From an uncultured Gemmatimonadales bacterium (GTDB lineage: Bacteria > Gemmatimonadota > Gemmatimonadetes > Gemmatimonadales > Gemmatimonadaceae), in contig CAWKNZ010000002.1 of NCBI GenBank assembly GCA_963851265.1, positions 1,728,001-1,792,000 on the forward strand: a stretch of 64,000 nt of DNA, read 5' to 3'. The translations under genes and the position numbers were made by a program. The notes beneath the pieces are model-generated. The model saw only the letters and a program-made list of their open reading frames with translations. It ran no database searches and was not told the origin of the DNA. The stretch's first letter is position 1. Every line of letters begins with the position of its first letter. This document shows positions 1-64,000 of this stretch, piece by piece.

Positions 1-53
1 CGCTGACGCCGGCCGCCGAAGCCGCGCTCGGCGTCACGGCCGAGCGGCGCGCC

Positions 54-803
54 GTGATGAGCGCGGTCGGCGGCGCGCCCGACAGCCAGTGGGTGATCGT
101 CACGCGCGGCCTCAAGCGCGAGTACGACATGGGCGGCGAGATCGTGCGCGCGCTGCGCGGAGTCGATCTCGCCATCGCCCGCAACGAGTACGTCGCGATC
201 ATGGGACCGTCGGGCTCGGGCAAGTCGACCCTGATGAACGTCATCGGTTGCCTCGACACGCCCAACGCGGGCGAGTACTGGCTCAACGGGACGCAGGTCT
301 CGCGGATGAGCGACGACGCGCTCGCCGCGGTGCGCAACCGCGAGATCGGGTTCGTCTTCCAGACGTTCAACCTGCTCCCGCGCTCCACCGCGTTGCAGAA
401 CGTCGAGCTGCCGCTCGTCTACGCCGGCGTTTCGGCCGGCGAACGCCGGAAGCGCGCCACCGAAGCCCTCGAGCGCGTGCAGCTGGGCCAGCGCGTCGGC
501 CACCGCCCCAACGAACTCTCCGGCGGCCAGCGGCAGCGCGTCGCGATCGCGCGCGCGCTCGTCAACAACCCGGCCATCCTGCTCGCCGACGAGCCGACGG
601 GGAACCTCGACTCGCAGACGTCCGAAGAGATCATGCGCGTGTTCGAGGGGCTCGCCGACCAGGGGCAGACCGTGGTCATGGTGACGCACGAGCCCGACAT
701 CGCCGCGCACGCGCGGCGCGTCGTCGTGCTCCGCGACGGGCTCATCGCGAGCGACGAGAGCCAGGCGCAGTTCGCGGCGCGGCTGGCGACTCCGGCGGCC
801 TGA
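54..803 (+). CDS. ABC transporter ATP-binding protein (MacB/LolD-like); frame is open back to the window edge, so the true start may be upstream
   Basis: Walker [18 protein letters not shown], signature LSGGQRQR, Walker [13 protein letters not shown]-loop VTHE. Confidence 0.93.
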
Positions 804-815
804 CGCGCCCGACCG

Positions 816-2060
816 GTGTCGTTCCTCGAAGCCGTCCGCCTCGCGCTCCAGCAGATCCGCGTTCAGAAGCTGAAGAGCTTCTTCACGACGCTCGGCGTGC
901 TGATCGGCGTCATGTTCCTCATCGCCGTCATCTCCATCGTGCAGGGGATGACCAACTACATGGAGAACGACTTCGCCGGGAAGCTCATCGGCGGCAACAC
1001 GTTCACCGTGCGGCGCTTCCCACAGAACAACGTCGGCAACGTGACCGAGGCGATGTGGCGCGCGTGGCAGCGCCGCCCGCGTCTGACGCTCGTCGACGTC
1101 GACGTGCTCCGTACCGCCCTGCCGGCGGGCACGCGGACGGCGATCGACAGCGAGAACCTCGTCTACGCCTCCACGCTCTACGCCCGCCCGCGCCAGGTGT
1201 TCGCCGTCGCCACGGACGGCGACTACTTCCGCATCAAGAAGTACGACATGTCGAACGGGCGCGCGTTCACGGCGCAGGAGGCGCAGCTCGGCCTGCCCGT
1301 GATCGTCATCGGCGACGAGGTGCGGGAGCGCATGTTCCCGGGCATCGACCCGATCGGGCGCGCGCTCAAGATCAACGGCATTCCCTACACCGTCGTGGGC
1401 GTGGTCGAGAAGCAGGGCTCGGTGTTCGGCTTCTCGCTCGACCGGCTCGCCGTGGCGCCGTTCCGGTCGCCGCTCTCGCGCCTCACCAACCCGCGCGCCG
1501 ACGTGGACGGCCTCATCGTCAGCGCCCCGTCGCGCGAGGCGCTGAGCGACCTGGAGGAGCAGGCGCGCGAGATCCTGCGCAGCCGGCGGCGGCTCGCGCC
1601 CACGCAGCCCGACAACTTCGAGTTCGAGACGTCGGAGTCTGCGCTCTCGTTCTTCAACGGGATCAAGAGCAAGATGTACGTGTTCGGCGCCGCACTCCCC
1701 GCGATCGGCCTCATCGTGGGCTCGCTCGTGATCATGAACATCATGCTCGTCGCGGTGGCGGAGCGCACGCGCGAGATCGGCGTCCGCAAGGCGTTAGGCG
1801 CGCGGCGCCGCGACATCATGAGCCAGTTCCTGGTCGAGGCGGCGATGCTCTCCCTGCTCGGCGCGGCGGTCGGCATCGCGCTCGGGCTCGTCGGCGCCAA
1901 GCTCCTCTCGCTCGCCTTCCCGTTCCTCCCGGCGGGCATCGCGCCGTGGTCCATCGGCGTCGCACTCGTGATGGGCGCGGGCGTGGGGATCGTCGCCGGC
2001 GCCTACCCGGCGAGCCGCGCGTCGCGCCTCGACCCGATCGCCGCGCTCCGCGCCGACTGA
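816..2060 (+). CDS. ABC transporter permease (MacB/FtsX family)
   Basis: N-terminal TM, large periplasmic domain, IMNIMLVAVAERTREIGVRKALGA, C-terminal PASRASRLDPIAALR. Confidence 0.92.
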   Translation: MSFLEAVRLALQQIRVQKLKSFFTTLGVLIGVMFLIAVISIVQGMTNYMENDFAGKLIGGNTFTVRRFPQNNVGNVTEAMWRAWQRRPRLTLVDVDVLRTALPAGTRTAIDSENLVYASTLYARPRQVFAVATDGDYFRIKKYDMSNGRAFTAQEAQLGLPVIVIGDEVRERMFPGIDPIGRALKINGIPYTVVGVVEKQGSVFGFSLDRLAVAPFRSPLSRLTNPRADVDGLIVSAPSREALSDLEEQAREILRSRRRLAPTQPDNFEFETSESALSFFNGIKSKMYVFGAALPAIGLIVGSLVIMNIMLVAVAERTREIGVRKALGARRRDIMSQFLVEAAMLSLLGAAVGIALGLVGAKLLSLAFPFLPAGIAPWSIGVALVMGAGVGIVAGAYPASRASRLDPIAALRAD

Positions 2061-2078
2061 CGGCGAGCCACCACGTCC

Positions 2079-3347
2079 ATGCGACTCGTCGACCGCATCG
2101 TCCAACTGTTCGAAGGCGTCGTGATCGCCCTCGAAGCCATCCGCGCCAACCGCGTGCGCGCCGCGCTCACCATCGCGGGCGTCGCGATCGGCGTGTTCGT
2201 CGTCGTCGCGATGTCGGCCGCGGTGCACGGCATCACGACCAGCTTTCAGAGCGACGTCAACGACCTCGGCGCCACGACCTTCCAGGTCAGCCGGCGCGTC
2301 ACCATCGGGCCGAGCGCGTGCGACGGCTCGGACGAGGCGTGCCCCGACCGAAAGAACCCGGCCCTGAGCCCCGACGAGGCCGTCGCGATCCGCCGTCTGC
2401 CGAGCGTCGCCGCCGTGGTCGAGATGCTCGGCGGCCAGAACGCATTCAGCTACCGCGACAAGAACCTGTCGAGCGTGGGCTTCGACGCGATGAGCGCGGA
2501 CTGGCTCGAGACCGACGCCAGCGACGTCGGCCCCGGCCGTAGCTTCACCGCGCAGGAGGCCGCGTCGGGCGCGCGCGTCGCGGTGATCAACGACTCGCTC
2601 AAGGTGCGCCTCTTCGGCGAGTCCGACCCGATTGGGAAGGTGTTCACGATCGGCAACCAGCAGTTCTCCGTGGTCGGCGTCTACCACCCCAAGGGCGGGT
2701 TCCTCAAGTCGCTCGGCGGCCGCGGGCCGGACAACCCGCGCGCGGTGATCCCCATCGAGTCGTTCCGCCGCAACTTCGACTACTGGCGGCGCGGTCTTTG
2801 GCTCGTCGTCAAACCGCGGGAAGGCGTGTCGCAGGCGGACGCGATGGACGAGGTCACCGCGCTCCTGCGTGCGCGCCGCGGCCTGAGGCCGACGCAGCCC
2901 AACAACTTCGGCCTGATCACGCAGGACCGCCTCACCGAGACGTTCGACAAGCTCTTCGGCACGCTGTTCGTGATCGGGATCGCGCTGTCCGCGGTCGGAC
3001 TGCTCGTCGGCGGCGTGGGCGTGGTCGCGATCATGATGATCTCCGTCACCGAGCGCACGCGCGAGATCGGCGTGCGCAAGGCGCTCGGCGCGACGCGCGC
3101 GACGATCCTCTTCCAGTTCCTCGTGGAGGCGGCGACGTTGACGAGCATCGGCGCGGGAATCGGCCTCGTCCTCGGCGCCGGCGCCGCGTGGCTCATCCGG
3201 GCCAACTCGTCGGTGCCCGCCTCCGTGCCGGCGTCCGCGGTGGTCAGCGCGCTCGTCGCCAGCGCGCTCACGGGCGTGCTGTTCGGGATGCTCCCGGCCG
3301 TGCGCGCGTCCCGGCTCGACCCGGTCGAGGCACTCCGCTACGAGTGA
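2079..3347 (+). CDS. ABC transporter permease (MacB/FtsX family), paralog of the preceding gene
   Basis: IMMISVTERTREIGVRKALGA, PAVRASRLDPVEALRYE. Confidence 0.92.
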   Translation: MRLVDRIVQLFEGVVIALEAIRANRVRAALTIAGVAIGVFVVVAMSAAVHGITTSFQSDVNDLGATTFQVSRRVTIGPSACDGSDEACPDRKNPALSPDEAVAIRRLPSVAAVVEMLGGQNAFSYRDKNLSSVGFDAMSADWLETDASDVGPGRSFTAQEAASGARVAVINDSLKVRLFGESDPIGKVFTIGNQQFSVVGVYHPKGGFLKSLGGRGPDNPRAVIPIESFRRNFDYWRRGLWLVVKPREGVSQADAMDEVTALLRARRGLRPTQPNNFGLITQDRLTETFDKLFGTLFVIGIALSAVGLLVGGVGVVAIMMISVTERTREIGVRKALGATRATILFQFLVEAATLTSIGAGIGLVLGAGAAWLIRANSSVPASVPASAVVSALVASALTGVLFGMLPAVRASRLDPVEALRYE

Positions 3348-3469
3348 GCGCTGGGCCGGGCCGCGTCGGCGTGCCGCCCGGCCCCGGACTTGCGCCGGCG
3401 AACACTGGCGCCGATCGCGGGCCGTCCACGCGACCGGAGCGCCGGACCACAGCCACCGTCGAGGAACCT

Positions 3470-3667
3470 ATGCCACAGACGCTGACGCGCGACACGGTCG
3501 GACTGCTTGGCGCGGCCGGAGTGCTGCTGCTACTCGTGTGGGTCGTTGGATTCGTCGTGCTCGGCGTGCACGGGCGCGGCTGGCACGCGCTCGTCCCGAT
3601 CGGCATCGTGCTCGTCATCGCCCAGGGCATACGCCGCATGAACGCGCGGGGCGACGACCCGGACTGA
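3470..3667 (+). CDS. Small two-TM membrane protein (65 aa)
   Basis: GAGGA RBS before ATG 3470; two hydrophobic segments (LLGAAGVLLLLVWVVGFVVLG, ALVPIGIVLVIA). Confidence 0.65.
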   Translation: MPQTLTRDTVGLLGAAGVLLLLVWVVGFVVLGVHGRGWHALVPIGIVLVIAQGIRRMNARGDDPD

Positions 3668-3754
3668 CCGCGCCGCGCGCGGCGCGCCGCGTGCCGCGTG
3701 CTCACGCGCGGCGCGGCCGCGCGGGCGTTGCACCGAGGCGGCTATCTTCGCCGC

Positions 3755-4504
3755 ATGACCAACGGTTCGCTGACCTCGCCGCCCCCGCCGGCGCTCGATC
3801 TGCTCGCGATCGGCCCGCATCGCGACGACGTCGAGCTGCTCTGCGGCGGGACGATTCTCAACGCCGTCGCCCGCGGCCGGCGCGTCGGGATCCTGGACCT
3901 CACGCGCGGCGAGATGGGGACGCGCGGCTCGGCCGAGCTGCGCGAGGAGGAGGCGGCACGCGCGGCCGACGTGCTCGGCGTCGCGACGCGCGAGAACCTC
4001 GGCCTTCCCGACGCCGGCATCACGAACACCGCCGAGACGCGCGCCGCGCTCGTCCAGGTGCTGCGGCGGCTGCGCCCCGCCGTCGTCATCGGACCCGCGC
4101 CGCGCGGCCGCCACCCCGACCACCGCGTCGCCTCGGAGCTCGTGCGCGACGCGTGCTTCCTGGCCGGCATCGTCAGGTTCGCGCCCGGCCTGCCGGCGCA
4201 CCGGCCCCGCAAGCTGCTCTACGCGGTGGCCTACCGTGAAGACGGCGACCGCCCGACGTTCGTCGTCGACGTGAGCGACACCTTCGAGCGGAAGCTGGAG
4301 GCCGTTCGCTGCTACGGCTCGCAGTTCGACGGCCTCACGCAGGCCGGCGAGGTGATGCCCAACGGCGAACCGCTCTACGACATCGTCCGCCACCACGCGG
4401 CCCACTACGGCTCGCTCATCCGCGCCCGCTACGGCGAGCCCTTCGCGACGCTCGAAACGATGCGCGTCGAGGACGTGACCACGCTCGAGGTCTCGACGTT
4501 CTGA
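3755..4504 (+). CDS. bshB1: Bacillithiol biosynthesis deacetylase BshB1 (PIG-L family)
   Basis: IGPHRDDVELLCGG, DLTRGEMGTRG, RHPDH, FVVDVS, YGSQF, YGEPF; start ATG 3755 chosen from a -10 box 6 nt upstream. Confidence 0.82.
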   Translation: MTNGSLTSPPPPALDLLAIGPHRDDVELLCGGTILNAVARGRRVGILDLTRGEMGTRGSAELREEEAARAADVLGVATRENLGLPDAGITNTAETRAALVQVLRRLRPAVVIGPAPRGRHPDHRVASELVRDACFLAGIVRFAPGLPAHRPRKLLYAVAYREDGDRPTFVVDVSDTFERKLEAVRCYGSQFDGLTQAGEVMPNGEPLYDIVRHHAAHYGSLIRARYGEPFATLETMRVEDVTTLEVSTF

Positions 4505-5211
4505 TGGAGGAGGCGGGACGCTCGGGCGCGCCGGTCACGTACGGCTCGTACCTCGCCCTCGACGACCTGCTCGCGTTGCAGCGTCCGCGGTCGGCCGAGG
4601 GCGGCGCAGAGCACCCGGACGAGCTGCTGTTCATCGTCGTGCACCAGACGAGCGAGCTGTGGTTCAAGGTGATCCTGCACGAACTGGCCGGGTTGGCGGC
4701 GGCGATGCGCGGCGCCCCCGGGACGCCCGGCGATGCCGGCCTCGCCCTCTGGCGCGCGACGCGCGTCAACTCGCTCACCCGCATCGTCTCGACGCAGCTG
4801 TCGTCGCTCGACACGCTGCCACCCCAACGATTCCTGCAGTTCCGGGGCTACCTCGGCTCGTCGAGCGGTGCGCAGAGCGCGCAGTTCCGCGCCATCGAGC
4901 AGCGCTCCACGGAGCTCGAGCCCGCGTTCCTCGCACTACTCGGGGCGGGCGCGACGACTGTCGAGGCGCTCTACACGGGCCCCGGCCCGGGCACGCTGTT
5001 CTTCGTCGCGGAGGCGCTGCTCGAGTACGAGCAGCAGTTCGCGCGGTGGCGGTTCCAGCACGTCCAACTCGTCGAACGGATCATCGGGCCCGCGACGCAG
5101 GGCACCGGCGGCTCGTTAGGCGCGTCGCACCTCATGCGCACCGTCGCGCAGCGGTTCTTCCCGGTGCTGTGGGAGGCCCGCACGCGGCTCTACCGCGGCG
5201 GCGCAGGGTGA
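4504..5211 (+). CDS. kynA: Tryptophan 2,3-dioxygenase family protein (short form)
   Basis: YGSYLALDDLL, HPDELLFIVVHQTSELWFK, SGAQSAQFRAIE, WRFQHVQLVERIIG, GTGGS; start overlaps the bshB1 stop. Confidence 0.8.
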   Translation: MEEAGRSGAPVTYGSYLALDDLLALQRPRSAEGGAEHPDELLFIVVHQTSELWFKVILHELAGLAAAMRGAPGTPGDAGLALWRATRVNSLTRIVSTQLSSLDTLPPQRFLQFRGYLGSSSGAQSAQFRAIEQRSTELEPAFLALLGAGATTVEALYTGPGPGTLFFVAEALLEYEQQFARWRFQHVQLVERIIGPATQGTGGSLGASHLMRTVAQRFFPVLWEARTRLYRGGAG

Positions 5212-5882
5212 CCGGCGATGACCGCGGCGACGCGCGAGGCCGGATCATCGACGTGAGTGTGCGCGTCGCGGCGGGCACGCCCGAGTGGCCGGGCGACACG
5301 CCCTACGCCTGCGGCTGGACCGCGCGGCTCGCGGACGGCGCGACCGTCAATCTGTCGGCGATCACGCTCAGCCCGCACGTGGGCACGCACGCCGACGCGC
5401 CGCTGCACGTGCGCGACGGCTGGCCGGGATCCGACGCGCTGCCGCCCCACGCGTTCCTCGGGCCCGCGCTCGTCCTCGACCTCGCGATGTTGGACGGCGA
5501 ACTGTCGTACGACGCAGTCGCCGCGGCCGCGCGTACGGCCCGCACCGACCTCGGGGGCACCGAACGCCTGCTGCTGAGCACGGGGCGCACGATCGCGAGC
5601 GGCCGATTCCCCGCCGCGTGGCCGTGGCTCGCGCCCGCGTGCGTCGCCCGCCTGTGCGCCGACGGGCTCGTGCTGTTAGGCGTCGACGCGCCGAGCGTGG
5701 ACGGCCGCGAGAGCAAGGATCTGGCGACGCACCACGCGCTGTTCGGCGCGGGCGCGTGGAACTTGGAGAACCTCGACCTGCGTGCCGTCGCGCCCGGACG
5801 TTACGAGTTGGTCGCGCTGCCGCTCTCGCTCGACGGGCTGGACGCGGCGCCCGCGCGCGCCGTGCTCCGCCCCTTGAGCTGA
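5208..5882 (+). CDS. kynB: Cyclase family / kynurenine formamidase
   Basis: WPGD, HVGTHADAPLH, LGVDAPSVD, ENLDL, YELVALPL; GTGA overlap with the TDO stop. Confidence 0.82.
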   Translation: MTGDDRGDARGRIIDVSVRVAAGTPEWPGDTPYACGWTARLADGATVNLSAITLSPHVGTHADAPLHVRDGWPGSDALPPHAFLGPALVLDLAMLDGELSYDAVAAAARTARTDLGGTERLLLSTGRTIASGRFPAAWPWLAPACVARLCADGLVLLGVDAPSVDGRESKDLATHHALFGAGAWNLENLDLRAVAPGRYELVALPLSLDGLDAAPARAVLRPLS

Positions 5883-6934
5883 GCGAGGCGTTCGCCGATC
5901 GCGTCGGGCGTCAGCAGGTCATCAGCGATCGCCGCGATTTCCTCGGCGTCGCGCCACGAGCGTTCCAACTCGGCCAGTTCGCCTTGCATTGCGCGGCGCT
6001 CCCGTTCCTCGTGGGCGGCCATCTCCAGCGCGAGGCGCGCCCTCGGTATGAGGGCCTCGAGCGTGCCGTCCGCCCGAGACTCCCCGCCCAGCACAGTCAC
6101 GTTCCACGGACGTCGGTAGCGGGACGGTTCGCGCGCGAGCGCCGCGAAGAGAGCTTCGGAACTGCCAGCGGCATCGAGCAGGTCGACCGCGCCACGAACG
6201 TCCGCGCTCGAACCGCCGCCACGATTCACGTGCGGCAAGAGCCGTGATGCGGCGAGTACCGCCGCCTCGCCCGGCAGGAGTGTCATTTCCGGCACCGTGG
6301 AGGACCAGCTGTCGTGCCGGACACCGCGGAATGTGTCGAGCTGCAGCGCGAATCCGTGCTTCGGATCGGGAACGAGCCGCGCCTGTCCCGCGCCGACGAG
6401 ACTCACGCTGCGCGCCGTCCGCTCCGCGCCCCCGGTCACCGCGATCCGTGTCCGCATCCGCCGCGCTTCATTCGCGAGATTGACGAAGTTGGGCAGGTTC
6501 CAGAGTCCGCCTACGCTGAAGAGCCCCATCGCGGGCCCGGCCACGACGACGATAGACGCAACGGCGACCGCGCCTCCGATCATCAACACGTGTTTCCGTC
6601 GCCGCCGCCCGAACTGGTCGCCGTACCGCCACGCCGCAAACTCCGGGCGGAGCGGTGCCCCGATGCGCACCAACTCCGTTCGGTCGCGCAGCCGCGCGAG
6701 TCCGACGTTCTCGGTCGAGGTCCGTAACCGGGTCCCGCGGAACAGCCGCTCCGCGTCCTCGATCGCCTCCCACCGTTCCTCCTGTGGTGTGAGGTTCCAG
6801 CGCTCGCAGCGTCGGCACACCACCCACAACCGCCCCTTCGCCGCGTCGTAGGCGAGACGACGTCCCACGGGGAAGTGTTCGATCGCCTCGTTCCGCCCGA
6901 GGTCCGCGTGACAGAAGAGGCACGTCGAATACAT
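5801..6934 (-). CDS. Hypothetical protein with N-terminal CxxC...CxxC zinc ribbon and one TM segment
   Basis: ATG 6934: MYSTCLFCH...VVCRRCERWNL; hydrophobic stretch VLMIGGAVAVASIVVVAG; helical charged C-terminus. Confidence 0.72.
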   Translation of the reverse strand: MYSTCLFCHADLGRNEAIEHFPVGRRLAYDAAKGRLWVVCRRCERWNLTPQEERWEAIEDAERLFRGTRLRTSTENVGLARLRDRTELVRIGAPLRPEFAAWRYGDQFGRRRRKHVLMIGGAVAVASIVVVAGPAMGLFSVGGLWNLPNFVNLANEARRMRTRIAVTGGAERTARSVSLVGAGQARLVPDPKHGFALQLDTFRGVRHDSWSSTVPEMTLLPGEAAVLAASRLLPHVNRGGGSSADVRGAVDLLDAAGSSEALFAALAREPSRYRRPWNVTVLGGESRADGTLEALIPRARLALEMAAHEERERRAMQGELAELERSWRDAEEIAAIADDLLTPDAIGERLAQLKGRSTARAGAASSPSSESGSATNS

Positions 6935-7069
6935 GCCCGAAAGATGCCGCACGACGCGCGGCGCTGCGCGGCGCCGGCGACGTCGTCGGGCGCGCTGCCG
7001 TGTCGCTACGCGCTCGTATCGGTCCGCCAGAGAGTGGCTCTCCCCACCCGGCCAGGGGTACCTTGAGCG

Positions 7070-8257
7070 ATGCCCACCCCCGTCTACCTCGACCACGCCG
7101 CGACGACGCCGGTGCGCCCCGAGGTGCGTGCGGCGATGGACCCGTTCTTCGGCCCGACGTTCGGCAACCCGTCGAGCGCGCACCGCTGGGGCCGTGCGGC
7201 GCGCGCGGCCCTCGACGAGGCGCGCGAGCGCGTCGCCCGGACGATGGGCGCCCGCCCCGACGAGGTCGTCTTCACCTCCGGCGGGACCGAGGCCGACAAC
7301 CTCGCCGTGCTCGGCGCCTGGCGGGCCCGCCGCGACCCCACGCGCCGTGCGGTCGTCACCTCGCCCATCGAGCACAAGGCGGTGCTCGCCGCGGTGCATC
7401 ACACCGTCGAGGAGGGCGCGGAGGAGCGCCTGCTCCCCGTCGACGCCGACGGGCGCGTGCGCATCGGCGCGGCCGCTCTCGACCGCGACGTCGCCGTCTG
7501 CTCGGTCATGTGGATCAACAACGAGACCGGCGCCGTGCAGCCCGTCGGCGAACTCGCGGCGCGCGCGCATGAATTCGGCGCGGTGTTCCATACCGACGCC
7601 GTGCAGGCGTTCGGCAAGCTCGCCATCGACACCGCGACGCTGCCGGTCGACCTCCTGACGATCAGCGGCCACAAGATCGGTGCGCCGAAGGGCATCGGCG
7701 CCTTGTACGTGCGCCGGGGCACCCCGCTCGCGCCGATGCTGCACGGCGGAACGCAGGACCGCGGGCGCCGCCCCGGGACCGAGAACGTCGCGTACGCCGT
7801 CGCACTTGCGACGGCGGCGGAGCTCGCCGTCGCCGAGCGCGAGGCAGAGTGCGCGCGGCTGGGCGCGTTGCGCGACGAACTCGAGGCGCGCATCCTGGCC
7901 GCCGTGCCCGACGCGGTCGTCCACGCGTCGACCGCCGCGCGCGCGCCGCACGTGACCAACGTGTCCGTGCCGGGCTGCGACGGCGCCGCGCTGTTGCTCG
8001 CGTTCGACCTCCACGGCGTCGCGGCGTCGGGCGGTTCGGCGTGTCAGACGGGGAACGTGGAGCCCTCGCACGTGCTGCTCGCGATGGGCGTGGCGCCCGA
8101 CCTCGCCGCGAGCGCCGTGCGGATGAGCGTCGGCGCGCTCACCACGCCGGCGTGCGTGGAGCGGGTCGGCACCCTCTTCCCCGCGCTCGTCGCGAAGGCG
8201 CGCGCTGCGGCGGCCGCCGGCGCGGGATCGCCGTCGGACGGGGGGATCGCGTGGTGA
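7070..8257 (+). CDS. iscS: Cysteine desulfurase (IscS/NifS type)
   Basis: YLDHAATTP, FTSGGTEADN, HTDAVQ, PLP lysine SGHK, catalytic SGGSAC. Confidence 0.92.
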   Translation: MPTPVYLDHAATTPVRPEVRAAMDPFFGPTFGNPSSAHRWGRAARAALDEARERVARTMGARPDEVVFTSGGTEADNLAVLGAWRARRDPTRRAVVTSPIEHKAVLAAVHHTVEEGAEERLLPVDADGRVRIGAAALDRDVAVCSVMWINNETGAVQPVGELAARAHEFGAVFHTDAVQAFGKLAIDTATLPVDLLTISGHKIGAPKGIGALYVRRGTPLAPMLHGGTQDRGRRPGTENVAYAVALATAAELAVAEREAECARLGALRDELEARILAAVPDAVVHASTAARAPHVTNVSVPGCDGAALLLAFDLHGVAASGGSACQTGNVEPSHVLLAMGVAPDLAASAVRMSVGALTTPACVERVGTLFPALVAKARAAAAAGAGSPSDGGIAW

Positions 8258-9369
8258 GCGGGCCCGGCCGGGGCGAGCGCGTGCTCGTCGCCATGAGCGG
8301 CGGCGTCGACTCGTCCGTCGCCGCCGCGATGCTCGTCGAGCAGGGTTACGACGTGGTCGGCGCGACGATGAAGCTGTTCTGCTACGGCGACGACGTGCCG
8401 GACCGCCCGTGCTGCTCGCTCGATTCGATCAACGACGCGCGGCGCGTGTGCGAGCGGCTCGGCGTGCCGCACTACGTGCTCAACCTCGAGGACCGGTTCG
8501 GCCACGACGTTGTGCGCGATTTCGTCGACGAGTACGCGCGCGGCCGCACGCCGATCCCGTGCGTGCGCTGCAACACGTTCACCAAGTTCCGCGACCTGCT
8601 TCGGACCGCCGACCTCGTCGACGCGCGCTGGATCGCCACCGGCCACTACGCGCGCGTGATCGACGGCGCGCTGCACCGCGGCCTCGATCCGGCCAAGGAC
8701 CAGAGCTACTTCCTCTGGGGCATCGACCGTCGCGTGGTCGCCCGCATGCTGCTCCCGGTCGGCGGCCAGACCAAGCCCGAGACGCGCGCGGTCGCGCACC
8801 GGCTCGGTCTCACCGTCGTCGCCGACAAGGTCGAGAGTCAGGACATCTGCTTCGTCCCGGACGGCGACCACACGAAGATCATCCGCCGCACCTTGGGCGC
8901 CGACGCACCGTCGCTCCGCCCGGGCCCGTTCGTCACGAGCGACGGCCGCGTGGTCGGCACGCACGACGGGCACGCGCGCTACACCGTCGGGCAGCGCCGC
9001 GGACTACCGGGCGGCTTCGCCGTTCCGATGTTCGTCGTCGCCATCCGGCCCGCCGACCGCGCCGTCGTGATCGGCCCGCGCGAAGCCCTGCTGGGGCGCG
9101 GCGTCGTGGTGCGCGAGGTGAACTGGCTCGGTGAGGCACCCGCGGGCGGCGCGTTGGTCGCGGTGCAGGTGAGGCACCGCGCGCGCCCCGTGGCCGCGAC
9201 CATCGTGCGCGCCGACATCGACGAGGTCGAGGTCGCGCTCGACGAGCCCGTGGCGGCCATCACGCCCGGTCAGTCGCTCGTGTTCTACGACGGGGCGCGC
9301 GTCCTCGGCGGCGGCGTGATCGAGGCCGCCGTGGGCCACCGCGCAGCTCTGCCCGTGCTGGCTGCCTGA
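8254..9369 (+). CDS. mnmA: tRNA 2-thiouridylase MnmA
   Basis: AMSGGVDSS, PIPCVRCN, ATGHY, KDQSYFL, ESQDICF, TVGQRRGL, TPGQ; GTGA overlap with iscS. Confidence 0.95.
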   Translation: MSGPGRGERVLVAMSGGVDSSVAAAMLVEQGYDVVGATMKLFCYGDDVPDRPCCSLDSINDARRVCERLGVPHYVLNLEDRFGHDVVRDFVDEYARGRTPIPCVRCNTFTKFRDLLRTADLVDARWIATGHYARVIDGALHRGLDPAKDQSYFLWGIDRRVVARMLLPVGGQTKPETRAVAHRLGLTVVADKVESQDICFVPDGDHTKIIRRTLGADAPSLRPGPFVTSDGRVVGTHDGHARYTVGQRRGLPGGFAVPMFVVAIRPADRAVVIGPREALLGRGVVVREVNWLGEAPAGGALVAVQVRHRARPVAATIVRADIDEVEVALDEPVAAITPGQSLVFYDGARVLGGGVIEAAVGHRAALPVLAA

Positions 9370-9556
9370 CGCGAGCGCGGCGCCGGTCGACACGCGGCAG
9401 TACCGACGCCCGGCACGTTCCGAGAGGAATGATCCTCGTCGATGGGCATGATTCCCTCTTGCGGCGTCGAAGCAGAGCTGGCCGAAGTACCCGTCCGGAA
9501 CGCCGGGGCGATACCCGGCGGGGCGGTTGCGCACGCAGCCACCCCGCGCGCGGGCG

Positions 9557-10693
9557 TCAGAACTTCAGATCCGCGGCCTCCGCGAATTCGCGCATCTTCG
9601 CCTGCTGCTCCTCCGTGAGCCCCTCGGGCACCGTCACGCGCAACTCGACGATCATGTCGCCGCGCTGCTCGCCCTTGACGATCCCCTGCCCCCGCACCCG
9701 GAGCCGCCGTCCACTCGACGTTCCGGCCGGAATCCGCAGCGCGACCTTGGTCCCGTCGAGCGTCCGCACCTGCATCTTCGAACCCAGGGTTGCCTGCGCC
9801 AGGTTCACCGGAATCGTCGCGATGACGTCCAGCCCCTCGCGCCGGAACAACCGGTCCGGCTGAACCTGGAAGGTGATCACGAGGTCGCCCGGCGGCGCGC
9901 CCTGCTCGCCCCGCCCGCCCTGCCCCTTGAGCCGCACGCGTGAGCCCGAGTCCGCGCCCGCCGGCACCGTCACGTTCACCTGCTTGCGCGTGCGCACCTG
10001 CCCCGCCCCGCTGCACGTCGGACAGCGCTCGCTCGGGATCTGCCCGCGCCCCAGGCACATCGGGCACGGACGGTTCACGGCGAACCCGCCCTGGCCGAAC
10101 GAGATCGTGCCGCGCCCGCTGCACTCCGGGCACGTCTTCAGCGTCGCGCCCGGCGCCGCGCCGCTGCCGTGGCACGTCTCGCACTCCTCGCTCACCTCGA
10201 GTTCGACGGGCAGCTTCCCGCCTAACGCCGCCGTGCGGAACGGCACCTCGACGGTGATCTCGACCGTCTGACCGGGCTCGGGGCCGCGCCTCGCGCCGGC
10301 GCCGCCCGCGCGGTTGGCGCCGAAGATCGAACTGAAGATGTCGCCGAAGCCGCCCATCCCCCCGACGTCGACGTTCGAGAAGTCGAACTGCGCGCCGCCC
10401 GGGAATCCCTGCGCACCGCCGGGGCGGGCGCCCGCCGGACCGCGGCCGCCCGCGCCGAAGCCGCCGAACGCGCCCAGCCGGCGCATCTCGTCGTACTGCT
10501 TCCGCTTATCCGCGTCCCCGATGACGTTGTACGCCTCCGAAATCTCCTTGAAGCGCTCCGCGGCCTTCGGGTCGTTCTTGTTCGCGTCCGGGTGGTGCTG
10601 CTTCGCCAGCCGGCGGTACTGCTTTTTTATGTCAGCCTGCTCGGCCGTGGGCGACACGCCGAGCACCGCGTAGTAGTCGCTGTTCTGCGCCAT
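9557..10693 (-). CDS. dnaJ: Chaperone DnaJ
   Basis: J domain with HPD, G/F-rich linker, four CxxCxGxG repeats, C-terminal domain. Confidence 0.95.
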   Translation of the reverse strand: MAQNSDYYAVLGVSPTAEQADIKKQYRRLAKQHHPDANKNDPKAAERFKEISEAYNVIGDADKRKQYDEMRRLGAFGGFGAGGRGPAGARPGGAQGFPGGAQFDFSNVDVGGMGGFGDIFSSIFGANRAGGAGARRGPEPGQTVEITVEVPFRTAALGGKLPVELEVSEECETCHGSGAAPGATLKTCPECSGRGTISFGQGGFAVNRPCPMCLGRGQIPSERCPTCSGAGQVRTRKQVNVTVPAGADSGSRVRLKGQGGRGEQGAPPGDLVITFQVQPDRLFRREGLDVIATIPVNLAQATLGSKMQVRTLDGTKVALRIPAGTSSGRRLRVRGQGIVKGEQRGDMIVELRVTVPEGLTEEQQAKMREFAEAADLKF

Positions 10694-10696
10694 TCC

Positions 10697-11281
10697 TCAT
10701 CCCTGCCACTGCCGCACGACGACGCGCGCCGGCCGCAGCAGCTGACCGCCGAATCGGTACCCGAGCTGGTAGACGCGCGCGACCTGGTGGTCGTCGTCGC
10801 GACCCGCCGCGGGCTCCGTCCCGACCGCCTCGTGCAGCGCCGGGTCGAACGGCTGCGCCGTGGGATCGATGACCTCGAGCCCCGCGGACCCGAGCGCCTT
10901 GACCAGCTTCTTCTCGACCATGCCCACGCCGTCCACCACGGTCGTCACGTCCGTGGTCGACGGGTCGACGTGCGCGAAACGCGCGAGGTCGTCCATCGCG
11001 TCGAGCAGGTGTTTGACGAGCTCCGCCTGCGCGCGCGAGCCCGCGTCCATGCGCTCCCGTGCCGACCGCCGGCGATGGTTGTCGAACTCGGCCGCGAGCC
11101 GCAGGTAGCGGTCCTGGTGCTCGCTCAGCTGCCGCTGCAGGTCGTCGCCCGAGACCACCCCTCCGGCGGGCAGCGCGTCGGACGCCGGCGAACTTGGCGG
11201 GTTGGTCTCGAAGCCGTCACCCTGCGGGGTGGCCGCAGTCGCGGCGTCGGTAGCGGAAGCGGTCGGGTCGTAGGAAGCCAT
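10697..11281 (-). CDS. grpE: Nucleotide exchange factor GrpE
   Basis: YLRLAAEFDNHRRR, FDPALHEAV, GYRFGGQLLRPARVVV. Confidence 0.93.
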   Translation of the reverse strand: MASYDPTASATDAATAATPQGDGFETNPPSSPASDALPAGGVVSGDDLQRQLSEHQDRYLRLAAEFDNHRRRSARERMDAGSRAQAELVKHLLDAMDDLARFAHVDPSTTDVTTVVDGVGMVEKKLVKALGSAGLEVIDPTAQPFDPALHEAVGTEPAAGRDDDHQVARVYQLGYRFGGQLLRPARVVVRQWQG

Positions 11282-11374
11282 GGGTCGCAATCAGGAGGAC
11301 ACGATCGTGGGACACGATCCGCGCGGCCCACACGTAGGACGGCACGAGCGGCGGCGCGATCTGCGACAGAGGGT

Positions 11375-11390
11375 TGCAACGCGTATGCCC
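11375..11390 (-). promoter_or_regulatory. Candidate sigma54 (-24/-12) promoter for grpE-dnaJ
   Basis: Minus strand GGGCATACGCGTTGCA = GG-N10-GC with GGCA and TTGCA, about 95 nt upstream of grpE. Confidence 0.55.
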
Positions 11391-11482
11391 CCCACAGCTG
11401 CCGGGACGGCGCGCGCGCGTCGTCCCGGTGTGCCGAGTGGGCCCACCGGCCTGCCGGTTCAGCGCAGCATGCCGCGCCGGGT

Positions 11483-12796
11483 TCAGCGCGCGACCAGCGC
11501 AGGCGCGTCGTCGAGTGTGGGGAGCGGCCTGGCGTGCGTCGTGAGCGCCCGGCGTACGAGATCCATCGCGTACTGCGCGGCGCGAAACCGAATCTCCTCC
11601 CGGTCGCCGACGAAGACGTTTCGCACCGTCCGGACCTGCCCCGCCACGTCGATCCCCATCCAAACCGTTCCCACCGGCTTCTCGTCCGACCCGCCGCCCG
11701 GCCCCGCCACGCCGGTGAGCGCGATACCGACATCCGCCCCCACCCGAGCGCGCGCGCCGGCCGCCATCTGCGCCGCAACCCGCTCGCTCACGGCGCCGTC
11801 CGCGGCCAGCACCGAGGGGTCGACGCCGAGCTGCGCGACCTTCACGTCGTTGGCGTACGCGATGACTCCGCCCCTGACCACGTCGCTCGACCCCGCGACA
11901 CTCGTCAGCCGTGCGCCGAGCAGACCGCCGGTGCAGCTTTCCGCGGTCGCGATCGTGAATCCGCGCGGGCGACACGCGTCGAGCACCACCGCGGCGAGGT
12001 CGGTGTCCCCTTCGCCGTAGATCCAGTCGGCCACCCGAGCGCGCACGAGGTCGCCCGCCCGGGCGAGCGCGGCGTCGGCCGCATCCGCGCCGAGTCCGCG
12101 CACGGTCAGGCGTAGATCGGTCCCCTCGCGCCCGGGCAGATACGCGAGCGAGCAGCCCTCCGCCCCCCGCGCGAGGTCGCCGAGCCGATCCGCGATCGCG
12201 CTCTCCGCGATGGACGTCGTGCGCAACGTGCGCGACCGAACGACGGTGGGCGCGACGCCGCCCGATGCGGCCCGCGCGCGCTCCGTGATGATCGGGAGCA
12301 GTTCGTCGCCCAGCATGCCACGCATCTCGCGCGGCACGCCCGGGAGCATCGCCACCCAGCGCCCTCGCTCGTCCTCCAGCCACACGCCCGGTGCCGATCC
12401 GTGGCGATTGACGAGGACGCGCGCTCCCTCCGGGAGCATCGCCTGCTGCCGATTGCTCGCGGGCAGGTCCCGCCCGAACCGCGCCTTCCAGCGGGTTTCG
12501 AGCGAGGCGAGGATCTCCTCGTTCAGCACCATCCCGCGCCCGAACAGCGCGGCGATGCTCGGCTTCGAGAGGTCGTCCGCGGTCGGGCCGAGGCCGCCGG
12601 TCGTGATCACCGCGCCGGTGCGCTCGAGGGCTTCGCGGACGGCCTCGGCGATCTCGCTCGCGGCGTCACCGACGCTCGCGCGGCGCACCACGGTCACGCC
12701 GACCGCTGCGAGTTCGCGGGCGAGGTGCGCACCGTTGGTGTCGATGGTGAAGCCGAGGAGCAGCTCGTCCCCGATCGTGATGATCTCGATTTGCAT
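11483..12796 (-). CDS. cinA: Competence/damage-inducible protein CinA (MoCF-like plus NMN deamidase domain)
   Basis: IGDELLLG, DTNG, TGGLGPTADD, LPGVPREM, AESCTGG, GAVSE, TGVAGPGGG..KPVGTV. Confidence 0.93.
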   Translation of the reverse strand: MQIEIITIGDELLLGFTIDTNGAHLARELAAVGVTVVRRASVGDAASEIAEAVREALERTGAVITTGGLGPTADDLSKPSIAALFGRGMVLNEEILASLETRWKARFGRDLPASNRQQAMLPEGARVLVNRHGSAPGVWLEDERGRWVAMLPGVPREMRGMLGDELLPIITERARAASGGVAPTVVRSRTLRTTSIAESAIADRLGDLARGAEGCSLAYLPGREGTDLRLTVRGLGADAADAALARAGDLVRARVADWIYGEGDTDLAAVVLDACRPRGFTIATAESCTGGLLGARLTSVAGSSDVVRGGVIAYANDVKVAQLGVDPSVLAADGAVSERVAAQMAAGARARVGADVGIALTGVAGPGGGSDEKPVGTVWMGIDVAGQVRTVRNVFVGDREEIRFRAAQYAMDLVRRALTTHARPLPTLDDAPALVAR

Positions 12797-13017
12797 GGCG
12801 ACGTGCTATGCCGACGATGTGCCGTCGGGCCTCGTGCGCGTCGGCGAGCCGGAGGTTCGTTCGCGTGACATCGGCGCGCCGACGCCGACACGTCCGGCGT
12901 GACGCTCGAGAGCACCCGACCGTCCATGCCGCGAACCTTCCTTCCCGTTCCGGCCGGTTCGGCATCCCGCGGGCTGCCGCGCAGCCGTCGCTCGCGCCAT
13001 TCGCCCCGCTCGGTCGC

Positions 13018-14148
13018 ATGCTCGCACTCCTGCGCCAATGGTTACGGCGCCGCCCCACCGAGGCGCCCGCCGTTCCGCCGGCCGCTGCCGCCGCGCCCGC
13101 GGTCGCGGCCGTCGTCGCGCCGCCGCCGACACCCGCGCCGGTTCGCCCGGCACTCGCACCCGTGGTGCTCGACACGCATACGATCGAGCTCCTGACCGCC
13201 GTCGTCGGCGCGCGCGTCGAGGAGTTGCACGCCGCCCCGCCGCCGCCCAAGGCCGACGCGGGCTACGGTGCCGGTCTGCGCGCGCTCACGGCGGCGGTGG
13301 TCGGCGCCCCGGCCGACGCGGTTCGCCAGTTGCCGAGCGCGGCGCGAGACGCCCTGGCCGTCTGCGACGACCCGAGCGCCGGCGCGGCCGAGCTCGCGCG
13401 CGTCTGTGAGGGCGATCTCGCCGTCGCGCGCGCGCTCCTTCGCGAGGCGAACTCGATTTTCTACGCGCGCGCTGGCCTCGCACCGGCTGCGTCGCTGCGA
13501 GAGGCCATCGACCGGGTCGGCACCGGCGGCGTGCGCAACGTGCTCGTCGACGTGACGATCTCGGCCCTGCTCTGCGCTCCCGGTTCGAGGTACGCGGCCA
13601 TCACGGCGGCGATCTGGGCGCACGCGCAGCGCACGGCCGCCCTGGCGCGTGCGGCCGCCCCGGCGTTCGGCGTCTCGGCCGAACGGGCGTACGCGGCGGG
13701 ACTCCTCCACGACGTGGGCAAGCTCGTGCTCCTCGACCGGGCGGCGGCGCTCGCCGAGGAACGGGCTGCACCCGCCCTCGCGTGGCCCGCGCTGCGTGCC
13801 GCGCTCGTCGCGCTCCACGAACCGCTCGGCGCACTCGCCGTCCTGCGGTGGGGCATGGGCGCCGAAACGGCCGGCGCGATCGCGACGCATCACCGCGCCC
13901 CCGCGCCGGCCTCGCGCGACGCGATGAGCGAGGTGATCTGCCTCGCCGAGCGGGTGGACCACGCGGCGACGCGTGGCGAGGCGCTGGACTTGGACGCGCT
14001 GTGGAGCGAGTGCGCACTCGGCGGCACGCGTTCGCGCGCCGTGGGGGCTCTCGCCCGACAGCTCGGGCCGATCACGCCGTTCGCGGTCGACGATGCCGGC
14101 GAGCCGGAACACGGCGCATCGCGCCTGAGCCGGCTCGCCGGGCGGTAG
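13018..14148 (+). CDS. HDOD-domain protein
   Basis: LLREANS, SLREAIDRVG, IWAH, AGLLHDVGKLVL, HEPLG..W, IATHH; start uncertain. Confidence 0.75.
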   Translation: MLALLRQWLRRRPTEAPAVPPAAAAAPAVAAVVAPPPTPAPVRPALAPVVLDTHTIELLTAVVGARVEELHAAPPPPKADAGYGAGLRALTAAVVGAPADAVRQLPSAARDALAVCDDPSAGAAELARVCEGDLAVARALLREANSIFYARAGLAPAASLREAIDRVGTGGVRNVLVDVTISALLCAPGSRYAAITAAIWAHAQRTAALARAAAPAFGVSAERAYAAGLLHDVGKLVLLDRAAALAEERAAPALAWPALRAALVALHEPLGALAVLRWGMGAETAGAIATHHRAPAPASRDAMSEVICLAERVDHAATRGEALDLDALWSECALGGTRSRAVGALARQLGPITPFAVDDAGEPEHGASRLSRLAGR

Positions 14149-14181
14149 ACCCGACGCGCGCGCCGTGGCGGTGCGACGTCG

Positions 14182-14883
14182 TCAGGCCGTGCCGGACGCG
14201 GGATTCCGCCGCAACACGGCGCCGTAGCGCCGCGCGTAGATCCAGAGCGAGTAGAGCGTGAGCGCGACCGCGATCGCCATCGTCGCCGCGCCCACGACGC
14301 CGTTGAACAGCGCGAACGCGTGCCACCACGCGCCCGCCGCCCACGTGCGCCCCTCCGCGAGTGAGGCGGCGAAGAACCAGAAGTAGGCGGCGCCCACCCA
14401 CGTCGCCTGGAACCCCGTCTTCCACTTTGCCGGGCCGATCGCGGCGATCACGACGCCGCGTCGCGCGGCGACCTGGCGGAACGCGGTCATCAGCGCCTCG
14501 CGGCCGAGCACGACGAGCACGACCCACCAGGGGAGCGTCACGAGGCCTAACGGCGTCACGAACGGCAGCGGCGGGCGCGCCGCGGCGTCGGCGGGAATGA
14601 CGAGCGACCCGACGCGGCCCATGAGCCAGTACATCGGGACGAACGTCGCGACGAGCAGCAGCTTGTCGGCGAGCGGGTCGAGCAGGCGGCCGAGGTCGGT
14701 GACCAGGTTGCGCGTGCGCGCGAGGTGGCCGTCCCAGTAGTCGGTGACGGCGGCCGCGACGTAAAGCAGGAACGCGGCGAGCCGCGTGCCCGGCGTCGGT
14801 GCGAACGGCAACCACGCGATGAGCGGCGCGACCGCGATGCGGGCGACGGTGATCGCGTTCGGGAGGTTCACGGAGCGGGGCAC
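14182..14883 (-). CDS. pgsA: CDP-diacylglycerol--glycerol-3-phosphate 3-phosphatidyltransferase
   Basis: NLPNAIT.ARI, TDYWDGHLAR...TDLGRLLDPLADK, AKWKT. Confidence 0.9.
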   Translation of the reverse strand: MPRSVNLPNAITVARIAVAPLIAWLPFAPTPGTRLAAFLLYVAAAVTDYWDGHLARTRNLVTDLGRLLDPLADKLLLVATFVPMYWLMGRVGSLVIPADAAARPPLPFVTPLGLVTLPWWVVLVVLGREALMTAFRQVAARRGVVIAAIGPAKWKTGFQATWVGAAYFWFFAASLAEGRTWAAGAWWHAFALFNGVVGAATMAIAVALTLYSLWIYARRYGAVLRRNPASGTA

Positions 14884-14942
14884 AAGAACCCGCTAAGCTA
14901 AACCCCCCGCCCGGGTGGCGCGTCGGCGCGCGTGAGGCCGCG

Positions 14943-15620
14943 TCAGCCGATCGCGCGAATCACGAGCTTCGACACGGCCTTGAGGGTGTCGAACACGCCG
15001 GCCCCCGACGACGCGACCGCCTCGAACGTCGGCGCCTTTTCCCACCACTCGCCCGTCGGCAGCTGCTCGACGAGCAGTTCGCCCGGGCGGAAAGGATTCT
15101 CCGCGGGTCGCTGCTTCGCCGGATCGGTGACCTCCCACCCGGGGTTCAGCACGCCGTCCAACTCCGCCGTGGCCGCGGCGTCGGGCAGGTCGCGCTTGTT
15201 GTACTGCACGACGAACGGCAGCTTGGTGAGGTCGTAGCCGTGTTCGGCGAGATTGTCGTACAGGTTCTGCATCGATTCGACGTTGGCCTCGTGCCGGTCG
15301 GCCTGCGAGTCCGCGACGAAGACTACCCCGTCGACGCCGCGCAGGATCAGGCGGCGGCTCGCGTTGTAGTAGACCTGTCCGGGCACCGTGTACAGGTGGA
15401 ACCGGGTGCGGAAGCCGCGGATCGTACCGAGGTCGACCGGCAGGAAGTCGAAGAAGAGTGTGCGCTCGTTCTCGGTCGCGAGCGAGATGAGCTTGCCGCG
15501 CGTGGCCGGGCTCACCTGTTCGTACACGTATTCAAGATTCGTCGTCTTGCCGCCGAGGCCGGGGCCGTAGTAGACGATCTTGCAGTTGATCTCGCGCGAG
15601 GCGTAGTTGACCATCGACAT
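14943..15620 (-). CDS. mglA: MglA-family small GTPase
   Basis: [50 protein letters not shown]. Confidence 0.93.
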
Positions 15621-15644
15621 GGGCGTTCTCCGGATGGGTGTGCG

Positions 15645-16223
15645 TTAGGAGAAGAGCCGGTCGATCTCGTCTTCGGCGCCGGCGAGCAGGTCTGTGAGGA
15701 AGGCCGGCAGCGGCGCGGCCGGCGGGCCGGCGGGCGTCGCCCCGGCCGGCGGTGCGGGGTTGGGCGTGGCGTTGGGCGCGGCTCCGGGCGCCACGTTAGG
15801 CCCCGGCGAGCGTTCGAACACGCGCTCGAAGCGCGCGGCGAGCGTGTCGACGACGCCGCGCAGCTTGAGGCGCACGAGGCCGAGCGTGGTCCGGTTGTCG
15901 AAGAGGACGACGAGGATCACGCGGCGCGCGACGTCGGCCAGGTACATCGACTCGCGCTCGCCCTGGTGGAAGAGCGTCGTGAAGTCGCGCTCGCCGATCA
16001 GCCGCGCGAGCTGGTCGTTGGCGCTGAAGTCGGCCGCCGTGAGCGACGCGAACGCGACGGCGTCGAACGCGGGCACCTCGCCCACGGTGGCGACGAGCTG
16101 GCCCGCGCGGTCGACGAGCAGCGCGGAGCGCGCGCCGGTCTCGCGCAGGAAGCTCTGCACGGCCCCGCTGATCGCGTGCGCGTCGTCGTCGGTGAAGGTC
16201 CAGCTAACGGCGCCGGGGGGCAT
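15645..16223 (-). CDS. mglB: Roadblock/LC7 protein MglB
   Basis: ALLVDRAGQL, FASLTAADFSANDQLARLIGE, LFHQGE, VLFDNRTTLGLVRL; directly upstream of mglA. Confidence 0.9.
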   Translation of the reverse strand: MPPGAVSWTFTDDDAHAISGAVQSFLRETGARSALLVDRAGQLVATVGEVPAFDAVAFASLTAADFSANDQLARLIGERDFTTLFHQGERESMYLADVARRVILVVLFDNRTTLGLVRLKLRGVVDTLAARFERVFERSPGPNVAPGAAPNATPNPAPPAGATPAGPPAAPLPAFLTDLLAGAEDEIDRLFS

Positions 16224-16286
16224 GGCCGGGGGATGAGGTTCCGCCCCCGGCGCGGCGCGTCTCCGGCCGATCCCCTGTGGGGAACG

Positions 16287-16706
16287 CTAGAGCGACGCTT
16301 CGACCGCCCGGAGGACGCGGCGCGCGCGGCGCCGCAGCAGCGGGTGCGTCTCCCAGCGCAGGTAATCGCGCAGGAGTCTCGCCGTATCTACGCTCGGACG
16401 GGCCGCCAGGTAACTCAGCGCGTGGTAGCGGCTCATCGGGTGCGCCGAGAACAGCCCGCGCCGGCTGCCGGCCATGAGTCGGTCCCACACCGCCGCACCG
16501 ACGGCCAACCCGCCCGCGAACCCCGCCCCGAGCAGGAGGCCGGCGGGCACCGTCCCGAAGGTGCGTCCGGAATCACTCGCGCGTTCCCAATCCACGCGCC
16601 GGCGTCCGCCTCCGCCTCCGCGCCGGTCGGCGGACGCCGCAGCGCGTCGCTCGCCGGTCTGTCCCGCCGTGGACTCGGTGTCCTGCCAGGGCAGCCGCAT
16701 CGTCAC
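16287..16706 (-). CDS. Hypothetical protein with one TM segment
   Basis: 4-nt overlap with the recR stop; Gly-rich hydrophobic segment followed by a helical domain. Confidence 0.6.
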   Translation of the reverse strand: MTMRLPWQDTESTAGQTGERRAAASADRRGGGGGRRRVDWERASDSGRTFGTVPAGLLLGAGFAGGLAVGAAVWDRLMAGSRRGLFSAHPMSRYHALSYLAARPSVDTARLLRDYLRWETHPLLRRRARRVLRAVEASL

Positions 16707-17296
16707 ATCTCCCGACGCGCCGAGAGCGCCTGCGCGATCGTCACCCCGTCGGCGTACTCCAGATCGCCGCCCACGGGCAGTCCGCGCGCGATGCGCGTGA
16801 CCTGCACGGCGGGAGCCTGCGCGGCGAGCTGGCGCTGCACGTACAGCGCGGTCGCCTCGCCCTCCATACTCGGATTCGTGGCGAGGATGACCTCGCGCAC
16901 GCCCCCGCCCTGCGCCCGCGTCACGAGCTGGTCGATCGCGAGGTCCTCGGGCATCACACCGTCGAGCGGCGAGAGCCGGCCGCCGAGCACGTGGTACACG
17001 CCACGGTACTCGCCCGTGCGCTCGATCGCGCCGATGTCGCTCGCCTCCTCGACCGCGCAGAGCACGGCGGCGTCGCGCCGCGGGTCACGGCACACGGCGC
17101 AGCGGTCCTCCTCGGTGAGGTTTCCGCACTCCGCGCACGGGCGGACCCGCTCCGTGAGCGTGGTGAGCGCGTCGGCCAGGCGCCGGCTCTGCTCCGGGCG
17201 TTGCCGCAGCAGGTGGTAGGTCAGGCGGAGCGCGGTCTTCCGCCCGATGCCGGGCAGCTTCGCGAACTCGCTCGCCAACTCGTCGATCGCGGACAC
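16703..17296 (-). CDS. recR: Recombination mediator RecR
   Basis: LPGIGRKTALRL HhH, C4 zinc finger, Toprim EVILATNPSMEGEAT, GGDLEYAD. Confidence 0.96.
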   Translation of the reverse strand: MSAIDELASEFAKLPGIGRKTALRLTYHLLRQRPEQSRRLADALTTLTERVRPCAECGNLTEEDRCAVCRDPRRDAAVLCAVEEASDIGAIERTGEYRGVYHVLGGRLSPLDGVMPEDLAIDQLVTRAQGGGVREVILATNPSMEGEATALYVQRQLAAQAPAVQVTRIARGLPVGGDLEYADGVTIAQALSARREM

Positions 17297-17327
17297 GTGC
17301 GGGGGCGGATAGCGGCCGGAAGGGTCG

Positions 17328-17642
17328 TCAGAAAGGCAGGTTGAACGGCAGGTCCATGCCGCCGGTCGCCTTACCCATCTCGGACTCCTGCAGCGCCTGC
17401 GCCTTGCGTTGCGCGTCGGCGACGGCCACGGCGATCAAGTCTTCCAGCATCGCCACGTCCGCCGGGTCGACCACCCGGGGGTCGAGCGTGACCTTGCGCA
17501 CGGTCCCACGCCCATCGGCGTCGACCGTGACCATGCCGCCGCCCGCCGTGCCGGTCACCGTGCGGTCGGCGAGCGCGTCCTGCGCTTCCTGCAGCCGGCT
17601 CTGCATCTGCTGCGCCTGCTGCATGAGTTGGGAGAGGTCCAT
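17328..17642 (-). CDS. ybaB: YbaB/EbfC nucleoid-associated protein
   Basis: MQQAQQMQ, AGGGMVTV, MLEDLI; between dnaX and recR. Confidence 0.92.
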   Translation of the reverse strand: MDLSQLMQQAQQMQSRLQEAQDALADRTVTGTAGGGMVTVDADGRGTVRKVTLDPRVVDPADVAMLEDLIAVAVADAQRKAQALQESEMGKATGGMDLPFNLPF

Positions 17643-17781
17643 GGGGGCAACCTAACGGGGTGAGATTGGTGCGACGCGTGGCGCGATGTCCGCCGCGGCC
17701 GCATCGCGCGTCATGCGGGTCCGGCTGTTCGCGGTGTGCCGAGTCGGGCACGTCTGCTCGCGCACGCCTACCGGAGGAACG

Positions 17782-19737
17782 CTACTCGAGCAATTCGAGG
17801 TCGAGCGCTTCGATGGCGGCGCCGAGCACACGGTCGCGACGCGCGAGCGTCGCGAGCCGCTCTGCACGTACCCCTTCGGCGGTCAGGCGTTGCGGCGCCG
17901 CGCCGCCCTGGGGTGCCGCCGCGCCGTTCGCCCGCAGCACGACCCGCGCCGCCCCAGGGTGGACGTGCCGCACGGCGCCGATCACGTCGTCGTGGGCCGC
18001 GGAGAGCGCCTGCGCGTACGCGTCGTTCGGCTCGATCAGTTCGACGGTGACGACGCCCGCCGCACTCAGCGCGACGGGGCGCGTTGCGGCGAGTGCACTC
18101 GCGACGAGCGGTCGCACGGCCCGCGCCGCGTCGACCACCGCGGACCACCGCGCCGCGAGCGTGACGACGTCGCCATGCGCGTCGGCGGGCATCGGCGCAC
18201 CGTTCGGCAGCGGTGCCGGGTAGCTCGGCGTCTGGGGCGCATGCGCCGCGTCGACCAGCGGCGCCGGCGCGACGCTCCGCGTTGGCGCGCGCACCGCGGG
18301 TCGCTCCAGCACCGCCGTAATCGGCCCGTTGCCGATCGGCCCGTCACTGATCGACGCCTCGCTGATCGGACCGTCGGGGTGGTCCGGCAGCGGCGCCTCG
18401 CGGTGCCACGCGGGTGGACGCGCGTCGTCGACGGCGCTCTCGTACGCGGCGCGAAGGCTCGCCCCCGCAGACGGACGCGTCGTCGCGCGCCCCGCGTCGG
18501 CGGGAGGCGTGCGACCGGCAGGCCGGGGGGGCGCCGACGACGGGCCGGTAACCGGGGTGCGAGCGGGACCACTCCCCAGCGGACCGCCGTCGAGGCCGCG
18601 GAGCACGGTTTCGAGGTCGACCGCGCGGTCGGCGAGTGCGAAGCGCACGAGCAGCGTCTCGAGCAGGAGTTGCTGTTGCCCGCTCTTGCGGATGCGCGGC
18701 TCGGCTTCGACGAGGATCTGCAGCATGCGCACGAGGTCCGACGCGCCGAGGTGGCCCGGGCGGCCCGCGCGCTCGGCCAGCGCCGCGCGCAGGCGTTCCG
18801 AGACGTCGGGCGCGTCGCCCCCGAGCGTGAGGGCGAGGAGCGCGCGCATCGCGTCGCCGAGCCCGGCCACGAACAGCGCGAAGTCGACGCCACCTTCGGC
18901 GAGGCGCGCGACCTGGGCGAACACGTCGCCCGCACGCCGGTCGGCGACGAGGTCGACGACGGCGACGTACTCCTCCTCGGGCACGAGGCCTAACGCCTCG
19001 CGCACGCGCTCCGCCGTGACGCGCGCGTCCGCGCCGAGCGAGAGCACCTGGTCGGTGAGCGAGAGCGCGTCGCGCAGGCCGCCGTCCGCCGCGCGCGCGA
19101 TCGCGCCGAGCGCGTCGGGCTCGAACGGCACGTGCTCGGCGTCGAGCACGGCGGCCAGTCGCGCGCGGATCTCGCCGGGCCCGATGCGCTTGAGGTCGAA
19201 GCGCTGGAGCCGGCTGAGAATCGGCGCGGCCGCCTGCGCGATTTTTTGCGGCTCCGTGGTGCAGAAGACGAACACCACGCGAGGCGGCGGCTCCTCGAGC
19301 ACCTTGAGGAGCGCGTTCCACGCCTCGCGCGTGAGCATGTGGGCCTCGTCCACGATGTAGACCTTGTACCGGCCCTCGCCCGACGGGGCGTACATCGCAC
19401 GCTCGCGCAGGTCGCGCGCGTCGTCCACCGAGCGGTTGGACGCGGCATCGATCTCGACGACGTCGAGCGACGAGGCCCCGCTCCAGATGCGCCGGCAGCT
19501 TTCGCACGCCCCGCACGGCTCGCCGTCGGGGTGCTCGGCCCGGCGCTCACAGTTGAGTGCCATCGCGAGTACGCGCGCGAGCGTCGTCTTGCCCGTCCCG
19601 CGCGGCCCGCACAGGAGGTAGCCGTGCGCGACGCGGCCGCGCGCGATGGCCCCCTTCAACGTGTTCGAGACGTGCGACTGGACGGCGACGTCGGCGAACG
19701 ACTTGGGGCGGTACTTCCGGGCGAGGGCGAGCGACAT
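17782..19737 (-). CDS. dnaX: DNA polymerase III subunit gamma/tau
   Basis: LARKYRP, GPRGTGKTT, zinc module, EIDAASN, DEAHML, NALLKVLEEPP. Confidence 0.96.
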   Translation of the reverse strand: MSLALARKYRPKSFADVAVQSHVSNTLKGAIARGRVAHGYLLCGPRGTGKTTLARVLAMALNCERRAEHPDGEPCGACESCRRIWSGASSLDVVEIDAASNRSVDDARDLRERAMYAPSGEGRYKVYIVDEAHMLTREAWNALLKVLEEPPPRVVFVFCTTEPQKIAQAAAPILSRLQRFDLKRIGPGEIRARLAAVLDAEHVPFEPDALGAIARAADGGLRDALSLTDQVLSLGADARVTAERVREALGLVPEEEYVAVVDLVADRRAGDVFAQVARLAEGGVDFALFVAGLGDAMRALLALTLGGDAPDVSERLRAALAERAGRPGHLGASDLVRMLQILVEAEPRIRKSGQQQLLLETLLVRFALADRAVDLETVLRGLDGGPLGSGPARTPVTGPSSAPPRPAGRTPPADAGRATTRPSAGASLRAAYESAVDDARPPAWHREAPLPDHPDGPISEASISDGPIGNGPITAVLERPAVRAPTRSVAPAPLVDAAHAPQTPSYPAPLPNGAPMPADAHGDVVTLAARWSAVVDAARAVRPLVASALAATRPVALSAAGVVTVELIEPNDAYAQALSAAHDDVIGAVRHVHPGAARVVLRANGAAAPQGGAAPQRLTAEGVRAERLATLARRDRVLGAAIEALDLELLE

Positions 19738-19908
19738 GCGGGCGGCAGGAGCGGGAGGTCACGCGACGGGGGCGCGCGGCCGGCGTAATCTCGCGCGTCG
19801 GCCGGGGGGGTGCCAGCGCACCGCGCGGCGGCCGCGCGTGCGCGCGCGCCGCGCGCCGTGTAGCGTACCGGCGTACGTCCGTCGTCCGCTCGCGTCTCCG
19901 GCTCGCCC

Positions 19909-20910
19909 ATGCGTTGGTTCACGCCGCCCGTCGTCAGATCCCGGCCCGCGTACGCGGTCTCGCGCGCGCTCGCACGCGCGCGCACCGTCGCGCCGGCCAC
20001 GCTCGTGCTGTTCGCGGCCGACGCATGCGACAATCGCGTCGCGGACGCTCCCGGCGTCGGCGGCGTGATCGACCGCCCCGTCGCGGTGCTCGCCGCCTCG
20101 TCGACCGACGTGACGACGACCGAGTTGTACCTCGTCAGCGAGAACGGTGGGACGTCGATCCGGGTCCCCACTTTCACCGGGGCCAAGTGGCAGGTGCGCT
20201 GGTCGGGCGACGGTCGCCGGCTGGCGCTCACCGGGAACACGCTCGACTCGCGCTCCGACCGCGTCGCCTTCACCTCGGACGTGTGGGTAATGAACGCCGA
20301 CGGATCGGGGCTGCGGCAGATCACGCGCGATGGGGTGTCCGGATCGGCCACGTGGCTCGCCGACGGGCGGCTGGTCTACGTCTACGCAGCGCCAAACCAG
20401 GGATTGCAGTGGTTCGCGGTGCCGGCGACGGGCGGGCCAGCCCTACCCCTCACGCTGCGCCAGGGCGCGCCCGTCTACACGCCCGATTGGTCGCGGACGG
20501 CTCCGCAGATGAGCTTCAACGACGACACCACGATCTTCACCGCGGCGGTCGACGGCTCCGCCGAGCGCGCGATCGCCGGCGGGACGCTTCCGCGGTGGTC
20601 GCCGTCGGGCGACCGGATTGCCTACCTGGGACGCCAGGACGGCGGGCCGAAGCTGTTCGTGATCTCGCCCGTCGCGCGGGCGCGTCCCGTGGTCGTCGTG
20701 CCCGACCTCACGGCGTTCGCGGGCGGCTTCACGTGGTCGCCGGACGGCACCCGCATCCTCTGGATCCGGAACACGGCGGCCGGGACGGAGGCGGTGGTCA
20801 GCCAGGCGAACGGATCCGGCGCGCCGACCACGTTCGTCCAGCGCGGGCCTAACGTGACCGCGTACGACGTCGACGTCGACTGGCGTCCGACACCGCTTCC
20901 GGTTCCGTAA
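19909..20910 (+). CDS. TolB-like beta-propeller (PD40 repeat) exported protein
   Basis: Repeated WSGDG/WSPSG/WSPDG motifs, VWVMNADGSGLRQIT; start uncertain. Confidence 0.75.
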   Translation: MRWFTPPVVRSRPAYAVSRALARARTVAPATLVLFAADACDNRVADAPGVGGVIDRPVAVLAASSTDVTTTELYLVSENGGTSIRVPTFTGAKWQVRWSGDGRRLALTGNTLDSRSDRVAFTSDVWVMNADGSGLRQITRDGVSGSATWLADGRLVYVYAAPNQGLQWFAVPATGGPALPLTLRQGAPVYTPDWSRTAPQMSFNDDTTIFTAAVDGSAERAIAGGTLPRWSPSGDRIAYLGRQDGGPKLFVISPVARARPVVVVPDLTAFAGGFTWSPDGTRILWIRNTAAGTEAVVSQANGSGAPTTFVQRGPNVTAYDVDVDWRPTPLPVP

Positions 20911-21322
20911 CGTCGGTTCGCCGCGGCCCGGCGGTCGCCGCCGGGGCACTCGGCGCCCGGGCACTCGGCGCCCGGACACTGGACGGTCGAGCGGCCGCGG
21001 GTTGGTCGGCCCACCACGCGGCGTACGGCGTGTTGCGCGCGAGGTGACGATTCCAGTCCGGCGCGCCGTCGTCCCACCAGACCGCGCCGCGCTCGCCGAG
21101 TCCGACCTTGGCCGCGTTCACCTCGGCGCGCGCGTTGCGGAGTGCGTCGGCGTCACCACTCCCGAGCGCGGCGCGCACGCCGCGGCGCGCGCGCATCAAC
21201 GCGTCGACGAGTCGGTCGCGTTCGGCGGGCGGCAGCGCGGGGTTGCTCGCCCGCCACAGCCGCCCGCGTACCACGAGGTAGCGACCGTCAGGCGTGAAGA
21301 GAGGCGCGGCGGACGTCGACAC
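20849..21322 (-). CDS. Small conserved hypothetical protein
   Basis: TPDGRYLVVRGRLWRASNP...LMRARRGV...AKVGLGERGAVWWDDGAPDWNRH...TPYAAWW reads as a globular small-protein family; GTG start at 21322 inferred; 3' tail is low complexity. Confidence 0.6.
   Translation of the reverse strand: MSTSAAPLFTPDGRYLVVRGRLWRASNPALPPAERDRLVDALMRARRGVRAALGSGDADALRNARAEVNAAKVGLGERGAVWWDDGAPDWNRHLARNTPYAAWWADQPAAARPSSVRAPSARAPSAPAATAGPRRTDVTEPEAVSDASRRRRRTRSR
20944..20980 (+). repeat. 15-bp tandem repeat (GGGCACTCGGCGCCC x ~2.5)
   Basis: Units at 20944-20958 and 20959-20973, partial unit at 20974-20980. Confidence 0.75.
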
Positions 21323-21419
21323 GAGCTTCGCGCGTGAGCGGAAGGACGGCGCAGAAACGCGAACCGACCGGCGCCTTCCCGCGTGCGCGATGCGCACGTG
21401 CGGGGTGGGCGACCGGTCG

Positions 21420-21523
21420 GGTACTCCAGGTCTGACGGAGCAACGCAAGACACCACACGGCGCTGCTACCTGCGGGGTCCTGACGCGGTTAGCGGGCTTA
21501 CGCCCTCCGGGACCTGGAGCATT
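21420..21523 (-). ncRNA. ffs: Signal recognition particle RNA (small bacterial 4.5S type)
   Basis: Minus strand AACCGCG-TCAGG-ACC-CCGCA-GGT-AGCAGCG domain IV; terminal stem CTCCAGGTC/GACCTGGAG; located upstream of dnaX-ybaB-recR. Confidence 0.88.
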
Positions 21524-21526
21524 CGT

Positions 21527-21555
21527 ATGATAACGCGCGCTTCCGGCTGGGACAA
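21527..21555 (-). promoter_or_regulatory. Sigma70-type promoter of SRP RNA
   Basis: TTGTCC-N17-TATCAT on the minus strand, ending just before the RNA 5' stem. Confidence 0.75.
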
Positions 21556-21590
21556 CGGCGCGGGAGCGGACGCGACACGCGTTCCCGGCG

Positions 21591-22670
21591 TCAGACCGCG
21601 TGCAACGCGGCGCCTGCGGCTTCCTCCAGCGCCCGGGCGACGACCTCGCCCGCGCGGCGCGCGCCGGCGTCGTCGACGTCCAGGTGCGTGACCAGCCGCA
21701 CGCGCGTCGGCGACCACACCGACACGCGCACGCCGTCGGCCGCCGCGCGCGCCGCGACGTCTGCCGCGACCGGCGCAGGCAGGTCGATCATCACGATGTT
21801 GCTCTGCGGTGGCACCACGCTCGCACCGCCCGCGCCGTCGACGGCGTCGGCGATGCCACGTGCACGGGCGTGGTCGTCCGCGAGCCCCGCGTAGTGGTGG
21901 TCGAGCCCGTGCAGTGCGGCCGCCGCGAGAATCCCCGCCTGGCGCATGCCACCCCCCATGCGCTTGCGCGTGACCCACGCGTCACGCAGCGCGTCCTCGC
22001 TCCCCGCGAGCACCGCGCCGACGGGGGCGCCGAGCCCCTTGGAGAACGCGACCATCACCGTGTCTGCGTGGCGCGCGAAGTCGGCCGGCTCGGCGTCGCT
22101 CGCGACAGCGGCATTCCACAGGCGCGCGCCGTCGAGGTGTACTGGCAAGCCCGCCGCACGCGCGACCTCGGCGATCGCGCCGAGCGCGTCGGGTGGGGTG
22201 ACGACGCCACCCGCGCCGTTGTGCGTGTCCTCGGCGCAGACGAGCGACGCGCGCGGGGCGTGCTGCGACGGGGGGCGGATGGCCGCCGAGAGCGCGTCCG
22301 CGTCAAAGACGAGGCGACCGGCGGCGGGTGCTACGGGGCGGATCTGCACGCCCGCGAGCGCGGCGAGCCCTGCGTGCTCCCAATGGACGAGGTGCGCGCC
22401 GGCGTCGAGCAGCACCTCGGTGCCACGCTCGGCCAGGAGCCACACCGCGGCCTGGTTGGCCATCGTCCCGCTCGGAAAGAAGAACGCGCGCTCCTTGCCG
22501 AGCAGCTCGCAGGTGCGCGCCTCGAGCCGTCGCACGGTCGGATCGCCGTCTAGCACGTCGTCGCCGACCTCGGCGTCGGCCATCGCGCGGCGCATGGCGG
22601 CCGTGGGCCGCGTGACGGTGTCGCTGCGCAGGTCGACCGGCGCGCTCGTGGGGATCCCGTTGGTGGTCAT
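21591..22670 (-). CDS. ltaE: Low-specificity L-threonine aldolase family (PLP)
   Basis: DLRSDTVT, GDDV, PSGTMAN, HLDGARLWNA, SKGLGAPVG, GGGMRQAG. Confidence 0.9.
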   Translation of the reverse strand: MTTNGIPTSAPVDLRSDTVTRPTAAMRRAMADAEVGDDVLDGDPTVRRLEARTCELLGKERAFFFPSGTMANQAAVWLLAERGTEVLLDAGAHLVHWEHAGLAALAGVQIRPVAPAAGRLVFDADALSAAIRPPSQHAPRASLVCAEDTHNGAGGVVTPPDALGAIAEVARAAGLPVHLDGARLWNAAVASDAEPADFARHADTVMVAFSKGLGAPVGAVLAGSEDALRDAWVTRKRMGGGMRQAGILAAAALHGLDHHYAGLADDHARARGIADAVDGAGGASVVPPQSNIVMIDLPAPVAADVAARAAADGVRVSVWSPTRVRLVTHLDVDDAGARRAGEVVARALEEAAGAALHAV

Positions 22671-22675
22671 CCCGG

Positions 22676-22704
22676 AAAACAAAGGGCGCCCACAAGGGGC
22701 GCCC
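22676..22704 (-). terminator. Rho-independent terminator after the small lipoprotein gene
   Basis: GGGCGCCC stem, 5-nt loop, followed by TTTGTTTT on the minus strand. Confidence 0.65.
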
Positions 22705-22728
22705 GGTGCGGTAATGGTGCGGCCGCGA

Positions 22729-23007
22729 TTACGGCTGCTTGGCAGGGTTGATCGTGGGCACCTTCACCGCCGTCTTTTTCGTGCCCACCACCGGCCGGTT
22801 GACGATCAGCGTGTCGGGCTTCGTGCCGACGACAGGGGTGTTGATCGAGTCGGTCTTGGTTCCGACCGTGGGCGTCGTCACCGTCGTGGTCTTGGTGTCG
22901 ACGCTGACGTCGGGCGTCTTGACCTGGTACTGGCCGTCTCCGGTCTTGGTGCACGCGCCGAGGGCGGCCGTGGCGGCGAGAGTCAGGGCGAGGGCGAGTG
23001 TACGCAT
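22729..23007 (-). CDS. Small Thr/Val/Pro-rich lipoprotein (92 aa)
   Basis: GGAGA RBS; MRTLALALTLAATAALGAC lipobox; repeated PxVGTK units. Confidence 0.78.
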   Translation of the reverse strand: MRTLALALTLAATAALGACTKTGDGQYQVKTPDVSVDTKTTTVTTPTVGTKTDSINTPVVGTKPDTLIVNRPVVGTKKTAVKVPTINPAKQP

Positions 23008-23053
23008 GATTAGTCTCCGGGGGCTGGACGTTCGTGGTGGCGTCCAACCTAAT

Positions 23054-23069
23054 GGCAACCTCCGAGCCA
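23054..23069 (-). promoter_or_regulatory. Candidate sigma54 promoter for the small lipoprotein
   Basis: Minus strand TGGCTCGGAGGTTGCC (TGGC-N7-TTGC). Confidence 0.55.
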
Positions 23070-23137
23070 AAGGCCCAGCTCCCTTGTGCCTCGCGTCCCG
23101 TCGTACGCCCGCAGCGGCTGGGCCGAGCGCGATGCGC

Positions 23138-24049
23138 TCAGTCCTCCAGCACCGCGCGCTGGATGCGGCGCACGTGCCGCAACTCGAACACCTGCGCTAC
23201 CTCGCCGCCGAGAATAAAAACGATCGACGCATAATACACCCAGAAGACGATGATCACGAACGCGGCGAGCGTGCCCGTATACAGGGACCCCGGGTTGAAC
23301 GACCGCACGTACGCGGAGAACACCATCTTCGCGACCTCCAGGAGCGCGCCGGCGAACGCCGCCGCGAGGAGTGCCGTCTTCCAGCGAATGCCTCGGTTAG
23401 GCAACGTCTTGTACAGACCGAAGAACATCGCCGTGATGAACGAGAACGCGACGAGGCGCCCGACCGAGTATTCGAGGCCGCCCATCACGTCGCCGCGCAC
23501 GCCCATGTTGATGAGCACGCGCACGCCCGACGACGTCGCGAGGCTGAGGTACGCCGACAGCGCGGTGTAGGCGACGACGAGCACCGTCGAGACCACGGTC
23601 ACCTGGACGTCGAACAGCTTGCCGGCCACGATCCCGCGCTCCTGGTCGATGTCGAACACCTCGGCCAGCACCGAGCGCAGTGACCCGAAGAGCCGCGTCG
23701 AGAACCAGATGAACGACACCGCCGACACGAGCCCGACGCGTCCTCGCGTGCGGATCGCGTCGGCGATCACCGAGCGGAGCAGGTCGGTGCCCGTTCCGAG
23801 GCCGCCGGGGAGCAACCGGTCGAGCAGCGCCGACACCTGCGTCGTGGACGCGTCGGCGGTCTGCCCGAGCACGTACGCGATGCCGGTCACGAGCAGGAGC
23901 GCGAACGGGACCACGGCCAGGAGGATGTTGAACGCGATCCCGCCGGCGAGGAAGAAGATGTCGTCGTCGCCGGAGTTGTCCCACACGCGTCGGACGTAGT
24001 CGCCGAGCGTGCGCCCCGCGCGAACTCGAAGCGGAGGCCGGGCGGTCAG
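23138..24049 (-). CDS. YihY/virulence factor BrkB family membrane protein (start either CTG 24049 or GTG 23986)
   Basis: DDIFFLAGGIAFNILLAVVPF, LYKTLPN, YTGTLA..IIVFWVYYASIVFILGGE; multiple TM segments. Confidence 0.85.
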   Translation of the reverse strand: MTARPPLRVRAGRTLGDYVRRVWDNSGDDDIFFLAGGIAFNILLAVVPFALLLVTGIAYVLGQTADASTTQVSALLDRLLPGGLGTGTDLLRSVIADAIRTRGRVGLVSAVSFIWFSTRLFGSLRSVLAEVFDIDQERGIVAGKLFDVQVTVVSTVLVVAYTALSAYLSLATSSGVRVLINMGVRGDVMGGLEYSVGRLVAFSFITAMFFGLYKTLPNRGIRWKTALLAAAFAGALLEVAKMVFSAYVRSFNPGSLYTGTLAAFVIIVFWVYYASIVFILGGEVAQVFELRHVRRIQRAVLED

Positions 24050-24513
24050 CCGTCGAGGCCGTCGTCGTCGGGCGGCTCGTAACCGCCGGGCGCCACGCCG
24101 GCGCCGGCCTGATACGCCGCCTTGGTCTCCGCGATGCGGCGCTCCAGGTCGTCCCGCGCCTGCGCCGCGGCGACGCGCCCGGCCTCGACGGCGCGTTGCA
24201 CCTGTCGCCGCTTGAACTCGACCGCGTCGCGCGCGCGGTCGACGCGGTCGACGACCGCGGTTCGCGCGCGGTCGATCTGTCCGGTCACGCCGGCGGAGAC
24301 GTCGTCGGCGAGGCCCTGCGCGCGCCGGCGCGCCTCGTCACCGGCCGTCTGTGCGCGGCGCGAGAGCTGGCGGCGCGTGTCGCGCCCCGCCTGCGGCGCG
24401 AGGAGGAGCGCGGTGGCCGCGCCGAGGCCGAGCCCGAGGAGGAACGAGCCGACGCCGGCGCTGTGCTTCTCGATGACGACGACGCGCTCGTCGTCGTGCG
24501 GGTAGTGACGCAT
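24046..24513 (-). CDS. YtxH-domain protein
   Basis: FLLGLGLGAATALLLAPQAGRDTR followed by a coiled-coil. Confidence 0.85.
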   Translation of the reverse strand: MRHYPHDDERVVVIEKHSAGVGSFLLGLGLGAATALLLAPQAGRDTRRQLSRRAQTAGDEARRRAQGLADDVSAGVTGQIDRARTAVVDRVDRARDAVEFKRRQVQRAVEAGRVAAAQARDDLERRIAETKAAYQAGAGVAPGGYEPPDDDGLDG

Positions 24514-24537
24514 GGCAGGCAGAGGACGGGAGCGCGG

Positions 24538-26127
24538 TCAGGTCGCCTTACGGCCGCGCGCGACCACGGGGGTCTTGGTCAGCTTTCCGACCGGCGACGA
24601 CGCGTCGACCGGCAGCACGACCGGAGGCGGGAGCGTCGCGGCGCGGGTCTGGGGTGCGTCGTCACGAATGGCCGCGTGCGAAGCGGTGCCGTCGACGGGT
24701 GGCGCATCGTCGGGCGAGTCGACCGCGGGGTCGACCGTCGGTTCGACGGCCGCCGCGCCGCCGCGGCGTTCGAGCATCGACAGCATCTCGGTGCGCACCT
24801 CGGCCACGGTGAGTCCCGCCTCGCGCGCGGCGCGCTCGAGGTCACCGCCCGCGGCGGCCAGCGCCTTGACGACGATCTGGCGGCGCGCCTCGGGCAGGCT
24901 GTTGGGCCCGAGCGTGACCGTGATCGTCGTGCTCGCGTCGGCCGACATGCGGTGGCGACGCGACACGAGGTCGTCCACCGTGACGCGCGGGCCGCGCGTC
25001 ATGATGACGGCCTTCTCTACGGCGTTGCGCAACTCGCGGACGTTGCCGGGCCACGAGTAGCTGTTGATCCAGTCGAGCGCGGCGTCGTCGAAGCCCTCGA
25101 GCTTCTTGCCGTTCTGCTTCGCGAACGTGGCCAGAAACTCCTTCGCGATGAGCTGCACGTCGGCACCGCGCTCGCGCAGCGGCGGCAGATCGATCTCGAC
25201 CACCGCGAGGCGGTAGAACAGGTCCTCGCGAAGTTCGCCGTCGGCGATCGCCTTCTGCAGGTCCTTGTTGGTCGCCGCGACGATCCGGATGTCGACGGGG
25301 ATCTCCTTCTTGCCGCCGAGCCGGCGCACCATGCGCGACTCGAGGGCGCGCAGAAGCTTGACCTGAATGTCGGGCGGCATCTCGGCCACCTCGTCGAGGA
25401 AGATCGTGCCGCCCGATGCCTCCTCGAACGCGCCCGGCTTCTCGTTGGTCGATCCCGTGAACGCGCCCTTCTCGTGCCCGAAGAGCAGGTTCTCGAGAAT
25501 CTCCTTCGGAAGCGCGGCACAGTTGAGCGGGTAGAACACGTTGCGCGCGCGATCACTCTTCTTGTGCAGCGCCTTCGCGACGAGCTCCTTGCCCGTGCCG
25601 CTCTCGCCGAGAATGAGCACGGACGCCATCGACGGAGCGACGCGCTCGATCATCTGGTAGACGGCCTGCATCGGCTCGCTCTGCCCGACCATCTCGCCGA
25701 AGCGCGTGAGCGTCTCGAGCTTGGTCTCCAGCTCCTCGTTCTTCTGCTGCAGCTGCGCGCGTTCGAGCGCCTTCGGGATGAGCGCCTTCAGCTTGGCGAG
25801 GTTGATCGGCTTCTCGAGGAAGTCGTACGCGCCCTGGCGCATGGCCTCGACCGCGAGGTCGACTGACCCCGCGCCCGTGATCATGATGACCTGGGCCTGG
25901 TGCTTGCGCTGCCGGAGTTCGGTGAGCAGCGACATGCCATCGAGCTTGGGCATGTTCTGGTCGGCGAGGACGACGGCGTAGGCGTCGCCCCCAGGCCCGG
26001 TGAGCAGGTCCAAGGCTTTCTGCCCATCCACGGCGCTGTCGACTGTGTAGCCTTCAGCTTCCAGGATCGCGGTGAGCGGAACGACCGACTTCTGCTCGTC
26101 GTCGGCGATTAGGAGTTTGGGCGACAT
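24538..26127 (-). CDS. Sigma54-dependent response regulator (NtrC family: REC-AAA+-HTH)
   Basis: LIADDE, DQNMPKLDG, GESGTGKE, GAFTGS, FLDEVAEM, LREDLFYRL, WPGNVREL. Confidence 0.92.
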   Translation of the reverse strand: MSPKLLIADDEQKSVVPLTAILEAEGYTVDSAVDGQKALDLLTGPGGDAYAVVLADQNMPKLDGMSLLTELRQRKHQAQVIMITGAGSVDLAVEAMRQGAYDFLEKPINLAKLKALIPKALERAQLQQKNEELETKLETLTRFGEMVGQSEPMQAVYQMIERVAPSMASVLILGESGTGKELVAKALHKKSDRARNVFYPLNCAALPKEILENLLFGHEKGAFTGSTNEKPGAFEEASGGTIFLDEVAEMPPDIQVKLLRALESRMVRRLGGKKEIPVDIRIVAATNKDLQKAIADGELREDLFYRLAVVEIDLPPLRERGADVQLIAKEFLATFAKQNGKKLEGFDDAALDWINSYSWPGNVRELRNAVEKAVIMTRGPRVTVDDLVSRRHRMSADASTTITVTLGPNSLPEARRQIVVKALAAAGGDLERAAREAGLTVAEVRTEMLSMLERRGGAAAVEPTVDPAVDSPDDAPPVDGTASHAAIRDDAPQTRAATLPPPVVLPVDASSPVGKLTKTPVVARGRKAT

Positions 26128-26198
26128 AGCCGAAGAATAACCGATAGGAGTACGTCGGCGCGCGCGGCGCCCCGAAGTAGTTCGTGTGCTGCGTCGCG

Positions 26199-26828
26199 CT
26201 ACACGGACGGAAACACGAGCGAGTTCGCAACGCGCTCGGAGCGAACGTGGATCCCGACGCGCGCCCACGTGGCCACGGTGGATTCGGCGAACGCGACCGT
26301 GTCCGCGGCAACGACGGTGAGCGTCGGCGTCGGCTCGGCCACGATCACGCATTCGACCGCGGCGGCCTGCGCCACCGTCGCCGCGGCGAGCAGCCCCGCC
26401 ACCGCGGCACGGACGCCCGTGGCAGGAGCGCCCGTCCGCGCCGGCGCATCCCCGGCAACCACGAGCGACCCGCCGCGCGCGCGCACGCCGGGGCCGAGTA
26501 GGGCGGCAACCTGGTCGGTCACTTCGCGGACGTCGCACGCGCCGGCGAGCGGCGCGCGCGCCAGCGCCATCAGCGGTCGCACCAGCGCGATGACCTCGTC
26601 ATGCGCCGAGGCCGCCGCCGACGCGAACGGCGCGACGCGGCCGGCGTCGGAACCGGCCACCGCTCGCAGCCGCGCGACCTCAAGATTCATGGCGACGGCG
26701 TTCAGCGCGTTGTTCACCTCGTGCGCGGCGCGGTGGACGAGCACCTCGTACGCGCGGTGCCAGCACGCCACCAACTCGGGGTCGGGCGGCGGCGCACTGG
26801 CACTCCCGACGTCGTTGCGCGACGTCAG
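26199..26828 (-). CDS. Histidine-kinase-like protein with H-box and degenerate ATPase domain; start uncertain
   Basis: RAAHEVNNALNAVAMNLE H-box, CDVREV..VAALL; no recognisable N, G1 or G2 boxes. Confidence 0.65.
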   Translation of the reverse strand: MTSRNDVGSASAPPPDPELVACWHRAYEVLVHRAAHEVNNALNAVAMNLEVARLRAVAGSDAGRVAPFASAAASAHDEVIALVRPLMALARAPLAGACDVREVTDQVAALLGPGVRARGGSLVVAGDAPARTGAPATGVRAAVAGLLAAATVAQAAAVECVIVAEPTPTLTVVAADTVAFAESTVATWARVGIHVRSERVANSLVFPSV

Positions 26829-28246
26829 TCGCTCAGGTCCGCGTCGTCCGGCGCGGCCTCGACAGCGGGCCGACCGTCGACCGGCACCTGCCGGTGAAGG
26901 TGCGGCGGCTTCACGAACCGGTCGACGTACCGCTTGGTGTCGCCGACCGCGAGCTGCGTGAAGAGGAAGCCGAATTTCTCGTCGTACATCGCGGCCATCT
27001 CCGCCTTCACCTCGGCCGGAAGGTCCCAGAGGCGGCGCTTGAACGGACCGATCGCCTTCTTCCGCGACTTGTAGTAGAACTGGTCGTCGGTGTCGGTCGG
27101 CTTGCGTTCGTCCTTCGCGTTCACGTCGAGCCACGCGTACATCTCCCGCCGCAGGTCCTCCGGCAGGCGGTCGTACATCATGTTCTGGAAGTTGGTCGCG
27201 AGGTGGATTTCGGCCGTCTCGACCTTCGGGAACTGGTCGAACTCCGCGTCAGGGAGGGTCGACGCGCCGTGCTGTACCGCTCCAGCCATCCCGTACTCGT
27301 CCCGTGCGATCTCGCCAAGGCGGTGCAGCACCTCGAGGTCGAGCTTGACCTCCTTCAGTGAGCCGTCGGGGAGCACCGTGCCGCCGTGCGACGTGCCGCT
27401 CTGCACCGAGATCTTCGCGAGCCCGGCCATCCCGGGCGCCGTCTCGGCCAGCACCTGGTTGAAGCCCTTCATGTAGGCGTGCAGCTCCTCCGGCGTCGAG
27501 TTCTCCGTGCCGACCTCGCCGATCTCGCCGCCCAGGGAGATCGTCACGCCCGGCGGCTGGAGGCCCCGCACGTGCCGCGCGAGCTCGACGGCCGTCTCGT
27601 AGTTCACGCGCTGCTGCTCGTCGAGCGACTGGTACGAGAGGTCGACGAGGGTCGAGGTGTCGATGTCGATGTTGTAGAAGCCGGCGTGCACCGCCTCGGT
27701 GGCGAGTTGCTTGACGCCGTCGACCTCGGTCTTCGGGTCGACCGCGAACTTCTTCGCGTTGACCTGGAAGTGGTCGCCCTGGATGAAGAGCGGCCCGCGG
27801 AACCCCTCGCGCAGCGCGGCGCCGATGAGGACGGACACGTACTCGGCCGGGCGCTGGTCGGTGTAGGCGATCTCGGAGCGGGCGATCTCGAGGATGAACG
27901 CTCCGGCGTTCATCTTCACGGCGGTACGGAAGATGGCGCGCGCGGTGTCGTACGTCGCCACGCGGACGTTGATGGCGGGCACGGTGAAGCCGCGCACCTC
28001 GCCGCGTCCGCGGGCCAGGTACAGGTCGTAGATCGACGCGGGGCGCACGCCCACCGCCTGGCCGATCTCCCAGAGGAGCCAGCGCGCGTACTCGCGCTCC
28101 TGCCCCTCCGAGAACACGGCCGCGCGCACGAGCGCGTCGATGCGGTCGCTCGCGAGTGCCGACTCGTCGGTGACGGTGACGTGCCCGTCGCGGACCGCGA
28201 CGGCGCCCTGCAGGTAGTCCGCCTCGGGGGCGATTTGTGTGGTCAT
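26825..28246 (-). CDS. Class II fructose-bisphosphate aldolase family protein (long form)
   Basis: VPAIN, QGDH, DIDTS, GEIGEVG, GTSHGG, VQHGAS metal-binding motifs; downstream of pgi. Confidence 0.82.
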   Translation of the reverse strand: MTTQIAPEADYLQGAVAVRDGHVTVTDESALASDRIDALVRAAVFSEGQEREYARWLLWEIGQAVGVRPASIYDLYLARGRGEVRGFTVPAINVRVATYDTARAIFRTAVKMNAGAFILEIARSEIAYTDQRPAEYVSVLIGAALREGFRGPLFIQGDHFQVNAKKFAVDPKTEVDGVKQLATEAVHAGFYNIDIDTSTLVDLSYQSLDEQQRVNYETAVELARHVRGLQPPGVTISLGGEIGEVGTENSTPEELHAYMKGFNQVLAETAPGMAGLAKISVQSGTSHGGTVLPDGSLKEVKLDLEVLHRLGEIARDEYGMAGAVQHGASTLPDAEFDQFPKVETAEIHLATNFQNMMYDRLPEDLRREMYAWLDVNAKDERKPTDTDDQFYYKSRKKAIGPFKRRLWDLPAEVKAEMAAMYDEKFGFLFTQLAVGDTKRYVDRFVKPPHLHRQVPVDGRPAVEAAPDDADLSD

Positions 28247-28341
28247 GGCTGAAAAGGGTCGGGGGAGCGCACGGCCGGGCCGAATCCGGAATCTCGGGAC
28301 GCCCCGGCGCGGATGCTAGGCGGGGGCCGGCCGCGACGCGG

Positions 28342-29718
28342 TCAGACGCGACGCTTGGGGTCGGACGCCGGGAGCTGGGCGAACTCCTCGCGCGCCTGCT
28401 CGAATCCCGGCCGTCCGATCATGCCGTAGGTGAAGTGCTTGCCGAGCTCCACGCCCGGCTGATTGAACGCGTCGATGCCGTAGAACTCGCCCGAATACGC
28501 GGTCGCGGCTTCGAGCAGCATGATGAGCCCGCCCACGTGGTGCGCGTCGATGGTGTCGAGCGTGATCGTCATGTTCGGCCGGCCGCGGGCGGCGAGCGCG
28601 CCGGCCGTCGCGCGGCGCTCGACGTCGAGCAGCTCGCCGAGCGTGTGCCCGCCGAGGTAGGCGAGGTCGGGCACGTCCTGGTACAGCGCGGGGATCCGGC
28701 CCCGGTCGGTGCGTCCGTTGACGGCGACGAAGGTCACCGTCTTGTCGGCCGGGCCCTCCATGAACAGCTGCACCTGCGCGTGCTGGTCGGTGGTGCCGAG
28801 CGCGGGCACGGCGGTCGGGCCGACGTGCGTGCCGTCGGGGCGCACCTTGCCTAACGATTCGTCCCACAGCTGGACGAACCACGCGGCCATGTCGCGGAGC
28901 GGGTCGGCGTAGGGCATGAGGACCTGCACCGGCTTGCCGTGGGCGCTCGCGGCGAGGAACTGCAGCGCGGCGTAGACGCCGCCGGGGTTCCGGGCGAGCT
29001 CGGGGGTGTCGCAGCGGGCGCGCATGTCGGCCGCGCCGGCGAGCAGTCCCGCGACGTCGACGCCGAGGAGCGCGGCGGGGAGCAGCCCGACGGGGGTGAG
29101 CACGGAGAACCGCCCCCCGACGTTGGGCGGGATGTCGAGCGCGGTCAGCCCTTCGCTGTTCGCGATCGGCCGGAGCGACCCCTTGGCGGGGTCGGTGATG
29201 AAGACGAGCTGCTCCTTGGCGCGGTCGCCGAGCGCGGCGTCGAGCGCCTCGCGGATGAGGAGGTACTGCGCCATCGTCTCGGCCGTGCCGCCCGACTTGG
29301 AGACCACGAGCACCACGGTGCGCGCGAGGTCGAGGCGCTGGATCGTGGCCGCGATCGTGTCGGGGTCGACGTTGTCGAGCACGTGCAGGCGCGGGTACCC
29401 GTCGCGCTCGGCGTCGGAGAGCGTGTTCCACGCCGGCGGCCGGAGCGCGGTCCGGAGCGCGATCGGGCCCAGCGCCGATCCTCCGATGCCTAACAGCAGG
29501 AGGTCGGTGTAGCGGCCCCGGGCGCGTTCGGCGAAGGCGGTCGTCTGCGCGAGGAGCGCGGTGTCGTCGGGCAGGTCGAGGAACCCCAGCTCGCCGCGGC
29601 CGCGCTTGTCGGCGACGGCGACGTGCGCGACGCGGAAGCGGCCGGTGATCTCCGTCCATTCGGCGTCGGTGACGGCGCCGGGGAGGAACATGTTCGTGTA
29701 GTCGAGCGAGATCGTCAT
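28342..29718 (-). CDS. pgi: Glucose-6-phosphate isomerase
   Basis: GIGGSALG, SKSGGTAET, VGGRFS, QLWDESLGK, DQH, FNQPGVELGK. Confidence 0.94.
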   Translation of the reverse strand: MTISLDYTNMFLPGAVTDAEWTEITGRFRVAHVAVADKRGRGELGFLDLPDDTALLAQTTAFAERARGRYTDLLLLGIGGSALGPIALRTALRPPAWNTLSDAERDGYPRLHVLDNVDPDTIAATIQRLDLARTVVLVVSKSGGTAETMAQYLLIREALDAALGDRAKEQLVFITDPAKGSLRPIANSEGLTALDIPPNVGGRFSVLTPVGLLPAALLGVDVAGLLAGAADMRARCDTPELARNPGGVYAALQFLAASAHGKPVQVLMPYADPLRDMAAWFVQLWDESLGKVRPDGTHVGPTAVPALGTTDQHAQVQLFMEGPADKTVTFVAVNGRTDRGRIPALYQDVPDLAYLGGHTLGELLDVERRATAGALAARGRPNMTITLDTIDAHHVGGLIMLLEAATAYSGEFYGIDAFNQPGVELGKHFTYGMIGRPGFEQAREEFAQLPASDPKRRV

Positions 29719-29752
29719 GGGCCGACTCGGGGGCGTGGGGAGTTGGGGTGCC

Positions 29753-30541
29753 TCACACGTCGACCTCGAGGCCGTCGTACGCCGGGCGCACGTCGGGCGG
29801 CAGGTCGGCCTCGAGACTTGCGTGCGAGGTGTGGTGCGTGAGGTGCGTGAGGTACGTGCGGCCGGCGCCGACGCGCGCGGCCTCGGCGACCGCCTCGTCG
29901 ATGCTCAGGTGCGTGGGGTGCGGCCGGTGCAGAAACAGCCCGTTGATCACGAGCACGCGCACGCCGCGCAGGATCTCGAGCGCCTCGTCGGGGAGTCGCT
30001 TGGCGTCGGTCACGTAGCCTAACGGGCCGATCCGGTAGCCGAAGACGCGCGCGAAGCCGTGGGGGACGGCGAACGGCGTGACCGGGACGCCCGCGACGTC
30101 GCGCGTCACCCCCGCCTCGAGGATCTCGAGGTGCCCCTCGGGCTTGAAGGTGCCCGGGAGCGGCTTCATCGCGTCGTCGAAGATGTACGGAAACTTGCGC
30201 ACGAGCCCCGCCGCCGTCTCGGCAGAGGCGTACGCCGGGACGGCGCGGCCGGTCGCCGCGCTGAACGCGCGAAGGTCGTCGATGCCGTGCGTGTGGTCGG
30301 CGTGGTCGTGCGTGTACAGCACCGCGTCCACCGCGCCGACGTCGGCGTCCACGAGCTGCAGGCGCAGCTCGGGCGGGGTGTCGACGAGGATGCGGCGCCC
30401 CTCGTCGGTCTCGACGAGCGCGCCGACGCGGGTGCGGCGGTCGCGCGACCCCGGCGCGCGCGCCGACCGGCACACCGCGCAGCCGCACCCGATCTGCGGG
30501 ATCCCGAAGCTCGTCCCCGTGCCGAGGAACCGGAGCCGCAC
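29753..30541 (-). CDS. MBL-fold metallohydrolase (PhnP-like)
   Basis: LGTGTSFGIP.IGC.C.VC, THDHADHTHGIDD, YVTD, THLTH, AYDG. Confidence 0.9.
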   Translation of the reverse strand: MRLRFLGTGTSFGIPQIGCGCAVCRSARAPGSRDRRTRVGALVETDEGRRILVDTPPELRLQLVDADVGAVDAVLYTHDHADHTHGIDDLRAFSAATGRAVPAYASAETAAGLVRKFPYIFDDAMKPLPGTFKPEGHLEILEAGVTRDVAGVPVTPFAVPHGFARVFGYRIGPLGYVTDAKRLPDEALEILRGVRVLVINGLFLHRPHPTHLSIDEAVAEAARVGAGRTYLTHLTHHTSHASLEADLPPDVRPAYDGLEVDV

Positions 30542-30561
30542 GCGCCGGGTCGTCCCGGCCG

Positions 30562-32016
30562 TTAGGCGGGCGCGCCGGTCGCGTCGGCCGGCACGGTCTC
30601 GACCTTCAGCGTGTTCGTCGTCCCGGGCGTGTCGAACGGCACGCCCGCGGTGACGACCACGCGGTCGCCCGGGTTGGCGAGCTCGGACGCGACCGCGATC
30701 CCGAGCCCGAGGTCGACCATCGCCTCGTACGTCGTGACGTGCGGTACCACCTGCGGCACCACGCCCCAGACGAGCGCGAGCTGCCGCGCCGTGCGCGGCT
30801 GGTCGGTGAGCGCGAGGATGGGAACCGGCGGCCGGTGCGCCGACACGATGCGCCCCGTGAAGCCGCTCTTCGAGAAGACGATCACGAGCGGCGCGGCGAG
30901 CTGCCGCGCGGCCGCGACGGTCGCGGCCGCGATCGCCTCCTCGGTCGTCACGAACAGCCCGCGCGCGCGGCGCTCGTCGCGCAGTCCGGCGCCGATCACG
31001 GGGTGCGTCTCGATCTCCTGGATGATGCGCCGCATGGCCTGGACGGCGAGCTGCGGGTACGCACCCGCCGCGGTCTCGGCCGAAAGCATGATCGCGTCGG
31101 TGCCGTCGAGGATCGCGTTGGCCACGTCACTCGCCTCGGCGCGCGTGGGGCGCGGGTGCTCGACCATCGACTCGAGCATCTGCGTGGCCGTGATCACCGG
31201 CCGGCCGAGGCGCTGAGCGAGCGCGATGATCTGCTTCTGCGCCAGCGGCACGCGCTCGAAGGGGAGCTCGACCCCGAGGTCGCCGCGGGCGACCATCACC
31301 GAATCGGACGCGCGCAGGATCTCGTCGATGTTGTCGAGCGCCTGGTCCTTCTCGATCTTCGCGCAGATGAGCGTGCCCTTGGGCACCATCGCGCGCAGCT
31401 CCTCGACGTCGGCCGCGCGCCGCACGAAGCTCAGCGCCAGGTACTCGACTTCCTGCTCCACCGCGAACACCACGTCCGCGCGATCCTTCTCGGTGATGGA
31501 CGGCGCCGACACCGACACCCCGGGGAGGTTCATCCCCTTGTTGCTCTTGATCGGTCCGCCGTGCACCACGCGCACGCCGACGCGGCGCCCCTGGACGTCG
31601 ACCACGACGAGCTCGATGAGGCCGTCGTCGACGAGCACGCGGTCGCCGGCACGGACGTCGTTGGCGAGCGCCTCGTAGGTGATCGGGATCTCGTGCCGCG
31701 CGAGGTCGTGCTCCTCACTTTCGGGGACGAGCGTGATGCTCTGCCCGGGCTCGACCTGGATGGCGCTGGCGAGCGCGCCGATGCGGATGCGGGGGCCCTG
31801 GAGGTCGCCGAGGACGGCGACGTGGCGGCCCAACTCCGCGGCAACCTCGCGCACGATGCGGATGCGCTCGGCGTGCTGCTCGTGCGTGCCGTGCGAGAAG
31901 TTGATGCGTGCCACGTTGAGGCCCGCCTCGATGATCCCGCGAATGGATTCGCGCGAGGTGGTGGCGGGGCCGAGCGTACCGACGATCTTGGTGCGCGGTG
32001 TATAGCGAACGGTCAC
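30562..32016 (-). CDS. pyk: Pyruvate kinase
   Basis: RTKIVGTLGP, RINFSHG, DLQGPRIR, AKIE, MVARGDLGVE, ATQMLESM, PTRAE; GTGA overlap with the upstream gene. Confidence 0.95.
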   Translation of the reverse strand: MTVRYTPRTKIVGTLGPATTSRESIRGIIEAGLNVARINFSHGTHEQHAERIRIVREVAAELGRHVAVLGDLQGPRIRIGALASAIQVEPGQSITLVPESEEHDLARHEIPITYEALANDVRAGDRVLVDDGLIELVVVDVQGRRVGVRVVHGGPIKSNKGMNLPGVSVSAPSITEKDRADVVFAVEQEVEYLALSFVRRAADVEELRAMVPKGTLICAKIEKDQALDNIDEILRASDSVMVARGDLGVELPFERVPLAQKQIIALAQRLGRPVITATQMLESMVEHPRPTRAEASDVANAILDGTDAIMLSAETAAGAYPQLAVQAMRRIIQEIETHPVIGAGLRDERRARGLFVTTEEAIAAATVAAARQLAAPLVIVFSKSGFTGRIVSAHRPPVPILALTDQPRTARQLALVWGVVPQVVPHVTTYEAMVDLGLGIAVASELANPGDRVVVTAGVPFDTPGTTNTLKVETVPADATGAPA

Positions 32017-32540
32017 GGCGTCTGGGCGGCTGGGGCGCGCTCTGGATCGCGCGCAGGGGCGACATCGGCGGTCCCGGACAAGGTAACCCGCTCGGGCGCG
32101 GACGCCGCCCCGGCACCGGCCGGCCCCGCGAACGACGCGTCGCGCCCTTCGCGCGCGCGGGACCGCCCGCCGCCCATCCGGCGCCGGCCGAACGCGTACA
32201 GCGCGGCGACGCACGTCGCGGCGGCCCACGCGAGCACCGCCGCGAAGCCGAGTGTCACGACCGCGGCCGCCAAGGTGACGGCGTAGGCACGGGCGCCGTG
32301 CGCACCGGCCAGGCCCGCCACGAGACCGACGACCGACGCAGGCGTGCCACGCAGGGCGGACCAGACGAGCAGCACGCCCCACCCGAACGCGGCGGCGCGT
32401 GCGGCGTCCCGCGGGGGGAGGCCGCGATCGGCGAGGCGCCCGGCGAACGCCCCGACCACCGCGGGCGCGGGCCACCCCACGAGCACGGTCGCGAGCACGA
32501 CGGCCGCCGTCAGCAGCAGGGTGAGCACGGTGCGGCGCAC
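32013..32540 (-). CDS. Hypothetical membrane protein
   Basis: Several hydrophobic segments; fills the gap between the acylase and pyk with tight spacing. Confidence 0.55.
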   Translation of the reverse strand: MRRTVLTLLLTAAVVLATVLVGWPAPAVVGAFAGRLADRGLPPRDAARAAAFGWGVLLVWSALRGTPASVVGLVAGLAGAHGARAYAVTLAAAVVTLGFAAVLAWAAATCVAALYAFGRRRMGGGRSRAREGRDASFAGPAGAGAASAPERVTLSGTADVAPARDPERAPAAQTP

Positions 32541-32543
32541 GGC

Positions 32544-35111
32544 TCAGCGCGGCACGAGCGTGAGCGTGCCCGCGACGTCGCCCGCGGCGAGGGCGGCCGG
32601 CGTGCGCGGAACGAGCAGCGGGTCCAGCGCGCCCGCGAGCCAGCGCGGCAGGCGGTCGCGGTACCCCGGGTCGAGCGGGTTTCCGGTTTGACCGCCCGGG
32701 TAGATGCCCCACGCGCGCACGCTGTCGCCGAGGTCGACGACCATGCGCCAGCTCGGCCCGGCGTTCCCCTCGCCCGTCGACGGCCAGAGCGTGTTGGGCC
32801 CGCTGGGCACGGGGAGGTCGAGCGAGCCGAACGCGGCGACGCGGCCGAGGTGGCGGATGTTGGCGTGGCGCAGGCGACTCCACCTCCAGCCGCCCGCGTC
32901 GGGTGCGCCGTACTTCGCACGGCAGCTGTCGAGCGCGGCGGCCAGGCTCTGCGCGAGCACGTCGTCGCGCGTCTCGCGCGCGGGCGTGGCGCGCTCGTCC
33001 CACCACACGCTCGTGGAATCGGCCAGCAGCTCGGCGAGGACGGCGGACGAGGGCACGACGGCGCGCGGGGGGCGCGTCGTCGGCCGGCCGAACGGGTCGA
33101 TGCCGGCCACCGGGCGCGCGCCGGCCGGGTCGAGTTCGTCCCAGGTGCGCTCGGACAGCTCGCGCATCGCCCATTCGAAGAGCACGGCGCGGTCGTTGTC
33201 GCGCGCGTACCGGCGGTCCCACTGTCCTAACAACCGCCCGGCCTCGGCCAGCGTACGCGGGTCGACGCCGGCCGGCGCGGCGCGGGCCGCGGCGCGAAGG
33301 AAGTACGGCGCGAAGCGGTCGGCGCGCGCGCTGCCCGGATCGCTCTGGAGGCGGCGCATCGCGTCGGGCGTGACCCGCGCGTCGGCGCGCAGCAGGGCGT
33401 TGATGCGGAGCGCGCGCCAGGGGTCGTAGCTGCCGCCCCAGAAGTCGTGGGCGTTAGGCGAGGACGCGGCGCGCGTGTCGACGGGCTGCTGGTTGGCGGA
33501 GGCGAGGTAGCCCTGCGCGGGTGCGAACGCCTGGGGGTAGCGGTCCACCGGCAGGTCGCCGGTCCAGTCGCTCGCGCGCGTGCGGCCGTCGCGGACGACG
33601 TCGCCCGAGCCGTCACCGGGGCGGATGGGATAGCGGCCGGTCGAGCGGATGGCGATCGTGCCGCCGCGGTCGGCGGCGAGCATGTTCTGCGCGGGCGCGC
33701 GGTAGCCGCGCGCCATCGCGTCGAGGAAGCCGCGCGCGGTGGTCGCGTGGGCCGCCTCGCGGAACGCGCCGAGTTCGTCGCCGGGCTCGAGCACGGTCCA
33801 GCGCATCGACAGCCAGCGCGGCGCGGCGCCCGCGCCGTGCGGTGCGCCGGGCTCGCGCCGGAGCGGACCGCGGTGCGTGAAGAGCAGCGTGTCGGCCGCG
33901 ACGAGCGCGCCCGATGCCGTCCGGTACTCCTCGACGCGCCGCTCGAGCGGGACCCACGCGCCGTCCAGGCGGTACCGCGTCGGGCGAACCGTGTCGTCGA
34001 CCTCCTCGGCGTAGAAGTCGACGACGTCGACGCCGGTGTTGGTGAACGTCCACGCGACGTCGCGGTTGAAGCCGATCACGATGCCCGGGATGCCGGGGAT
34101 GGTCACGCCGTAGACGTCGAGCGCTCCGGGCACGACCAGGTGTGCCTCGTACCAGATGCTCGGGAGCGTGAGTTCGAGGTGCGGGTCGCCCGCGAGCAGC
34201 GCGTGGCCCGTCGCGCTGCGCGCGGGGGCCACCGCCCAGTTGTTGCTCGCGAGGTGCGCGCGCTCGTCCGGGGCGAGCGCCGTCGCGCGACCCGCGGCCC
34301 CGCCGAAGAACGCGTCGTACGCCGCCGCCACGCGCATCGCGCCCGAGTCCGGTGCACCGGGCGCGGGGAGCGGCGCGAAGTCGTCGCGCGGCGCGGCCCG
34401 TCCGGTGGGCTGGATCGGCTCGACGATCGGCTCGTGGTCGGGGAAGAGCGCGGCGGCCGCGGCCGCTCCGACGCGCGCGGCCGCGGCGGCGCGGTCGACC
34501 TCGCGCGCCTGGAACGCGAGCGTGTACCCCATCCGGTTCATCACGTGCAGCGCGTCGAGCGCGCGCCACGGCGCCGGGCGCGTGGCGGTGAGGCGGAACT
34601 CGACGGGCAGGTCCGCCGCGCCTAACGCCGCCACGTACGCGTTCACCCCGCCGGCGTACGCGTCCAGCAGCGCGCGCTCGGCCGGCGCCAGCGCGCGCAG
34701 CTTGGCCTCGGCCGCGCGCGGGAGCCCGAGCCGGCGCGTCTCGCGGTCGAGCGGGAGGGCCGCGGGCCCGGCGAACTCGGTGAGTCGCCCGCTCGAGGCG
34801 AGCGCCTGGATCTCGAGCTGGAACAGCCGGTCGCGCGCGACCACGTAGCCTAACGCGCGGTACGCGTCGAGCTCGGTCGCGGCGAACACGTGCGGCACGT
34901 GGCGCCGGTCGTACACGATGCGGACCGGGCCGCCGAGGCCCGCGACCGCGAGCGAGTCGTGCGCGCCGACGGCGGCGGCGGGGCGCGCCGCCCACACGCC
35001 GTGCGCCGGGTCGAGCAGCGGCCCGAGCGCGGGAAGCGGCCCGAGCGGCCGCGACGCGACGAAGCCGCCGGCCCCGAGGAGGAGCGCGGCGGCCAGGGTC
35101 CGGCGGATCAT
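32544..35111 (-). CDS. Penicillin acylase family (Ntn hydrolase), exported
   Basis: GYVVARDRLFQ, ASNNWAV nucleophile, GDPHL, IWYE, AWTFTN, SANQ, PGGQTGNP. Confidence 0.92.
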   Translation of the reverse strand: MIRRTLAAALLLGAGGFVASRPLGPLPALGPLLDPAHGVWAARPAAAVGAHDSLAVAGLGGPVRIVYDRRHVPHVFAATELDAYRALGYVVARDRLFQLEIQALASSGRLTEFAGPAALPLDRETRRLGLPRAAEAKLRALAPAERALLDAYAGGVNAYVAALGAADLPVEFRLTATRPAPWRALDALHVMNRMGYTLAFQAREVDRAAAAARVGAAAAAALFPDHEPIVEPIQPTGRAAPRDDFAPLPAPGAPDSGAMRVAAAYDAFFGGAAGRATALAPDERAHLASNNWAVAPARSATGHALLAGDPHLELTLPSIWYEAHLVVPGALDVYGVTIPGIPGIVIGFNRDVAWTFTNTGVDVVDFYAEEVDDTVRPTRYRLDGAWVPLERRVEEYRTASGALVAADTLLFTHRGPLRREPGAPHGAGAAPRWLSMRWTVLEPGDELGAFREAAHATTARGFLDAMARGYRAPAQNMLAADRGGTIAIRSTGRYPIRPGDGSGDVVRDGRTRASDWTGDLPVDRYPQAFAPAQGYLASANQQPVDTRAASSPNAHDFWGGSYDPWRALRINALLRADARVTPDAMRRLQSDPGSARADRFAPYFLRAAARAAPAGVDPRTLAEAGRLLGQWDRRYARDNDRAVLFEWAMRELSERTWDELDPAGARPVAGIDPFGRPTTRPPRAVVPSSAVLAELLADSTSVWWDERATPARETRDDVLAQSLAAALDSCRAKYGAPDAGGWRWSRLRHANIRHLGRVAAFGSLDLPVPSGPNTLWPSTGEGNAGPSWRMVVDLGDSVRAWGIYPGGQTGNPLDPGYRDRLPRWLAGALDPLLVPRTPAALAAGDVAGTLTLVPR

Positions 35112-35160
35112 CGCGCGCTCACCGCGCGCCGGCCGCCGTCATCGCTCGCTCAGCACGCGG

Positions 35161-36291
35161 TCACTGCGCCGCGGCCAGCTCACCCATCTTCTTCTCGATC
35201 CCGCCGAGCAGGCCGTCGAACGACTTCTGGAAGCTCGCGATGCCCTCGAGGAGGAGCTTGTCGGTGACCTCGGTGAGGTTGATGCCGAGCGCGGCGAGGT
35301 CGGCGATGTCGCGCTCCGCCTGATCGACGTGCTGGGTGACCGTGACGGCGGCGTCGCCGTGGTCACGGAAGGCGTCGATCGTGGCCGGCGGGAGGGTGTT
35401 CACCGTGTTGGGCCCGATGAGCTGCTCGACGTACAGGACGTCGCGGTACGCCGGGTTTTTCGTGCCCGTGCTCGCCCACAGCGGGCGCTGCACCGCCGCG
35501 CCCTTCGCGGCGAGCGCCTCCCACCGCGCGCCCGAGAACTTCTCCTGGAACAGCCGGTAGGCGAGCTTCGCGTTGGCGATCGCCGCCTTGCCCCGCAGCG
35601 CGAGCGCGTGCGGGCGCCGGTCCTCGGGGAGCGTGGCGGCGAGCGCGTCGAGGCGCTTGTCGACCTCGGTGTCGACGCGGCTGACGAAGAAGCTCGCGAC
35701 ACCGCCGATGTGATCCACGGGCTGGCCGGCGGCGACGCGCTCGTCGAGGGCGTCGAGGTACGCGTCGATCACGCGGCGGTACGCGTCCAGGCTGAAGAGC
35801 AGCGTGACGTTGACGTTGATGCCCTCGGCGAGGAGCGAGCGCACGGCGCGCGCGCCGCTCTCGGTGCCCGGGACCTTGATCATCACGTTCGGGTGCCCGA
35901 CGTGCTCCCAAAGGCGGCGCCCTTCCTCGATGGTCGCGTCCGGGTCGTTGGCGACGCCGGGCGAGACCTCGATCGACACGTAGCCGTCCTTGCCGCCGGT
36001 CGCGTCGTACACCGGGCGGAAGATCTCGCACGCGCGCTTCACGTCCTCGACCTCGATCGTCTCGAACAGCTGCCACGGCGTGAGGCCGTGTTTGGCGGCG
36101 TGGAGCGACTCGTCGTACGCCTCGCCCTCCGAGAGCGCCTTCTCGAAGATCGTCGGGTTGGACGTCATTCCCGTGAGCGCGTCGTTCGCGATGCGCGCCT
36201 CGAGCGACCCGTCGCGCAGGATCCGGCGGTCGATGAAGTCGAGCCAGACGGACTGCCCGGCGGCGTGGAGTTGCTGGAGGCGGTTCGGCAT
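35161..36291 (-). CDS. tal: Transaldolase
   Basis: QSVWLD, TSNPTIF, VSIEVSP, MIKVPGT, NVTLLFS, ASFFVSRVD, LWASTGTKNP. Confidence 0.94.
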   Translation of the reverse strand: MPNRLQQLHAAGQSVWLDFIDRRILRDGSLEARIANDALTGMTSNPTIFEKALSEGEAYDESLHAAKHGLTPWQLFETIEVEDVKRACEIFRPVYDATGGKDGYVSIEVSPGVANDPDATIEEGRRLWEHVGHPNVMIKVPGTESGARAVRSLLAEGINVNVTLLFSLDAYRRVIDAYLDALDERVAAGQPVDHIGGVASFFVSRVDTEVDKRLDALAATLPEDRRPHALALRGKAAIANAKLAYRLFQEKFSGARWEALAAKGAAVQRPLWASTGTKNPAYRDVLYVEQLIGPNTVNTLPPATIDAFRDHGDAAVTVTQHVDQAERDIADLAALGINLTEVTDKLLLEGIASFQKSFDGLLGGIEKKMGELAAAQ

Positions 36292-36400
36292 ATGGCGAGT
36301 CCCGGTACGGGTGGACGTTCGAACAGACCTGAGGGGAAAGCTATCGGACGCCGGGTGGTCCCGAGCGCGGCTCGCGACCACCCGGCGTTCCCGGCCGGCG

Positions 36401-37762
36401 TTACCGGCCCGTGTACACGATCTTCCAGATGCGGCCGCGTGCGTCGTCGGTGACGTACAGACCACCGTCGGGCGCCTCGGCCAGCCCCACCGGTCGCCGC
36501 GTCACCGAGCCGTCGCGGAAGCCGTCGGCGAACGTCTCGTACTTGCCCGACGGGCGGCCGTTGGCCATCGGCTGGAACACGACGCGGTAGCCGGCCTGCG
36601 GCAGCGGGGCGCGGTTCCACGATCCGTGAAAGCTGATGAACGCGCCGCCGCGGTAGTGCGCGGGGAATCCGTTGCCGGTGTAGAACATCGACGCCATCGG
36701 CGCCCAGTGCCCCGGGAACGCCGCGATGGGCGACTTCTTCGAGGCGCAGCGCCCGACCACGTGCCCGTCGCCGCCGTACTCGGGCGCGAGGACGAGCTTC
36801 GACTGCATCTGGTCGTAGTAGCAATATGGCCAGCCGAAGTCGTCGCCGGCGTTCACCTGCATGAACTCCTCGGCGGGCAACTCGGCGCTCTGCTCGACGG
36901 TGAACTTGTTCGGCCAGTTCTGGTACAGCTGGTCGCGGCCGTGCTGCGTGGTGTAGATGCGGCCGTCGATCGGGTTGAGCGTCAGCCCCATCGCGTTGCG
37001 AATGCCCGTGGCCCAACGCGCGGTCGGCGAGAACTGCTGCCCGGGGCGATCGGCCGCGAAGCGCCACACGCCGGCGCGCGTCTGCAGCTCGGTGCACGGG
37101 TCGGCGCCGGGCGACCCGCTCCGCCGGTCGGATTCCTGGCAGGAATTCGTCTGCGAGCCGACGTTGACGTAGAGCGAGCCGCGCCCGTCCAGCACGATGT
37201 TGCGCGCCTCGTGGCCGCCGGTTGGCAGACCCGAGACGATCACCTGCCCTTCCCCGGTCGGCCGGAGCTGGCCACGTGCGATCGGGTAGCGGGTGATCTG
37301 GCTTCCCTCGTCGACGTAGACGAACCCGGGCGCGACGGCGACGCCGGTCCCGCCGTGCGCGCCGAATCCCTCGACCTCGTCCGAGCGGCCGTTCCCGTCA
37401 CGGTCGCGCATGGCGAGCACGCCCCCGCTGCGCGTCGCACCCTGCTCGCTGCCGAAGCGCTTGGGCACCTGGAGCGCGACGTACACGGTGCCGTCGGGTC
37501 CGACCGCGACGTGGCGCGGGCTGCCGACGCTGTCGGCGAAGATCGTCGCGCAGAAGCCCCGGGGCAGCTTCAGTCCGCCGTTGTCGGGTGCACAGGCGGG
37601 AGCGGCCGCACGCGTCGCGGCGGCGCCGAGCGACTCGGCCGGGTGCACGGTCGCCGCCTGGCCGTCGCGCTCGCAGCCGACGGCGGTGGTGAGGAGGACG
37701 GCGGCGAGCGCGGCGCGGCGCGCACGGGCGAGCGGTTCGGGAGCGAGAACGGGCACGTACAT
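36401..37762 (-). CDS. PQQ-dependent sugar / sorbosone dehydrogenase family lipoprotein
   Basis: TAVGC lipobox, ATGIRNAMGL, HGRD, FGWPYCY, HWAP, FHGSWNR, RPVGLA, TDD..GRIW. Confidence 0.85.
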   Translation of the reverse strand: MYVPVLAPEPLARARRAALAAVLLTTAVGCERDGQAATVHPAESLGAAATRAAAPACAPDNGGLKLPRGFCATIFADSVGSPRHVAVGPDGTVYVALQVPKRFGSEQGATRSGGVLAMRDRDGNGRSDEVEGFGAHGGTGVAVAPGFVYVDEGSQITRYPIARGQLRPTGEGQVIVSGLPTGGHEARNIVLDGRGSLYVNVGSQTNSCQESDRRSGSPGADPCTELQTRAGVWRFAADRPGQQFSPTARWATGIRNAMGLTLNPIDGRIYTTQHGRDQLYQNWPNKFTVEQSAELPAEEFMQVNAGDDFGWPYCYYDQMQSKLVLAPEYGGDGHVVGRCASKKSPIAAFPGHWAPMASMFYTGNGFPAHYRGGAFISFHGSWNRAPLPQAGYRVVFQPMANGRPSGKYETFADGFRDGSVTRRPVGLAEAPDGGLYVTDDARGRIWKIVYTGR

Positions 37763-37817
37763 TGGGTCGACGGTCGAGGACTGCGCCGGCGACCGCCGGC
37801 GTAGAACGTGAGGCGCG

Positions 37818-37833
37818 CGCAAGCCTCACGCCA
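37818..37833 (-). promoter_or_regulatory. Candidate sigma54 promoter for the sugar dehydrogenase
   Basis: Minus strand TGGCGTGAGGCTTGCG; overlaps the inverted repeat CGTGAGGC/GCCTCACG. Confidence 0.5.
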
Positions 37834-37883
37834 CGCGCAACGCCGGGGTCGCGCCGGACGGGCTAAGTTGCCCGTCACGTTCG

Positions 37884-39116
37884 ATGTCGTCTCCGGCGCT
37901 GACCCGCCGATCACCCACCGCACGAGTTTCGATGCTACCCGCCCCGATCCCGACGCTCACCGGTCTCCCGCCGTACGTCTTCACCGAGCTCGACCGTTTG
38001 AAGGCCGACGCGCGTGTCCGGCTCGCGGCAGAGGGGCGGTCGCTGGTCGACCTCGGAATCGGCAGTCCGGACCGGCCGATGCCCGAGGCGGTGATCGAGG
38101 CGTCGCGGCACGCGTTCGCCGACCTGGCGCGCCACGGCTACCCGCCGTTCCGCGCCACGCCCGAGTTTCTCGACGCCGTCGCGGGTTTCATGCACGACCG
38201 GTTCGGCGTCGCGGTCGACCCCCAGCGCGAGGTCGTCGCCGTGAGCGGATCGAAGGAGGGCGTCGCGCAGCTGATCCGGGCGTATTGCGGGCCCGGCGAC
38301 GTCGCGATCGTGCCCGAGATCTACTACCCGGTGTACGCGCGGGCCGCGCTGCTGCACGGGGCCGAGGTGGCGTACGTTCCCATGCGCGCGCCGACGTTTC
38401 TCGCCGACTTCGAGGCCGTGCCGGCCGAACAGCTGCGGCGGGCGAAGTTGCTGGTTTTGAACTACCCGAACAACCCGACGGGCGCCGTGTGCGACCTCGC
38501 GTACCTCGCGCGGGCGGTCGAGTTCGCGCGGCGGCACGGGCTGCTGCTCGTGAGCGACCTCGCCTACAGCGAACTCACGTACGACGGCTACCGCGCGCCC
38601 AGCGTGTTGGAGGTGCCGGGGGCGCGCGAGGTGGCCGTCGAGCTGCACTCGTGCTCGAAGACGTTCAACATGGCCGGGCTGCGCGTCGGGTTCGTCGTGG
38701 GCGCGGCGGCGGCGTGCGATGCCCTGCTCGCGTATCGCAGCAACGTCGGTTATGGCACGCCGTGGGTGGCGCAGGCGGCGGGCGCGTACGCGATCACCAA
38801 CCACCGCTCGCTCACCCCTTCCATCGTGCGCGAGTACGCGGCACGGCGCGACGCGGTGTACGGCGCGCTCCGCGCGGCGGGATGGACGGCGACGCCGCCG
38901 CAGGCGGCGATGTACGCCTGGCTACCCGTGCCCGAGGGCTTCGAGGACTGGGCGTGGGTGCGCGCCGGGATGACCGACGCGGGCGTGGTCGTGACGCCCG
39001 GGATCGCGTTCGGGCCGGGCGGTGCGGGCTACTTCCGGATCTCGTTCGTGCAGCCGGCCGCCACGCTGGCCGCGGCGGTCGAACAGCTGACCGCCGCGGC
39101 CGCCGCGGGGGTCTAG
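37884..39116 (+). CDS. Class I/II PLP aminotransferase (LL-diaminopimelate aminotransferase-like); alternative start 37932
   Basis: PPYVF, DLGIGSPD, GSKEG, NYPNNPTG, DLAY, SKTFNMAGLRVG. Confidence 0.88.
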   Translation: MSSPALTRRSPTARVSMLPAPIPTLTGLPPYVFTELDRLKADARVRLAAEGRSLVDLGIGSPDRPMPEAVIEASRHAFADLARHGYPPFRATPEFLDAVAGFMHDRFGVAVDPQREVVAVSGSKEGVAQLIRAYCGPGDVAIVPEIYYPVYARAALLHGAEVAYVPMRAPTFLADFEAVPAEQLRRAKLLVLNYPNNPTGAVCDLAYLARAVEFARRHGLLLVSDLAYSELTYDGYRAPSVLEVPGAREVAVELHSCSKTFNMAGLRVGFVVGAAAACDALLAYRSNVGYGTPWVAQAAGAYAITNHRSLTPSIVREYAARRDAVYGALRAAGWTATPPQAAMYAWLPVPEGFEDWAWVRAGMTDAGVVVTPGIAFGPGGAGYFRISFVQPAATLAAAVEQLTAAAAAGV

Positions 39117-39583
39117 CGCGCGCCGCCAGCGAGCTGCGCGCCCGCGGACGTGAGCTCGGTACCGATCTCGTTGAGCGTGGTGGCGACGGCGCCGCTCTGA
39201 CGCGACGCGACGCGCGTGACCTTGGGCCCGAGGCGGCTCAGGATCGCGCCGATGCGGGCGCCGTTCACCGTCGACATGGTGAGCTCGGTGCGCAGCGCGC
39301 CGAGATCGGTCGCGATGCTCTGCAGCCCGGGGCGCCCGCTCGCGGCGAGCTTGCTCTGCAGACTCTGAAGGAGCGGGCCGGCGACGCTGACCGGCAGGCT
39401 CGTCAACCCGGCCTTCGCCGCCGCGTTGACGCTGTCGAGCTGCGCGACGAGCGTGGTGTCGGTGGCGCCGGACCGCATCGCGGATCCGGACATCGACCCG
39501 GACGTGGTGGTCTGGGCGTGGAGGGCCGAGGCCGAAGCGGTCAGGACGACGGCGGCGGCAAGGGTGCTGATAGAGCGGTGCAT
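39113..39583 (-). CDS. Secreted helical hypothetical protein
   Basis: Signal peptide MHRSISTLAAAVVLTASASALHA-Q; convergent 4-nt overlap with the aminotransferase. Confidence 0.7.
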   Translation of the reverse strand: MHRSISTLAAAVVLTASASALHAQTTTSGSMSGSAMRSGATDTTLVAQLDSVNAAAKAGLTSLPVSVAGPLLQSLQSKLAASGRPGLQSIATDLGALRTELTMSTVNGARIGAILSRLGPKVTRVASRQSGAVATTLNEIGTELTSAGAQLAGGAR

Positions 39584-39726
39584 GGCGATGACTCGAGCGG
39601 AGAGGAACGGAGCGCGGCATGGCCGCGGCGCGGCCGTGGATCGTTCCGTCGTAACAGTCGCGTCGCCGAACTCGTTCCTCACGGCGGGGCGCGTCCGGCG
39701 CACGCCGTGATGCGCCGCACCGGGCG

Positions 39727-42627
39727 TCAGCGCCCAATCCAGTAGCTGGCCTTGATCTGGAACACGTTCACCGGCCGGTCGCGAAACAGCGCGGCCTGAT
39801 CGCGCGAGAAGTCGAAGGTGCCGTACGAGGCGGACCCGCTCCGCTGCTGCGACCAGACGGCGAAGAGCGTCGAGCCGGGGCGGTACTCCCAGCGGAGCAC
39901 GGCAGTGCCGCGCAGCGACCGGACGTTGAAATTCGGGTTCCCGATGTCGAACCCCGCCACCGCCGCGCCCGCCGCGGGGCACACGGTTCCGACCGGCGCC
40001 GCCGGGTCGAGTGTGTAGGAGCCGGAGGCGTCGCGGCACACCGTCCCGAGATCACGCCCGTAGACGCGCGACGCGAGCGTCCGCGTCGCGGCGAACTCGT
40101 TGAAGCGCGAGTACGACCCGCTCGCGATGAACGGTTGCGCGTACAGCTCCAGCGTGAGCGACGGCGTGAACGTCGTGTTCACGCGCGTTTCGACGGACAG
40201 CGTGCGCTGGTCGAGGCGCGAGAAGATGTAGCGTTGCCCGGCGAATCCCGCGGGCGCGGTCGGATCGGCGACCGCCGTCACGAACTGCTGCGGATCGATC
40301 GTGCGCGAGTACGACGGCGAGACGCTCACGAGCAGTCGGGTCGACGGTTTGACGGTGATCCCCGGGTTGAGGCGCGTCTGTTGGAACTCGCTCGCGATGC
40401 CGAATAGCCGCCGCGCACCGAGGTTGAAGACGACGCTGTGGCGCGCGTCGGTGCCGACGTTGGCGCCGAGGAAGTCGTAGCCGACGCGACGCTCGACGGG
40501 GCCGCCCCGCGTGAGGCCGTCGTCGAGGTTGGACGGATGGTGGATGCCGAACAGGCTCACCGACCAGTAGTTGGCGAGGGTACCGAACAGCCCGCCGTGC
40601 AGCTCAGCGTCGTTACGATCGCCGTCGAAGTTGAACTGCTGCTGCGCGCCCACGATCACCGACGCGAAGCGGTACCAGGCGGTCGGCTTCGTCCAGACGC
40701 GCTGCACGTTCGCGAGCATCCAGCGGTAGTCCGCGCGGTCGAGGTAGGCGAGGTCGTTGACCTCGAACCCGGGGCTCCGCCAGTTCTGCGCGGTTTCCCA
40801 CTGCCAGTCGCCGTTGTCCTTCGCGAGGCGCGCGTACAGTGCGTACCCGCCGAGCGAGGTGCGCGCAGGATCGTATGCGGCGCCGAACAGCCCGTCGGAC
40901 CGGACGCGCCGATCGGGACGTTGGTAGTAGCGCGCGCTCGACTGCTCCGTGGCGCGGATCGCGGCCGTGTCGCCCCCGACGTCGGACGCGGCGACCTGCG
41001 CGAGGAACGAATAGGTGCGGTCCTTCCAGTAGTGGGCGACGTCGGCGCCCGCGACGACCGCACGGGTGCGGAGGCCGGTGCGCTCGAGCGAATCGCCGAG
41101 CGCGCGGTTCGTCAGCGTGAGCACGCCGCCGACCCGCGTGTCGCCGTTGCGAAGGTCCTTGCGCAGGCGGCCGAGGAAGTAGTTCGTGAGCGGCTCCACC
41201 TGCTGCTGGCGCACGGGGAGCGGGTCGGGCGACGGGAGCGCGGCCGGGGAGGTCGCGGCGGGGGGGAGCGGGACGAACCGCGCCGTGGCGCGGCCGGTGA
41301 GCGCGTCGAGCATGCCCACCGTCCACCCCGATCGCGTGCGGCCGGTGACGGTGGCCGCGCCGAGGATGCTGGTCACGTCCGGCGCGTCGACGAACTGCGC
41401 GTCGTCGGACACCGCGCCCGTAAGCTGCGGCGCGCGGCCGATGCGGCGCGAGTAGAAGACGTTGAGGTTGGAGACGTTGTCGCAGAAGAAGCAGTTGAAC
41501 TGGCCGAAGCTGAAGTAGCCCGCGTTGTTCACGAAGAACGGGCGCTTCTCCTGGTAAAACGTTTCGTACGCGCTGAGGTTGACGGTCGCCGGATCGGCTT
41601 CGACCTGCCCGAAGTCCGGGTTCACGGTCGCGTCGAGCGTGAGGCTCGGCGTCAGCAGGAACTTGACGTCGGCGCCTGCGCGCAGCGTGCGCTGCTGGAG
41701 CGTGCGGTGGAACGGATCGCCCGGGGTGACGGCGGCGAACCGGTCGCCGGTCACGACGTACGGCACGATCTCTTCCTGCCGCGGCGGGGCGCTGAGCGCG
41801 AGTCCGGTGAGCGTGCCGAAGTAGGCCGGGCCGCCCGCCTCGTTCAGTCGCCAGAACGCCCACATGTCCTGCTCGTTGCGCCGCGTGACGTAGCGCCAGA
41901 GCTGGAACCCCCACGGCGCGACGACATCGCCGACGAGGGAATCGAGCGCCGCGCCGGCCGCCTCGCCGGTGAGCCCGGTTCGTGCGGTGCGGGCCGCGCC
42001 GCCCTGAAAGCGCAGCTGCGAGAACGGAATGCGAAACTCCGCCGTCCAGCCGAGCGAGTCGACGTGCGCGGCGCCCTCCCACACCGGGTCCCACGACGCG
42101 TCGCCGTTCAGCTGGTCGCCGCGGACGCCTAACGGATTGAGCTCGAACCACACGCGCGTGTTGCGATCGCGGAACGGGTCGAAGACGACCGCGATCTTGT
42201 CGGACGCGAGGCCGCTCGCGTTGTCGAGCAGCGCGTCGCGTCGCGTGAGGACGCCGCGGACGGCGCGGGCGCCGCCGCGCTCGTACATGCGCGCGCCGAT
42301 GTACAGCGCCTGGTCGTCGTAGAGGATGCGCACCTCGGTGCGCTCCGACGCCGGGCGCCCCTCGTCGGGCTGCTGCTGCGTGAACTGGGTGATGGGCTGC
42401 GCCGCGGCCCACGCGGCATCGTCGAGGCGGCCGTCGATCGCGATCGGTCCGGTGCGGCGCGACCCGCGAGCGACCGGGCGCGGGTCGGTCTGCGACGGGG
42501 TACCCGCGGCGGCCTGCTGTGCACGCGCGCCGCGCGCGGGCCCGCCGAGGGCGGCGAGCAGCAGCAGGGCGGCGGCCGCCCAACGCCGCGACAAGCGGAA
42601 CGACGGGATTAACGTTGAATGTGACAC
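39727..42627 (-). CDS. Exported CBM9-like / DUF5916-type protein, probably outer-membrane
   Basis: Signal peptide, IDGRLDDAAW, WTAEFRIPFSQLRF, LDATVNPDFGQVEADP, EKRPFF, YSRRIG, LRWEYRPGS, KASYW end. Confidence 0.8.
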   Translation of the reverse strand: MSHSTLIPSFRLSRRWAAAALLLLAALGGPARGARAQQAAAGTPSQTDPRPVARGSRRTGPIAIDGRLDDAAWAAAQPITQFTQQQPDEGRPASERTEVRILYDDQALYIGARMYERGGARAVRGVLTRRDALLDNASGLASDKIAVVFDPFRDRNTRVWFELNPLGVRGDQLNGDASWDPVWEGAAHVDSLGWTAEFRIPFSQLRFQGGAARTARTGLTGEAAGAALDSLVGDVVAPWGFQLWRYVTRRNEQDMWAFWRLNEAGGPAYFGTLTGLALSAPPRQEEIVPYVVTGDRFAAVTPGDPFHRTLQQRTLRAGADVKFLLTPSLTLDATVNPDFGQVEADPATVNLSAYETFYQEKRPFFVNNAGYFSFGQFNCFFCDNVSNLNVFYSRRIGRAPQLTGAVSDDAQFVDAPDVTSILGAATVTGRTRSGWTVGMLDALTGRATARFVPLPPAATSPAALPSPDPLPVRQQQVEPLTNYFLGRLRKDLRNGDTRVGGVLTLTNRALGDSLERTGLRTRAVVAGADVAHYWKDRTYSFLAQVAASDVGGDTAAIRATEQSSARYYQRPDRRVRSDGLFGAAYDPARTSLGGYALYARLAKDNGDWQWETAQNWRSPGFEVNDLAYLDRADYRWMLANVQRVWTKPTAWYRFASVIVGAQQQFNFDGDRNDAELHGGLFGTLANYWSVSLFGIHHPSNLDDGLTRGGPVERRVGYDFLGANVGTDARHSVVFNLGARRLFGIASEFQQTRLNPGITVKPSTRLLVSVSPSYSRTIDPQQFVTAVADPTAPAGFAGQRYIFSRLDQRTLSVETRVNTTFTPSLTLELYAQPFIASGSYSRFNEFAATRTLASRVYGRDLGTVCRDASGSYTLDPAAPVGTVCPAAGAAVAGFDIGNPNFNVRSLRGTAVLRWEYRPGSTLFAVWSQQRSGSASYGTFDFSRDQAALFRDRPVNVFQIKASYWIGR

Positions 42628-42799
42628 GAAACCGGACGGAGCGCGTGGATCCTGGGAACGTGACGTTTGACAGCACGTCGATCCCGATGGTTGCGCTCTA
42701 CGGTCGGCGACACGATGCGGTTACAACGCGGTGACGATGCGCGACCGGTGAGGACGCGCGCCGCGCTCGCGCACGCGATCGGCCGCACGTGTGAAACCG

Positions 42800-42834
42800 G
42801 AAGGGGCCGATCTCCGTAAGAGATCGGCCCCTTC
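42800..42834 (-). terminator. 15-bp perfect hairpin downstream of nrdJ (likely terminator)
   Basis: GAAGGGGCCGATCTC-CGTAA-GAGATCGGCCCCTTC. Confidence 0.75.
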
Positions 42835-42927
42835 GTCTGCGCGGCGCCTGTGCCGCCTTACACCGTTCTGCGGCGCCCCCCAACCGGCGGGGCGGGGCGC
42901 GGCGCGCGCGCGGTCACCGGTGCGAGG

Positions 42928-45513
42928 TCACCCGCACTCGCTGAAGCCGCAGACGTGGCACTTCACGCACCCCTCGGCGAACTCCAACTGGCTTCCGCAG
43001 TCCGGGCACGTGCCCATGAACACCTCGCTCGGCGTGTACGCGCCCATCGGGTCGGTCTGCGCGTTCACCTGGGCGTTGAGCATGTTCCCTCCCCCCGAGC
43101 CGGCCGGCGTCGACGTCGTCGGCGTGACGGCGGGCATCGACGTGGCCGGCGTGGCGAGGAAGTCCTGCTGCACGCCCTGGTGCTTGTCGCGCCACCACTC
43201 TTCGAGCGCGATGCCGACCGCGTCGGGCATCGAGAGCACCTTGTTGGGGCCGAGGCCGACCGCGCGGTCCGACGAGATCCCGCGCAGCTGGCGCACGATC
43301 TCGGGGAGCGCGATGCCGGAGCGGAGCGCGAGTGACACCATGCGGCCTAACGCCTCCGCGTCCGCCATCGCCGACCCGCCCGCCTTGCCGAGGCTGATGA
43401 ACACGTCGAACGCGTTGCCGCGGTCGTCCTCGGAGATGTGCACGAACATCGTGCCGAGAGGCGTCTCCTTGCGCATCGACGTCGAGCGGAGCTTGTCGGG
43501 GCGCGCGCGCTTCGTGCGCCGCTGCAGGTTCTCCGCCTCGGCCTCGTAGAGCGCCTTTTTGGTGCGCTCGAGCTCCGCGTTCACCTCCGCGAGCGTACCC
43601 TGCAGCTCGCCGAGCTGGCGCTTGATCGCCGGATCGGCCGCCGGGGCGGCGACGTCGGGCTTCGCGGCGTCGGCCTTCGCAGACTCGGCCTTCGCCTCGG
43701 GTCCCTTGTCGCGCTCCTTCTTGGCCTGCTCGGTGGCGCCGGTCGAGAGCACCTGGCCGTCGCGTGAGCCGTCGCGGTAGACCGTGACGCCCTTGCAGTT
43801 CAACTCGTAGGCGAGTTCGTAGATCGCGCGCACGTCGTCGAGCGTGGCGGTGTGCGCGAAGTTGGTGGTCTTGCTGATGGCGGAGTCGCAGTGCTGCTGG
43901 AAGGCGGCCTGCATGCGGACGTGCCACTCCGGCGCGATGTTGTTGGCCGTCACGAACACGCGCTGCCACTTGGCCGGGATCTCGGGGTGTTGCACCGAGC
44001 CGGTCTTGGCGATGCGCTCCATGAGCGCCTCCGAGTACCAGCCTTCCTGCTTCGCGACGGCGACGAACTCCTCGTTCACGTCCGGCATCATCACGCCGGC
44101 CTGGTTGCGCATGAAGGCGACGGCGAAGAGCGGCTCGAGCCCGGACGAGCACCCGGCGATGATCGAGATCGTGCCGGTGGGCGCGACCGTGGTGACGTTG
44201 CAGTTGCGCAGGAGCTGCATCGGCCGCACGCGCTCGCCGTTGGCGCCGCGGGCGCAGGTGGCGTCGGGGCCCCAGATGGAGCGCGCCCACTCGGGGAAGG
44301 GCCCGCGCTCGTTGGCGAGGCGCTCGCTCTCCTGCTTGCTCTCGACGTCGAGGTACTCCATGACGCGGCGGCCCATCTCGACGCCCTCGGGCGTGTCGTA
44401 GGCGATGCCCATCTTGATGAGCCCGTCCGCGAAGCCCATCACGCCGAGACCGATGCGGCGGATGCGCTTGGAGAGCGCGTCGATCTCGGGGAGGGGGTAC
44501 TTGTTGACGTCGATGATGTTGTCGAGGAAGTGCGTGGCCGTGCGGACGTCGCGGCCGTACGCCTCCCAGTCGAGTTGCCCGTCGCGGACGTAATAGCCGA
44601 CGTTGATCGATCCGAGGTTGCAGACGTCGTACGACAGCAGCGGCTGCTCGCCGCACGGGTTGGTCGCCTCGTAGGCGCCGAGGTGCGGGACGGGGTTGTA
44701 CTTGTTGGCCGCGTCGACGAAGAACACGCCCGGCTCGCCGGTGCGCCACGCGCCGAGGACCATCTTGTCCCATACCGTGCGGGCGTCCATCTGCCCCGTG
44801 ACCTGCTTGGTGACGGGGTCGACGAGGTCGTACGACGTGCCCGCCTTGACCGCCTCCATGAACGTCTCGGTGATCGCGACCGAGATGTTGAAGTTGGTGA
44901 TCTGCGTCAGGTCTTCCTTGCACGTGATGAAGTCCATCACGTCGGGATGGTCGACGCGCAGGATGCCCATGTTGGCGCCACGTCGCGTGCCGCCCTGCTT
45001 CACGGCGTCGGTCGACGCGTCGTAGAGCTTCATGAAGCTGACGGGGCCGCTCGCGACGCCGGTGGTGCTGCGCACCATCGAGCCCTTGGCGCGGAGGCGG
45101 CTGAAGCCGAAGCCGGTGCCGCCGCCGCTCTGGTGGATGAGCGCCATCGAGCGGAGCGTGTCGTAGATGCCCGTCTGCCCGTTGGAGAGGGCGTCGTCGA
45201 CCGGCAGCACGAAGCACGCGGAGAGCTGGCCGAGTGGCCGCCCGGCGTTCATCAGCGTCGGCGAGTTGGGCTCGAACCGGCGCTGGGTCATCATCGCGTA
45301 GAACTCTTCGGCCAGCGCCTGAACCTGGGCGTCGCTCGCGCCGTACCGACGGTCGGCCTCGGCGACGACGGTGGCCACGCGCCAGAACATGTCCTCGGGC
45401 GTCTCGGTGGACTTGCCCTTCGCATCGCGCACGAGGTAGCGCTTCTCGAGCACGATGCGGGCATTCTGCGACAACTCGGCGGGAACGTTCGGCGGCGTGG
45501 GGGACAGCGGCAT
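42928..45513 (-). CDS. nrdJ: Adenosylcobalamin-dependent (class II) ribonucleotide reductase with C-terminal TSCPD-like and zinc-ribbon domains
   Basis: PNSPTLMNAG, QLSACFV, GGGTG, TNPCGEQ, APTGTIS, ISKT, KGVTVYRDGSR, C-terminal CPDCG...CHVCG. Confidence 0.93.
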   Translation of the reverse strand: MPLSPTPPNVPAELSQNARIVLEKRYLVRDAKGKSTETPEDMFWRVATVVAEADRRYGASDAQVQALAEEFYAMMTQRRFEPNSPTLMNAGRPLGQLSACFVLPVDDALSNGQTGIYDTLRSMALIHQSGGGTGFGFSRLRAKGSMVRSTTGVASGPVSFMKLYDASTDAVKQGGTRRGANMGILRVDHPDVMDFITCKEDLTQITNFNISVAITETFMEAVKAGTSYDLVDPVTKQVTGQMDARTVWDKMVLGAWRTGEPGVFFVDAANKYNPVPHLGAYEATNPCGEQPLLSYDVCNLGSINVGYYVRDGQLDWEAYGRDVRTATHFLDNIIDVNKYPLPEIDALSKRIRRIGLGVMGFADGLIKMGIAYDTPEGVEMGRRVMEYLDVESKQESERLANERGPFPEWARSIWGPDATCARGANGERVRPMQLLRNCNVTTVAPTGTISIIAGCSSGLEPLFAVAFMRNQAGVMMPDVNEEFVAVAKQEGWYSEALMERIAKTGSVQHPEIPAKWQRVFVTANNIAPEWHVRMQAAFQQHCDSAISKTTNFAHTATLDDVRAIYELAYELNCKGVTVYRDGSRDGQVLSTGATEQAKKERDKGPEAKAESAKADAAKPDVAAPAADPAIKRQLGELQGTLAEVNAELERTKKALYEAEAENLQRRTKRARPDKLRSTSMRKETPLGTMFVHISEDDRGNAFDVFISLGKAGGSAMADAEALGRMVSLALRSGIALPEIVRQLRGISSDRAVGLGPNKVLSMPDAVGIALEEWWRDKHQGVQQDFLATPATSMPAVTPTTSTPAGSGGGNMLNAQVNAQTDPMGAYTPSEVFMGTCPDCGSQLEFAEGCVKCHVCGFSECG

Positions 45514-46043
45514 AAAGGCGGCTCTCCTGCGGGTGGCGCGTACGACCATCGTACGGCGACAGTGGGCGAACGGGCCGGCGACGGCCGGCGGCGGACGGGA
45601 CGTGCGCTACTGCGAGCGGTGCTGCGGGGCGGTGGTGCCGGGCGGGATTTCGGGGCGGGGGGCAGAACCTACGAGCGCTTGCTCGCAGCCACAAGCCATC
45701 CGGCGCACGCCGAAATTCACGGCATATTCTTCCGGCTCGTTGTCTCTAGAAGTGGACGACAGTGAGATCGGCCGAATCGGCATACCGTATCGTAAGGTGT
45801 TTCTTTCTAATAACTTACGGAACGGCACTTCGTTGCGTGTTGAATCGAACTGCAGGCCGGGAGTGCGCTCGTTCGTAGCGCAAGCCCAGACGGAACCAAC
45901 GTCACTTGCCTGCTTTCACGACTTCGCATTACGCGTGCCGCGCCTTACCACCGCAGACCGAACGAGAGCAGCCGCGTTTGCGCTCGATCACCGCACGCGC
46001 GCGGTCCCGAGCGGGGCGCGCGGGGCGCGGGGGGACGCGGCCG

Positions 46044-47990
46044 TCACCGATCTGCGAGCGCGCGGAAGTAGTCTTCCAACCCGTCGGCGATCGCGCGCGC
46101 GTAGCGTTCGCGACCCGCCGCGGTTCGCATCGCGGCCTCCTGCTCGGGGAGCATCAGGAAGAGCCCCTCGGTGAGGGCCTCGGGCACCCACGTCGGACGC
46201 GCGACGGCAAGGTTCTGATAGTGGATGCCGAGGTCGCGCAGCCCGAGCCGACGGACGAGTTGGGACTGGAGCGCGCGCGCGAGCGGCTCGGCGTGCTGCT
46301 GGAAAAACAGCGTGCTCGAGCCGTTCGCGGTGAACGGATTGACGCCGTCCGGGAGCGCGTTCAGGTGCACGCTGACGAACGCGTGCGCGTTGGCTCGCCG
46401 CGCGAGCGTCGGGCGTTCCGCGAGACCCACCGGATCGGCCGTAGTGCGCGTCATGAGCACCGTCGCACCGCGCGCCCGGAGCAGATCGCGGACGCGCTCA
46501 CTCACCGGCAGCACCGCGACGGGCTCCCAGAGCCCGGTCGGACCGGTCGCCCCGCCCGGGGGATGGCCGGGGTCCACGACGATCGTGAGGCCGGCGAGCG
46601 GGCGCGCGCGGTCGACGGCAGGCGGCCGCCGGACGCGCACCACGAGCGCACTCCGCCCCGGATCCCACAGCACGAGATACCCGTACGGATCGCGCCCGAG
46701 CCGTAACGTGAGCCGCACGCGGTCGTCGGCCTGCTGTTCCCAGACGACCTGCCGCACGAGCGAGTCCGACGCAGTACCGCCGAGGCGCAGGACGTCGGGA
46801 GAGAGCGTGACGTCGTGCAGGATGACGTCGAGGTCGCGGCCGCGCTCGACCACCTCGTACGCGGGGCGGTCGGCCATGGGGAGTACGAGGTCGACCCAGT
46901 CCCGGGACGGCGTGACGCGCGCCGCCCCAACCACGCGTCGCGTCGGCGGGTAGCCGGGGGGTAGTGGGAGCACGGTCTGCTCGTCCACCCACGCCTGCAG
47001 CTGGCGGTCGAGGCGTACGCGCGCCATCCCGCCCACCACTGCGGTGCGTTCGAGCACCGTGCCTGGAAGGAAGAAGTACCGGTACGTTCCGTCGGGCGTC
47101 GGGCGGCCGACGATCGCCCGGTCGGTGTCGGGAACGGTCCCGGGGCGCACCGCCTCGGGGTGCCCGAGCTGGACGTACTCGTGCGCGTCCGGCGCGCCGA
47201 GTGCCTCGACGCGCCCGATCGGGAGGCGCACCGTGTCGGCGCCGCGGGCGGCCACGACACGCACACGACCGGCGGCGACGAGCCGCGCCGCGCGCACGTC
47301 GGTCGCCCAGACGACGATGGCGTCGGGATCGACGCCGCCCTCACCGCGCGCGCCGGCGGCGTCCACGAGCGAAACGCGCGTCGCAGACGCGGCCGCGGTA
47401 TCGGCCGCAGGCAGCTCCAGCCACACGCGTGCCCCGCGCGACGCGCGGACGCCGACGCGCACGCTCTCGTCGGCCGGGACGCGCGCGCGCACGTCGGGGA
47501 GCACGCTCGGGGTGTCCACCACGAGCGCGCCCGGACGCCCGGTCGCGCCGCGACCGGCAACGCGCACGGCCACCGACCCGCGCGCCGTGTCCGTGCCCCC
47601 CGCCGCACGGATGCGCGTCGCGACCACGTCGTAGCGCGCGGCGGCCGGAGACGGCGTCGGGAGATAGGCGAGGAAGGCCCCGTTGGGCGCGACCGGCACC
47701 GGCGCGCCGTTCACCGTCACCGACGCCGCCCCACTGCCCACGGCCCCGAACACGAAGGTCGAGTCGCGCGGCACGATCTGCCCCGCCGTCGGCCAGACGA
47801 CGCGCACCTCGAGGGCCCCGTCCACACGGGGGACGGGCGGCAGTCCCACGCCCGGATCGTCGCCGGCCGCGGCCGGCGTGGGGACCGGCGCGGGGGAGGG
47901 CGCCGTCGCTGGCGCTCGGGCGGGAGCGCACGCCGCGGCAACGGCCAGGGCGCCGACGGCGACGGTCGTCACGACGGGGGTGGACGCCAT
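46044..47990 (-). CDS. N-acetylmuramoyl-L-alanine amidase (Amidase_3), lipoprotein
   Basis: AVAAAC lipobox; VVDPGHPPG, E, LAERP, FVSVHLNA, LTEGLFL. Confidence 0.87.
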   Translation of the reverse strand: MASTPVVTTVAVGALAVAAACAPARAPATAPSPAPVPTPAAAGDDPGVGLPPVPRVDGALEVRVVWPTAGQIVPRDSTFVFGAVGSGAASVTVNGAPVPVAPNGAFLAYLPTPSPAAARYDVVATRIRAAGGTDTARGSVAVRVAGRGATGRPGALVVDTPSVLPDVRARVPADESVRVGVRASRGARVWLELPAADTAAASATRVSLVDAAGARGEGGVDPDAIVVWATDVRAARLVAAGRVRVVAARGADTVRLPIGRVEALGAPDAHEYVQLGHPEAVRPGTVPDTDRAIVGRPTPDGTYRYFFLPGTVLERTAVVGGMARVRLDRQLQAWVDEQTVLPLPPGYPPTRRVVGAARVTPSRDWVDLVLPMADRPAYEVVERGRDLDVILHDVTLSPDVLRLGGTASDSLVRQVVWEQQADDRVRLTLRLGRDPYGYLVLWDPGRSALVVRVRRPPAVDRARPLAGLTIVVDPGHPPGGATGPTGLWEPVAVLPVSERVRDLLRARGATVLMTRTTADPVGLAERPTLARRANAHAFVSVHLNALPDGVNPFTANGSSTLFFQQHAEPLARALQSQLVRRLGLRDLGIHYQNLAVARPTWVPEALTEGLFLMLPEQEAAMRTAAGRERYARAIADGLEDYFRALADR

Positions 47991-48122
47991 TGGCGGCAAG
48001 GTAGCCGGCCGCGAAATCTGGGGGTAACTTCGCGCGGACATGCCCCGCCCCTCGCGCGCAACCTCGACCGCCGCCGTTCGTAGGGCGCGTGTGTCGTCTT
48101 GTCTCTCTTCACGGCCGCGCGC

Positions 48123-49316
48123 ATGACCGACCAACACACCGCGACGTCCCAGGCGCGCATCAGCGCGCTCACCGACGTCGGGCGGATGCGCGAACACAAC
48201 GAGGACGCGTTCCTCGTGGCCGACCTCGCGACGTCCGACGTGCTGGACTTCGCGGTGCCCGGCGACGCCGCGACGGCACGCGTCCCGGAGCGTGTCTGCG
48301 ACCTGTCCGGCCCGGGCGTGCTGCTCATCGTCGCCGACGGGCTCGGTGGGGCGGCGGCTGGCGAGGTGGCGAGCCACCTCGCTGCGCGCGTCGCGCACGA
48401 AGCCCTTCGGCGCGCGTTCGCCGACGCCGGTCCGTCGCCATCGCGCGATCCGCTCGCCGTGGCCGCCGCGCTCCGCGAGGCGGTGCTCGCCGCGAACGAC
48501 GCCGTCCACCGCCTCGGGACCGAGCGGATCGAACTGCACGGCATGGCGTCGACGATCACAGCCGCGTACCTGCGCGACGACGCGGTGACGGTCGCCCAGG
48601 TCGGCGACAGCCGAGCCTATGTCGTGCGCGGCCCGGACGCCCGCCAGATCACCAAAGACCAGTCGCTCGTCCAGCGGCTCGTCGACGCCGGGGAGATGAC
48701 CCCCGAGCAGGCCGAGACGAGCATGCGCCGCAACATCATCCTGCAGGCGCTCGGTCCCGAGACGTCGGTGCGCGTGGACGTGACGCGCCAGACGCTCTGC
48801 CGCGGCGATCTGGTACTGCTCTGCAGCGACGGACTGTCTGGCCAGGTGCGCGCGGGCGAACTGGCACGCATGGCGGCGCGCGCGCCCGATCCGGGCGCGC
48901 TCTGCGCGGCGCTCGTGGCAGCGGCGAACGCGTCGGGCGGTCCGGACAACATTACGGTCATTGCCGCGCGCGTCTCAGGCGACGCGTTCGCCGCGCCGCC
49001 GGAGGGCGACGAAGAGGTCGGCACGGCCGGCGGCACTCCCGAGACCGGCGACTGCGAGCCCGTCGCGCCGCACCCTGTCCCCCTCGACGGGGACGCGCGT
49101 GCCGAAGCGGACGCGATCGGTACGGCGGCCATCCGGCCCGTCGGGGACGCCAACGGCGGGTCGCCGTACGTGCTTGCGGCACCGCCGCGCGGGGCGGCCG
49201 GCATCTCGGGCGGCGAAATCGCGCAGCGACAGGGGCGCGTTCGCGCCGTGTACGCGCTCCTCGTCGCGGCCGCGATTGCGGTTGCGGCGTGGACGTGGTG
49301 GGCGTTTGCGCGCTGA
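48123..49316 (+). CDS. PP2C-family Ser/Thr phosphatase with C-terminal TM
   Basis: DVGRMREHNED, VADGLGG, VGDSRAY, LCSDGL, GGPDNIT. Confidence 0.9.
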   Translation: MTDQHTATSQARISALTDVGRMREHNEDAFLVADLATSDVLDFAVPGDAATARVPERVCDLSGPGVLLIVADGLGGAAAGEVASHLAARVAHEALRRAFADAGPSPSRDPLAVAAALREAVLAANDAVHRLGTERIELHGMASTITAAYLRDDAVTVAQVGDSRAYVVRGPDARQITKDQSLVQRLVDAGEMTPEQAETSMRRNIILQALGPETSVRVDVTRQTLCRGDLVLLCSDGLSGQVRAGELARMAARAPDPGALCAALVAAANASGGPDNITVIAARVSGDAFAAPPEGDEEVGTAGGTPETGDCEPVAPHPVPLDGDARAEADAIGTAAIRPVGDANGGSPYVLAAPPRGAAGISGGEIAQRQGRVRAVYALLVAAAIAVAAWTWWAFAR

Positions 49317-49413
49317 GGTCGACGAGAGGTCGCGAGGTACCCGACAGCGCGCCGAACGCCAGCGCGCGGCACCGTGAGCGCCGGGCGCGTCGGCTGAGCC
49401 TGGCGCGCCCGGC

Positions 49414-50922
49414 TCAGCCTACGGCCGCGCCGGCCCGGCGTGCCGTGAGCCAGCGCGCCGCGGCCTGCTGCATCGCCCGGTCGCCGGACCACGCGCAGAG
49501 CGCCGGCGCGCCGAGGTCGGCCGCCGCCGCGCGCGGCGGCGCGAAGTGCACGACCGTCACGGCGCGCCCTGCGGCGCGCGAGCGTTCTACCGCGTCGTGC
49601 ACACGGTCGACCGTCGACTCGTCGTACGCGGGTCCTCCCGCGCGCACCCGCTCGCCGCCGAACAACGCGATGAGGAGGGGCACGTCGGCGCCGTACGTCG
49701 CGTCGTCGCCGCCGCTGACCTCGACGCCCGCGGTGGCGAGCGTCTCCGCGAACTCGTCGCGGCGTGGTGGCGCGGCGCCACGCGCGGCACTCGGGTCGCT
49801 CTCGTCGGCGGCGGTGCCGTCGACGACGAGGACGGCCGCCGCTGCGGCGAGCGGCGCGGGCTCGCCGCGCACGGCGTGGACCGCGCGTTCGGCGAGTTGC
49901 GCGCCCCACGCGGCGTCGGCGGCTGCCGGGCGGCGCCAGTCGTTCGGCGGGGCCGCCCACTGCGCCCACCGCAGCCGCCGGCGCACGCTCTGCTGCACGC
50001 GCACCGGGTCGAGCACGTGGCTCGCGAGCGCGCGCTCGAGCGCGGCCGCGACCGCGCCCACGTCGCCGGGGGCGAGCACCACGTCGCACCCCGCACCGAC
50101 CGCACGCACCGCGGCCTCACCCTCGTCGCCACCCGCGGGGACGAGCACGCCCGGCATGTCGAGCGCGTCGGAGACGACGAGGCCATCGTAGCGCAGCTGC
50201 TGCCGCAGCAGCCACGTGAGAATCTCGCGCGAGAGCGTGGCCGGCACGCCGCTCGGGTCGAGGGCCGGGTAGGCCACGTGCGCCGTCATGATCGACGCGA
50301 TGTTCGCGGCGAACGCCGCGCGGAACGGCGCGAGGTCCTGCGTGTGCAGGGTGTCGCGCGACGCGGTCACGGTCGCGGTGGTGCGGTGCGGGTCGTCCCG
50401 CGTGCGCCCGTGCCCCGGGAAGTGCTTGGCGCAGGCGAGCACGCCCTCGGCCTGGCACGCCTCGATCCACGCCGCCGCCAGCCGCGCGACGCGCGCCGGG
50501 TCGGCGCCGAGCGTGCGCGCACCGAGTACCGGATTGTCGGGCTCGACGTCGAGGTCGCAGACGGGCGACAGGTTCCAATTCACGCCGAGCGTGCGCGCCT
50601 CACGCGCCGTGAGGCGGGCCGCGCGGCGCAGCGCCTCAACGTCGTCCAGCCACGCGAGGGCGCCGAGCGGCGGAAGGCCGGTGGCGCCCGCGAACTGCTG
50701 CCCCGCGCCACGCTCGAGGTCGGCACCGAGCAGGAGCGGCGTGCGCGACCGCTGCTGGAGTTCCTTCGTGAGCGCGCGCACCGCGTCCTGCTCGCCGCCG
50801 TAGAGCAGAAAGCCGCCCACCCCGAGCGCGAGCGCGGCGTCGACGCGCGGACGCGCCGCGTCGAAGCGGCCGTCGGCGTCGGCGACGAGCGTGGGGACGA
50901 GCAGCTGAGCGACGGACGACAC
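49414..50922 (-). CDS. nagZ: GH3 beta-N-acetylhexosaminidase (NagZ-like)
   Basis: ADLERG, KHFPGHG, IMTAH, VSDALDM; downstream of anmK. Confidence 0.8.
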   Translation of the reverse strand: MSSVAQLLVPTLVADADGRFDAARPRVDAALALGVGGFLLYGGEQDAVRALTKELQQRSRTPLLLGADLERGAGQQFAGATGLPPLGALAWLDDVEALRRAARLTAREARTLGVNWNLSPVCDLDVEPDNPVLGARTLGADPARVARLAAAWIEACQAEGVLACAKHFPGHGRTRDDPHRTTATVTASRDTLHTQDLAPFRAAFAANIASIMTAHVAYPALDPSGVPATLSREILTWLLRQQLRYDGLVVSDALDMPGVLVPAGGDEGEAAVRAVGAGCDVVLAPGDVGAVAAALERALASHVLDPVRVQQSVRRRLRWAQWAAPPNDWRRPAAADAAWGAQLAERAVHAVRGEPAPLAAAAAVLVVDGTAADESDPSAARGAAPPRRDEFAETLATAGVEVSGGDDATYGADVPLLIALFGGERVRAGGPAYDESTVDRVHDAVERSRAAGRAVTVVHFAPPRAAAADLGAPALCAWSGDRAMQQAAARWLTARRAGAAVG

Positions 50923-50958
50923 GAAAGCGGGGCGGGCGGACGGGTACGGGGCGCCGCG

Positions 50959-52170
50959 TTAGGCGAGAACGCCCGCGGGCGCGAGCGCGCCGAGGACGCG
51001 CGGCCCCCGCGCGCCGGTCGCGCCGGGGACGTTCCCCGGCAGGTGCGCGAGGTGAAGATAGCCGAGCAGCGCGAACGCGACGGCCTCCTTGGCCTCGCCG
51101 TCGAAGAACGCGTCGTCGAAGCGCCGCACGCGGATGGGTAGCCCCGCGCGCGACAACTCCGCCGTGACGGCCGCCACGAGCGCGGGATTCCGGGCGCCCC
51201 CGCCGGAGAGCAGCGTTTCTGCTACGGGCTCCGCGACGAACCGCCGGTACGCGTCGGCGAGCGCCGCGGCGGTGAGCAGGACCGCCGTCGCGACCACGTC
51301 CTCGTCGCGCGCGAGGGGGTCGGCGGCGATGCACGCGGCCCGCAGACGCTCCGCGTACGCCGCGCCGAAGTGCTCGCGCCCCGTGCTCTTGGGCGGCGGT
51401 GCGGCGAAATACGGATCGCGGAGGAGCGCCTCGACGACGGCGCGGTTCGCCGTGCCCGCGGCGGCGAGGCGCCCGTCGACGTCGTAGGGCAGCTCGGGGC
51501 GCGCGGCGCGCACGATCGCGTCGACCACGGCCACCCCGGGCCCGGTGTCGAACGCGCGCACCGCGATCAGGTCGGGGGCGCCGCCGTAGGCGTCACGGGG
51601 CGGGAGCACGGTCACGTTGCCCATCCCGCCCAGATTCTGCAGCAGGCGCCAGTCACCCCCCGCAAACAGCAGCGCGTCGGCCATGGGGACGAGCGGCGCC
51701 CCCTGCCCGCCCGCCGCCACGTCGCGCGTGCGGAAGTCGTACACGACGTCGACTCCGACTCGCTCCGCGAGCACGGCGGCGTCACCGATCTGCCAGGTCG
51801 AATGCCCGGGCTCGTGCCAGATCGTGTGCCCGTGCGACGCGACGGCCCGCACCGACGCGCGCGCGACGCCCGCGTCGGCGAGGAGTGCGGTGGTCGCGTC
51901 GGCGAGCCACCCGCCGACGTCGGCGGCGAGTCGGCAGTAGTCGCGCGCGGTGCCTGCGTCCATCGCGTCAAGGAGGCGCGCGCGCTCCGCCGGCGTGTAC
52001 GCGCGCTGTACGAAGCCGAGCAGCTCGATCCCCGTCGGCACGCCTCCGTCGGTCCCGCGCTCGGACGACGTGAAGCGCACGGCCGCCGCGCTGATGCCGT
52101 CGCACGAGGTGCCCGACATCACTCCGACGTACACGTCGCGGACCGGCGTCGCGGCCCCGGCGTCGCTCAC
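50959..52170 (-). CDS. anmK: Anhydro-N-acetylmuramic acid kinase
   Basis: GVMSGTSCDG, SHGHT, GGQGAPLVP, NLGGMGN, FDTGPG, KSTGRE, KEAVAFA. Confidence 0.93.
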   Translation of the reverse strand: MSDAGAATPVRDVYVGVMSGTSCDGISAAAVRFTSSERGTDGGVPTGIELLGFVQRAYTPAERARLLDAMDAGTARDYCRLAADVGGWLADATTALLADAGVARASVRAVASHGHTIWHEPGHSTWQIGDAAVLAERVGVDVVYDFRTRDVAAGGQGAPLVPMADALLFAGGDWRLLQNLGGMGNVTVLPPRDAYGGAPDLIAVRAFDTGPGVAVVDAIVRAARPELPYDVDGRLAAAGTANRAVVEALLRDPYFAAPPPKSTGREHFGAAYAERLRAACIAADPLARDEDVVATAVLLTAAALADAYRRFVAEPVAETLLSGGGARNPALVAAVTAELSRAGLPIRVRRFDDAFFDGEAKEAVAFALLGYLHLAHLPGNVPGATGARGPRVLGALAPAGVLA

Positions 52171-53090
52171 GCCGCGACCGGCGGCGGTGCGCCGCCCGTC
52201 GCGCGCCGGATCACCCCGCCCGCGGCGGCGAGCGCGCGCTCCGCGCCCGCGGCATCGGTGTCGAGCGCGTGCATCACGATCGCCGTCTTCACCCGCCCGC
52301 CGGCGTCGGCGAGGAGCGCCTGCGCCTCCGCGCGCTCGACGCCGCACACCTCCATCATGATCCGCTCGGCGCGGTCGACGAGCTTCGCGTTGGTCGGGCG
52401 CAGGTCGACCATCAGGTTGCCGTAGGTCTTGCCGAGCCGGATCATCGCACCGGTCGTGATCGTGTTGAGGATCAACTTCGTCGCGGTGCCCGCCTTGAGG
52501 CGCGTCGAGCCGGTGAGCACCTCGGGCCCGGTCCGCGCGACGATCGCGTGGTCCGCGACCGCGAGCGTCTCGGGCGGCGGCGGCGAGCAGGCGACGATCG
52601 CGGTGACGGCGCCGAGTTCGCGCGCCCGGCCGAGCGCGCCGCGCACGTAGGGCGTGGTGCCGCTCGCCGCGATGCCGACCAGCACGTCGCCCGTGCGCAC
52701 GCCGCGCCCGTCGACGTCGCGCGCGCCGCCCTCGGGGCTGTCCTCGGCGCCTTCCTGCGCGCGGAACATCGCCGCGTCACCGCCGGCGATCATGCCCTGC
52801 ACCAGGTCGAACGGCACGCCGAACGTGGGCGGACACTCGCTCGCGTCGAGCACGCCGAGCCGGCCCGACGTGCCCGCGCCGGCGTAGAACAGACGGTGGC
52901 CGGCACGGAATGCCCGCTCGACGGCCGCGAGCAGCGCCGCGATGTGCTCCCGTTCGGCGGCGACGGCGTCGGCCACGGTGCGGTCCGCCGCGTTCATCGC
53001 GTCGACGATCTCCAGCGGCGAGGCGAGGTCGATGTCGGCGGTGCGGGGGTTGCGCTGTTCGGTCGGGCGAGGGTCGCGGACGCTGCTCAC
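52167..53090 (-). CDS. murQ: N-acetylmuramic acid 6-phosphate etherase
   Basis: TEQRNP, GAGTSGRLGVLDASECPPTF, EGAED, GSTRLKAGTATK, NLMVD. Confidence 0.95.
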   Translation of the reverse strand: MSSVRDPRPTEQRNPRTADIDLASPLEIVDAMNAADRTVADAVAAEREHIAALLAAVERAFRAGHRLFYAGAGTSGRLGVLDASECPPTFGVPFDLVQGMIAGGDAAMFRAQEGAEDSPEGGARDVDGRGVRTGDVLVGIAASGTTPYVRGALGRARELGAVTAIVACSPPPPETLAVADHAIVARTGPEVLTGSTRLKAGTATKLILNTITTGAMIRLGKTYGNLMVDLRPTNAKLVDRAERIMMEVCGVERAEAQALLADAGGRVKTAIVMHALDTDAAGAERALAAAGGVIRRATGGAPPPVAA

Positions 53091-53179
53091 GCGCGGGTCG
53101 GAAAGGGGCGGCGGACGGGCGGCTAAGTTACCGGCGGACGATTCCGCCCGACACCCCGTATTCTCTCGCCCGCGTCGCC

Positions 53180-55027
53180 ATGCGTCTGCCCGTGCGCCGT
53201 TCCTCGCCTTCGCTCCGTCCGAGGGTCGCGAGCGTCACGCCCGTCGCGCTCGCCGCACTCGTGACGTTCGCGGCCGTCGTTCCCGGAGTCGGACGCCTGG
53301 AAGGCCAGACGACCCGTCGCGCCGCGCCACGGCGTGAGCGCGCGCGGCCGCGCGCGGCCATCGCGGACGACTCGCTCCCAGCACGCCGCACGCCGACGTT
53401 CCCCGAGGGATGGTCGATGCCGACCGGCGCGCCCGCGATCACGGCCGCGCACGGGATGATCGCGAGCAACAGCGCGCTCGCGAGCGCCGCGGGCGTCGAG
53501 ATCCTCCGGCGCGGCGGCAACGCGGTCGACGCGGCGGTCGCGACCGGATTCGCGCTCGCGGTGACGTACCCCGTGGCCGGCAACATCGGCGGTGGCGGCT
53601 TCATGGTGATCCACTTCGCCGACGGCCGCGACGCCGCGCTCGACTACCGCGAGACGGCGCCCGCGGGCGCGACGCGGACGATGTACCTCGACGCGGCCGG
53701 GCAGCCGACCGAGAACAGCCGCGTCGGCCCGCTCGCCGCCGGCGTGCCTGGGTCGGTCGCGGGGCTCACGACCGCGCTCGCGCGCTACGGGCGGCTGCCG
53801 CTGGCGACGGTGATCGCGCCGGCCCTCCGCCTCGCCGAGCGCGGCTTCGTGGTCGACACCCCGCTCATGCGCTCGGTCCGGAGCGACAGCGCGAAGCTCG
53901 CACGCTACGCCGCCGATTCGCCGTTCCTGCCCGGCGGGCAGCCGGTCGCGGCCGGCTCGGTCGTGCGGCAACCCGAGCTCGCGCGCACGCTGCGGCGGAT
54001 CGCCGCGCACGGCGCCGCGGGCTTCTACCAGGGCGAAACGGCGGGCGCGATCGCCGATGAAATGCGCCGCGGCGGCGGGTTGATCACGGAGGACGACCTC
54101 GGGGGTTACCACCCGATCTGGCGAACGCCGCTCCGGACGACGTACCGCGGCTACTCGGTGTTGGGCATGCCGCCGGTGTCGAGCGGCGGCACGACGTCGT
54201 TCGAGATCCTCCACATGCTCGAGACGCACGACACGCTGCCCACGTTCGGCGGCGCGGCGTACGCGCACCTGATCGCGGAGGTCGAGCGGCGCGCGTTCAT
54301 CGACCGGAACAGCAAGCTGTGCGACCCCGCGTTCTGCACCGCGCCGGTCGCGGAGCTGACGAGCAAGGCGTACGCGCGCCGCCTCGCCTCGACGATCGAC
54401 GCGGCCCGCGCGACGCCGACGACGAGCGTGTCGACCCTGCCCGACCGCACGCACACCACACACTACGCCGTGGTCGACGCCTCCGGGAACGCGGTGAGCA
54501 CGACGACGACGCTCAACCTCGGCTACGGCTCGGGCGTGTTCGTGCGCGGCGCGGGGTTCTTCCTGAACGACGAGATGGACGACTTCGCCGCCGCGCCCGG
54601 CAAGCCGAACGCGTTCGGCCTGATCGAGGGCGAACAGAACGCGGTGCAGCCGGGCAAGCGGCCGCTCTCGTCGATGACGCCGAGCGTGGTGCTCGACCGC
54701 GCGGGCCGGACGCTGCTCGTGGTCGGGGCGGCCGGCGGGCCGACGATCATCTCGGGGACGACGCAGGTGATCGTCAACGTGCTCGACCATCGGATGTCGC
54801 TCGCCGACGCGATGCGCGCGCCGCGGCTGCACCATCAGGCGTTGCCCGACACGCTGTTCGCGGAGACGAACGGGCTCGCCGCGCCGGTGCAGGACTCGCT
54901 CGCGGCGATGGGGCACGCGGTGGGTTTACGGCCGCGGATGGTGAACGTGAACGCGGTGATGCGCGTGGCCGGGGGCTGGCAGGGGGTGAGCGAGCCCCGG
55001 GCGAGTGGGGCCGCGGCGGGGTACTGA
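53180..55027 (+). CDS. ggt: Gamma-glutamyltransferase
   Basis: GGNAVDAAVA, GNIGGGGF, HTTH nucleophile, NDEMDDF, KRPLSSMTP; signal peptide. Confidence 0.93.
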   Translation: MRLPVRRSSPSLRPRVASVTPVALAALVTFAAVVPGVGRLEGQTTRRAAPRRERARPRAAIADDSLPARRTPTFPEGWSMPTGAPAITAAHGMIASNSALASAAGVEILRRGGNAVDAAVATGFALAVTYPVAGNIGGGGFMVIHFADGRDAALDYRETAPAGATRTMYLDAAGQPTENSRVGPLAAGVPGSVAGLTTALARYGRLPLATVIAPALRLAERGFVVDTPLMRSVRSDSAKLARYAADSPFLPGGQPVAAGSVVRQPELARTLRRIAAHGAAGFYQGETAGAIADEMRRGGGLITEDDLGGYHPIWRTPLRTTYRGYSVLGMPPVSSGGTTSFEILHMLETHDTLPTFGGAAYAHLIAEVERRAFIDRNSKLCDPAFCTAPVAELTSKAYARRLASTIDAARATPTTSVSTLPDRTHTTHYAVVDASGNAVSTTTTLNLGYGSGVFVRGAGFFLNDEMDDFAAAPGKPNAFGLIEGEQNAVQPGKRPLSSMTPSVVLDRAGRTLLVVGAAGGPTIISGTTQVIVNVLDHRMSLADAMRAPRLHHQALPDTLFAETNGLAAPVQDSLAAMGHAVGLRPRMVNVNAVMRVAGGWQGVSEPRASGAAAGY

Positions 55028-55051
55028 CGCGGCGTTAGGCCGATGCGTCAG
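55024..55051 (+). terminator. Hairpin directly after the ggt stop (no U-tract)
   Basis: CTGACGC...GCGTCAG inverted repeat. Confidence 0.4.
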
Positions 55052-55233
55052 GCGGGGCCGGCGCGCAGGGCCCTGACCGGCCGGGCCACGGTACGGATCG
55101 AGCACCGACGCCGGGGGTGACGAGCCGAGGGATGATTCATTCCCGGCGGTCACGTCCCCAGCCCGATGTTCGATCGACAACTAGCCCCGGCCGGTCACGG
55201 CCTGCGAGACCGCACCAACCCGGCTCGCCCCCG

Positions 55234-56307
55234 TCAAATCCCCGGATCCGCCGCGCTGCCCGCGCGCGCCAGTCTGACCTGCACCCCATCATTCAACCGC
55301 ACCCGGATCGAGGCGCCGTCGTTGAGGCAGCCCTCGTAACGCGCCGTCGCCGCCGCCACCCCGGCGCCGGCCGCCGTGCCCGCCGCGGCGCCGATGATCG
55401 TCCCCTTCGCGCCGCCGCCGATGATGCGGCCGAGGATCGCGCCGGCCACCGCCCCGCCGATCACCTTCTGCGGGTCCCTGCTCGCACCGCCGTTCTTCAC
55501 TCGCGAGACGTCGGCCGTCTCGGTGGTGGCCGACACGCCGTACGTGTGACCGCCGTAGTTGAGCGATACGACGCGGAGACCCAGGTCGATCGGGTCGTTC
55601 GTGTTCCCGCTCCCGCTCACGCTCGTCACCTCGACGTTCGCCGTCGCGCCCGCCGGGATCGTCGCGCCGTTGCTCCCCGCCACCGCCTGCGAGAGCGACG
55701 CGGTGAAGTGGTCGCCGACGCTCGTGTTGTTCGTGCAGACGCGGCGGTTGGAGGCGAGCAGGAGCGTCGAGCCGGCCGGAATCGTGCCGACGCCGCCGCG
55801 CTCCGCGTCGTTGCGCGGTGCCGGACCCGGTGCCGGACCCGGCGCCGGGCTCGCGGCGGGTGCCGGCGCGGTCGCGACCGTGTTCGGGATGCGCGGCGCG
55901 TCCGAGTTCGTCCGCGTCGGCGTGCGCGGGGCCCGCTCGCGGATCACCTCGCGCACGATCTCGCGGCGTGGCGCGGGCGCGGGCGCCGGTGTCGCCGCGG
56001 CAGGGGCGGACGCCGGCGCGGGCGTCGCCGGCGCACCGGCGGCCGGCACGTCCTGCAGCTGCGGCTGCGGCGCGGACTGCTGGTTGGCGAGCGAGAGGTC
56101 GCGCGCGAGCGCCGTGTCGGAGTTGAGCGCCGCGGCGGCGTCCTGACGGCGCGTGTCGCCGCTCGAACAGGCGCCCAGCGCGACACCAAACGCGGCGCTG
56201 GCTGCGGCGCTCAGGGCCGCGCCCGCGAGCCCGCGCGACGCGAACCGGCGGGAGGCGCCGGAGCCCTGTTGGCGGGAGGCCGACCGGCGAGCGGTATATT
56301 CAGACAT
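55234..56307 (-). CDS. Hypothetical lipoprotein with Pro/Ala linker and glycine-zipper-containing C-terminal domain
   Basis: ALGAC lipobox, LARDLSLA, IPAGS/IPAGA beta repeats, IGGAVAGAILGRIIGG..GTIIGAAAG. Confidence 0.78.
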   Translation of the reverse strand: MSEYTARRSASRQQGSGASRRFASRGLAGAALSAAASAAFGVALGACSSGDTRRQDAAAALNSDTALARDLSLANQQSAPQPQLQDVPAAGAPATPAPASAPAAATPAPAPAPRREIVREVIRERAPRTPTRTNSDAPRIPNTVATAPAPAASPAPGPAPGPAPRNDAERGGVGTIPAGSTLLLASNRRVCTNNTSVGDHFTASLSQAVAGSNGATIPAGATANVEVTSVSGSGNTNDPIDLGLRVVSLNYGGHTYGVSATTETADVSRVKNGGASRDPQKVIGGAVAGAILGRIIGGGAKGTIIGAAAGTAAGAGVAAATARYEGCLNDGASIRVRLNDGVQVRLARAGSAADPGI

Positions 56308-56490
56308 GCGGCAGATCCTGGGTGGTGAGGGGTGGGGATGGCGGGAGTGGCCTTCCGCAAACAACACGCGCGACCGGGGGTCCCCCGCTGCGCCGCACTC
56401 CGGAATACCCGCTCCGCCCGACGTGGTGCCTCGCCAGCGGCCGACCGCCACGGCGCGGTCGGCGCCTGCGCAGCGCGCGGAAGCGGCGCC

Positions 56491-58467
56491 GTGACGACCG
56501 CGGACCAGACGCGCGTCCGCGTTCCCGCGACGACGACGCTCCGCCGCCTCGTGCCGTACCTGCGACCCTACGCCGGACGCCTGACCTGGGGCATCGTGCT
56601 CGTGGTCGTGGGAGCCGGGTTCGGCGCGGTGGTGCCGTGGATCGTGCGGGCGGCACTCGACGGCCTCGCGGCGGGCGCGCCGCCGAGTCGCACGTGGACG
56701 CTCGTCGCCGCGATGCTCGCGGCCGCGATCGTCGGCGGCGCGATCCGCTTCGGCATGCGCGAGATCCTCAACGGCGTGAGCCGCCTGGTCGAGACCGACC
56801 TGCGCGACGCGGTGTTCTCGCACCTGCTGACGCTGGACGCGGGCACGGTCGCGCGCTGGCGCACGGGCGAACTCATGGCCCGCCTCACGAACGACCTCAG
56901 CGCGGTGCGCATGGCCGCCGGCCCGGCCATCATGTACCTGGTCAACACGGTCGCGGGCGCGGCGTTCTCGCTGTACTTCATGCTGCGCATCGACGCCCGG
57001 CTCACGGGGCTCGCCCTCCTGCCGATGGTCGGGCTGCCGTTCGTGATGATCCGGCTCGGCCGGCTCGTCCACGACCGGTTCGAGGCGGTGCAGGAGCACT
57101 TCGGCGCGCTCACGACGCGCGTGCAGGAGAACCTCGCCGGCACGCGCGTCGTGCGCGCGTACCGGCAGGAGCGCGCCGAGGGCGAGCGGTTCGAGCGCGA
57201 CAACGCGGAGTACGCGCGGCGCAACATCGCGCTCGCCCGACTGAACGGGGTGATGAACCCCGCCTTCGGCCTGCTCGCCGGCGCCGGTGCCGCCGTCGTG
57301 CTCGGCGTCGGCGGCACGCTGGCGCTGCGCGGCACGATCACGGTGGGCGCGTTCGTCGCGTTCGGCCTGTATCTCGCGATGCTCACGTGGCCGCTCATCG
57401 CGCTCGGCTGGACGACGAACCTGTTCCAGCGCGGTGCGGCCAGCATGGCGCGCATCAACGAGGTGCTCGACGCCGCGCCGACGCTCGACCAGCCGGCCCG
57501 CCCGCGCGCGCTGCCCCCCGCCGCGACCGGGCGCGGGCTCGAGTTCCGCAACGTCTCGTTCCACTACCCGCGCGCGGCCGGCGCGGACGCGGACGGCACG
57601 CCCACGCGCTGGATCCTGCGCGACGTGTCGTTCACCGTGCCCGCGGGGGCGACGTTCGGGATCGTCGGGCCGGTGGGGTCGGGCAAGAGCACGCTGCTCG
57701 ACCTCGTACCGCGCCTCTACGACCCGCAGCGCGGCGAGGTGCTGCTCGACGGCGTGCCGATCCGCGAGCTCACGCTCGACGCGCTCCGGCGCGAGATCGG
57801 CGTCGTGCCGCAGGAGAGCCTGCTCTTCTCCGAGACGATCCGGGCCAACATCCGCTACGGCACGGACGACAGCACCGACCGCACCACCGCGGCGCCCGCC
57901 GGCGCGCGCGACCTCACGCCTAACGAGGGCGGGGTCGCGCCGCGGCTCGAGGAGGCCGCCTCCGGCGCGACCGAGCCCACGGCGCACGACCTCGTCGTCT
58001 GGGCCGCGGACATCGCCGACCTCACCGGCACGGTCACCGACTTCCCCGGCGGCTTCGACACGCTGCTCGGCGAGCGCGGTGTCAACCTCTCGGGCGGGCA
58101 GAAGCAGCGCGCCGCGATCGCGCGCGCGCTCGCCCGACGACCAGCCGTGGTGCTGCTCGACGACGCGCTCTCAGCCGTCGACACGCAGACCGAGGCCGCC
58201 ATCCTGCGCGGGCTGCGCACCGCGCTCGCGGGGCGGACCACCCTCATCACCACGCACCGCGTGAGCGCCGTCCGCGACGCGGCGTGGATCCTCGTGCTCG
58301 ACGAGGGCCGCGTGGTCGAGCAGGGCACGCACGACGTGCTGCTCGCGCGCGGCGGCCGTTATGCCGCGCTCGCGCGCCGTCAGCAGCTCGAGGCGGAGGT
58401 CGAGGACGCCGACGGGAGCGGCGACGACGGCGCACGCGCCGTGGCCGGCGCGGGCGCGACGGCGTAG
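56491..58467 (+). CDS. ABC exporter, fused permease/ATPase (MdlA-like)
   Basis: TM domain, GELMARLTND, GPVGSGKS, LSGGQKQR, LLDDALSAVD. Confidence 0.9.
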   Translation: MTTADQTRVRVPATTTLRRLVPYLRPYAGRLTWGIVLVVVGAGFGAVVPWIVRAALDGLAAGAPPSRTWTLVAAMLAAAIVGGAIRFGMREILNGVSRLVETDLRDAVFSHLLTLDAGTVARWRTGELMARLTNDLSAVRMAAGPAIMYLVNTVAGAAFSLYFMLRIDARLTGLALLPMVGLPFVMIRLGRLVHDRFEAVQEHFGALTTRVQENLAGTRVVRAYRQERAEGERFERDNAEYARRNIALARLNGVMNPAFGLLAGAGAAVVLGVGGTLALRGTITVGAFVAFGLYLAMLTWPLIALGWTTNLFQRGAASMARINEVLDAAPTLDQPARPRALPPAATGRGLEFRNVSFHYPRAAGADADGTPTRWILRDVSFTVPAGATFGIVGPVGSGKSTLLDLVPRLYDPQRGEVLLDGVPIRELTLDALRREIGVVPQESLLFSETIRANIRYGTDDSTDRTTAAPAGARDLTPNEGGVAPRLEEAASGATEPTAHDLVVWAADIADLTGTVTDFPGGFDTLLGERGVNLSGGQKQRAAIARALARRPAVVLLDDALSAVDTQTEAAILRGLRTALAGRTTLITTHRVSAVRDAAWILVLDEGRVVEQGTHDVLLARGGRYAALARRQQLEAEVEDADGSGDDGARAVAGAGATA

Positions 58468-58476
58468 GTTAGCCGC

Positions 58477-59412
58477 ATGCCGCGGTCCATCACCCCCACG
58501 CCCCCCACGCCGCTGGCTGCGCCCGCGGGCCGCGCGCCGGGTCCCGCCACGGGTCCCGGCACGGGTCCCGACCTGCTCGAAGCCCGGCTGGGCGCGCTCG
58601 AGGCCCAGACGGGCGAGGCCACGCGTCTCATCGCCGAGCTGCAGGCGCGCGACCGGTTGAAGACGCAATTCCTCGCCAACATCTCGCACGACCTGCGCAC
58701 GCCACTCACCGCGATCATCACGCACGCCGAGATCCTCGGCGACGGCATGCTCGGCGAGCTCACCGACCGGCAGCAGGCGAGCGTCGGCGGGATCATCAAG
58801 GGCGGCCGTCAGCTGCTCGCGATGGTCGGCGACATCCTCACGTACGCGCGCGGCGCGGCGGACCAGCTCGCGCTCGCGCCGACGACGTTCGCGCTCGAAC
58901 CCGTGGTGGAGCAGATGCTCGCGCTCAACGCCCCCGTCGCCGATCGCCGCCGGGTGACGGCCGCGGCCGAACTCGAGCCCGACCTGCCGCCGATCACGGC
59001 CGACCGCGAGAAGCTCTCACACGTGCTCAACAACCTGTTCGGCAACGCGGTGCACTTCACCGGGCTGGCGGGCGGCGGGCGCGTGTGGGTGCGCGCGGTG
59101 GTGGAGGGCGAGGCGGACGAGCGCGAACTGCACGTCGAGGTCGGCGACACCGGGATCGGCATCGCGCCCGAACACCACGAGTTGGTCTTCCGCGAGTTCG
59201 CGCAGGTCGACGCGTCCACCTCGCGCCGGCACCACGGCACCGGGCTCGGGCTCGCGATCGCGCGCAACCTCGTCGAGCTGCACGGCGGCCGGATCTGGGT
59301 GGAGAGCGCGCTCGGCCAGGGCGCGCGCTTCCACTTCACGATCCCGCAGCCGCTCCCCGCGGCCACGGCGGTCCACCCGGTCGTGTCGCGTCCCGAACCC
59401 AGCGCGCCGTGA
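58477..59412 (+). CDS. Histidine kinase (soluble, no evident sensor domain)
   Basis: FLANISHDLRTPL, NLFGNAVHFT, DTGIGI, F.Q, GTGLGL. Confidence 0.9.
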   Translation: MPRSITPTPPTPLAAPAGRAPGPATGPGTGPDLLEARLGALEAQTGEATRLIAELQARDRLKTQFLANISHDLRTPLTAIITHAEILGDGMLGELTDRQQASVGGIIKGGRQLLAMVGDILTYARGAADQLALAPTTFALEPVVEQMLALNAPVADRRRVTAAAELEPDLPPITADREKLSHVLNNLFGNAVHFTGLAGGGRVWVRAVVEGEADERELHVEVGDTGIGIAPEHHELVFREFAQVDASTSRRHHGTGLGLAIARNLVELHGGRIWVESALGQGARFHFTIPQPLPAATAVHPVVSRPEPSAP

Positions 59413-59786
59413 CCGCACGCCGCCCCGCGGTGCTCATCGTCGACGACAGTCCGCTCGTCACCGACGCGTTAGGCGTGCTCCTCGAAGCGAGTGGCTACGC
59501 GACCGGGACCGCGACCACCGTGGCCGACGCGATCACCGCGCTCCGCAACGAGCGCTACGACGCGATGCTCCTCGACCTCACGCTCCCCGACGGCGACGGA
59601 CTCGAGGTGCTGGGGAGCGCGGAGGACGCCGACGTCACGCCCCCGCCGACGCTCGCCCTCACCGGCCACGACGACCCCGCCACGGCCGCGCGCTGCCGCG
59701 AAGCAGGGTGCGTCGCGGTGCTCGTCAAGCCGGTCCGGCGCATCGCCCTGCTCGGCGCACTGCAGGCGGCCGGCGTCGCGCCCTGA
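59409..59786 (+). CDS. Single-domain response regulator
   Basis: LIVDD, LDLTLPDGDG, LTG, KP; GTGA overlap with the kinase. Confidence 0.87.
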   Translation: MTARRPAVLIVDDSPLVTDALGVLLEASGYATGTATTVADAITALRNERYDAMLLDLTLPDGDGLEVLGSAEDADVTPPPTLALTGHDDPATAARCREAGCVAVLVKPVRRIALLGALQAAGVAP

Positions 59787-59801
59787 CCCGACCGGCGCGC
59801 C

Positions 59802-60530
59802 CTACAAGCGCGCCCGCACGGCGTCCGGCGTCCACGCCTGAAGCGACGCGCCGAGGCGCGACACGGTACCGGTCAGCATCAGCACGCCGACCAGCACCAG
59901 CAGCGCCCCCGAGAGTCGCGTGACCAGGCCGAGCCGCGCGCGCAGACGCCCGAACACGGCGAGGAAGCGCTCCAGGGCCACGGCCGCGAGTACGAACGGA
60001 ATCGCGAGCCCGAGCGAGTAGGCGAGCAGGAGCAGCACGCCGCGCCCGAGGTCCGGCGACGCGAGGTTGTACGTGAGCACCGCGCCGAGCACCGGCCCGA
60101 TACACGGGGTCCATCCCGCGCCGAACGCGACGCCGACGAGCAGCGTGCCGAAGTAGCCGGCGGGCTTGTCGGCGAGGTGCACGCGGCGTTCCCGCAGCAG
60201 CGCCCCCGGCGTGAACGCGCCGAGCAGGAACAGGCCGAGCAGCACAACGAGCGCGCCGCCGGCGCGCGCGATCACGTCGCGGTAGGCGGCGAGCAGCCGG
60301 CCTAACGTGGTCGCGCCCGCGCCGAGCGCGACGAAGATGAGCGAGAAGCCGGCGACGAAGAGCAGCGCGTGCACGAGCGCCGCGCGCCGCGAACGTCCCA
60401 GGTCGTCGAGCGTGAGTCCCGTGATGAACGTGACGTAGCTCGGTACGAGCGGCAGCACGCACGGCGACAAGAAGCTGAGCAGCCCGGCGCCGAACGCGAC
60501 GGCGAGGCCCACCGGAGGGATCGAGACCAC
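59802..60530 (-). CDS. ccdA: Cytochrome c biogenesis protein CcdA
   Basis: AGLLSFLSPCVLPLVP, GWTPCIGP, YSLGL; six TM segments. Confidence 0.9.
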   Translation of the reverse strand: MVSIPPVGLAVAFGAGLLSFLSPCVLPLVPSYVTFITGLTLDDLGRSRRAALVHALLFVAGFSLIFVALGAGATTLGRLLAAYRDVIARAGGALVVLLGLFLLGAFTPGALLRERRVHLADKPAGYFGTLLVGVAFGAGWTPCIGPVLGAVLTYNLASPDLGRGVLLLLAYSLGLAIPFVLAAVALERFLAVFGRLRARLGLVTRLSGALLVLVGVLMLTGTVSRLGASLQAWTPDAVRARL

Positions 60531-60535
60531 GCGCG

Positions 60536-60979
60536 TTACGCCGCCCCGAGGGCGCGCAGCGCGTCGGCGTCGAGCCGCACCGCGCCGTCCGCGTCGTTCG
60601 CACGCCGACCGACGCCCCGCACCACCGCGCCCACCGTCAGCAGCGGCGCGTCGGCCTCCTCGCGCACCGCGACCTCCCACCGGCCGCGCTCGGCGCCCTT
60701 GAGCGTGTGACGGTAGTGGGCGACGTACACGGTGTGCCGCGCCGCGCGGTCGGGCGCGTCGTCCGTGCTCGCGGCCAGTACGGCGACCCCGCTCTCGATG
60801 CCCCCGCGGCGGATGGGCGGGAAGAGGTGTGCCTCGACGACGCGGTCGGCCGGCACGCGCGCGAGGACGTCGCGCAAGAAGCGGTCGCGCACGTCGGCCG
60901 CGGTGCGCGCGCCGAGCGGGTCCTGTGTGGCGGGGCGCGGCGGGGCCGGCGGCGCGGTCGGCGTTCCTGCGGTGATCAT
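60536..60979 (-). CDS. Hypothetical protein
   Basis: Globular-looking ORF (EAHLFPPIRRGGIESGVAV, HTVY.A.Y, RGRWEV) packed against ccdA. Confidence 0.65.
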   Translation of the reverse strand: MITAGTPTAPPAPPRPATQDPLGARTAADVRDRFLRDVLARVPADRVVEAHLFPPIRRGGIESGVAVLAASTDDAPDRAARHTVYVAHYRHTLKGAERGRWEVAVREEADAPLLTVGAVVRGVGRRANDADGAVRLDADALRALGAA

Positions 60980-61021
60980 CCCGAAAGCTGGCCGGCCCGG
61001 CCGCACGCTACAACCGGGCGC

Positions 61022-62014
61022 CTACACCGCGGCCGCCCGGGGGCGCCCCGCGCGCCGGCGCAGCGCGCCCGGCGACGACCCGACCCGACGGCGGAACGCG
61101 TGGCTGAACGCCGCCTCGGACCTGTAGCCGAGCCTCGCCGCGACCTCACCGACGGTCGCCCCTTCGTCGGCCAGCCACCCCTCGGCGCGCCGCATTCGCC
61201 AGTCCGCGAGGTACCCCAACGGCGGGCGGCCCACGAGATCCGTGAATCGTGCGGCGAACCGCGACCGCGACATGGCCACCTCGCCCGCGAGCCCCGCGAC
61301 CGTCCAGCCGCGCTCCGGGTGCGCGTGCAGCAACGCGAGCGCGCGGGCCACCGCCGGGTCGCGCAGCGCGCCTACCCACCCGCCCACGCCGGCGGGCGCG
61401 TCGGCCAGGTATGCGCGGATCGCGTGCACGAAGAGCACGTCACTGAGGCGTGCGAGCACCACGTCGGCCCCGGGGCGCCCCGACGCGGCCTCGCACGCCA
61501 CGGCGGCGATGTGCACCGGCAGCCACGGGCCCAACGGTCCGCCGGCCACCCGGTCGGCCGACGTACCGGCGCCCCCACGCACGACGAGCACCGGCGGCAA
61601 CGCGGCCACCACCGGGTGCGGGCGGCGGCCGGCATACCGGAAGTTCCCACACACGTATGTGGTCGTCTGCGCCTCGCCCGCGTTGCCGACCCGTGCAACG
61701 CTCGACCCGTCGACGCCCGCGACCACGTCGGCAATCGCGACGGGCATCGCACGGCCGACGCGGAGCACGTGTGCCGCGCCGTTCGGGACGACCGCGAAAT
61801 CACCCGCGACGAGGGTATGCGTGAGCGCGGCGTCGACGTCGTTCTCGGACGGCGCGACGTGCAGCTCGCACGAACCTGCCGTGACGAGGTGGAACGCGGC
61901 CCCCGACGTCGCGGGGTAGCGAACGCCCCAGGCGCCACGCGCCTCGAAGCGGCCGAACACGCTCCCCTCGACCCGCAGGTCGTGGAGCACCGAGGACAGA
62001 ACGTCAGCGGGCAT
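61022..62014 (-). CDS. AraC-family regulator (cupin plus HTH)
   Basis: DVLSSVL, FHLVTAG, WTVAGLA, MSRSRFAARF, WRM, LGYRSEAAFSHAFRR. Confidence 0.92.
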   Translation of the reverse strand: MPADVLSSVLHDLRVEGSVFGRFEARGAWGVRYPATSGAAFHLVTAGSCELHVAPSENDVDAALTHTLVAGDFAVVPNGAAHVLRVGRAMPVAIADVVAGVDGSSVARVGNAGEAQTTTYVCGNFRYAGRRPHPVVAALPPVLVVRGGAGTSADRVAGGPLGPWLPVHIAAVACEAASGRPGADVVLARLSDVLFVHAIRAYLADAPAGVGGWVGALRDPAVARALALLHAHPERGWTVAGLAGEVAMSRSRFAARFTDLVGRPPLGYLADWRMRRAEGWLADEGATVGEVAARLGYRSEAAFSHAFRRRVGSSPGALRRRAGRPRAAAV

Positions 62015-62023
62015 TGCAGGCAG

Positions 62024-62085
62024 GACGATCGCGCATGAAATGGCGACGATCTGGCGCAGACCGTCCCAATCGCAGAACGTAACTT
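62024..62085 (+). promoter_or_regulatory. Candidate AraC tandem sites and -10 box for the NmrA-like gene
   Basis: GACGATC at 62024 and 62045 (21-bp period); TAACTT at 62080-62085. Confidence 0.5.
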
Positions 62086-62141
62086 CGTCGACGTTCCGGC
62101 GCGCCCGCGCGCCTCCACCACATCGGCTACCGGTCTCGCCC

Positions 62142-63056
62142 ATGTCTACGATCCTCGTTACGACGCCCACCGGCCACATCGGCTCCCGTGTCGTCAGCCA
62201 ACTGCTCGACGCCGGTGCGTCGGTGCGCGTGTTCGTCCGCGACCCGGCCCGCCTGCCGGTCGACATGCGCGGGCGCGTCGACGCGCGCACCGGCACACTC
62301 GAAGACACCGCCGCGCTGACCGACGCGCTCCGCGGAGTCGACGTCGCGTTCCTGCTGGTACCGCCCAACATGACCGCGGACGACTGGCCCGCCTTCTACC
62401 GCCAGATCGGGCACAACATGGCCGACGCGTCGCGAGCCGCGGGCCTGCGCCGCGCGGTCCTCCTCTCATCGCTCGGCGCGCACCGCCCGGACCTCGGGCC
62501 CGTGACCGCGCTCGGCCAGGTCGAGGAGATCCTCAAGCCCGTGATCCCCGACCTCGCAATCCTGCGCCCGGGGTACTTCTTCGAGAACACGTTCGCCGCG
62601 CTCGGCACGGTCCCGCAGACCGGGAGCATCTTCGGCGCGCAGCCCGGCGACCTCGCGTTCCCGCAGGTGGCGACGCAGGACATCGGCGACGTCGCCGCGC
62701 GCTGGCTCCTCGACGCGTCCTGGAGCGGGCACCCGGTCATCGGGATCCACGGCCCGCGCGACCTCTCGCTCGAGGAGCAGGCGCGGTTGATCGGCGAGGC
62801 CGTCGGCCGCGAGGTGCGCTACGTCGAGGTACCGCCCGACACGATCGCCGAGGCGATGCGCGGGATGGGCATGAGCCCGAGCGTCGTCGCGAGCTACCGC
62901 GAGATGATCACCGGGTACGCCGCGAGTCGCTACGAGCGCCCCGAGGCCCGCACCCCCGAGACGACGACCCCCACCGAGTTCGCCGACTGGGCGCGCGCGG
63001 CGCTCCGCCCGGCCTTCGAGGCGGCGGCGGCCCGGGGTGGGTCCGCGAACGCCTGA
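62142..63056 (+). CDS. NmrA-family NAD(P)-binding protein
   Basis: ILVTTPTGHIG, VRDP, LSSLGA, LRPGYFFEN, DIG; divergent from AraC. Confidence 0.88.
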   Translation: MSTILVTTPTGHIGSRVVSQLLDAGASVRVFVRDPARLPVDMRGRVDARTGTLEDTAALTDALRGVDVAFLLVPPNMTADDWPAFYRQIGHNMADASRAAGLRRAVLLSSLGAHRPDLGPVTALGQVEEILKPVIPDLAILRPGYFFENTFAALGTVPQTGSIFGAQPGDLAFPQVATQDIGDVAARWLLDASWSGHPVIGIHGPRDLSLEEQARLIGEAVGREVRYVEVPPDTIAEAMRGMGMSPSVVASYREMITGYAASRYERPEARTPETTTPTEFADWARAALRPAFEAAAARGGSANA

Positions 63057-63068
63057 CGAGCCGCGCCC

Positions 63069-64000
63069 TCACATCAGCGCGACGGGATCGCGGTCGATCG
63101 CCACCCGCAGCCCGTCGCGCTTCGGCACCTCGAAGCGCGCGGCGAAGTAGCGCAGCGCGCGCGTCATCGCGCCCGCGTCTCCGGTGCGCACGAGGAAGTG
63201 CCAGCGCCAGCGCGTCTTGATCCGCTCGACGGGGCACGGCGCGGGCCCCACGACGACCACCCGCCCGGCCGCGTCGGCGTCCGGCGCGAGCCGCGCCGCG
63301 AGCGCGCGCAGCCAGTCCGCCGCGCGGTCCGCACACTCCGCGACCGGCTTCTCGGACGTGCCGCTCACGACCACGTTCGCCAGTCGCACCGTCGGCGGGT
63401 ACGGCGGATCGCGCCGCCCGCCGAGCTCCTCGCGGACGAAGCTCGCGTAGTCGTGCGCGAGCGCGTAGCGAACCGCGTGGTGGTCGGGCACGCGCGTCTG
63501 GATGAGCACCTCGCCGCCTTTCGGCCCGCGACCCGCGCGCCCGGCCACCTGGCTCAGCAGCTGGAAGCAGCGCTCGGACGCGCGGAAGTCCGGCAGGTTG
63601 ATCCCCGTGTCGGCATCGATCACGCCGACGAGCGTGACGTTCGGGAAGTCGAGCCCCTTGGCGATCATCTGAGTGCCTAACAACACGTCGACCTCGCCCC
63701 GCCCCACCCGGTCGAGGATTTCGGCGTGCGCCCACTTCGCGCTGGTCGTGTCGACGTCCATGCGCGCCACGCGCGCCGCCGGCCAGCGCTCGGCCAGCAG
63801 CCGCTCCACCTGCTGCGTGCCGAGCCCGCGCTGACGTAGCGTGGCCCCGCCACAGCGCGCGCACCGCTCGCGCGGCGGCTCGTGGTGCTGGCAGTAGTGG
63901 CAGACCAGGCGCTCGGGCGCGCGGTGGTAGGTGAGCGAGATGCTGCAGTCCGGGCACGTCGCCACGTCCCCGCACTCCTTGCACTGCACGAACGCCGAAT
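63069..64000 (-). CDS. priA: Primosomal protein N' (3' part; 5' end outside the window)
   Basis: Cys-rich region, GLGTQQVE, RMDVD, GTQMIAKGLDFPNV, QVAGRAGR, YPP, IDRDP. Confidence 0.95.
   Translation of the reverse strand, partial: SAFVQCKECGDVATCPDCSISLTYHRAPERLVCHYCQHHEPPRERCARCGGATLRQRGLGTQQVERLLAERWPAARVARMDVDTTSAKWAHAEILDRVGRGEVDVLLGTQMIAKGLDFPNVTLVGVIDADTGINLPDFRASERCFQLLSQVAGRAGRGPKGGEVLIQTRVPDHHAVRYALAHDYASFVREELGGRRDPPYPPTVRLANVVVSGTSEKPVAECADRAADWLRALAARLAPDADAAGRVVVVGPAPCPVERIKTRWRWHFLVRTGDAGAMTRALRYFAARFEVPKRDGLRVAIDRDPVALM

What the first reader, a model, noticed from the sequence alone, without database searches (positions are those of the whole stretch)
1793..63681. Highly iterated non-palindromic DNA motif GTTAGGC written into genes: candidate undescribed genome-wide signal system
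Seen in sequence: I counted 27 GTTAGG/CCTAAC copies, 24 of them the full GTTAGGC, nearly all preceded by a pyrimidine. Eleven read GTTAGG on the + strand and 16 on the - strand. A rough base-composition estimate at ~74% GC gives about 5 heptamers, and TTA/TAA is otherwise scarce here. The motif appears as Leu-Gly via TTA-GGN (17 times), as Pro-Asn via CCT-AAC (5), as a TAA stop (mglB, pyk, anmK) and in intergenic DNA (2). It accounts for almost all the TTA Leu codons I noticed. Established: cyanobacterial HIP1, Neisseria/Pasteurellaceae DNA uptake sequences, Chi and KOPS are embedded in coding DNA in the same way. Inference: use across frames and strands means selection or a biased repair process at the DNA level. 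Weak strand bias argues against Chi/KOPS and favours a methylation/repair-maintained site, an uptake sequence, or a nucleoid-protein site. I know of no described function for this motif.
Basis: partly seen in the sequence, partly recalled or inferred. Interest (0 to 1): 0.88.

Follow-up and report, generated by a model that had tools for sequence, protein, structure and literature searches.

The report
Genome-wide DNA word GTTAGGC, Gemmatimonadaceae
A soil bacterium of the family Gemmatimonadaceae has written the short DNA word (C)GTTAGGC about 1,800 times into its genes, stop codons and spacers against its own codon habits, in the way Neisseria and Haemophilus write their DNA-uptake "self tags"; what reads the word is still unknown, and it is spelled like the crossover core of integron gene cassettes.

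Summary

Genome-wide there are 1,762 copies in 4.6 Mb. It is the top 7-mer outlier: about 18-fold over a synonymous-codon shuffle, and 11 to 22-fold in spacers.

The flank preferences (C/T before, not T after) are the same in every frame and in spacers, so the signal is at the DNA level.

- Copies are evenly spaced and show no strand polarity.
- They are kept about twice as well as control 7-mers but turn over between species.
- 46 of 151 family genomes carry the word, in at least three separate clades, with mild dialects.

Chi/KOPS-like and methylation/repair readings are disfavoured. There is no polarity, no RecC or AddAB, no Vsr or C5 methylase, and a cultured carrier's published methylome lacks the word.

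The best reading is a DUS/USS-like tag with an unknown reader (about 0.45).

The word equals the R box of local integron attC sites, but its abundance does not track integrase presence.

This scan has flagged the same word before, in other windows of this genome and in other Gemmatimonadaceae.

The parts
1793..1799 (+). GTTAGGC, sense, GCG-TTA-GGC (Ala-Leu-Gly) in gene 816-2060 +
5115..5121 (+). GTTAGGC, sense, TCG-TTA-GGC in gene 4504-5211 +
5675..5681 (+). GTTAGGC (T before), sense, CTG-TTA-GGC in gene 5208-5882 +
10220..10226 (-). GTTAGGC, sense, GCG-TTA-GGC in gene 9557-10693 -
14545..14551 (-). GTTAGGC, sense, CCG-TTA-GGC in gene 14182-14883 -
15644..15649 (+). variant GTTAGGA; its complement gives the TCC-TAA stop of the Roadblock/LC7 (MglB-like) gene 15645-16223 -
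15795..15801 (+). GTTAGGC, antisense, read as CCT-AAC (Pro-Asn) in gene 15645-16223 -
17651..17656 (-). variant GTTAGGT, intergenic
18988..18994 (-). GTTAGGC, sense, GCG-TTA-GGC in gene 17782-19737 -; specific to this genome (the orthologous places in G004 and G001 read CTC-GGC)
20847..20853 (-). GTTAGGC, antisense, CCT-AAC in gene 19909-20910 +
23396..23402 (+). GTTAGGC (G before), antisense, CCT-AAC in gene 23138-23986 -
28849..28855 (-). GTTAGGC, sense, TCG-TTA-GGC in gene 28342-29718 -
29488..29494 (-). GTTAGGC (T before), sense, CTG-TTA-GGC in gene 28342-29718 -
30017..30023 (-). GTTAGGC, sense, CCG-TTA-GGC in gene 29753-30541 -
30561..30567 (+). GTTAGGC; its complement gives the GCC-TAA stop of pyruvate kinase (30562-32016 -)
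33226..33231 (-). variant GTTAGGA, sense, TTG-TTA-GGA in gene 32544-35111 -
33453..33459 (+). GTTAGGC, antisense, CCT-AAC in gene 32544-35111 -
34620..34626 (-). GTTAGGC, sense, GCG-TTA-GGC in gene 32544-35111 -
34848..34854 (-). GTTAGGC, sense, GCG-TTA-GGC in gene 32544-35111 -; specific to this genome (the orthologous places in G004 and G001 read CTC-GGC)
42127..42133 (-). GTTAGGC, sense, CCG-TTA-GGC in gene 39727-42594 -
43345..43351 (-). GTTAGGC, sense, GCG-TTA-GGC in gene 42928-45513 -
50958..50964 (+). GTTAGGC; its complement gives the GCC-TAA stop of AnmK (50959-52170 -)
55034..55040 (+). GTTAGGC, intergenic
57918..57924 (-). GTTAGGC, antisense, CCT-AAC in gene 56491-58467 +
59468..59474 (+). 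GTTAGGC, sense, GCG-TTA-GGC in gene 59430-59786 +
60300..60306 (-). GTTAGGC, sense, ACG-TTA-GGC in gene 59802-60530 -
63675..63681 (-). GTTAGGC (T before), sense, TTG-TTA-GGC in a - strand gene that runs off the window end

Best explanation
The 24 to 27 copies in the window are a local sample of a lineage-specific DNA-level word. Its consensus is Y-GTTAGGC-V, mostly CGTTAGGC. Some sequence-specific DNA-binding protein reads it, and the genome has accumulated it wherever it is tolerated.

The most likely mechanism is that of the DNA uptake sequences (DUS of Neisseriaceae, USS of Pasteurellaceae). During natural transformation, DNA pieces that carry the word are bound and imported in preference, then recombine into the chromosome. 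New copies therefore spread through the population (molecular drive). Translation cost and strong GC pressure remove copies where they hurt.

Shown here:
- The enrichment itself.
- Its DNA-level nature.
- Equal use of both orientations once coding limits are allowed for.
- Occupancy that follows cost.
- Even spacing.
- Above-background conservation with ongoing gain and loss.
- Patchy but wide distribution in the family, with small dialects.
- A full set of competence-type genes in this genome.

Inferred, not shown: that uptake is the step at which the word is read, and which protein reads it.
For: **Strength of the enrichment**
- 1,762 copies, O/E 11 to 18; the word is the top 7-mer and CGTTAGGC the top 8-mer.
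- 1,289 copies in genes against 73.4 +/- 6.5 after synonymous-codon shuffling.
- 277 copies in spacers against 12 to 24 expected.

**DNA level**
- The preferences at -1 (C 74-92%, T 4-17%) and at +7 (G>A>C; T about 5% in the five larger classes, 17% among the 24 GTT-AGG copies) recur in all six classes, including spacers.

**Both orientations used alike where protein allows**
- xxG-TTA-GGC fills 989 of 10,894 possible Leu-Gly places (9.1%).
- xxG-CCT-AAC fills 200 of 1,464 (13.7%).

**Occupancy follows cost**
- Ala-stop GCC-TAA: 131 of 872 (15%).
- xGC-CTA-ACx: 74 of 1,908 (3.9%).
- GTT-AGG-C, which needs two rare codons: 24 of 3,478 (0.7%).
- 126 of 452 TAA stops and 83 of 765 TAG stops lie in the word.
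- Density is 1.16 per kb in convergent spacers, 0.58 in co-directional spacers and 0.34 in divergent spacers, against 0.38 genome-wide (my arithmetic).

**No polarity**
- Intergenic copies between co-directional genes lie 82 with and 81 against the gene direction.
- In genes, orientation follows the gene, not replication: 173 sense and 31 antisense in leading-strand genes, 37 and 15 in lagging-strand genes.

**Even spacing**
- 46 gaps under 200 bp against 135.7 +/- 10.8 (lowest 103) in 300 placements over protein-compatible sites.
- 193 gaps under 500 bp against 313.6.
- 1,049 gaps of 0.5 to 3 kb against 885.

**Kept, but turning over**
- Window copies are kept in 13 of 21 aligned places in G004 and 12 of 20 in G001. 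Same-phase control 7-mers are kept at 31% and 29%.
- G004 and G001 each have 31 copies in the aligned part, of which only 13 and 12 are shared with the window.
- At 18988 and 34848 the word is specific to this genome.

**One-letter neighbours** are mildly raised, not drained: O/E 0.97 to 2.9 against the masked order-3 background.

**Distribution**
- All 5 genomes of the genus are enriched.
- 46 of 151 family genomes in 24 of 68 genera have at least 400 copies and at least twice the control (my hand count).
- The enriched genomes fall in at least 3 separate groups on an RpoB tree of 27 genomes.
- The same 8-mer is top in G008, G012 and genus g52. The last base is T in 17-19% of copies in g52 and G012. 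G030 has a second word, CCGTTATG, at 252 copies against 28 for the control.

**Competence-type genes in this genome**
- ComEC, ComEA-like HHH_3 proteins, DprA, two secretins and seven type IV pilin-like proteins.

**Rival readers missing** (see the rival explanations).
Against: - No uptake bias has been measured. My searches found no paper linking Gemmatimonadota with uptake sequences (0 papers) or reporting natural transformation in them. In one search, 30 papers hold both terms; I saw the listing of 10, and none is about competence in this phylum.
- The competence genes do not discriminate. ComEC is in 31 of 31 relatives. ComEA-like proteins are in 31 of 31. The orphan minor pilin has orthologues in 29 of 31, whether enriched or not. 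None of the 7 pilin-like proteins matched a DUS-receptor family at E <= 0.01.
- About half of DUS/USS copies lie in terminators (abstract of bioRxiv 10.1101/2025.10.24.684340). Here only 16% of copies are intergenic, and only 6 inverted pairs lie within 30 bp of each other.
- The distribution is patchier than for DUS/USS. Within one genus (g53), two genomes hold about 3,900 and 4,100 copies and a third holds 66.
- Sampled non-enriched relatives carry no alternative word: G006 80 kb, G015 60 kb, G029 60 kb, G009 20 kb.
- The rise of occupancy with gene GC3, from 2.7% to 12.9% across quintiles, fits a recombination-linked drive. It equally fits residence time or expression level.
Confidence: 0.45

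Rival explanations
1. The word is an array of binding sites for a chromosomal protein. This could be a nucleoid-organising factor, or a 'self' mark read by a defence or maintenance system that has no orientation requirement. Selection then keeps a copy every few kilobases.
For: - Spacing is even, with a deficit of close pairs and of long gaps.
- There is no polarity.
- Conservation is above background.
- Density is higher in high-GC, presumably native DNA than in lower-GC stretches: Spearman 0.38 over 456 windows of 10 kb.
- The word is present at similar density on a 1.1-Mb plasmid of G. kalamazoonensis, with 39 copies in 50 kb.
Against: - No candidate protein is known.
- To my knowledge (recalled), known site-specific nucleoid proteins use tens of sites, not thousands, and do not override codon usage.
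- Density is lowest in promoter-side spacers, so a regulatory role is unlikely.
- About half of the copies differ between species of one genus. That is easier to explain by a drive than by selection on each site.
Confidence: 0.2
2. The word is read by an integron integrase or a related tyrosine recombinase. It is the R box (GTTRRRY, crossover G|TT) of the local attC sites. Genome-wide copies would act as attG/attI-like landing pads or decoys for cassette recombination.
For: - In the non-enriched relatives G021, G019 and G029, nearly all copies are R''/R' pairs of attC sites in cassette arrays.
- This genome's own attC sites use the same word, with C or T before it.
- The consensus R' GTTRRRY and R'' RYYYAAC, and the crossover after the first G, come from passages of PMC12901181.
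- Integrases insert cassettes at double-stranded genome sites with a minimal GWT core (attG; passages of bioRxiv 10.1101/2022.09.11.507474).
- The chance that a random 7-mer fits GTTRRRY is about 0.2% (my arithmetic).
Against: - Integron integrase presence does not track enrichment. It is over the family cut-off in 18 of 31 relatives, both enriched and not. It is present in the non-enriched G114 (3 matches) and G009 as well as in the enriched G061 and G151.
- In this genome the only intI is split by an insertion about 2 kb long that carries a large serine recombinase gene. In G001 and G012 only fragments are found. In G008 and G018 nothing integron-specific is found (their best E of about 1e-26 is at the level of the Xer-like matches seen in every genome), and the same holds for the 78%-complete G002.
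- Only 9 candidate paired sites exist among the 1,762 copies.
- Orthologous places align without gaps, so the copies are not insertion footprints.
- Landing pads inside genes would be harmful.
- The second word in G030, CCGTTATG, breaks the GTTRRRY rule.
Confidence: 0.1
3. The word is a by-product of methylation-linked or mismatch-repair bias, as with HIP1 of cyanobacteria or Vsr/Dcm very-short-patch repair. Near-matches would be converted into the word.
For: - The word is written in all frames and in spacers.
- The patchy distribution, even within a genus, would suit a mobile methylase or repair gene.
Against: - None of the 21 one-letter neighbours is depleted: O/E 0.97 to 2.9 against the masked order-3 background.
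- Close copies repel each other, which independent site-by-site conversion would not produce.
- Vsr was found in 0 of 5 genomes (G012, G061, G151, G114, G009) and not in this genome.
- C5 methylase was found in none of G000, G004, G012 and G061, and only in the non-enriched G114.
- The SMRT methylome of the carrier G. kalamazoonensis reports only RGATCY, ATGCAC and CCAGN7TCA (PMC3974934, whole text). The same strain has 39 copies of the word in 50 kb.
- Turning CTC-GGC into TTA-GGC needs two changes away from G+C.
Confidence: 0.06
4. The word is a Chi-like or KOPS-like polar signal for a helicase-nuclease or a DNA translocase.
For: - Density per orientation, about 1 per 5 kb, is like that of E. 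coli Chi (recalled).
- 218 of 319 copies lie on the leading strand in the part of contig C2 where the replication direction can be read from gene orientation.
- This genome has an AddAB-like gene pair.
Against: - The leading-strand excess is what the sense-strand preference and gene orientation give on their own.
- Intergenic copies lie 82 with and 81 against the gene direction.
- RecC is found in only 19 of 151 family genomes, and in none of genus g1 or G012.
- The AddB-like protein of this genome is not found in its congeners with this query at E <= 1e-20.
- PDDEXK_1 nucleases were not found in G004, G012, G061 or G151, and G001 has one weak match.
Confidence: 0.03
5. There is no DNA-level signal, only a codon-pair or translation habit (TTA before GGC).
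For: 56% of copies are xxG-TTA-GGC in frame.
Against: - Spacers are enriched 11 to 22-fold.
- The antisense frames CCT-AAC and CTA-AC and both stop-codon readings are all used.
- The flank preferences are identical across classes.
- All the tRNAs needed for the rare codons are present.
Confidence: 0.01

Closest known systems
DNA uptake sequences: DUS of Neisseriaceae (read by the minor pilin ComP) and USS of Pasteurellaceae, together called DUES
   Same: - A short exact word thousands of times per genome, about 1 per 0.8 to 2.6 kb.
- Present on both strands without replication polarity.
- Written into the cheapest reading frames and enriched at gene ends.
- More evenly spaced than chance.
- Lineage-specific, with small dialects.
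- One-letter variants mildly raised.
   Different: - A different phylum and a different word.
- No uptake bias or receptor is known.
- Few copies are in terminator-type inverted pairs (6 pairs), whereas about half of DUES lie in terminators (abstract).
- The distribution is much patchier, down to differences within a genus.
- The word is built from the rarest codons of a 73% GC genome.
- The word coincides with the integron core site.
Integron recombination sites: the R' / R'' boxes of attC, the R box of attI (GTTRRRY / RYYYAAC), and attG genome sites
   Same: - The spelling is identical to the R box used by attC sites of this genome and its relatives, including the C/T before it.
- Isolated double-stranded genome sites can be integrase substrates (attG).
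   Different: - More than 98% of copies are isolated 7 to 9-mers without the paired, foldable attC architecture.
- They sit in housekeeping genes as synonymous codons.
- Their abundance does not follow integrase presence.
HIP1 (the highly iterated palindrome GCGATCGC) of cyanobacteria
   Same: A hyper-abundant octamer embedded in coding DNA in many frames, with a patchy distribution among relatives.
   Different: - HIP1 is palindromic and linked to cognate methyltransferases (recalled).
- This word is asymmetric.
- No C5 methylase or Vsr was found in the carriers searched.
- The word is not among the methylated motifs of a cultured carrier.
Chi sites and KOPS/SRS architecture-imparting sequences
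   Same: Over-represented oligomers of 5 to 8 bases spread along the chromosome, and more frequent in native DNA.
   Different: - Those are strongly polar with respect to replication. This word is not.
- The enzymes known to read Chi were not found in most of the carriers searched.

Membership tests
DNA uptake sequences (DUS/USS) | Short exact word hyper-abundant genome-wide, far above composition and codon models | tested here: met
   1,762 copies, O/E 11-18. 1,289 in genes against 73.4 after codon shuffling.
DNA uptake sequences (DUS/USS) | Both orientations present, with no replication or transcription polarity beyond coding limits | tested here: met
   885 and 877 on the two strands. Intergenic copies lie 82 with and 81 against the gene direction. 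Occupancy 9.1% and 13.7% for the two main orientations.
DNA uptake sequences (DUS/USS) | Copies spaced more evenly than chance | tested here: met
   46 gaps under 200 bp against 135.7 +/- 10.8 in 300 simulations.
DNA uptake sequences (DUS/USS) | A large share in transcription terminators, often as inverted pairs | tested here: not met
   Only 6 inverted pairs lie within 30 bp of each other and 16% of copies are intergenic. However, convergent spacers are enriched 3-fold.
DNA uptake sequences (DUS/USS) | Shared by a clade, with related dialects | tested here: inconclusive
   The same 8-mer occurs in at least 3 separate groups. Small dialects exist: last base T in 17-19% of copies in g52 and G012, and CCGTTATG in G030. 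But many close relatives have no word at all.
DNA uptake sequences (DUS/USS) | Competence machinery present (type IV pilus, ComEA, ComEC, DprA) | tested here: met
   The machinery is also present in non-enriched relatives, so it does not discriminate.
DNA uptake sequences (DUS/USS) | Word-dependent bias of DNA uptake, and a specific receptor | not testable with these tools
   This needs uptake or transformation assays. No pilin here matched a DUS-receptor family at E <= 0.01.
Integron attC / attI sites | Core GTTRRRY with crossover G|TT | tested here: met
   The word fits the consensus quoted in PMC12901181. It is the R box of attC sites in relatives and in this genome.
Integron attC / attI sites | Paired R''...R' imperfect inverted repeat of about 60-150 bases that folds as a single strand | tested here: not met
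   There is no flank conservation beyond -1 and +7. Only 9 candidate pairs exist genome-wide, about 5 of them attC-like.
Integron attC / attI sites | Dependence on an integron integrase | tested here: not met
   There is no correlation with intI presence. The intI of this genome is interrupted.
Chi / KOPS | Strand polarity relative to replication | tested here: not met
Chi / KOPS | RecBCD or AddAB-type reader present | tested here: not met
   RecC is in 19 of 151 genomes and in none of genus g1 or G012. PDDEXK_1 was not found in 4 of 5 strongly enriched genomes.
HIP1 / VSP-type methylation-repair words | Cognate methyltransferase, methylated word | tested here: not met
   C5 methylase was not found in 4 enriched genomes. 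The methylome of a cultured carrier lacks the word. 5mC is poorly seen by SMRT sequencing (recalled).
HIP1 / VSP-type methylation-repair words | Depletion of the one-letter neighbour that repair converts; Vsr-type nuclease present | tested here: not met
   No neighbour is depleted. Vsr was found in 0 of 6 genomes searched.

The most novel reading that the evidence does not exclude
The word is a DNA-import tag deliberately spelled like the integron crossover core. A competence receptor that prefers (C)GTTAGGC would import integron cassette arrays better than any other DNA, because each cassette carries two copies (about 3 to 4 per kb) against 0.4 to 1.3 per kb in the carriers' own genomes. The chromosome-wide copies would mark self DNA for homologous repair, and could also serve as attG-type landing pads.

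This would couple natural transformation directly to gene-cassette capture. In Vibrio cholerae that link has so far been shown only at the level of single-stranded DNA entry (abstract of PMC12614218).
Probability: 0.12. Interest if true: 0.95.

Novelty: new variant of a known kind. Interest (0 to 1): 0.8.

Why it matters
Sequence-tagged self DNA is firmly known from only two proteobacterial families. A third, independent case would show that such tags are a general evolutionary outcome. This one lies in an abundant but little-studied soil phylum, and its word costs the rarest codons of a 73% GC genome.

It would also give soil microbiology a handle on gene flow within Gemmatimonadaceae.

- The distribution is patchy, down to species of one genus with about 4,000 copies against 66.
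- A cultured, harmless carrier exists: Gemmatirosa kalamazoonensis KBS708, with 39 copies in 50 kb. Direct tests are therefore possible.

The identity with the integron core site raises a further possibility: that DNA import and cassette capture are coupled. If so, it would bear on how gene cassettes spread in soil.

Tried and rejected
- Integron integrase.
- ComEC.
- The orphan minor pilin at G000:C7:452369-452890.
- HHH_3/ComEA-like proteins. One extra small HHH_3 protein is confined to genus g1 and is not shared with other carriers.
- RecC.
- The AddB-like protein of this genome.

None of these tracks enrichment.

**Ancestral or convergent copies?**
- Within rpoB, one place is shared by genus g1 and G012, and one by G030 and G012.
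- So few protein-compatible places exist in rpoB that this is uninformative.

**Insertion-footprint idea** (TTAGGC left behind by cassette excision as an added Leu-Gly)
- Rejected, because the orthologous places align without gaps and encode Leu-Gly in both states.

**Alternative words in non-enriched relatives**
- None of comparable strength was found in samples of 20 to 80 kb.

**Public sequencing runs**
- Only two small-share contig runs were found (shares 0.17 and 0.06).
- Laying them gave short contigs and nothing usable about polymorphism at the word.

**Named cultured carrier**
- The first accession I tried was not in the collection.
- A pyruvate kinase search of plasmids gave no Gemmatimonadota record.
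- The RefSeq form of the accession worked.
- The genome-contig scan with RpoB returned only uncultured Gemmatimonadaceae among the close hits.

**First RpoB tree**
- It used wrong open frames for 7 genomes and was discarded in favour.

**Gene caller**
- My first-pass caller covered only 65% of the genome and was replaced.

Full report
**1.

The window has 24 GTTAGGC copies, against 1.99 +/- 1.34 expected (largest 5) in 100 dinucleotide-preserving shuffles. It has 27 GTTAGG copies, against 4.87 +/- 2.06 expected, 11 on + and 16 on -.

With my own gene calls (a codon-usage caller; 3,792 genes, about 89% coding), the 27 copies split as follows:
- 17 Leu-Gly
- 5 Pro-Asn
- 3 TAA stops
- 2 intergenic

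The base before the word is C in 22 copies, T in 4 and G in 1. The three genes that stop in the word encode a Roadblock/LC7 protein, pyruvate kinase and AnmK.

**2. It is a genome-wide property**

The window is C2:1728001-1792000 of a 4,601,510-base assembly in 12 contigs, 72.6 to 74.4% GC.
- GTTAGGC occurs 885 + 877 = 1,762 times. CGTTAGGC occurs 1,396 times and TGTTAGGC 243 times.
- It is the strongest outlier of all 7-mers under Markov orders 1, 2 and 3 (O/E 11.0, 18.3 and 13.9). CGTTAGGC is the strongest 8-mer.
- With the word masked out of the background, only 19 to 64 copies are expected.
- Shuffling synonymous codons within each gene keeps the inflated TTA and CCT counts. It still gives only 73.4 +/- 6.5 copies (largest 85 in 20 shuffles) against 1,289 observed in genes.
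- Spacers hold 277 copies against 12 to 24 expected.
- Of 1,304 TTA codons, 999 are followed by GGC and 1,189 are preceded by G.

**3. The signal is in the DNA, not in translation**

Copies fall into six classes:

| Class | Copies |
|---|---|
| xxG-TTA-GGC (sense) | 990 |
| intergenic | 281 |
| CCT-AAC (antisense) | 200 |
| overlapping gene ends | 192 |
| CTA-AC (antisense) | 75 |
| GTT-AGG (sense) | 24 |

- All classes share the same flank preferences: C (74-92%) or T before the word, and G>A>C after it. T after the word is about 5% in the five larger classes and 17% among the 24 GTT-AGG copies. Nothing else is conserved in the flanks.
- The word also supplies stop codons in both orientations: GCC-TAA-C in 126 of 452 TAA stops and xGT-TAG-GC in 83 of 765 TAG stops.
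- All tRNAs needed for the rare codons exist.

**4. Occupancy follows cost**

I counted the places where the protein sequence would allow the word:

| Reading | Filled / possible | Occupancy |
|---|---|---|
| Leu-Gly (xxG-TTA-GGC) | 989 / 10,894 | 9.1% |
| Pro-Asn (xxG-CCT-AAC) | 200 / 1,464 | 13.7% |
| C-terminal Ala plus stop (GCC-TAA) | 131 / 872 | 15% |
| xGC-CTA-ACx | 74 / 1,908 | 3.9% |
| GTT-AGG-C (two rare codons) | 24 / 3,478 | 0.7% |

- Density per kb is 1.16 in convergent spacers, 0.58 in co-directional spacers and 0.34 in divergent spacers, against 0.38 overall (my arithmetic).
- Occupancy of Leu-Gly rises from 2.7% to 12.9% from the lowest to the highest gene-GC3 quintile. Density rises with local GC (Spearman 0.38 over 456 windows). 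That is the opposite of what composition alone would give for an A+T-bearing word.
- The long word-free stretches lie mostly in lower-GC3 DNA, for example C2:1.02-1.17 Mb.

**5. No polarity**

On contig C2, gene orientation switches at about 0.8 and 1.35 Mb. That allows a test of replication direction.
- Leading-strand genes carry 173 sense and 31 antisense copies. Lagging-strand genes carry 37 and 15. Orientation therefore follows the gene.
- Between co-directional genes, intergenic copies lie 82 with and 81 against the gene direction.

**6. Copies avoid each other**

I placed the same numbers of copies at random over the protein-compatible places, gene ends and spacer bases, 300 times.

| Gap size | Observed | Simulated |
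|---|---|---|
| under 200 bp | 46 | 135.7 +/- 10.8 (lowest 103) |
| under 500 bp | 193 | 313.6 +/- 15.5 |
| 0.5 to 3 kb | 1,049 | 885 +/- 19 |
| 5 kb or more | 211 | 256 +/- 9 |

Independent site-by-site mutation cannot give this pattern. The benefit or drive acts on DNA segments of about half a kilobase or more.

**7. Copies are kept, but they turn over**

I aligned the window to two species of the same genus. G004 aligned over 55,107 bases at 84.8% identity, and G001 over 54,522 bases at 83.9%.
- The word is kept at 13 of 21 aligned places in G004 and 12 of 20 in G001. Same-phase control 7-mers are fully kept at 31% and 29%.
- Each of those genomes has 31 copies in the aligned part, and only 13 and 12 of them are shared with the window.
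- Where the word is missing, the orthologous place mostly reads CTC-GGC, which is two or three changes away. Intermediates seem short-lived under the strong GC pressure.
- At 18988 and 34848 both other species, and G009 at the first, lack the word. These look like gains on this lineage.
- The one-letter neighbours are all at or mildly above expectation, O/E 0.97 to 2.9.

**8. Distribution among relatives**

- All 5 genomes of the genus are enriched.
- Among 31 relatives, G012 (6,360 copies), G008, G017, G018 and G030 (a different family) are also enriched. Most of the others have 3 to 60 copies.
- In 151 genomes of the family, I count by hand 46 genomes in 24 of 68 genera with at least 400 copies and at least twice the reversed-word control.
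- Within genus g53, G061 and G151 have about 3,900 and 4,100 copies and G114 has 66.
- On an RpoB tree of 27 of the 31 relatives, the enriched genomes need at least 3 changes of state. G002, G008, G013 and G014 gave no usable RpoB and are left out.
- The same 8-mer is the top outlier in samples of G008, G012 and genus g52. There are small differences: the last base is T in 17-19% of copies in g52 and G012, and T is favoured two bases upstream in g52.
- G030 has a second related word, CCGTTATG, at 252 copies against 28 for the control. It is not raised in four other genomes.
- Samples of the non-enriched G006, G015, G029 and G009 show no word of comparable strength.
- The close relatives bear titles of Gemmatimonas or Gemmatimonadaceae MAGs.
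- The cultured Gemmatirosa kalamazoonensis KBS708 has 39 copies, against 1.5 expected, in the first 50 kb of its 1.1-Mb plasmid.
- The unpublished genomes G011, G047 and G093 are only non-enriched rows in these tallies.

**9. The integron connection**

- In non-enriched relatives the few copies cluster on single contigs with about 550-bp spacing. They are the R'' and R' boxes of attC sites in cassette arrays.
- The consensus GTTRRRY / RYYYAAC and the crossover after the first G are quoted in PMC12901181 (passages).
- This genome has its own small arrays, at C6:1-3,500 and C10:193-206 kb. Their attC sites fold and use the same word, with C or T before it.
- These arrays explain at most about 1% of the copies: 9 candidate pairs genome-wide.
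- Integrase presence does not track enrichment.
- The only intI of this genome is split by an insertion about 2 kb long that encodes a large serine recombinase.
- Integrases can insert cassettes at double-stranded genome sites with a GWT core (attG; passages of bioRxiv 10.1101/2022.09.11.507474).
- Natural transformation feeds cassette recruitment in Vibrio cholerae (abstract of PMC12614218).
- The spelling match may therefore be more than chance, but my data do not show a mechanism for it.

**10. Rival readers tested**

*Chi-type*
- RecC is found in 19 of 151 family genomes, and in none of genus g1 or G012.
- This genome has an AddAB-like pair. Its AddB-like protein was not found in congeners with this query.
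- PDDEXK_1 nucleases were not found in G004, G012, G061 or G151, and G001 has one weak match.

*Methylation and repair*
- Vsr was found in 0 of 6 genomes.
- C5 methylase was found in 0 of the 4 enriched genomes searched, and only in the non-enriched G114.
- The published SMRT methylome of G. kalamazoonensis lists only RGATCY, ATGCAC and CCAGN7TCA (PMC3974934, whole text).

*Competence-type genes*
- They are all present in this genome: ComEC, ComEA-like proteins, DprA, two secretins and seven pilin-like proteins.
- They are equally present in non-enriched relatives. They permit the uptake reading but do not support it.

**11. Verdict**

The finding is real and strong, and my searches found no paper on it:
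- 'GTTAGGC': 94 papers, of which I saw the 30 listed, and none is on this subject.
- Gemmatimonad* with 'uptake sequence': 0 papers.
- Gemmatimonad* with 'natural transformation': 30 papers, of which I saw 10 listed, and none is on competence of the phylum.
- The 8-mers and 'Gemmatirosa': 208 papers, of which I saw 25 listed.

The word works most like a DNA uptake sequence, but membership of that family cannot be claimed without an uptake assay. It also differs from DUS/USS in its terminator use and its patchiness.

Earlier notes of this scan reached the same reading on other windows of this genome and on other Gemmatimonadaceae.

- the exclusion of Chi-type and methylation/repair readers by gene content and by a published methylome;
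- the simulation-based spacing result;
- the occupancy-by-cost table;
- the GC3 gradient;
- the within-genus contrast;
- the second word in G030.

Noticed in passing
L075:3005-6044 (G000:C6): The only integron integrase gene of this genome is split at about model position 262. The insertion is about 2 kb long and encodes a large serine recombinase (Resolvase + Recombinase + Zn_ribbon_recom). An attC site lies next to it at C6:1592-1708.
   Followed up: partly
L076 (G000:C10:186001-206000): An integrase-less cassette array. Many 60-150 aa genes lie on one strand, separated by foldable attC sites (for example C10:194558-194654, 202950-203046 and 203674-203792).
   Followed up: partly
G030 (whole genome; samples L077-L080): A second over-represented word, CCGTTATG: 252 copies against 28 for the reversed control. 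It is not raised in G020, G024, G009 or G012. GGTGCTG is the top 7-mer in the same 80-kb sample (89 against 27 expected).
   Followed up: partly
genus g53: G061, G151 against G114: Species placed in one genus differ about 60-fold in copy number of the word (about 3,900 and 4,100 against 66). G114 alone has C5 methylase genes, and it has three integron-integrase matches.
   Followed up: partly
G000 whole genome: Words ending in GCT or starting with AGC (AGGCGCT 1,025 against 496, AAGCGCT 320 against 118, AGCCGCT 696 against 352) top the maximal-order Markov ranking of 7-mers. The cause is unknown.
   Followed up: no
L095 (G000:C3:243001-253000): An AddAB-like helicase-nuclease pair. The AddB-like part was not found in the three congeners at E <= 1e-20, so it is probably accessory. 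The AddB-like reading frame appears broken or split near L095:6942-6947.
   Followed up: partly
G000:C2, about 0.8 Mb and 1.35 Mb (outside the window): Gene orientation switches from mostly - to mostly + at about 0.8 Mb and back at about 1.35 Mb. These are likely the origin and terminus. A Xer-like recombinase gene lies at C2:1346667-1347503.
   Followed up: no
G000:C3:101258-101431: A small extra HHH_3 (ComEA-like) protein, found among the 31 relatives only in the four larger genomes of genus g1.
   Followed up: no
L057-L060 (G006) and L064-L066 (G029): GTAGTAG is moderately over-represented in two non-enriched relatives of different families: 15 against 1.2 expected, and 9 against 0.6. It may reflect Tyr-Tyr codon pairs.
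   Followed up: no
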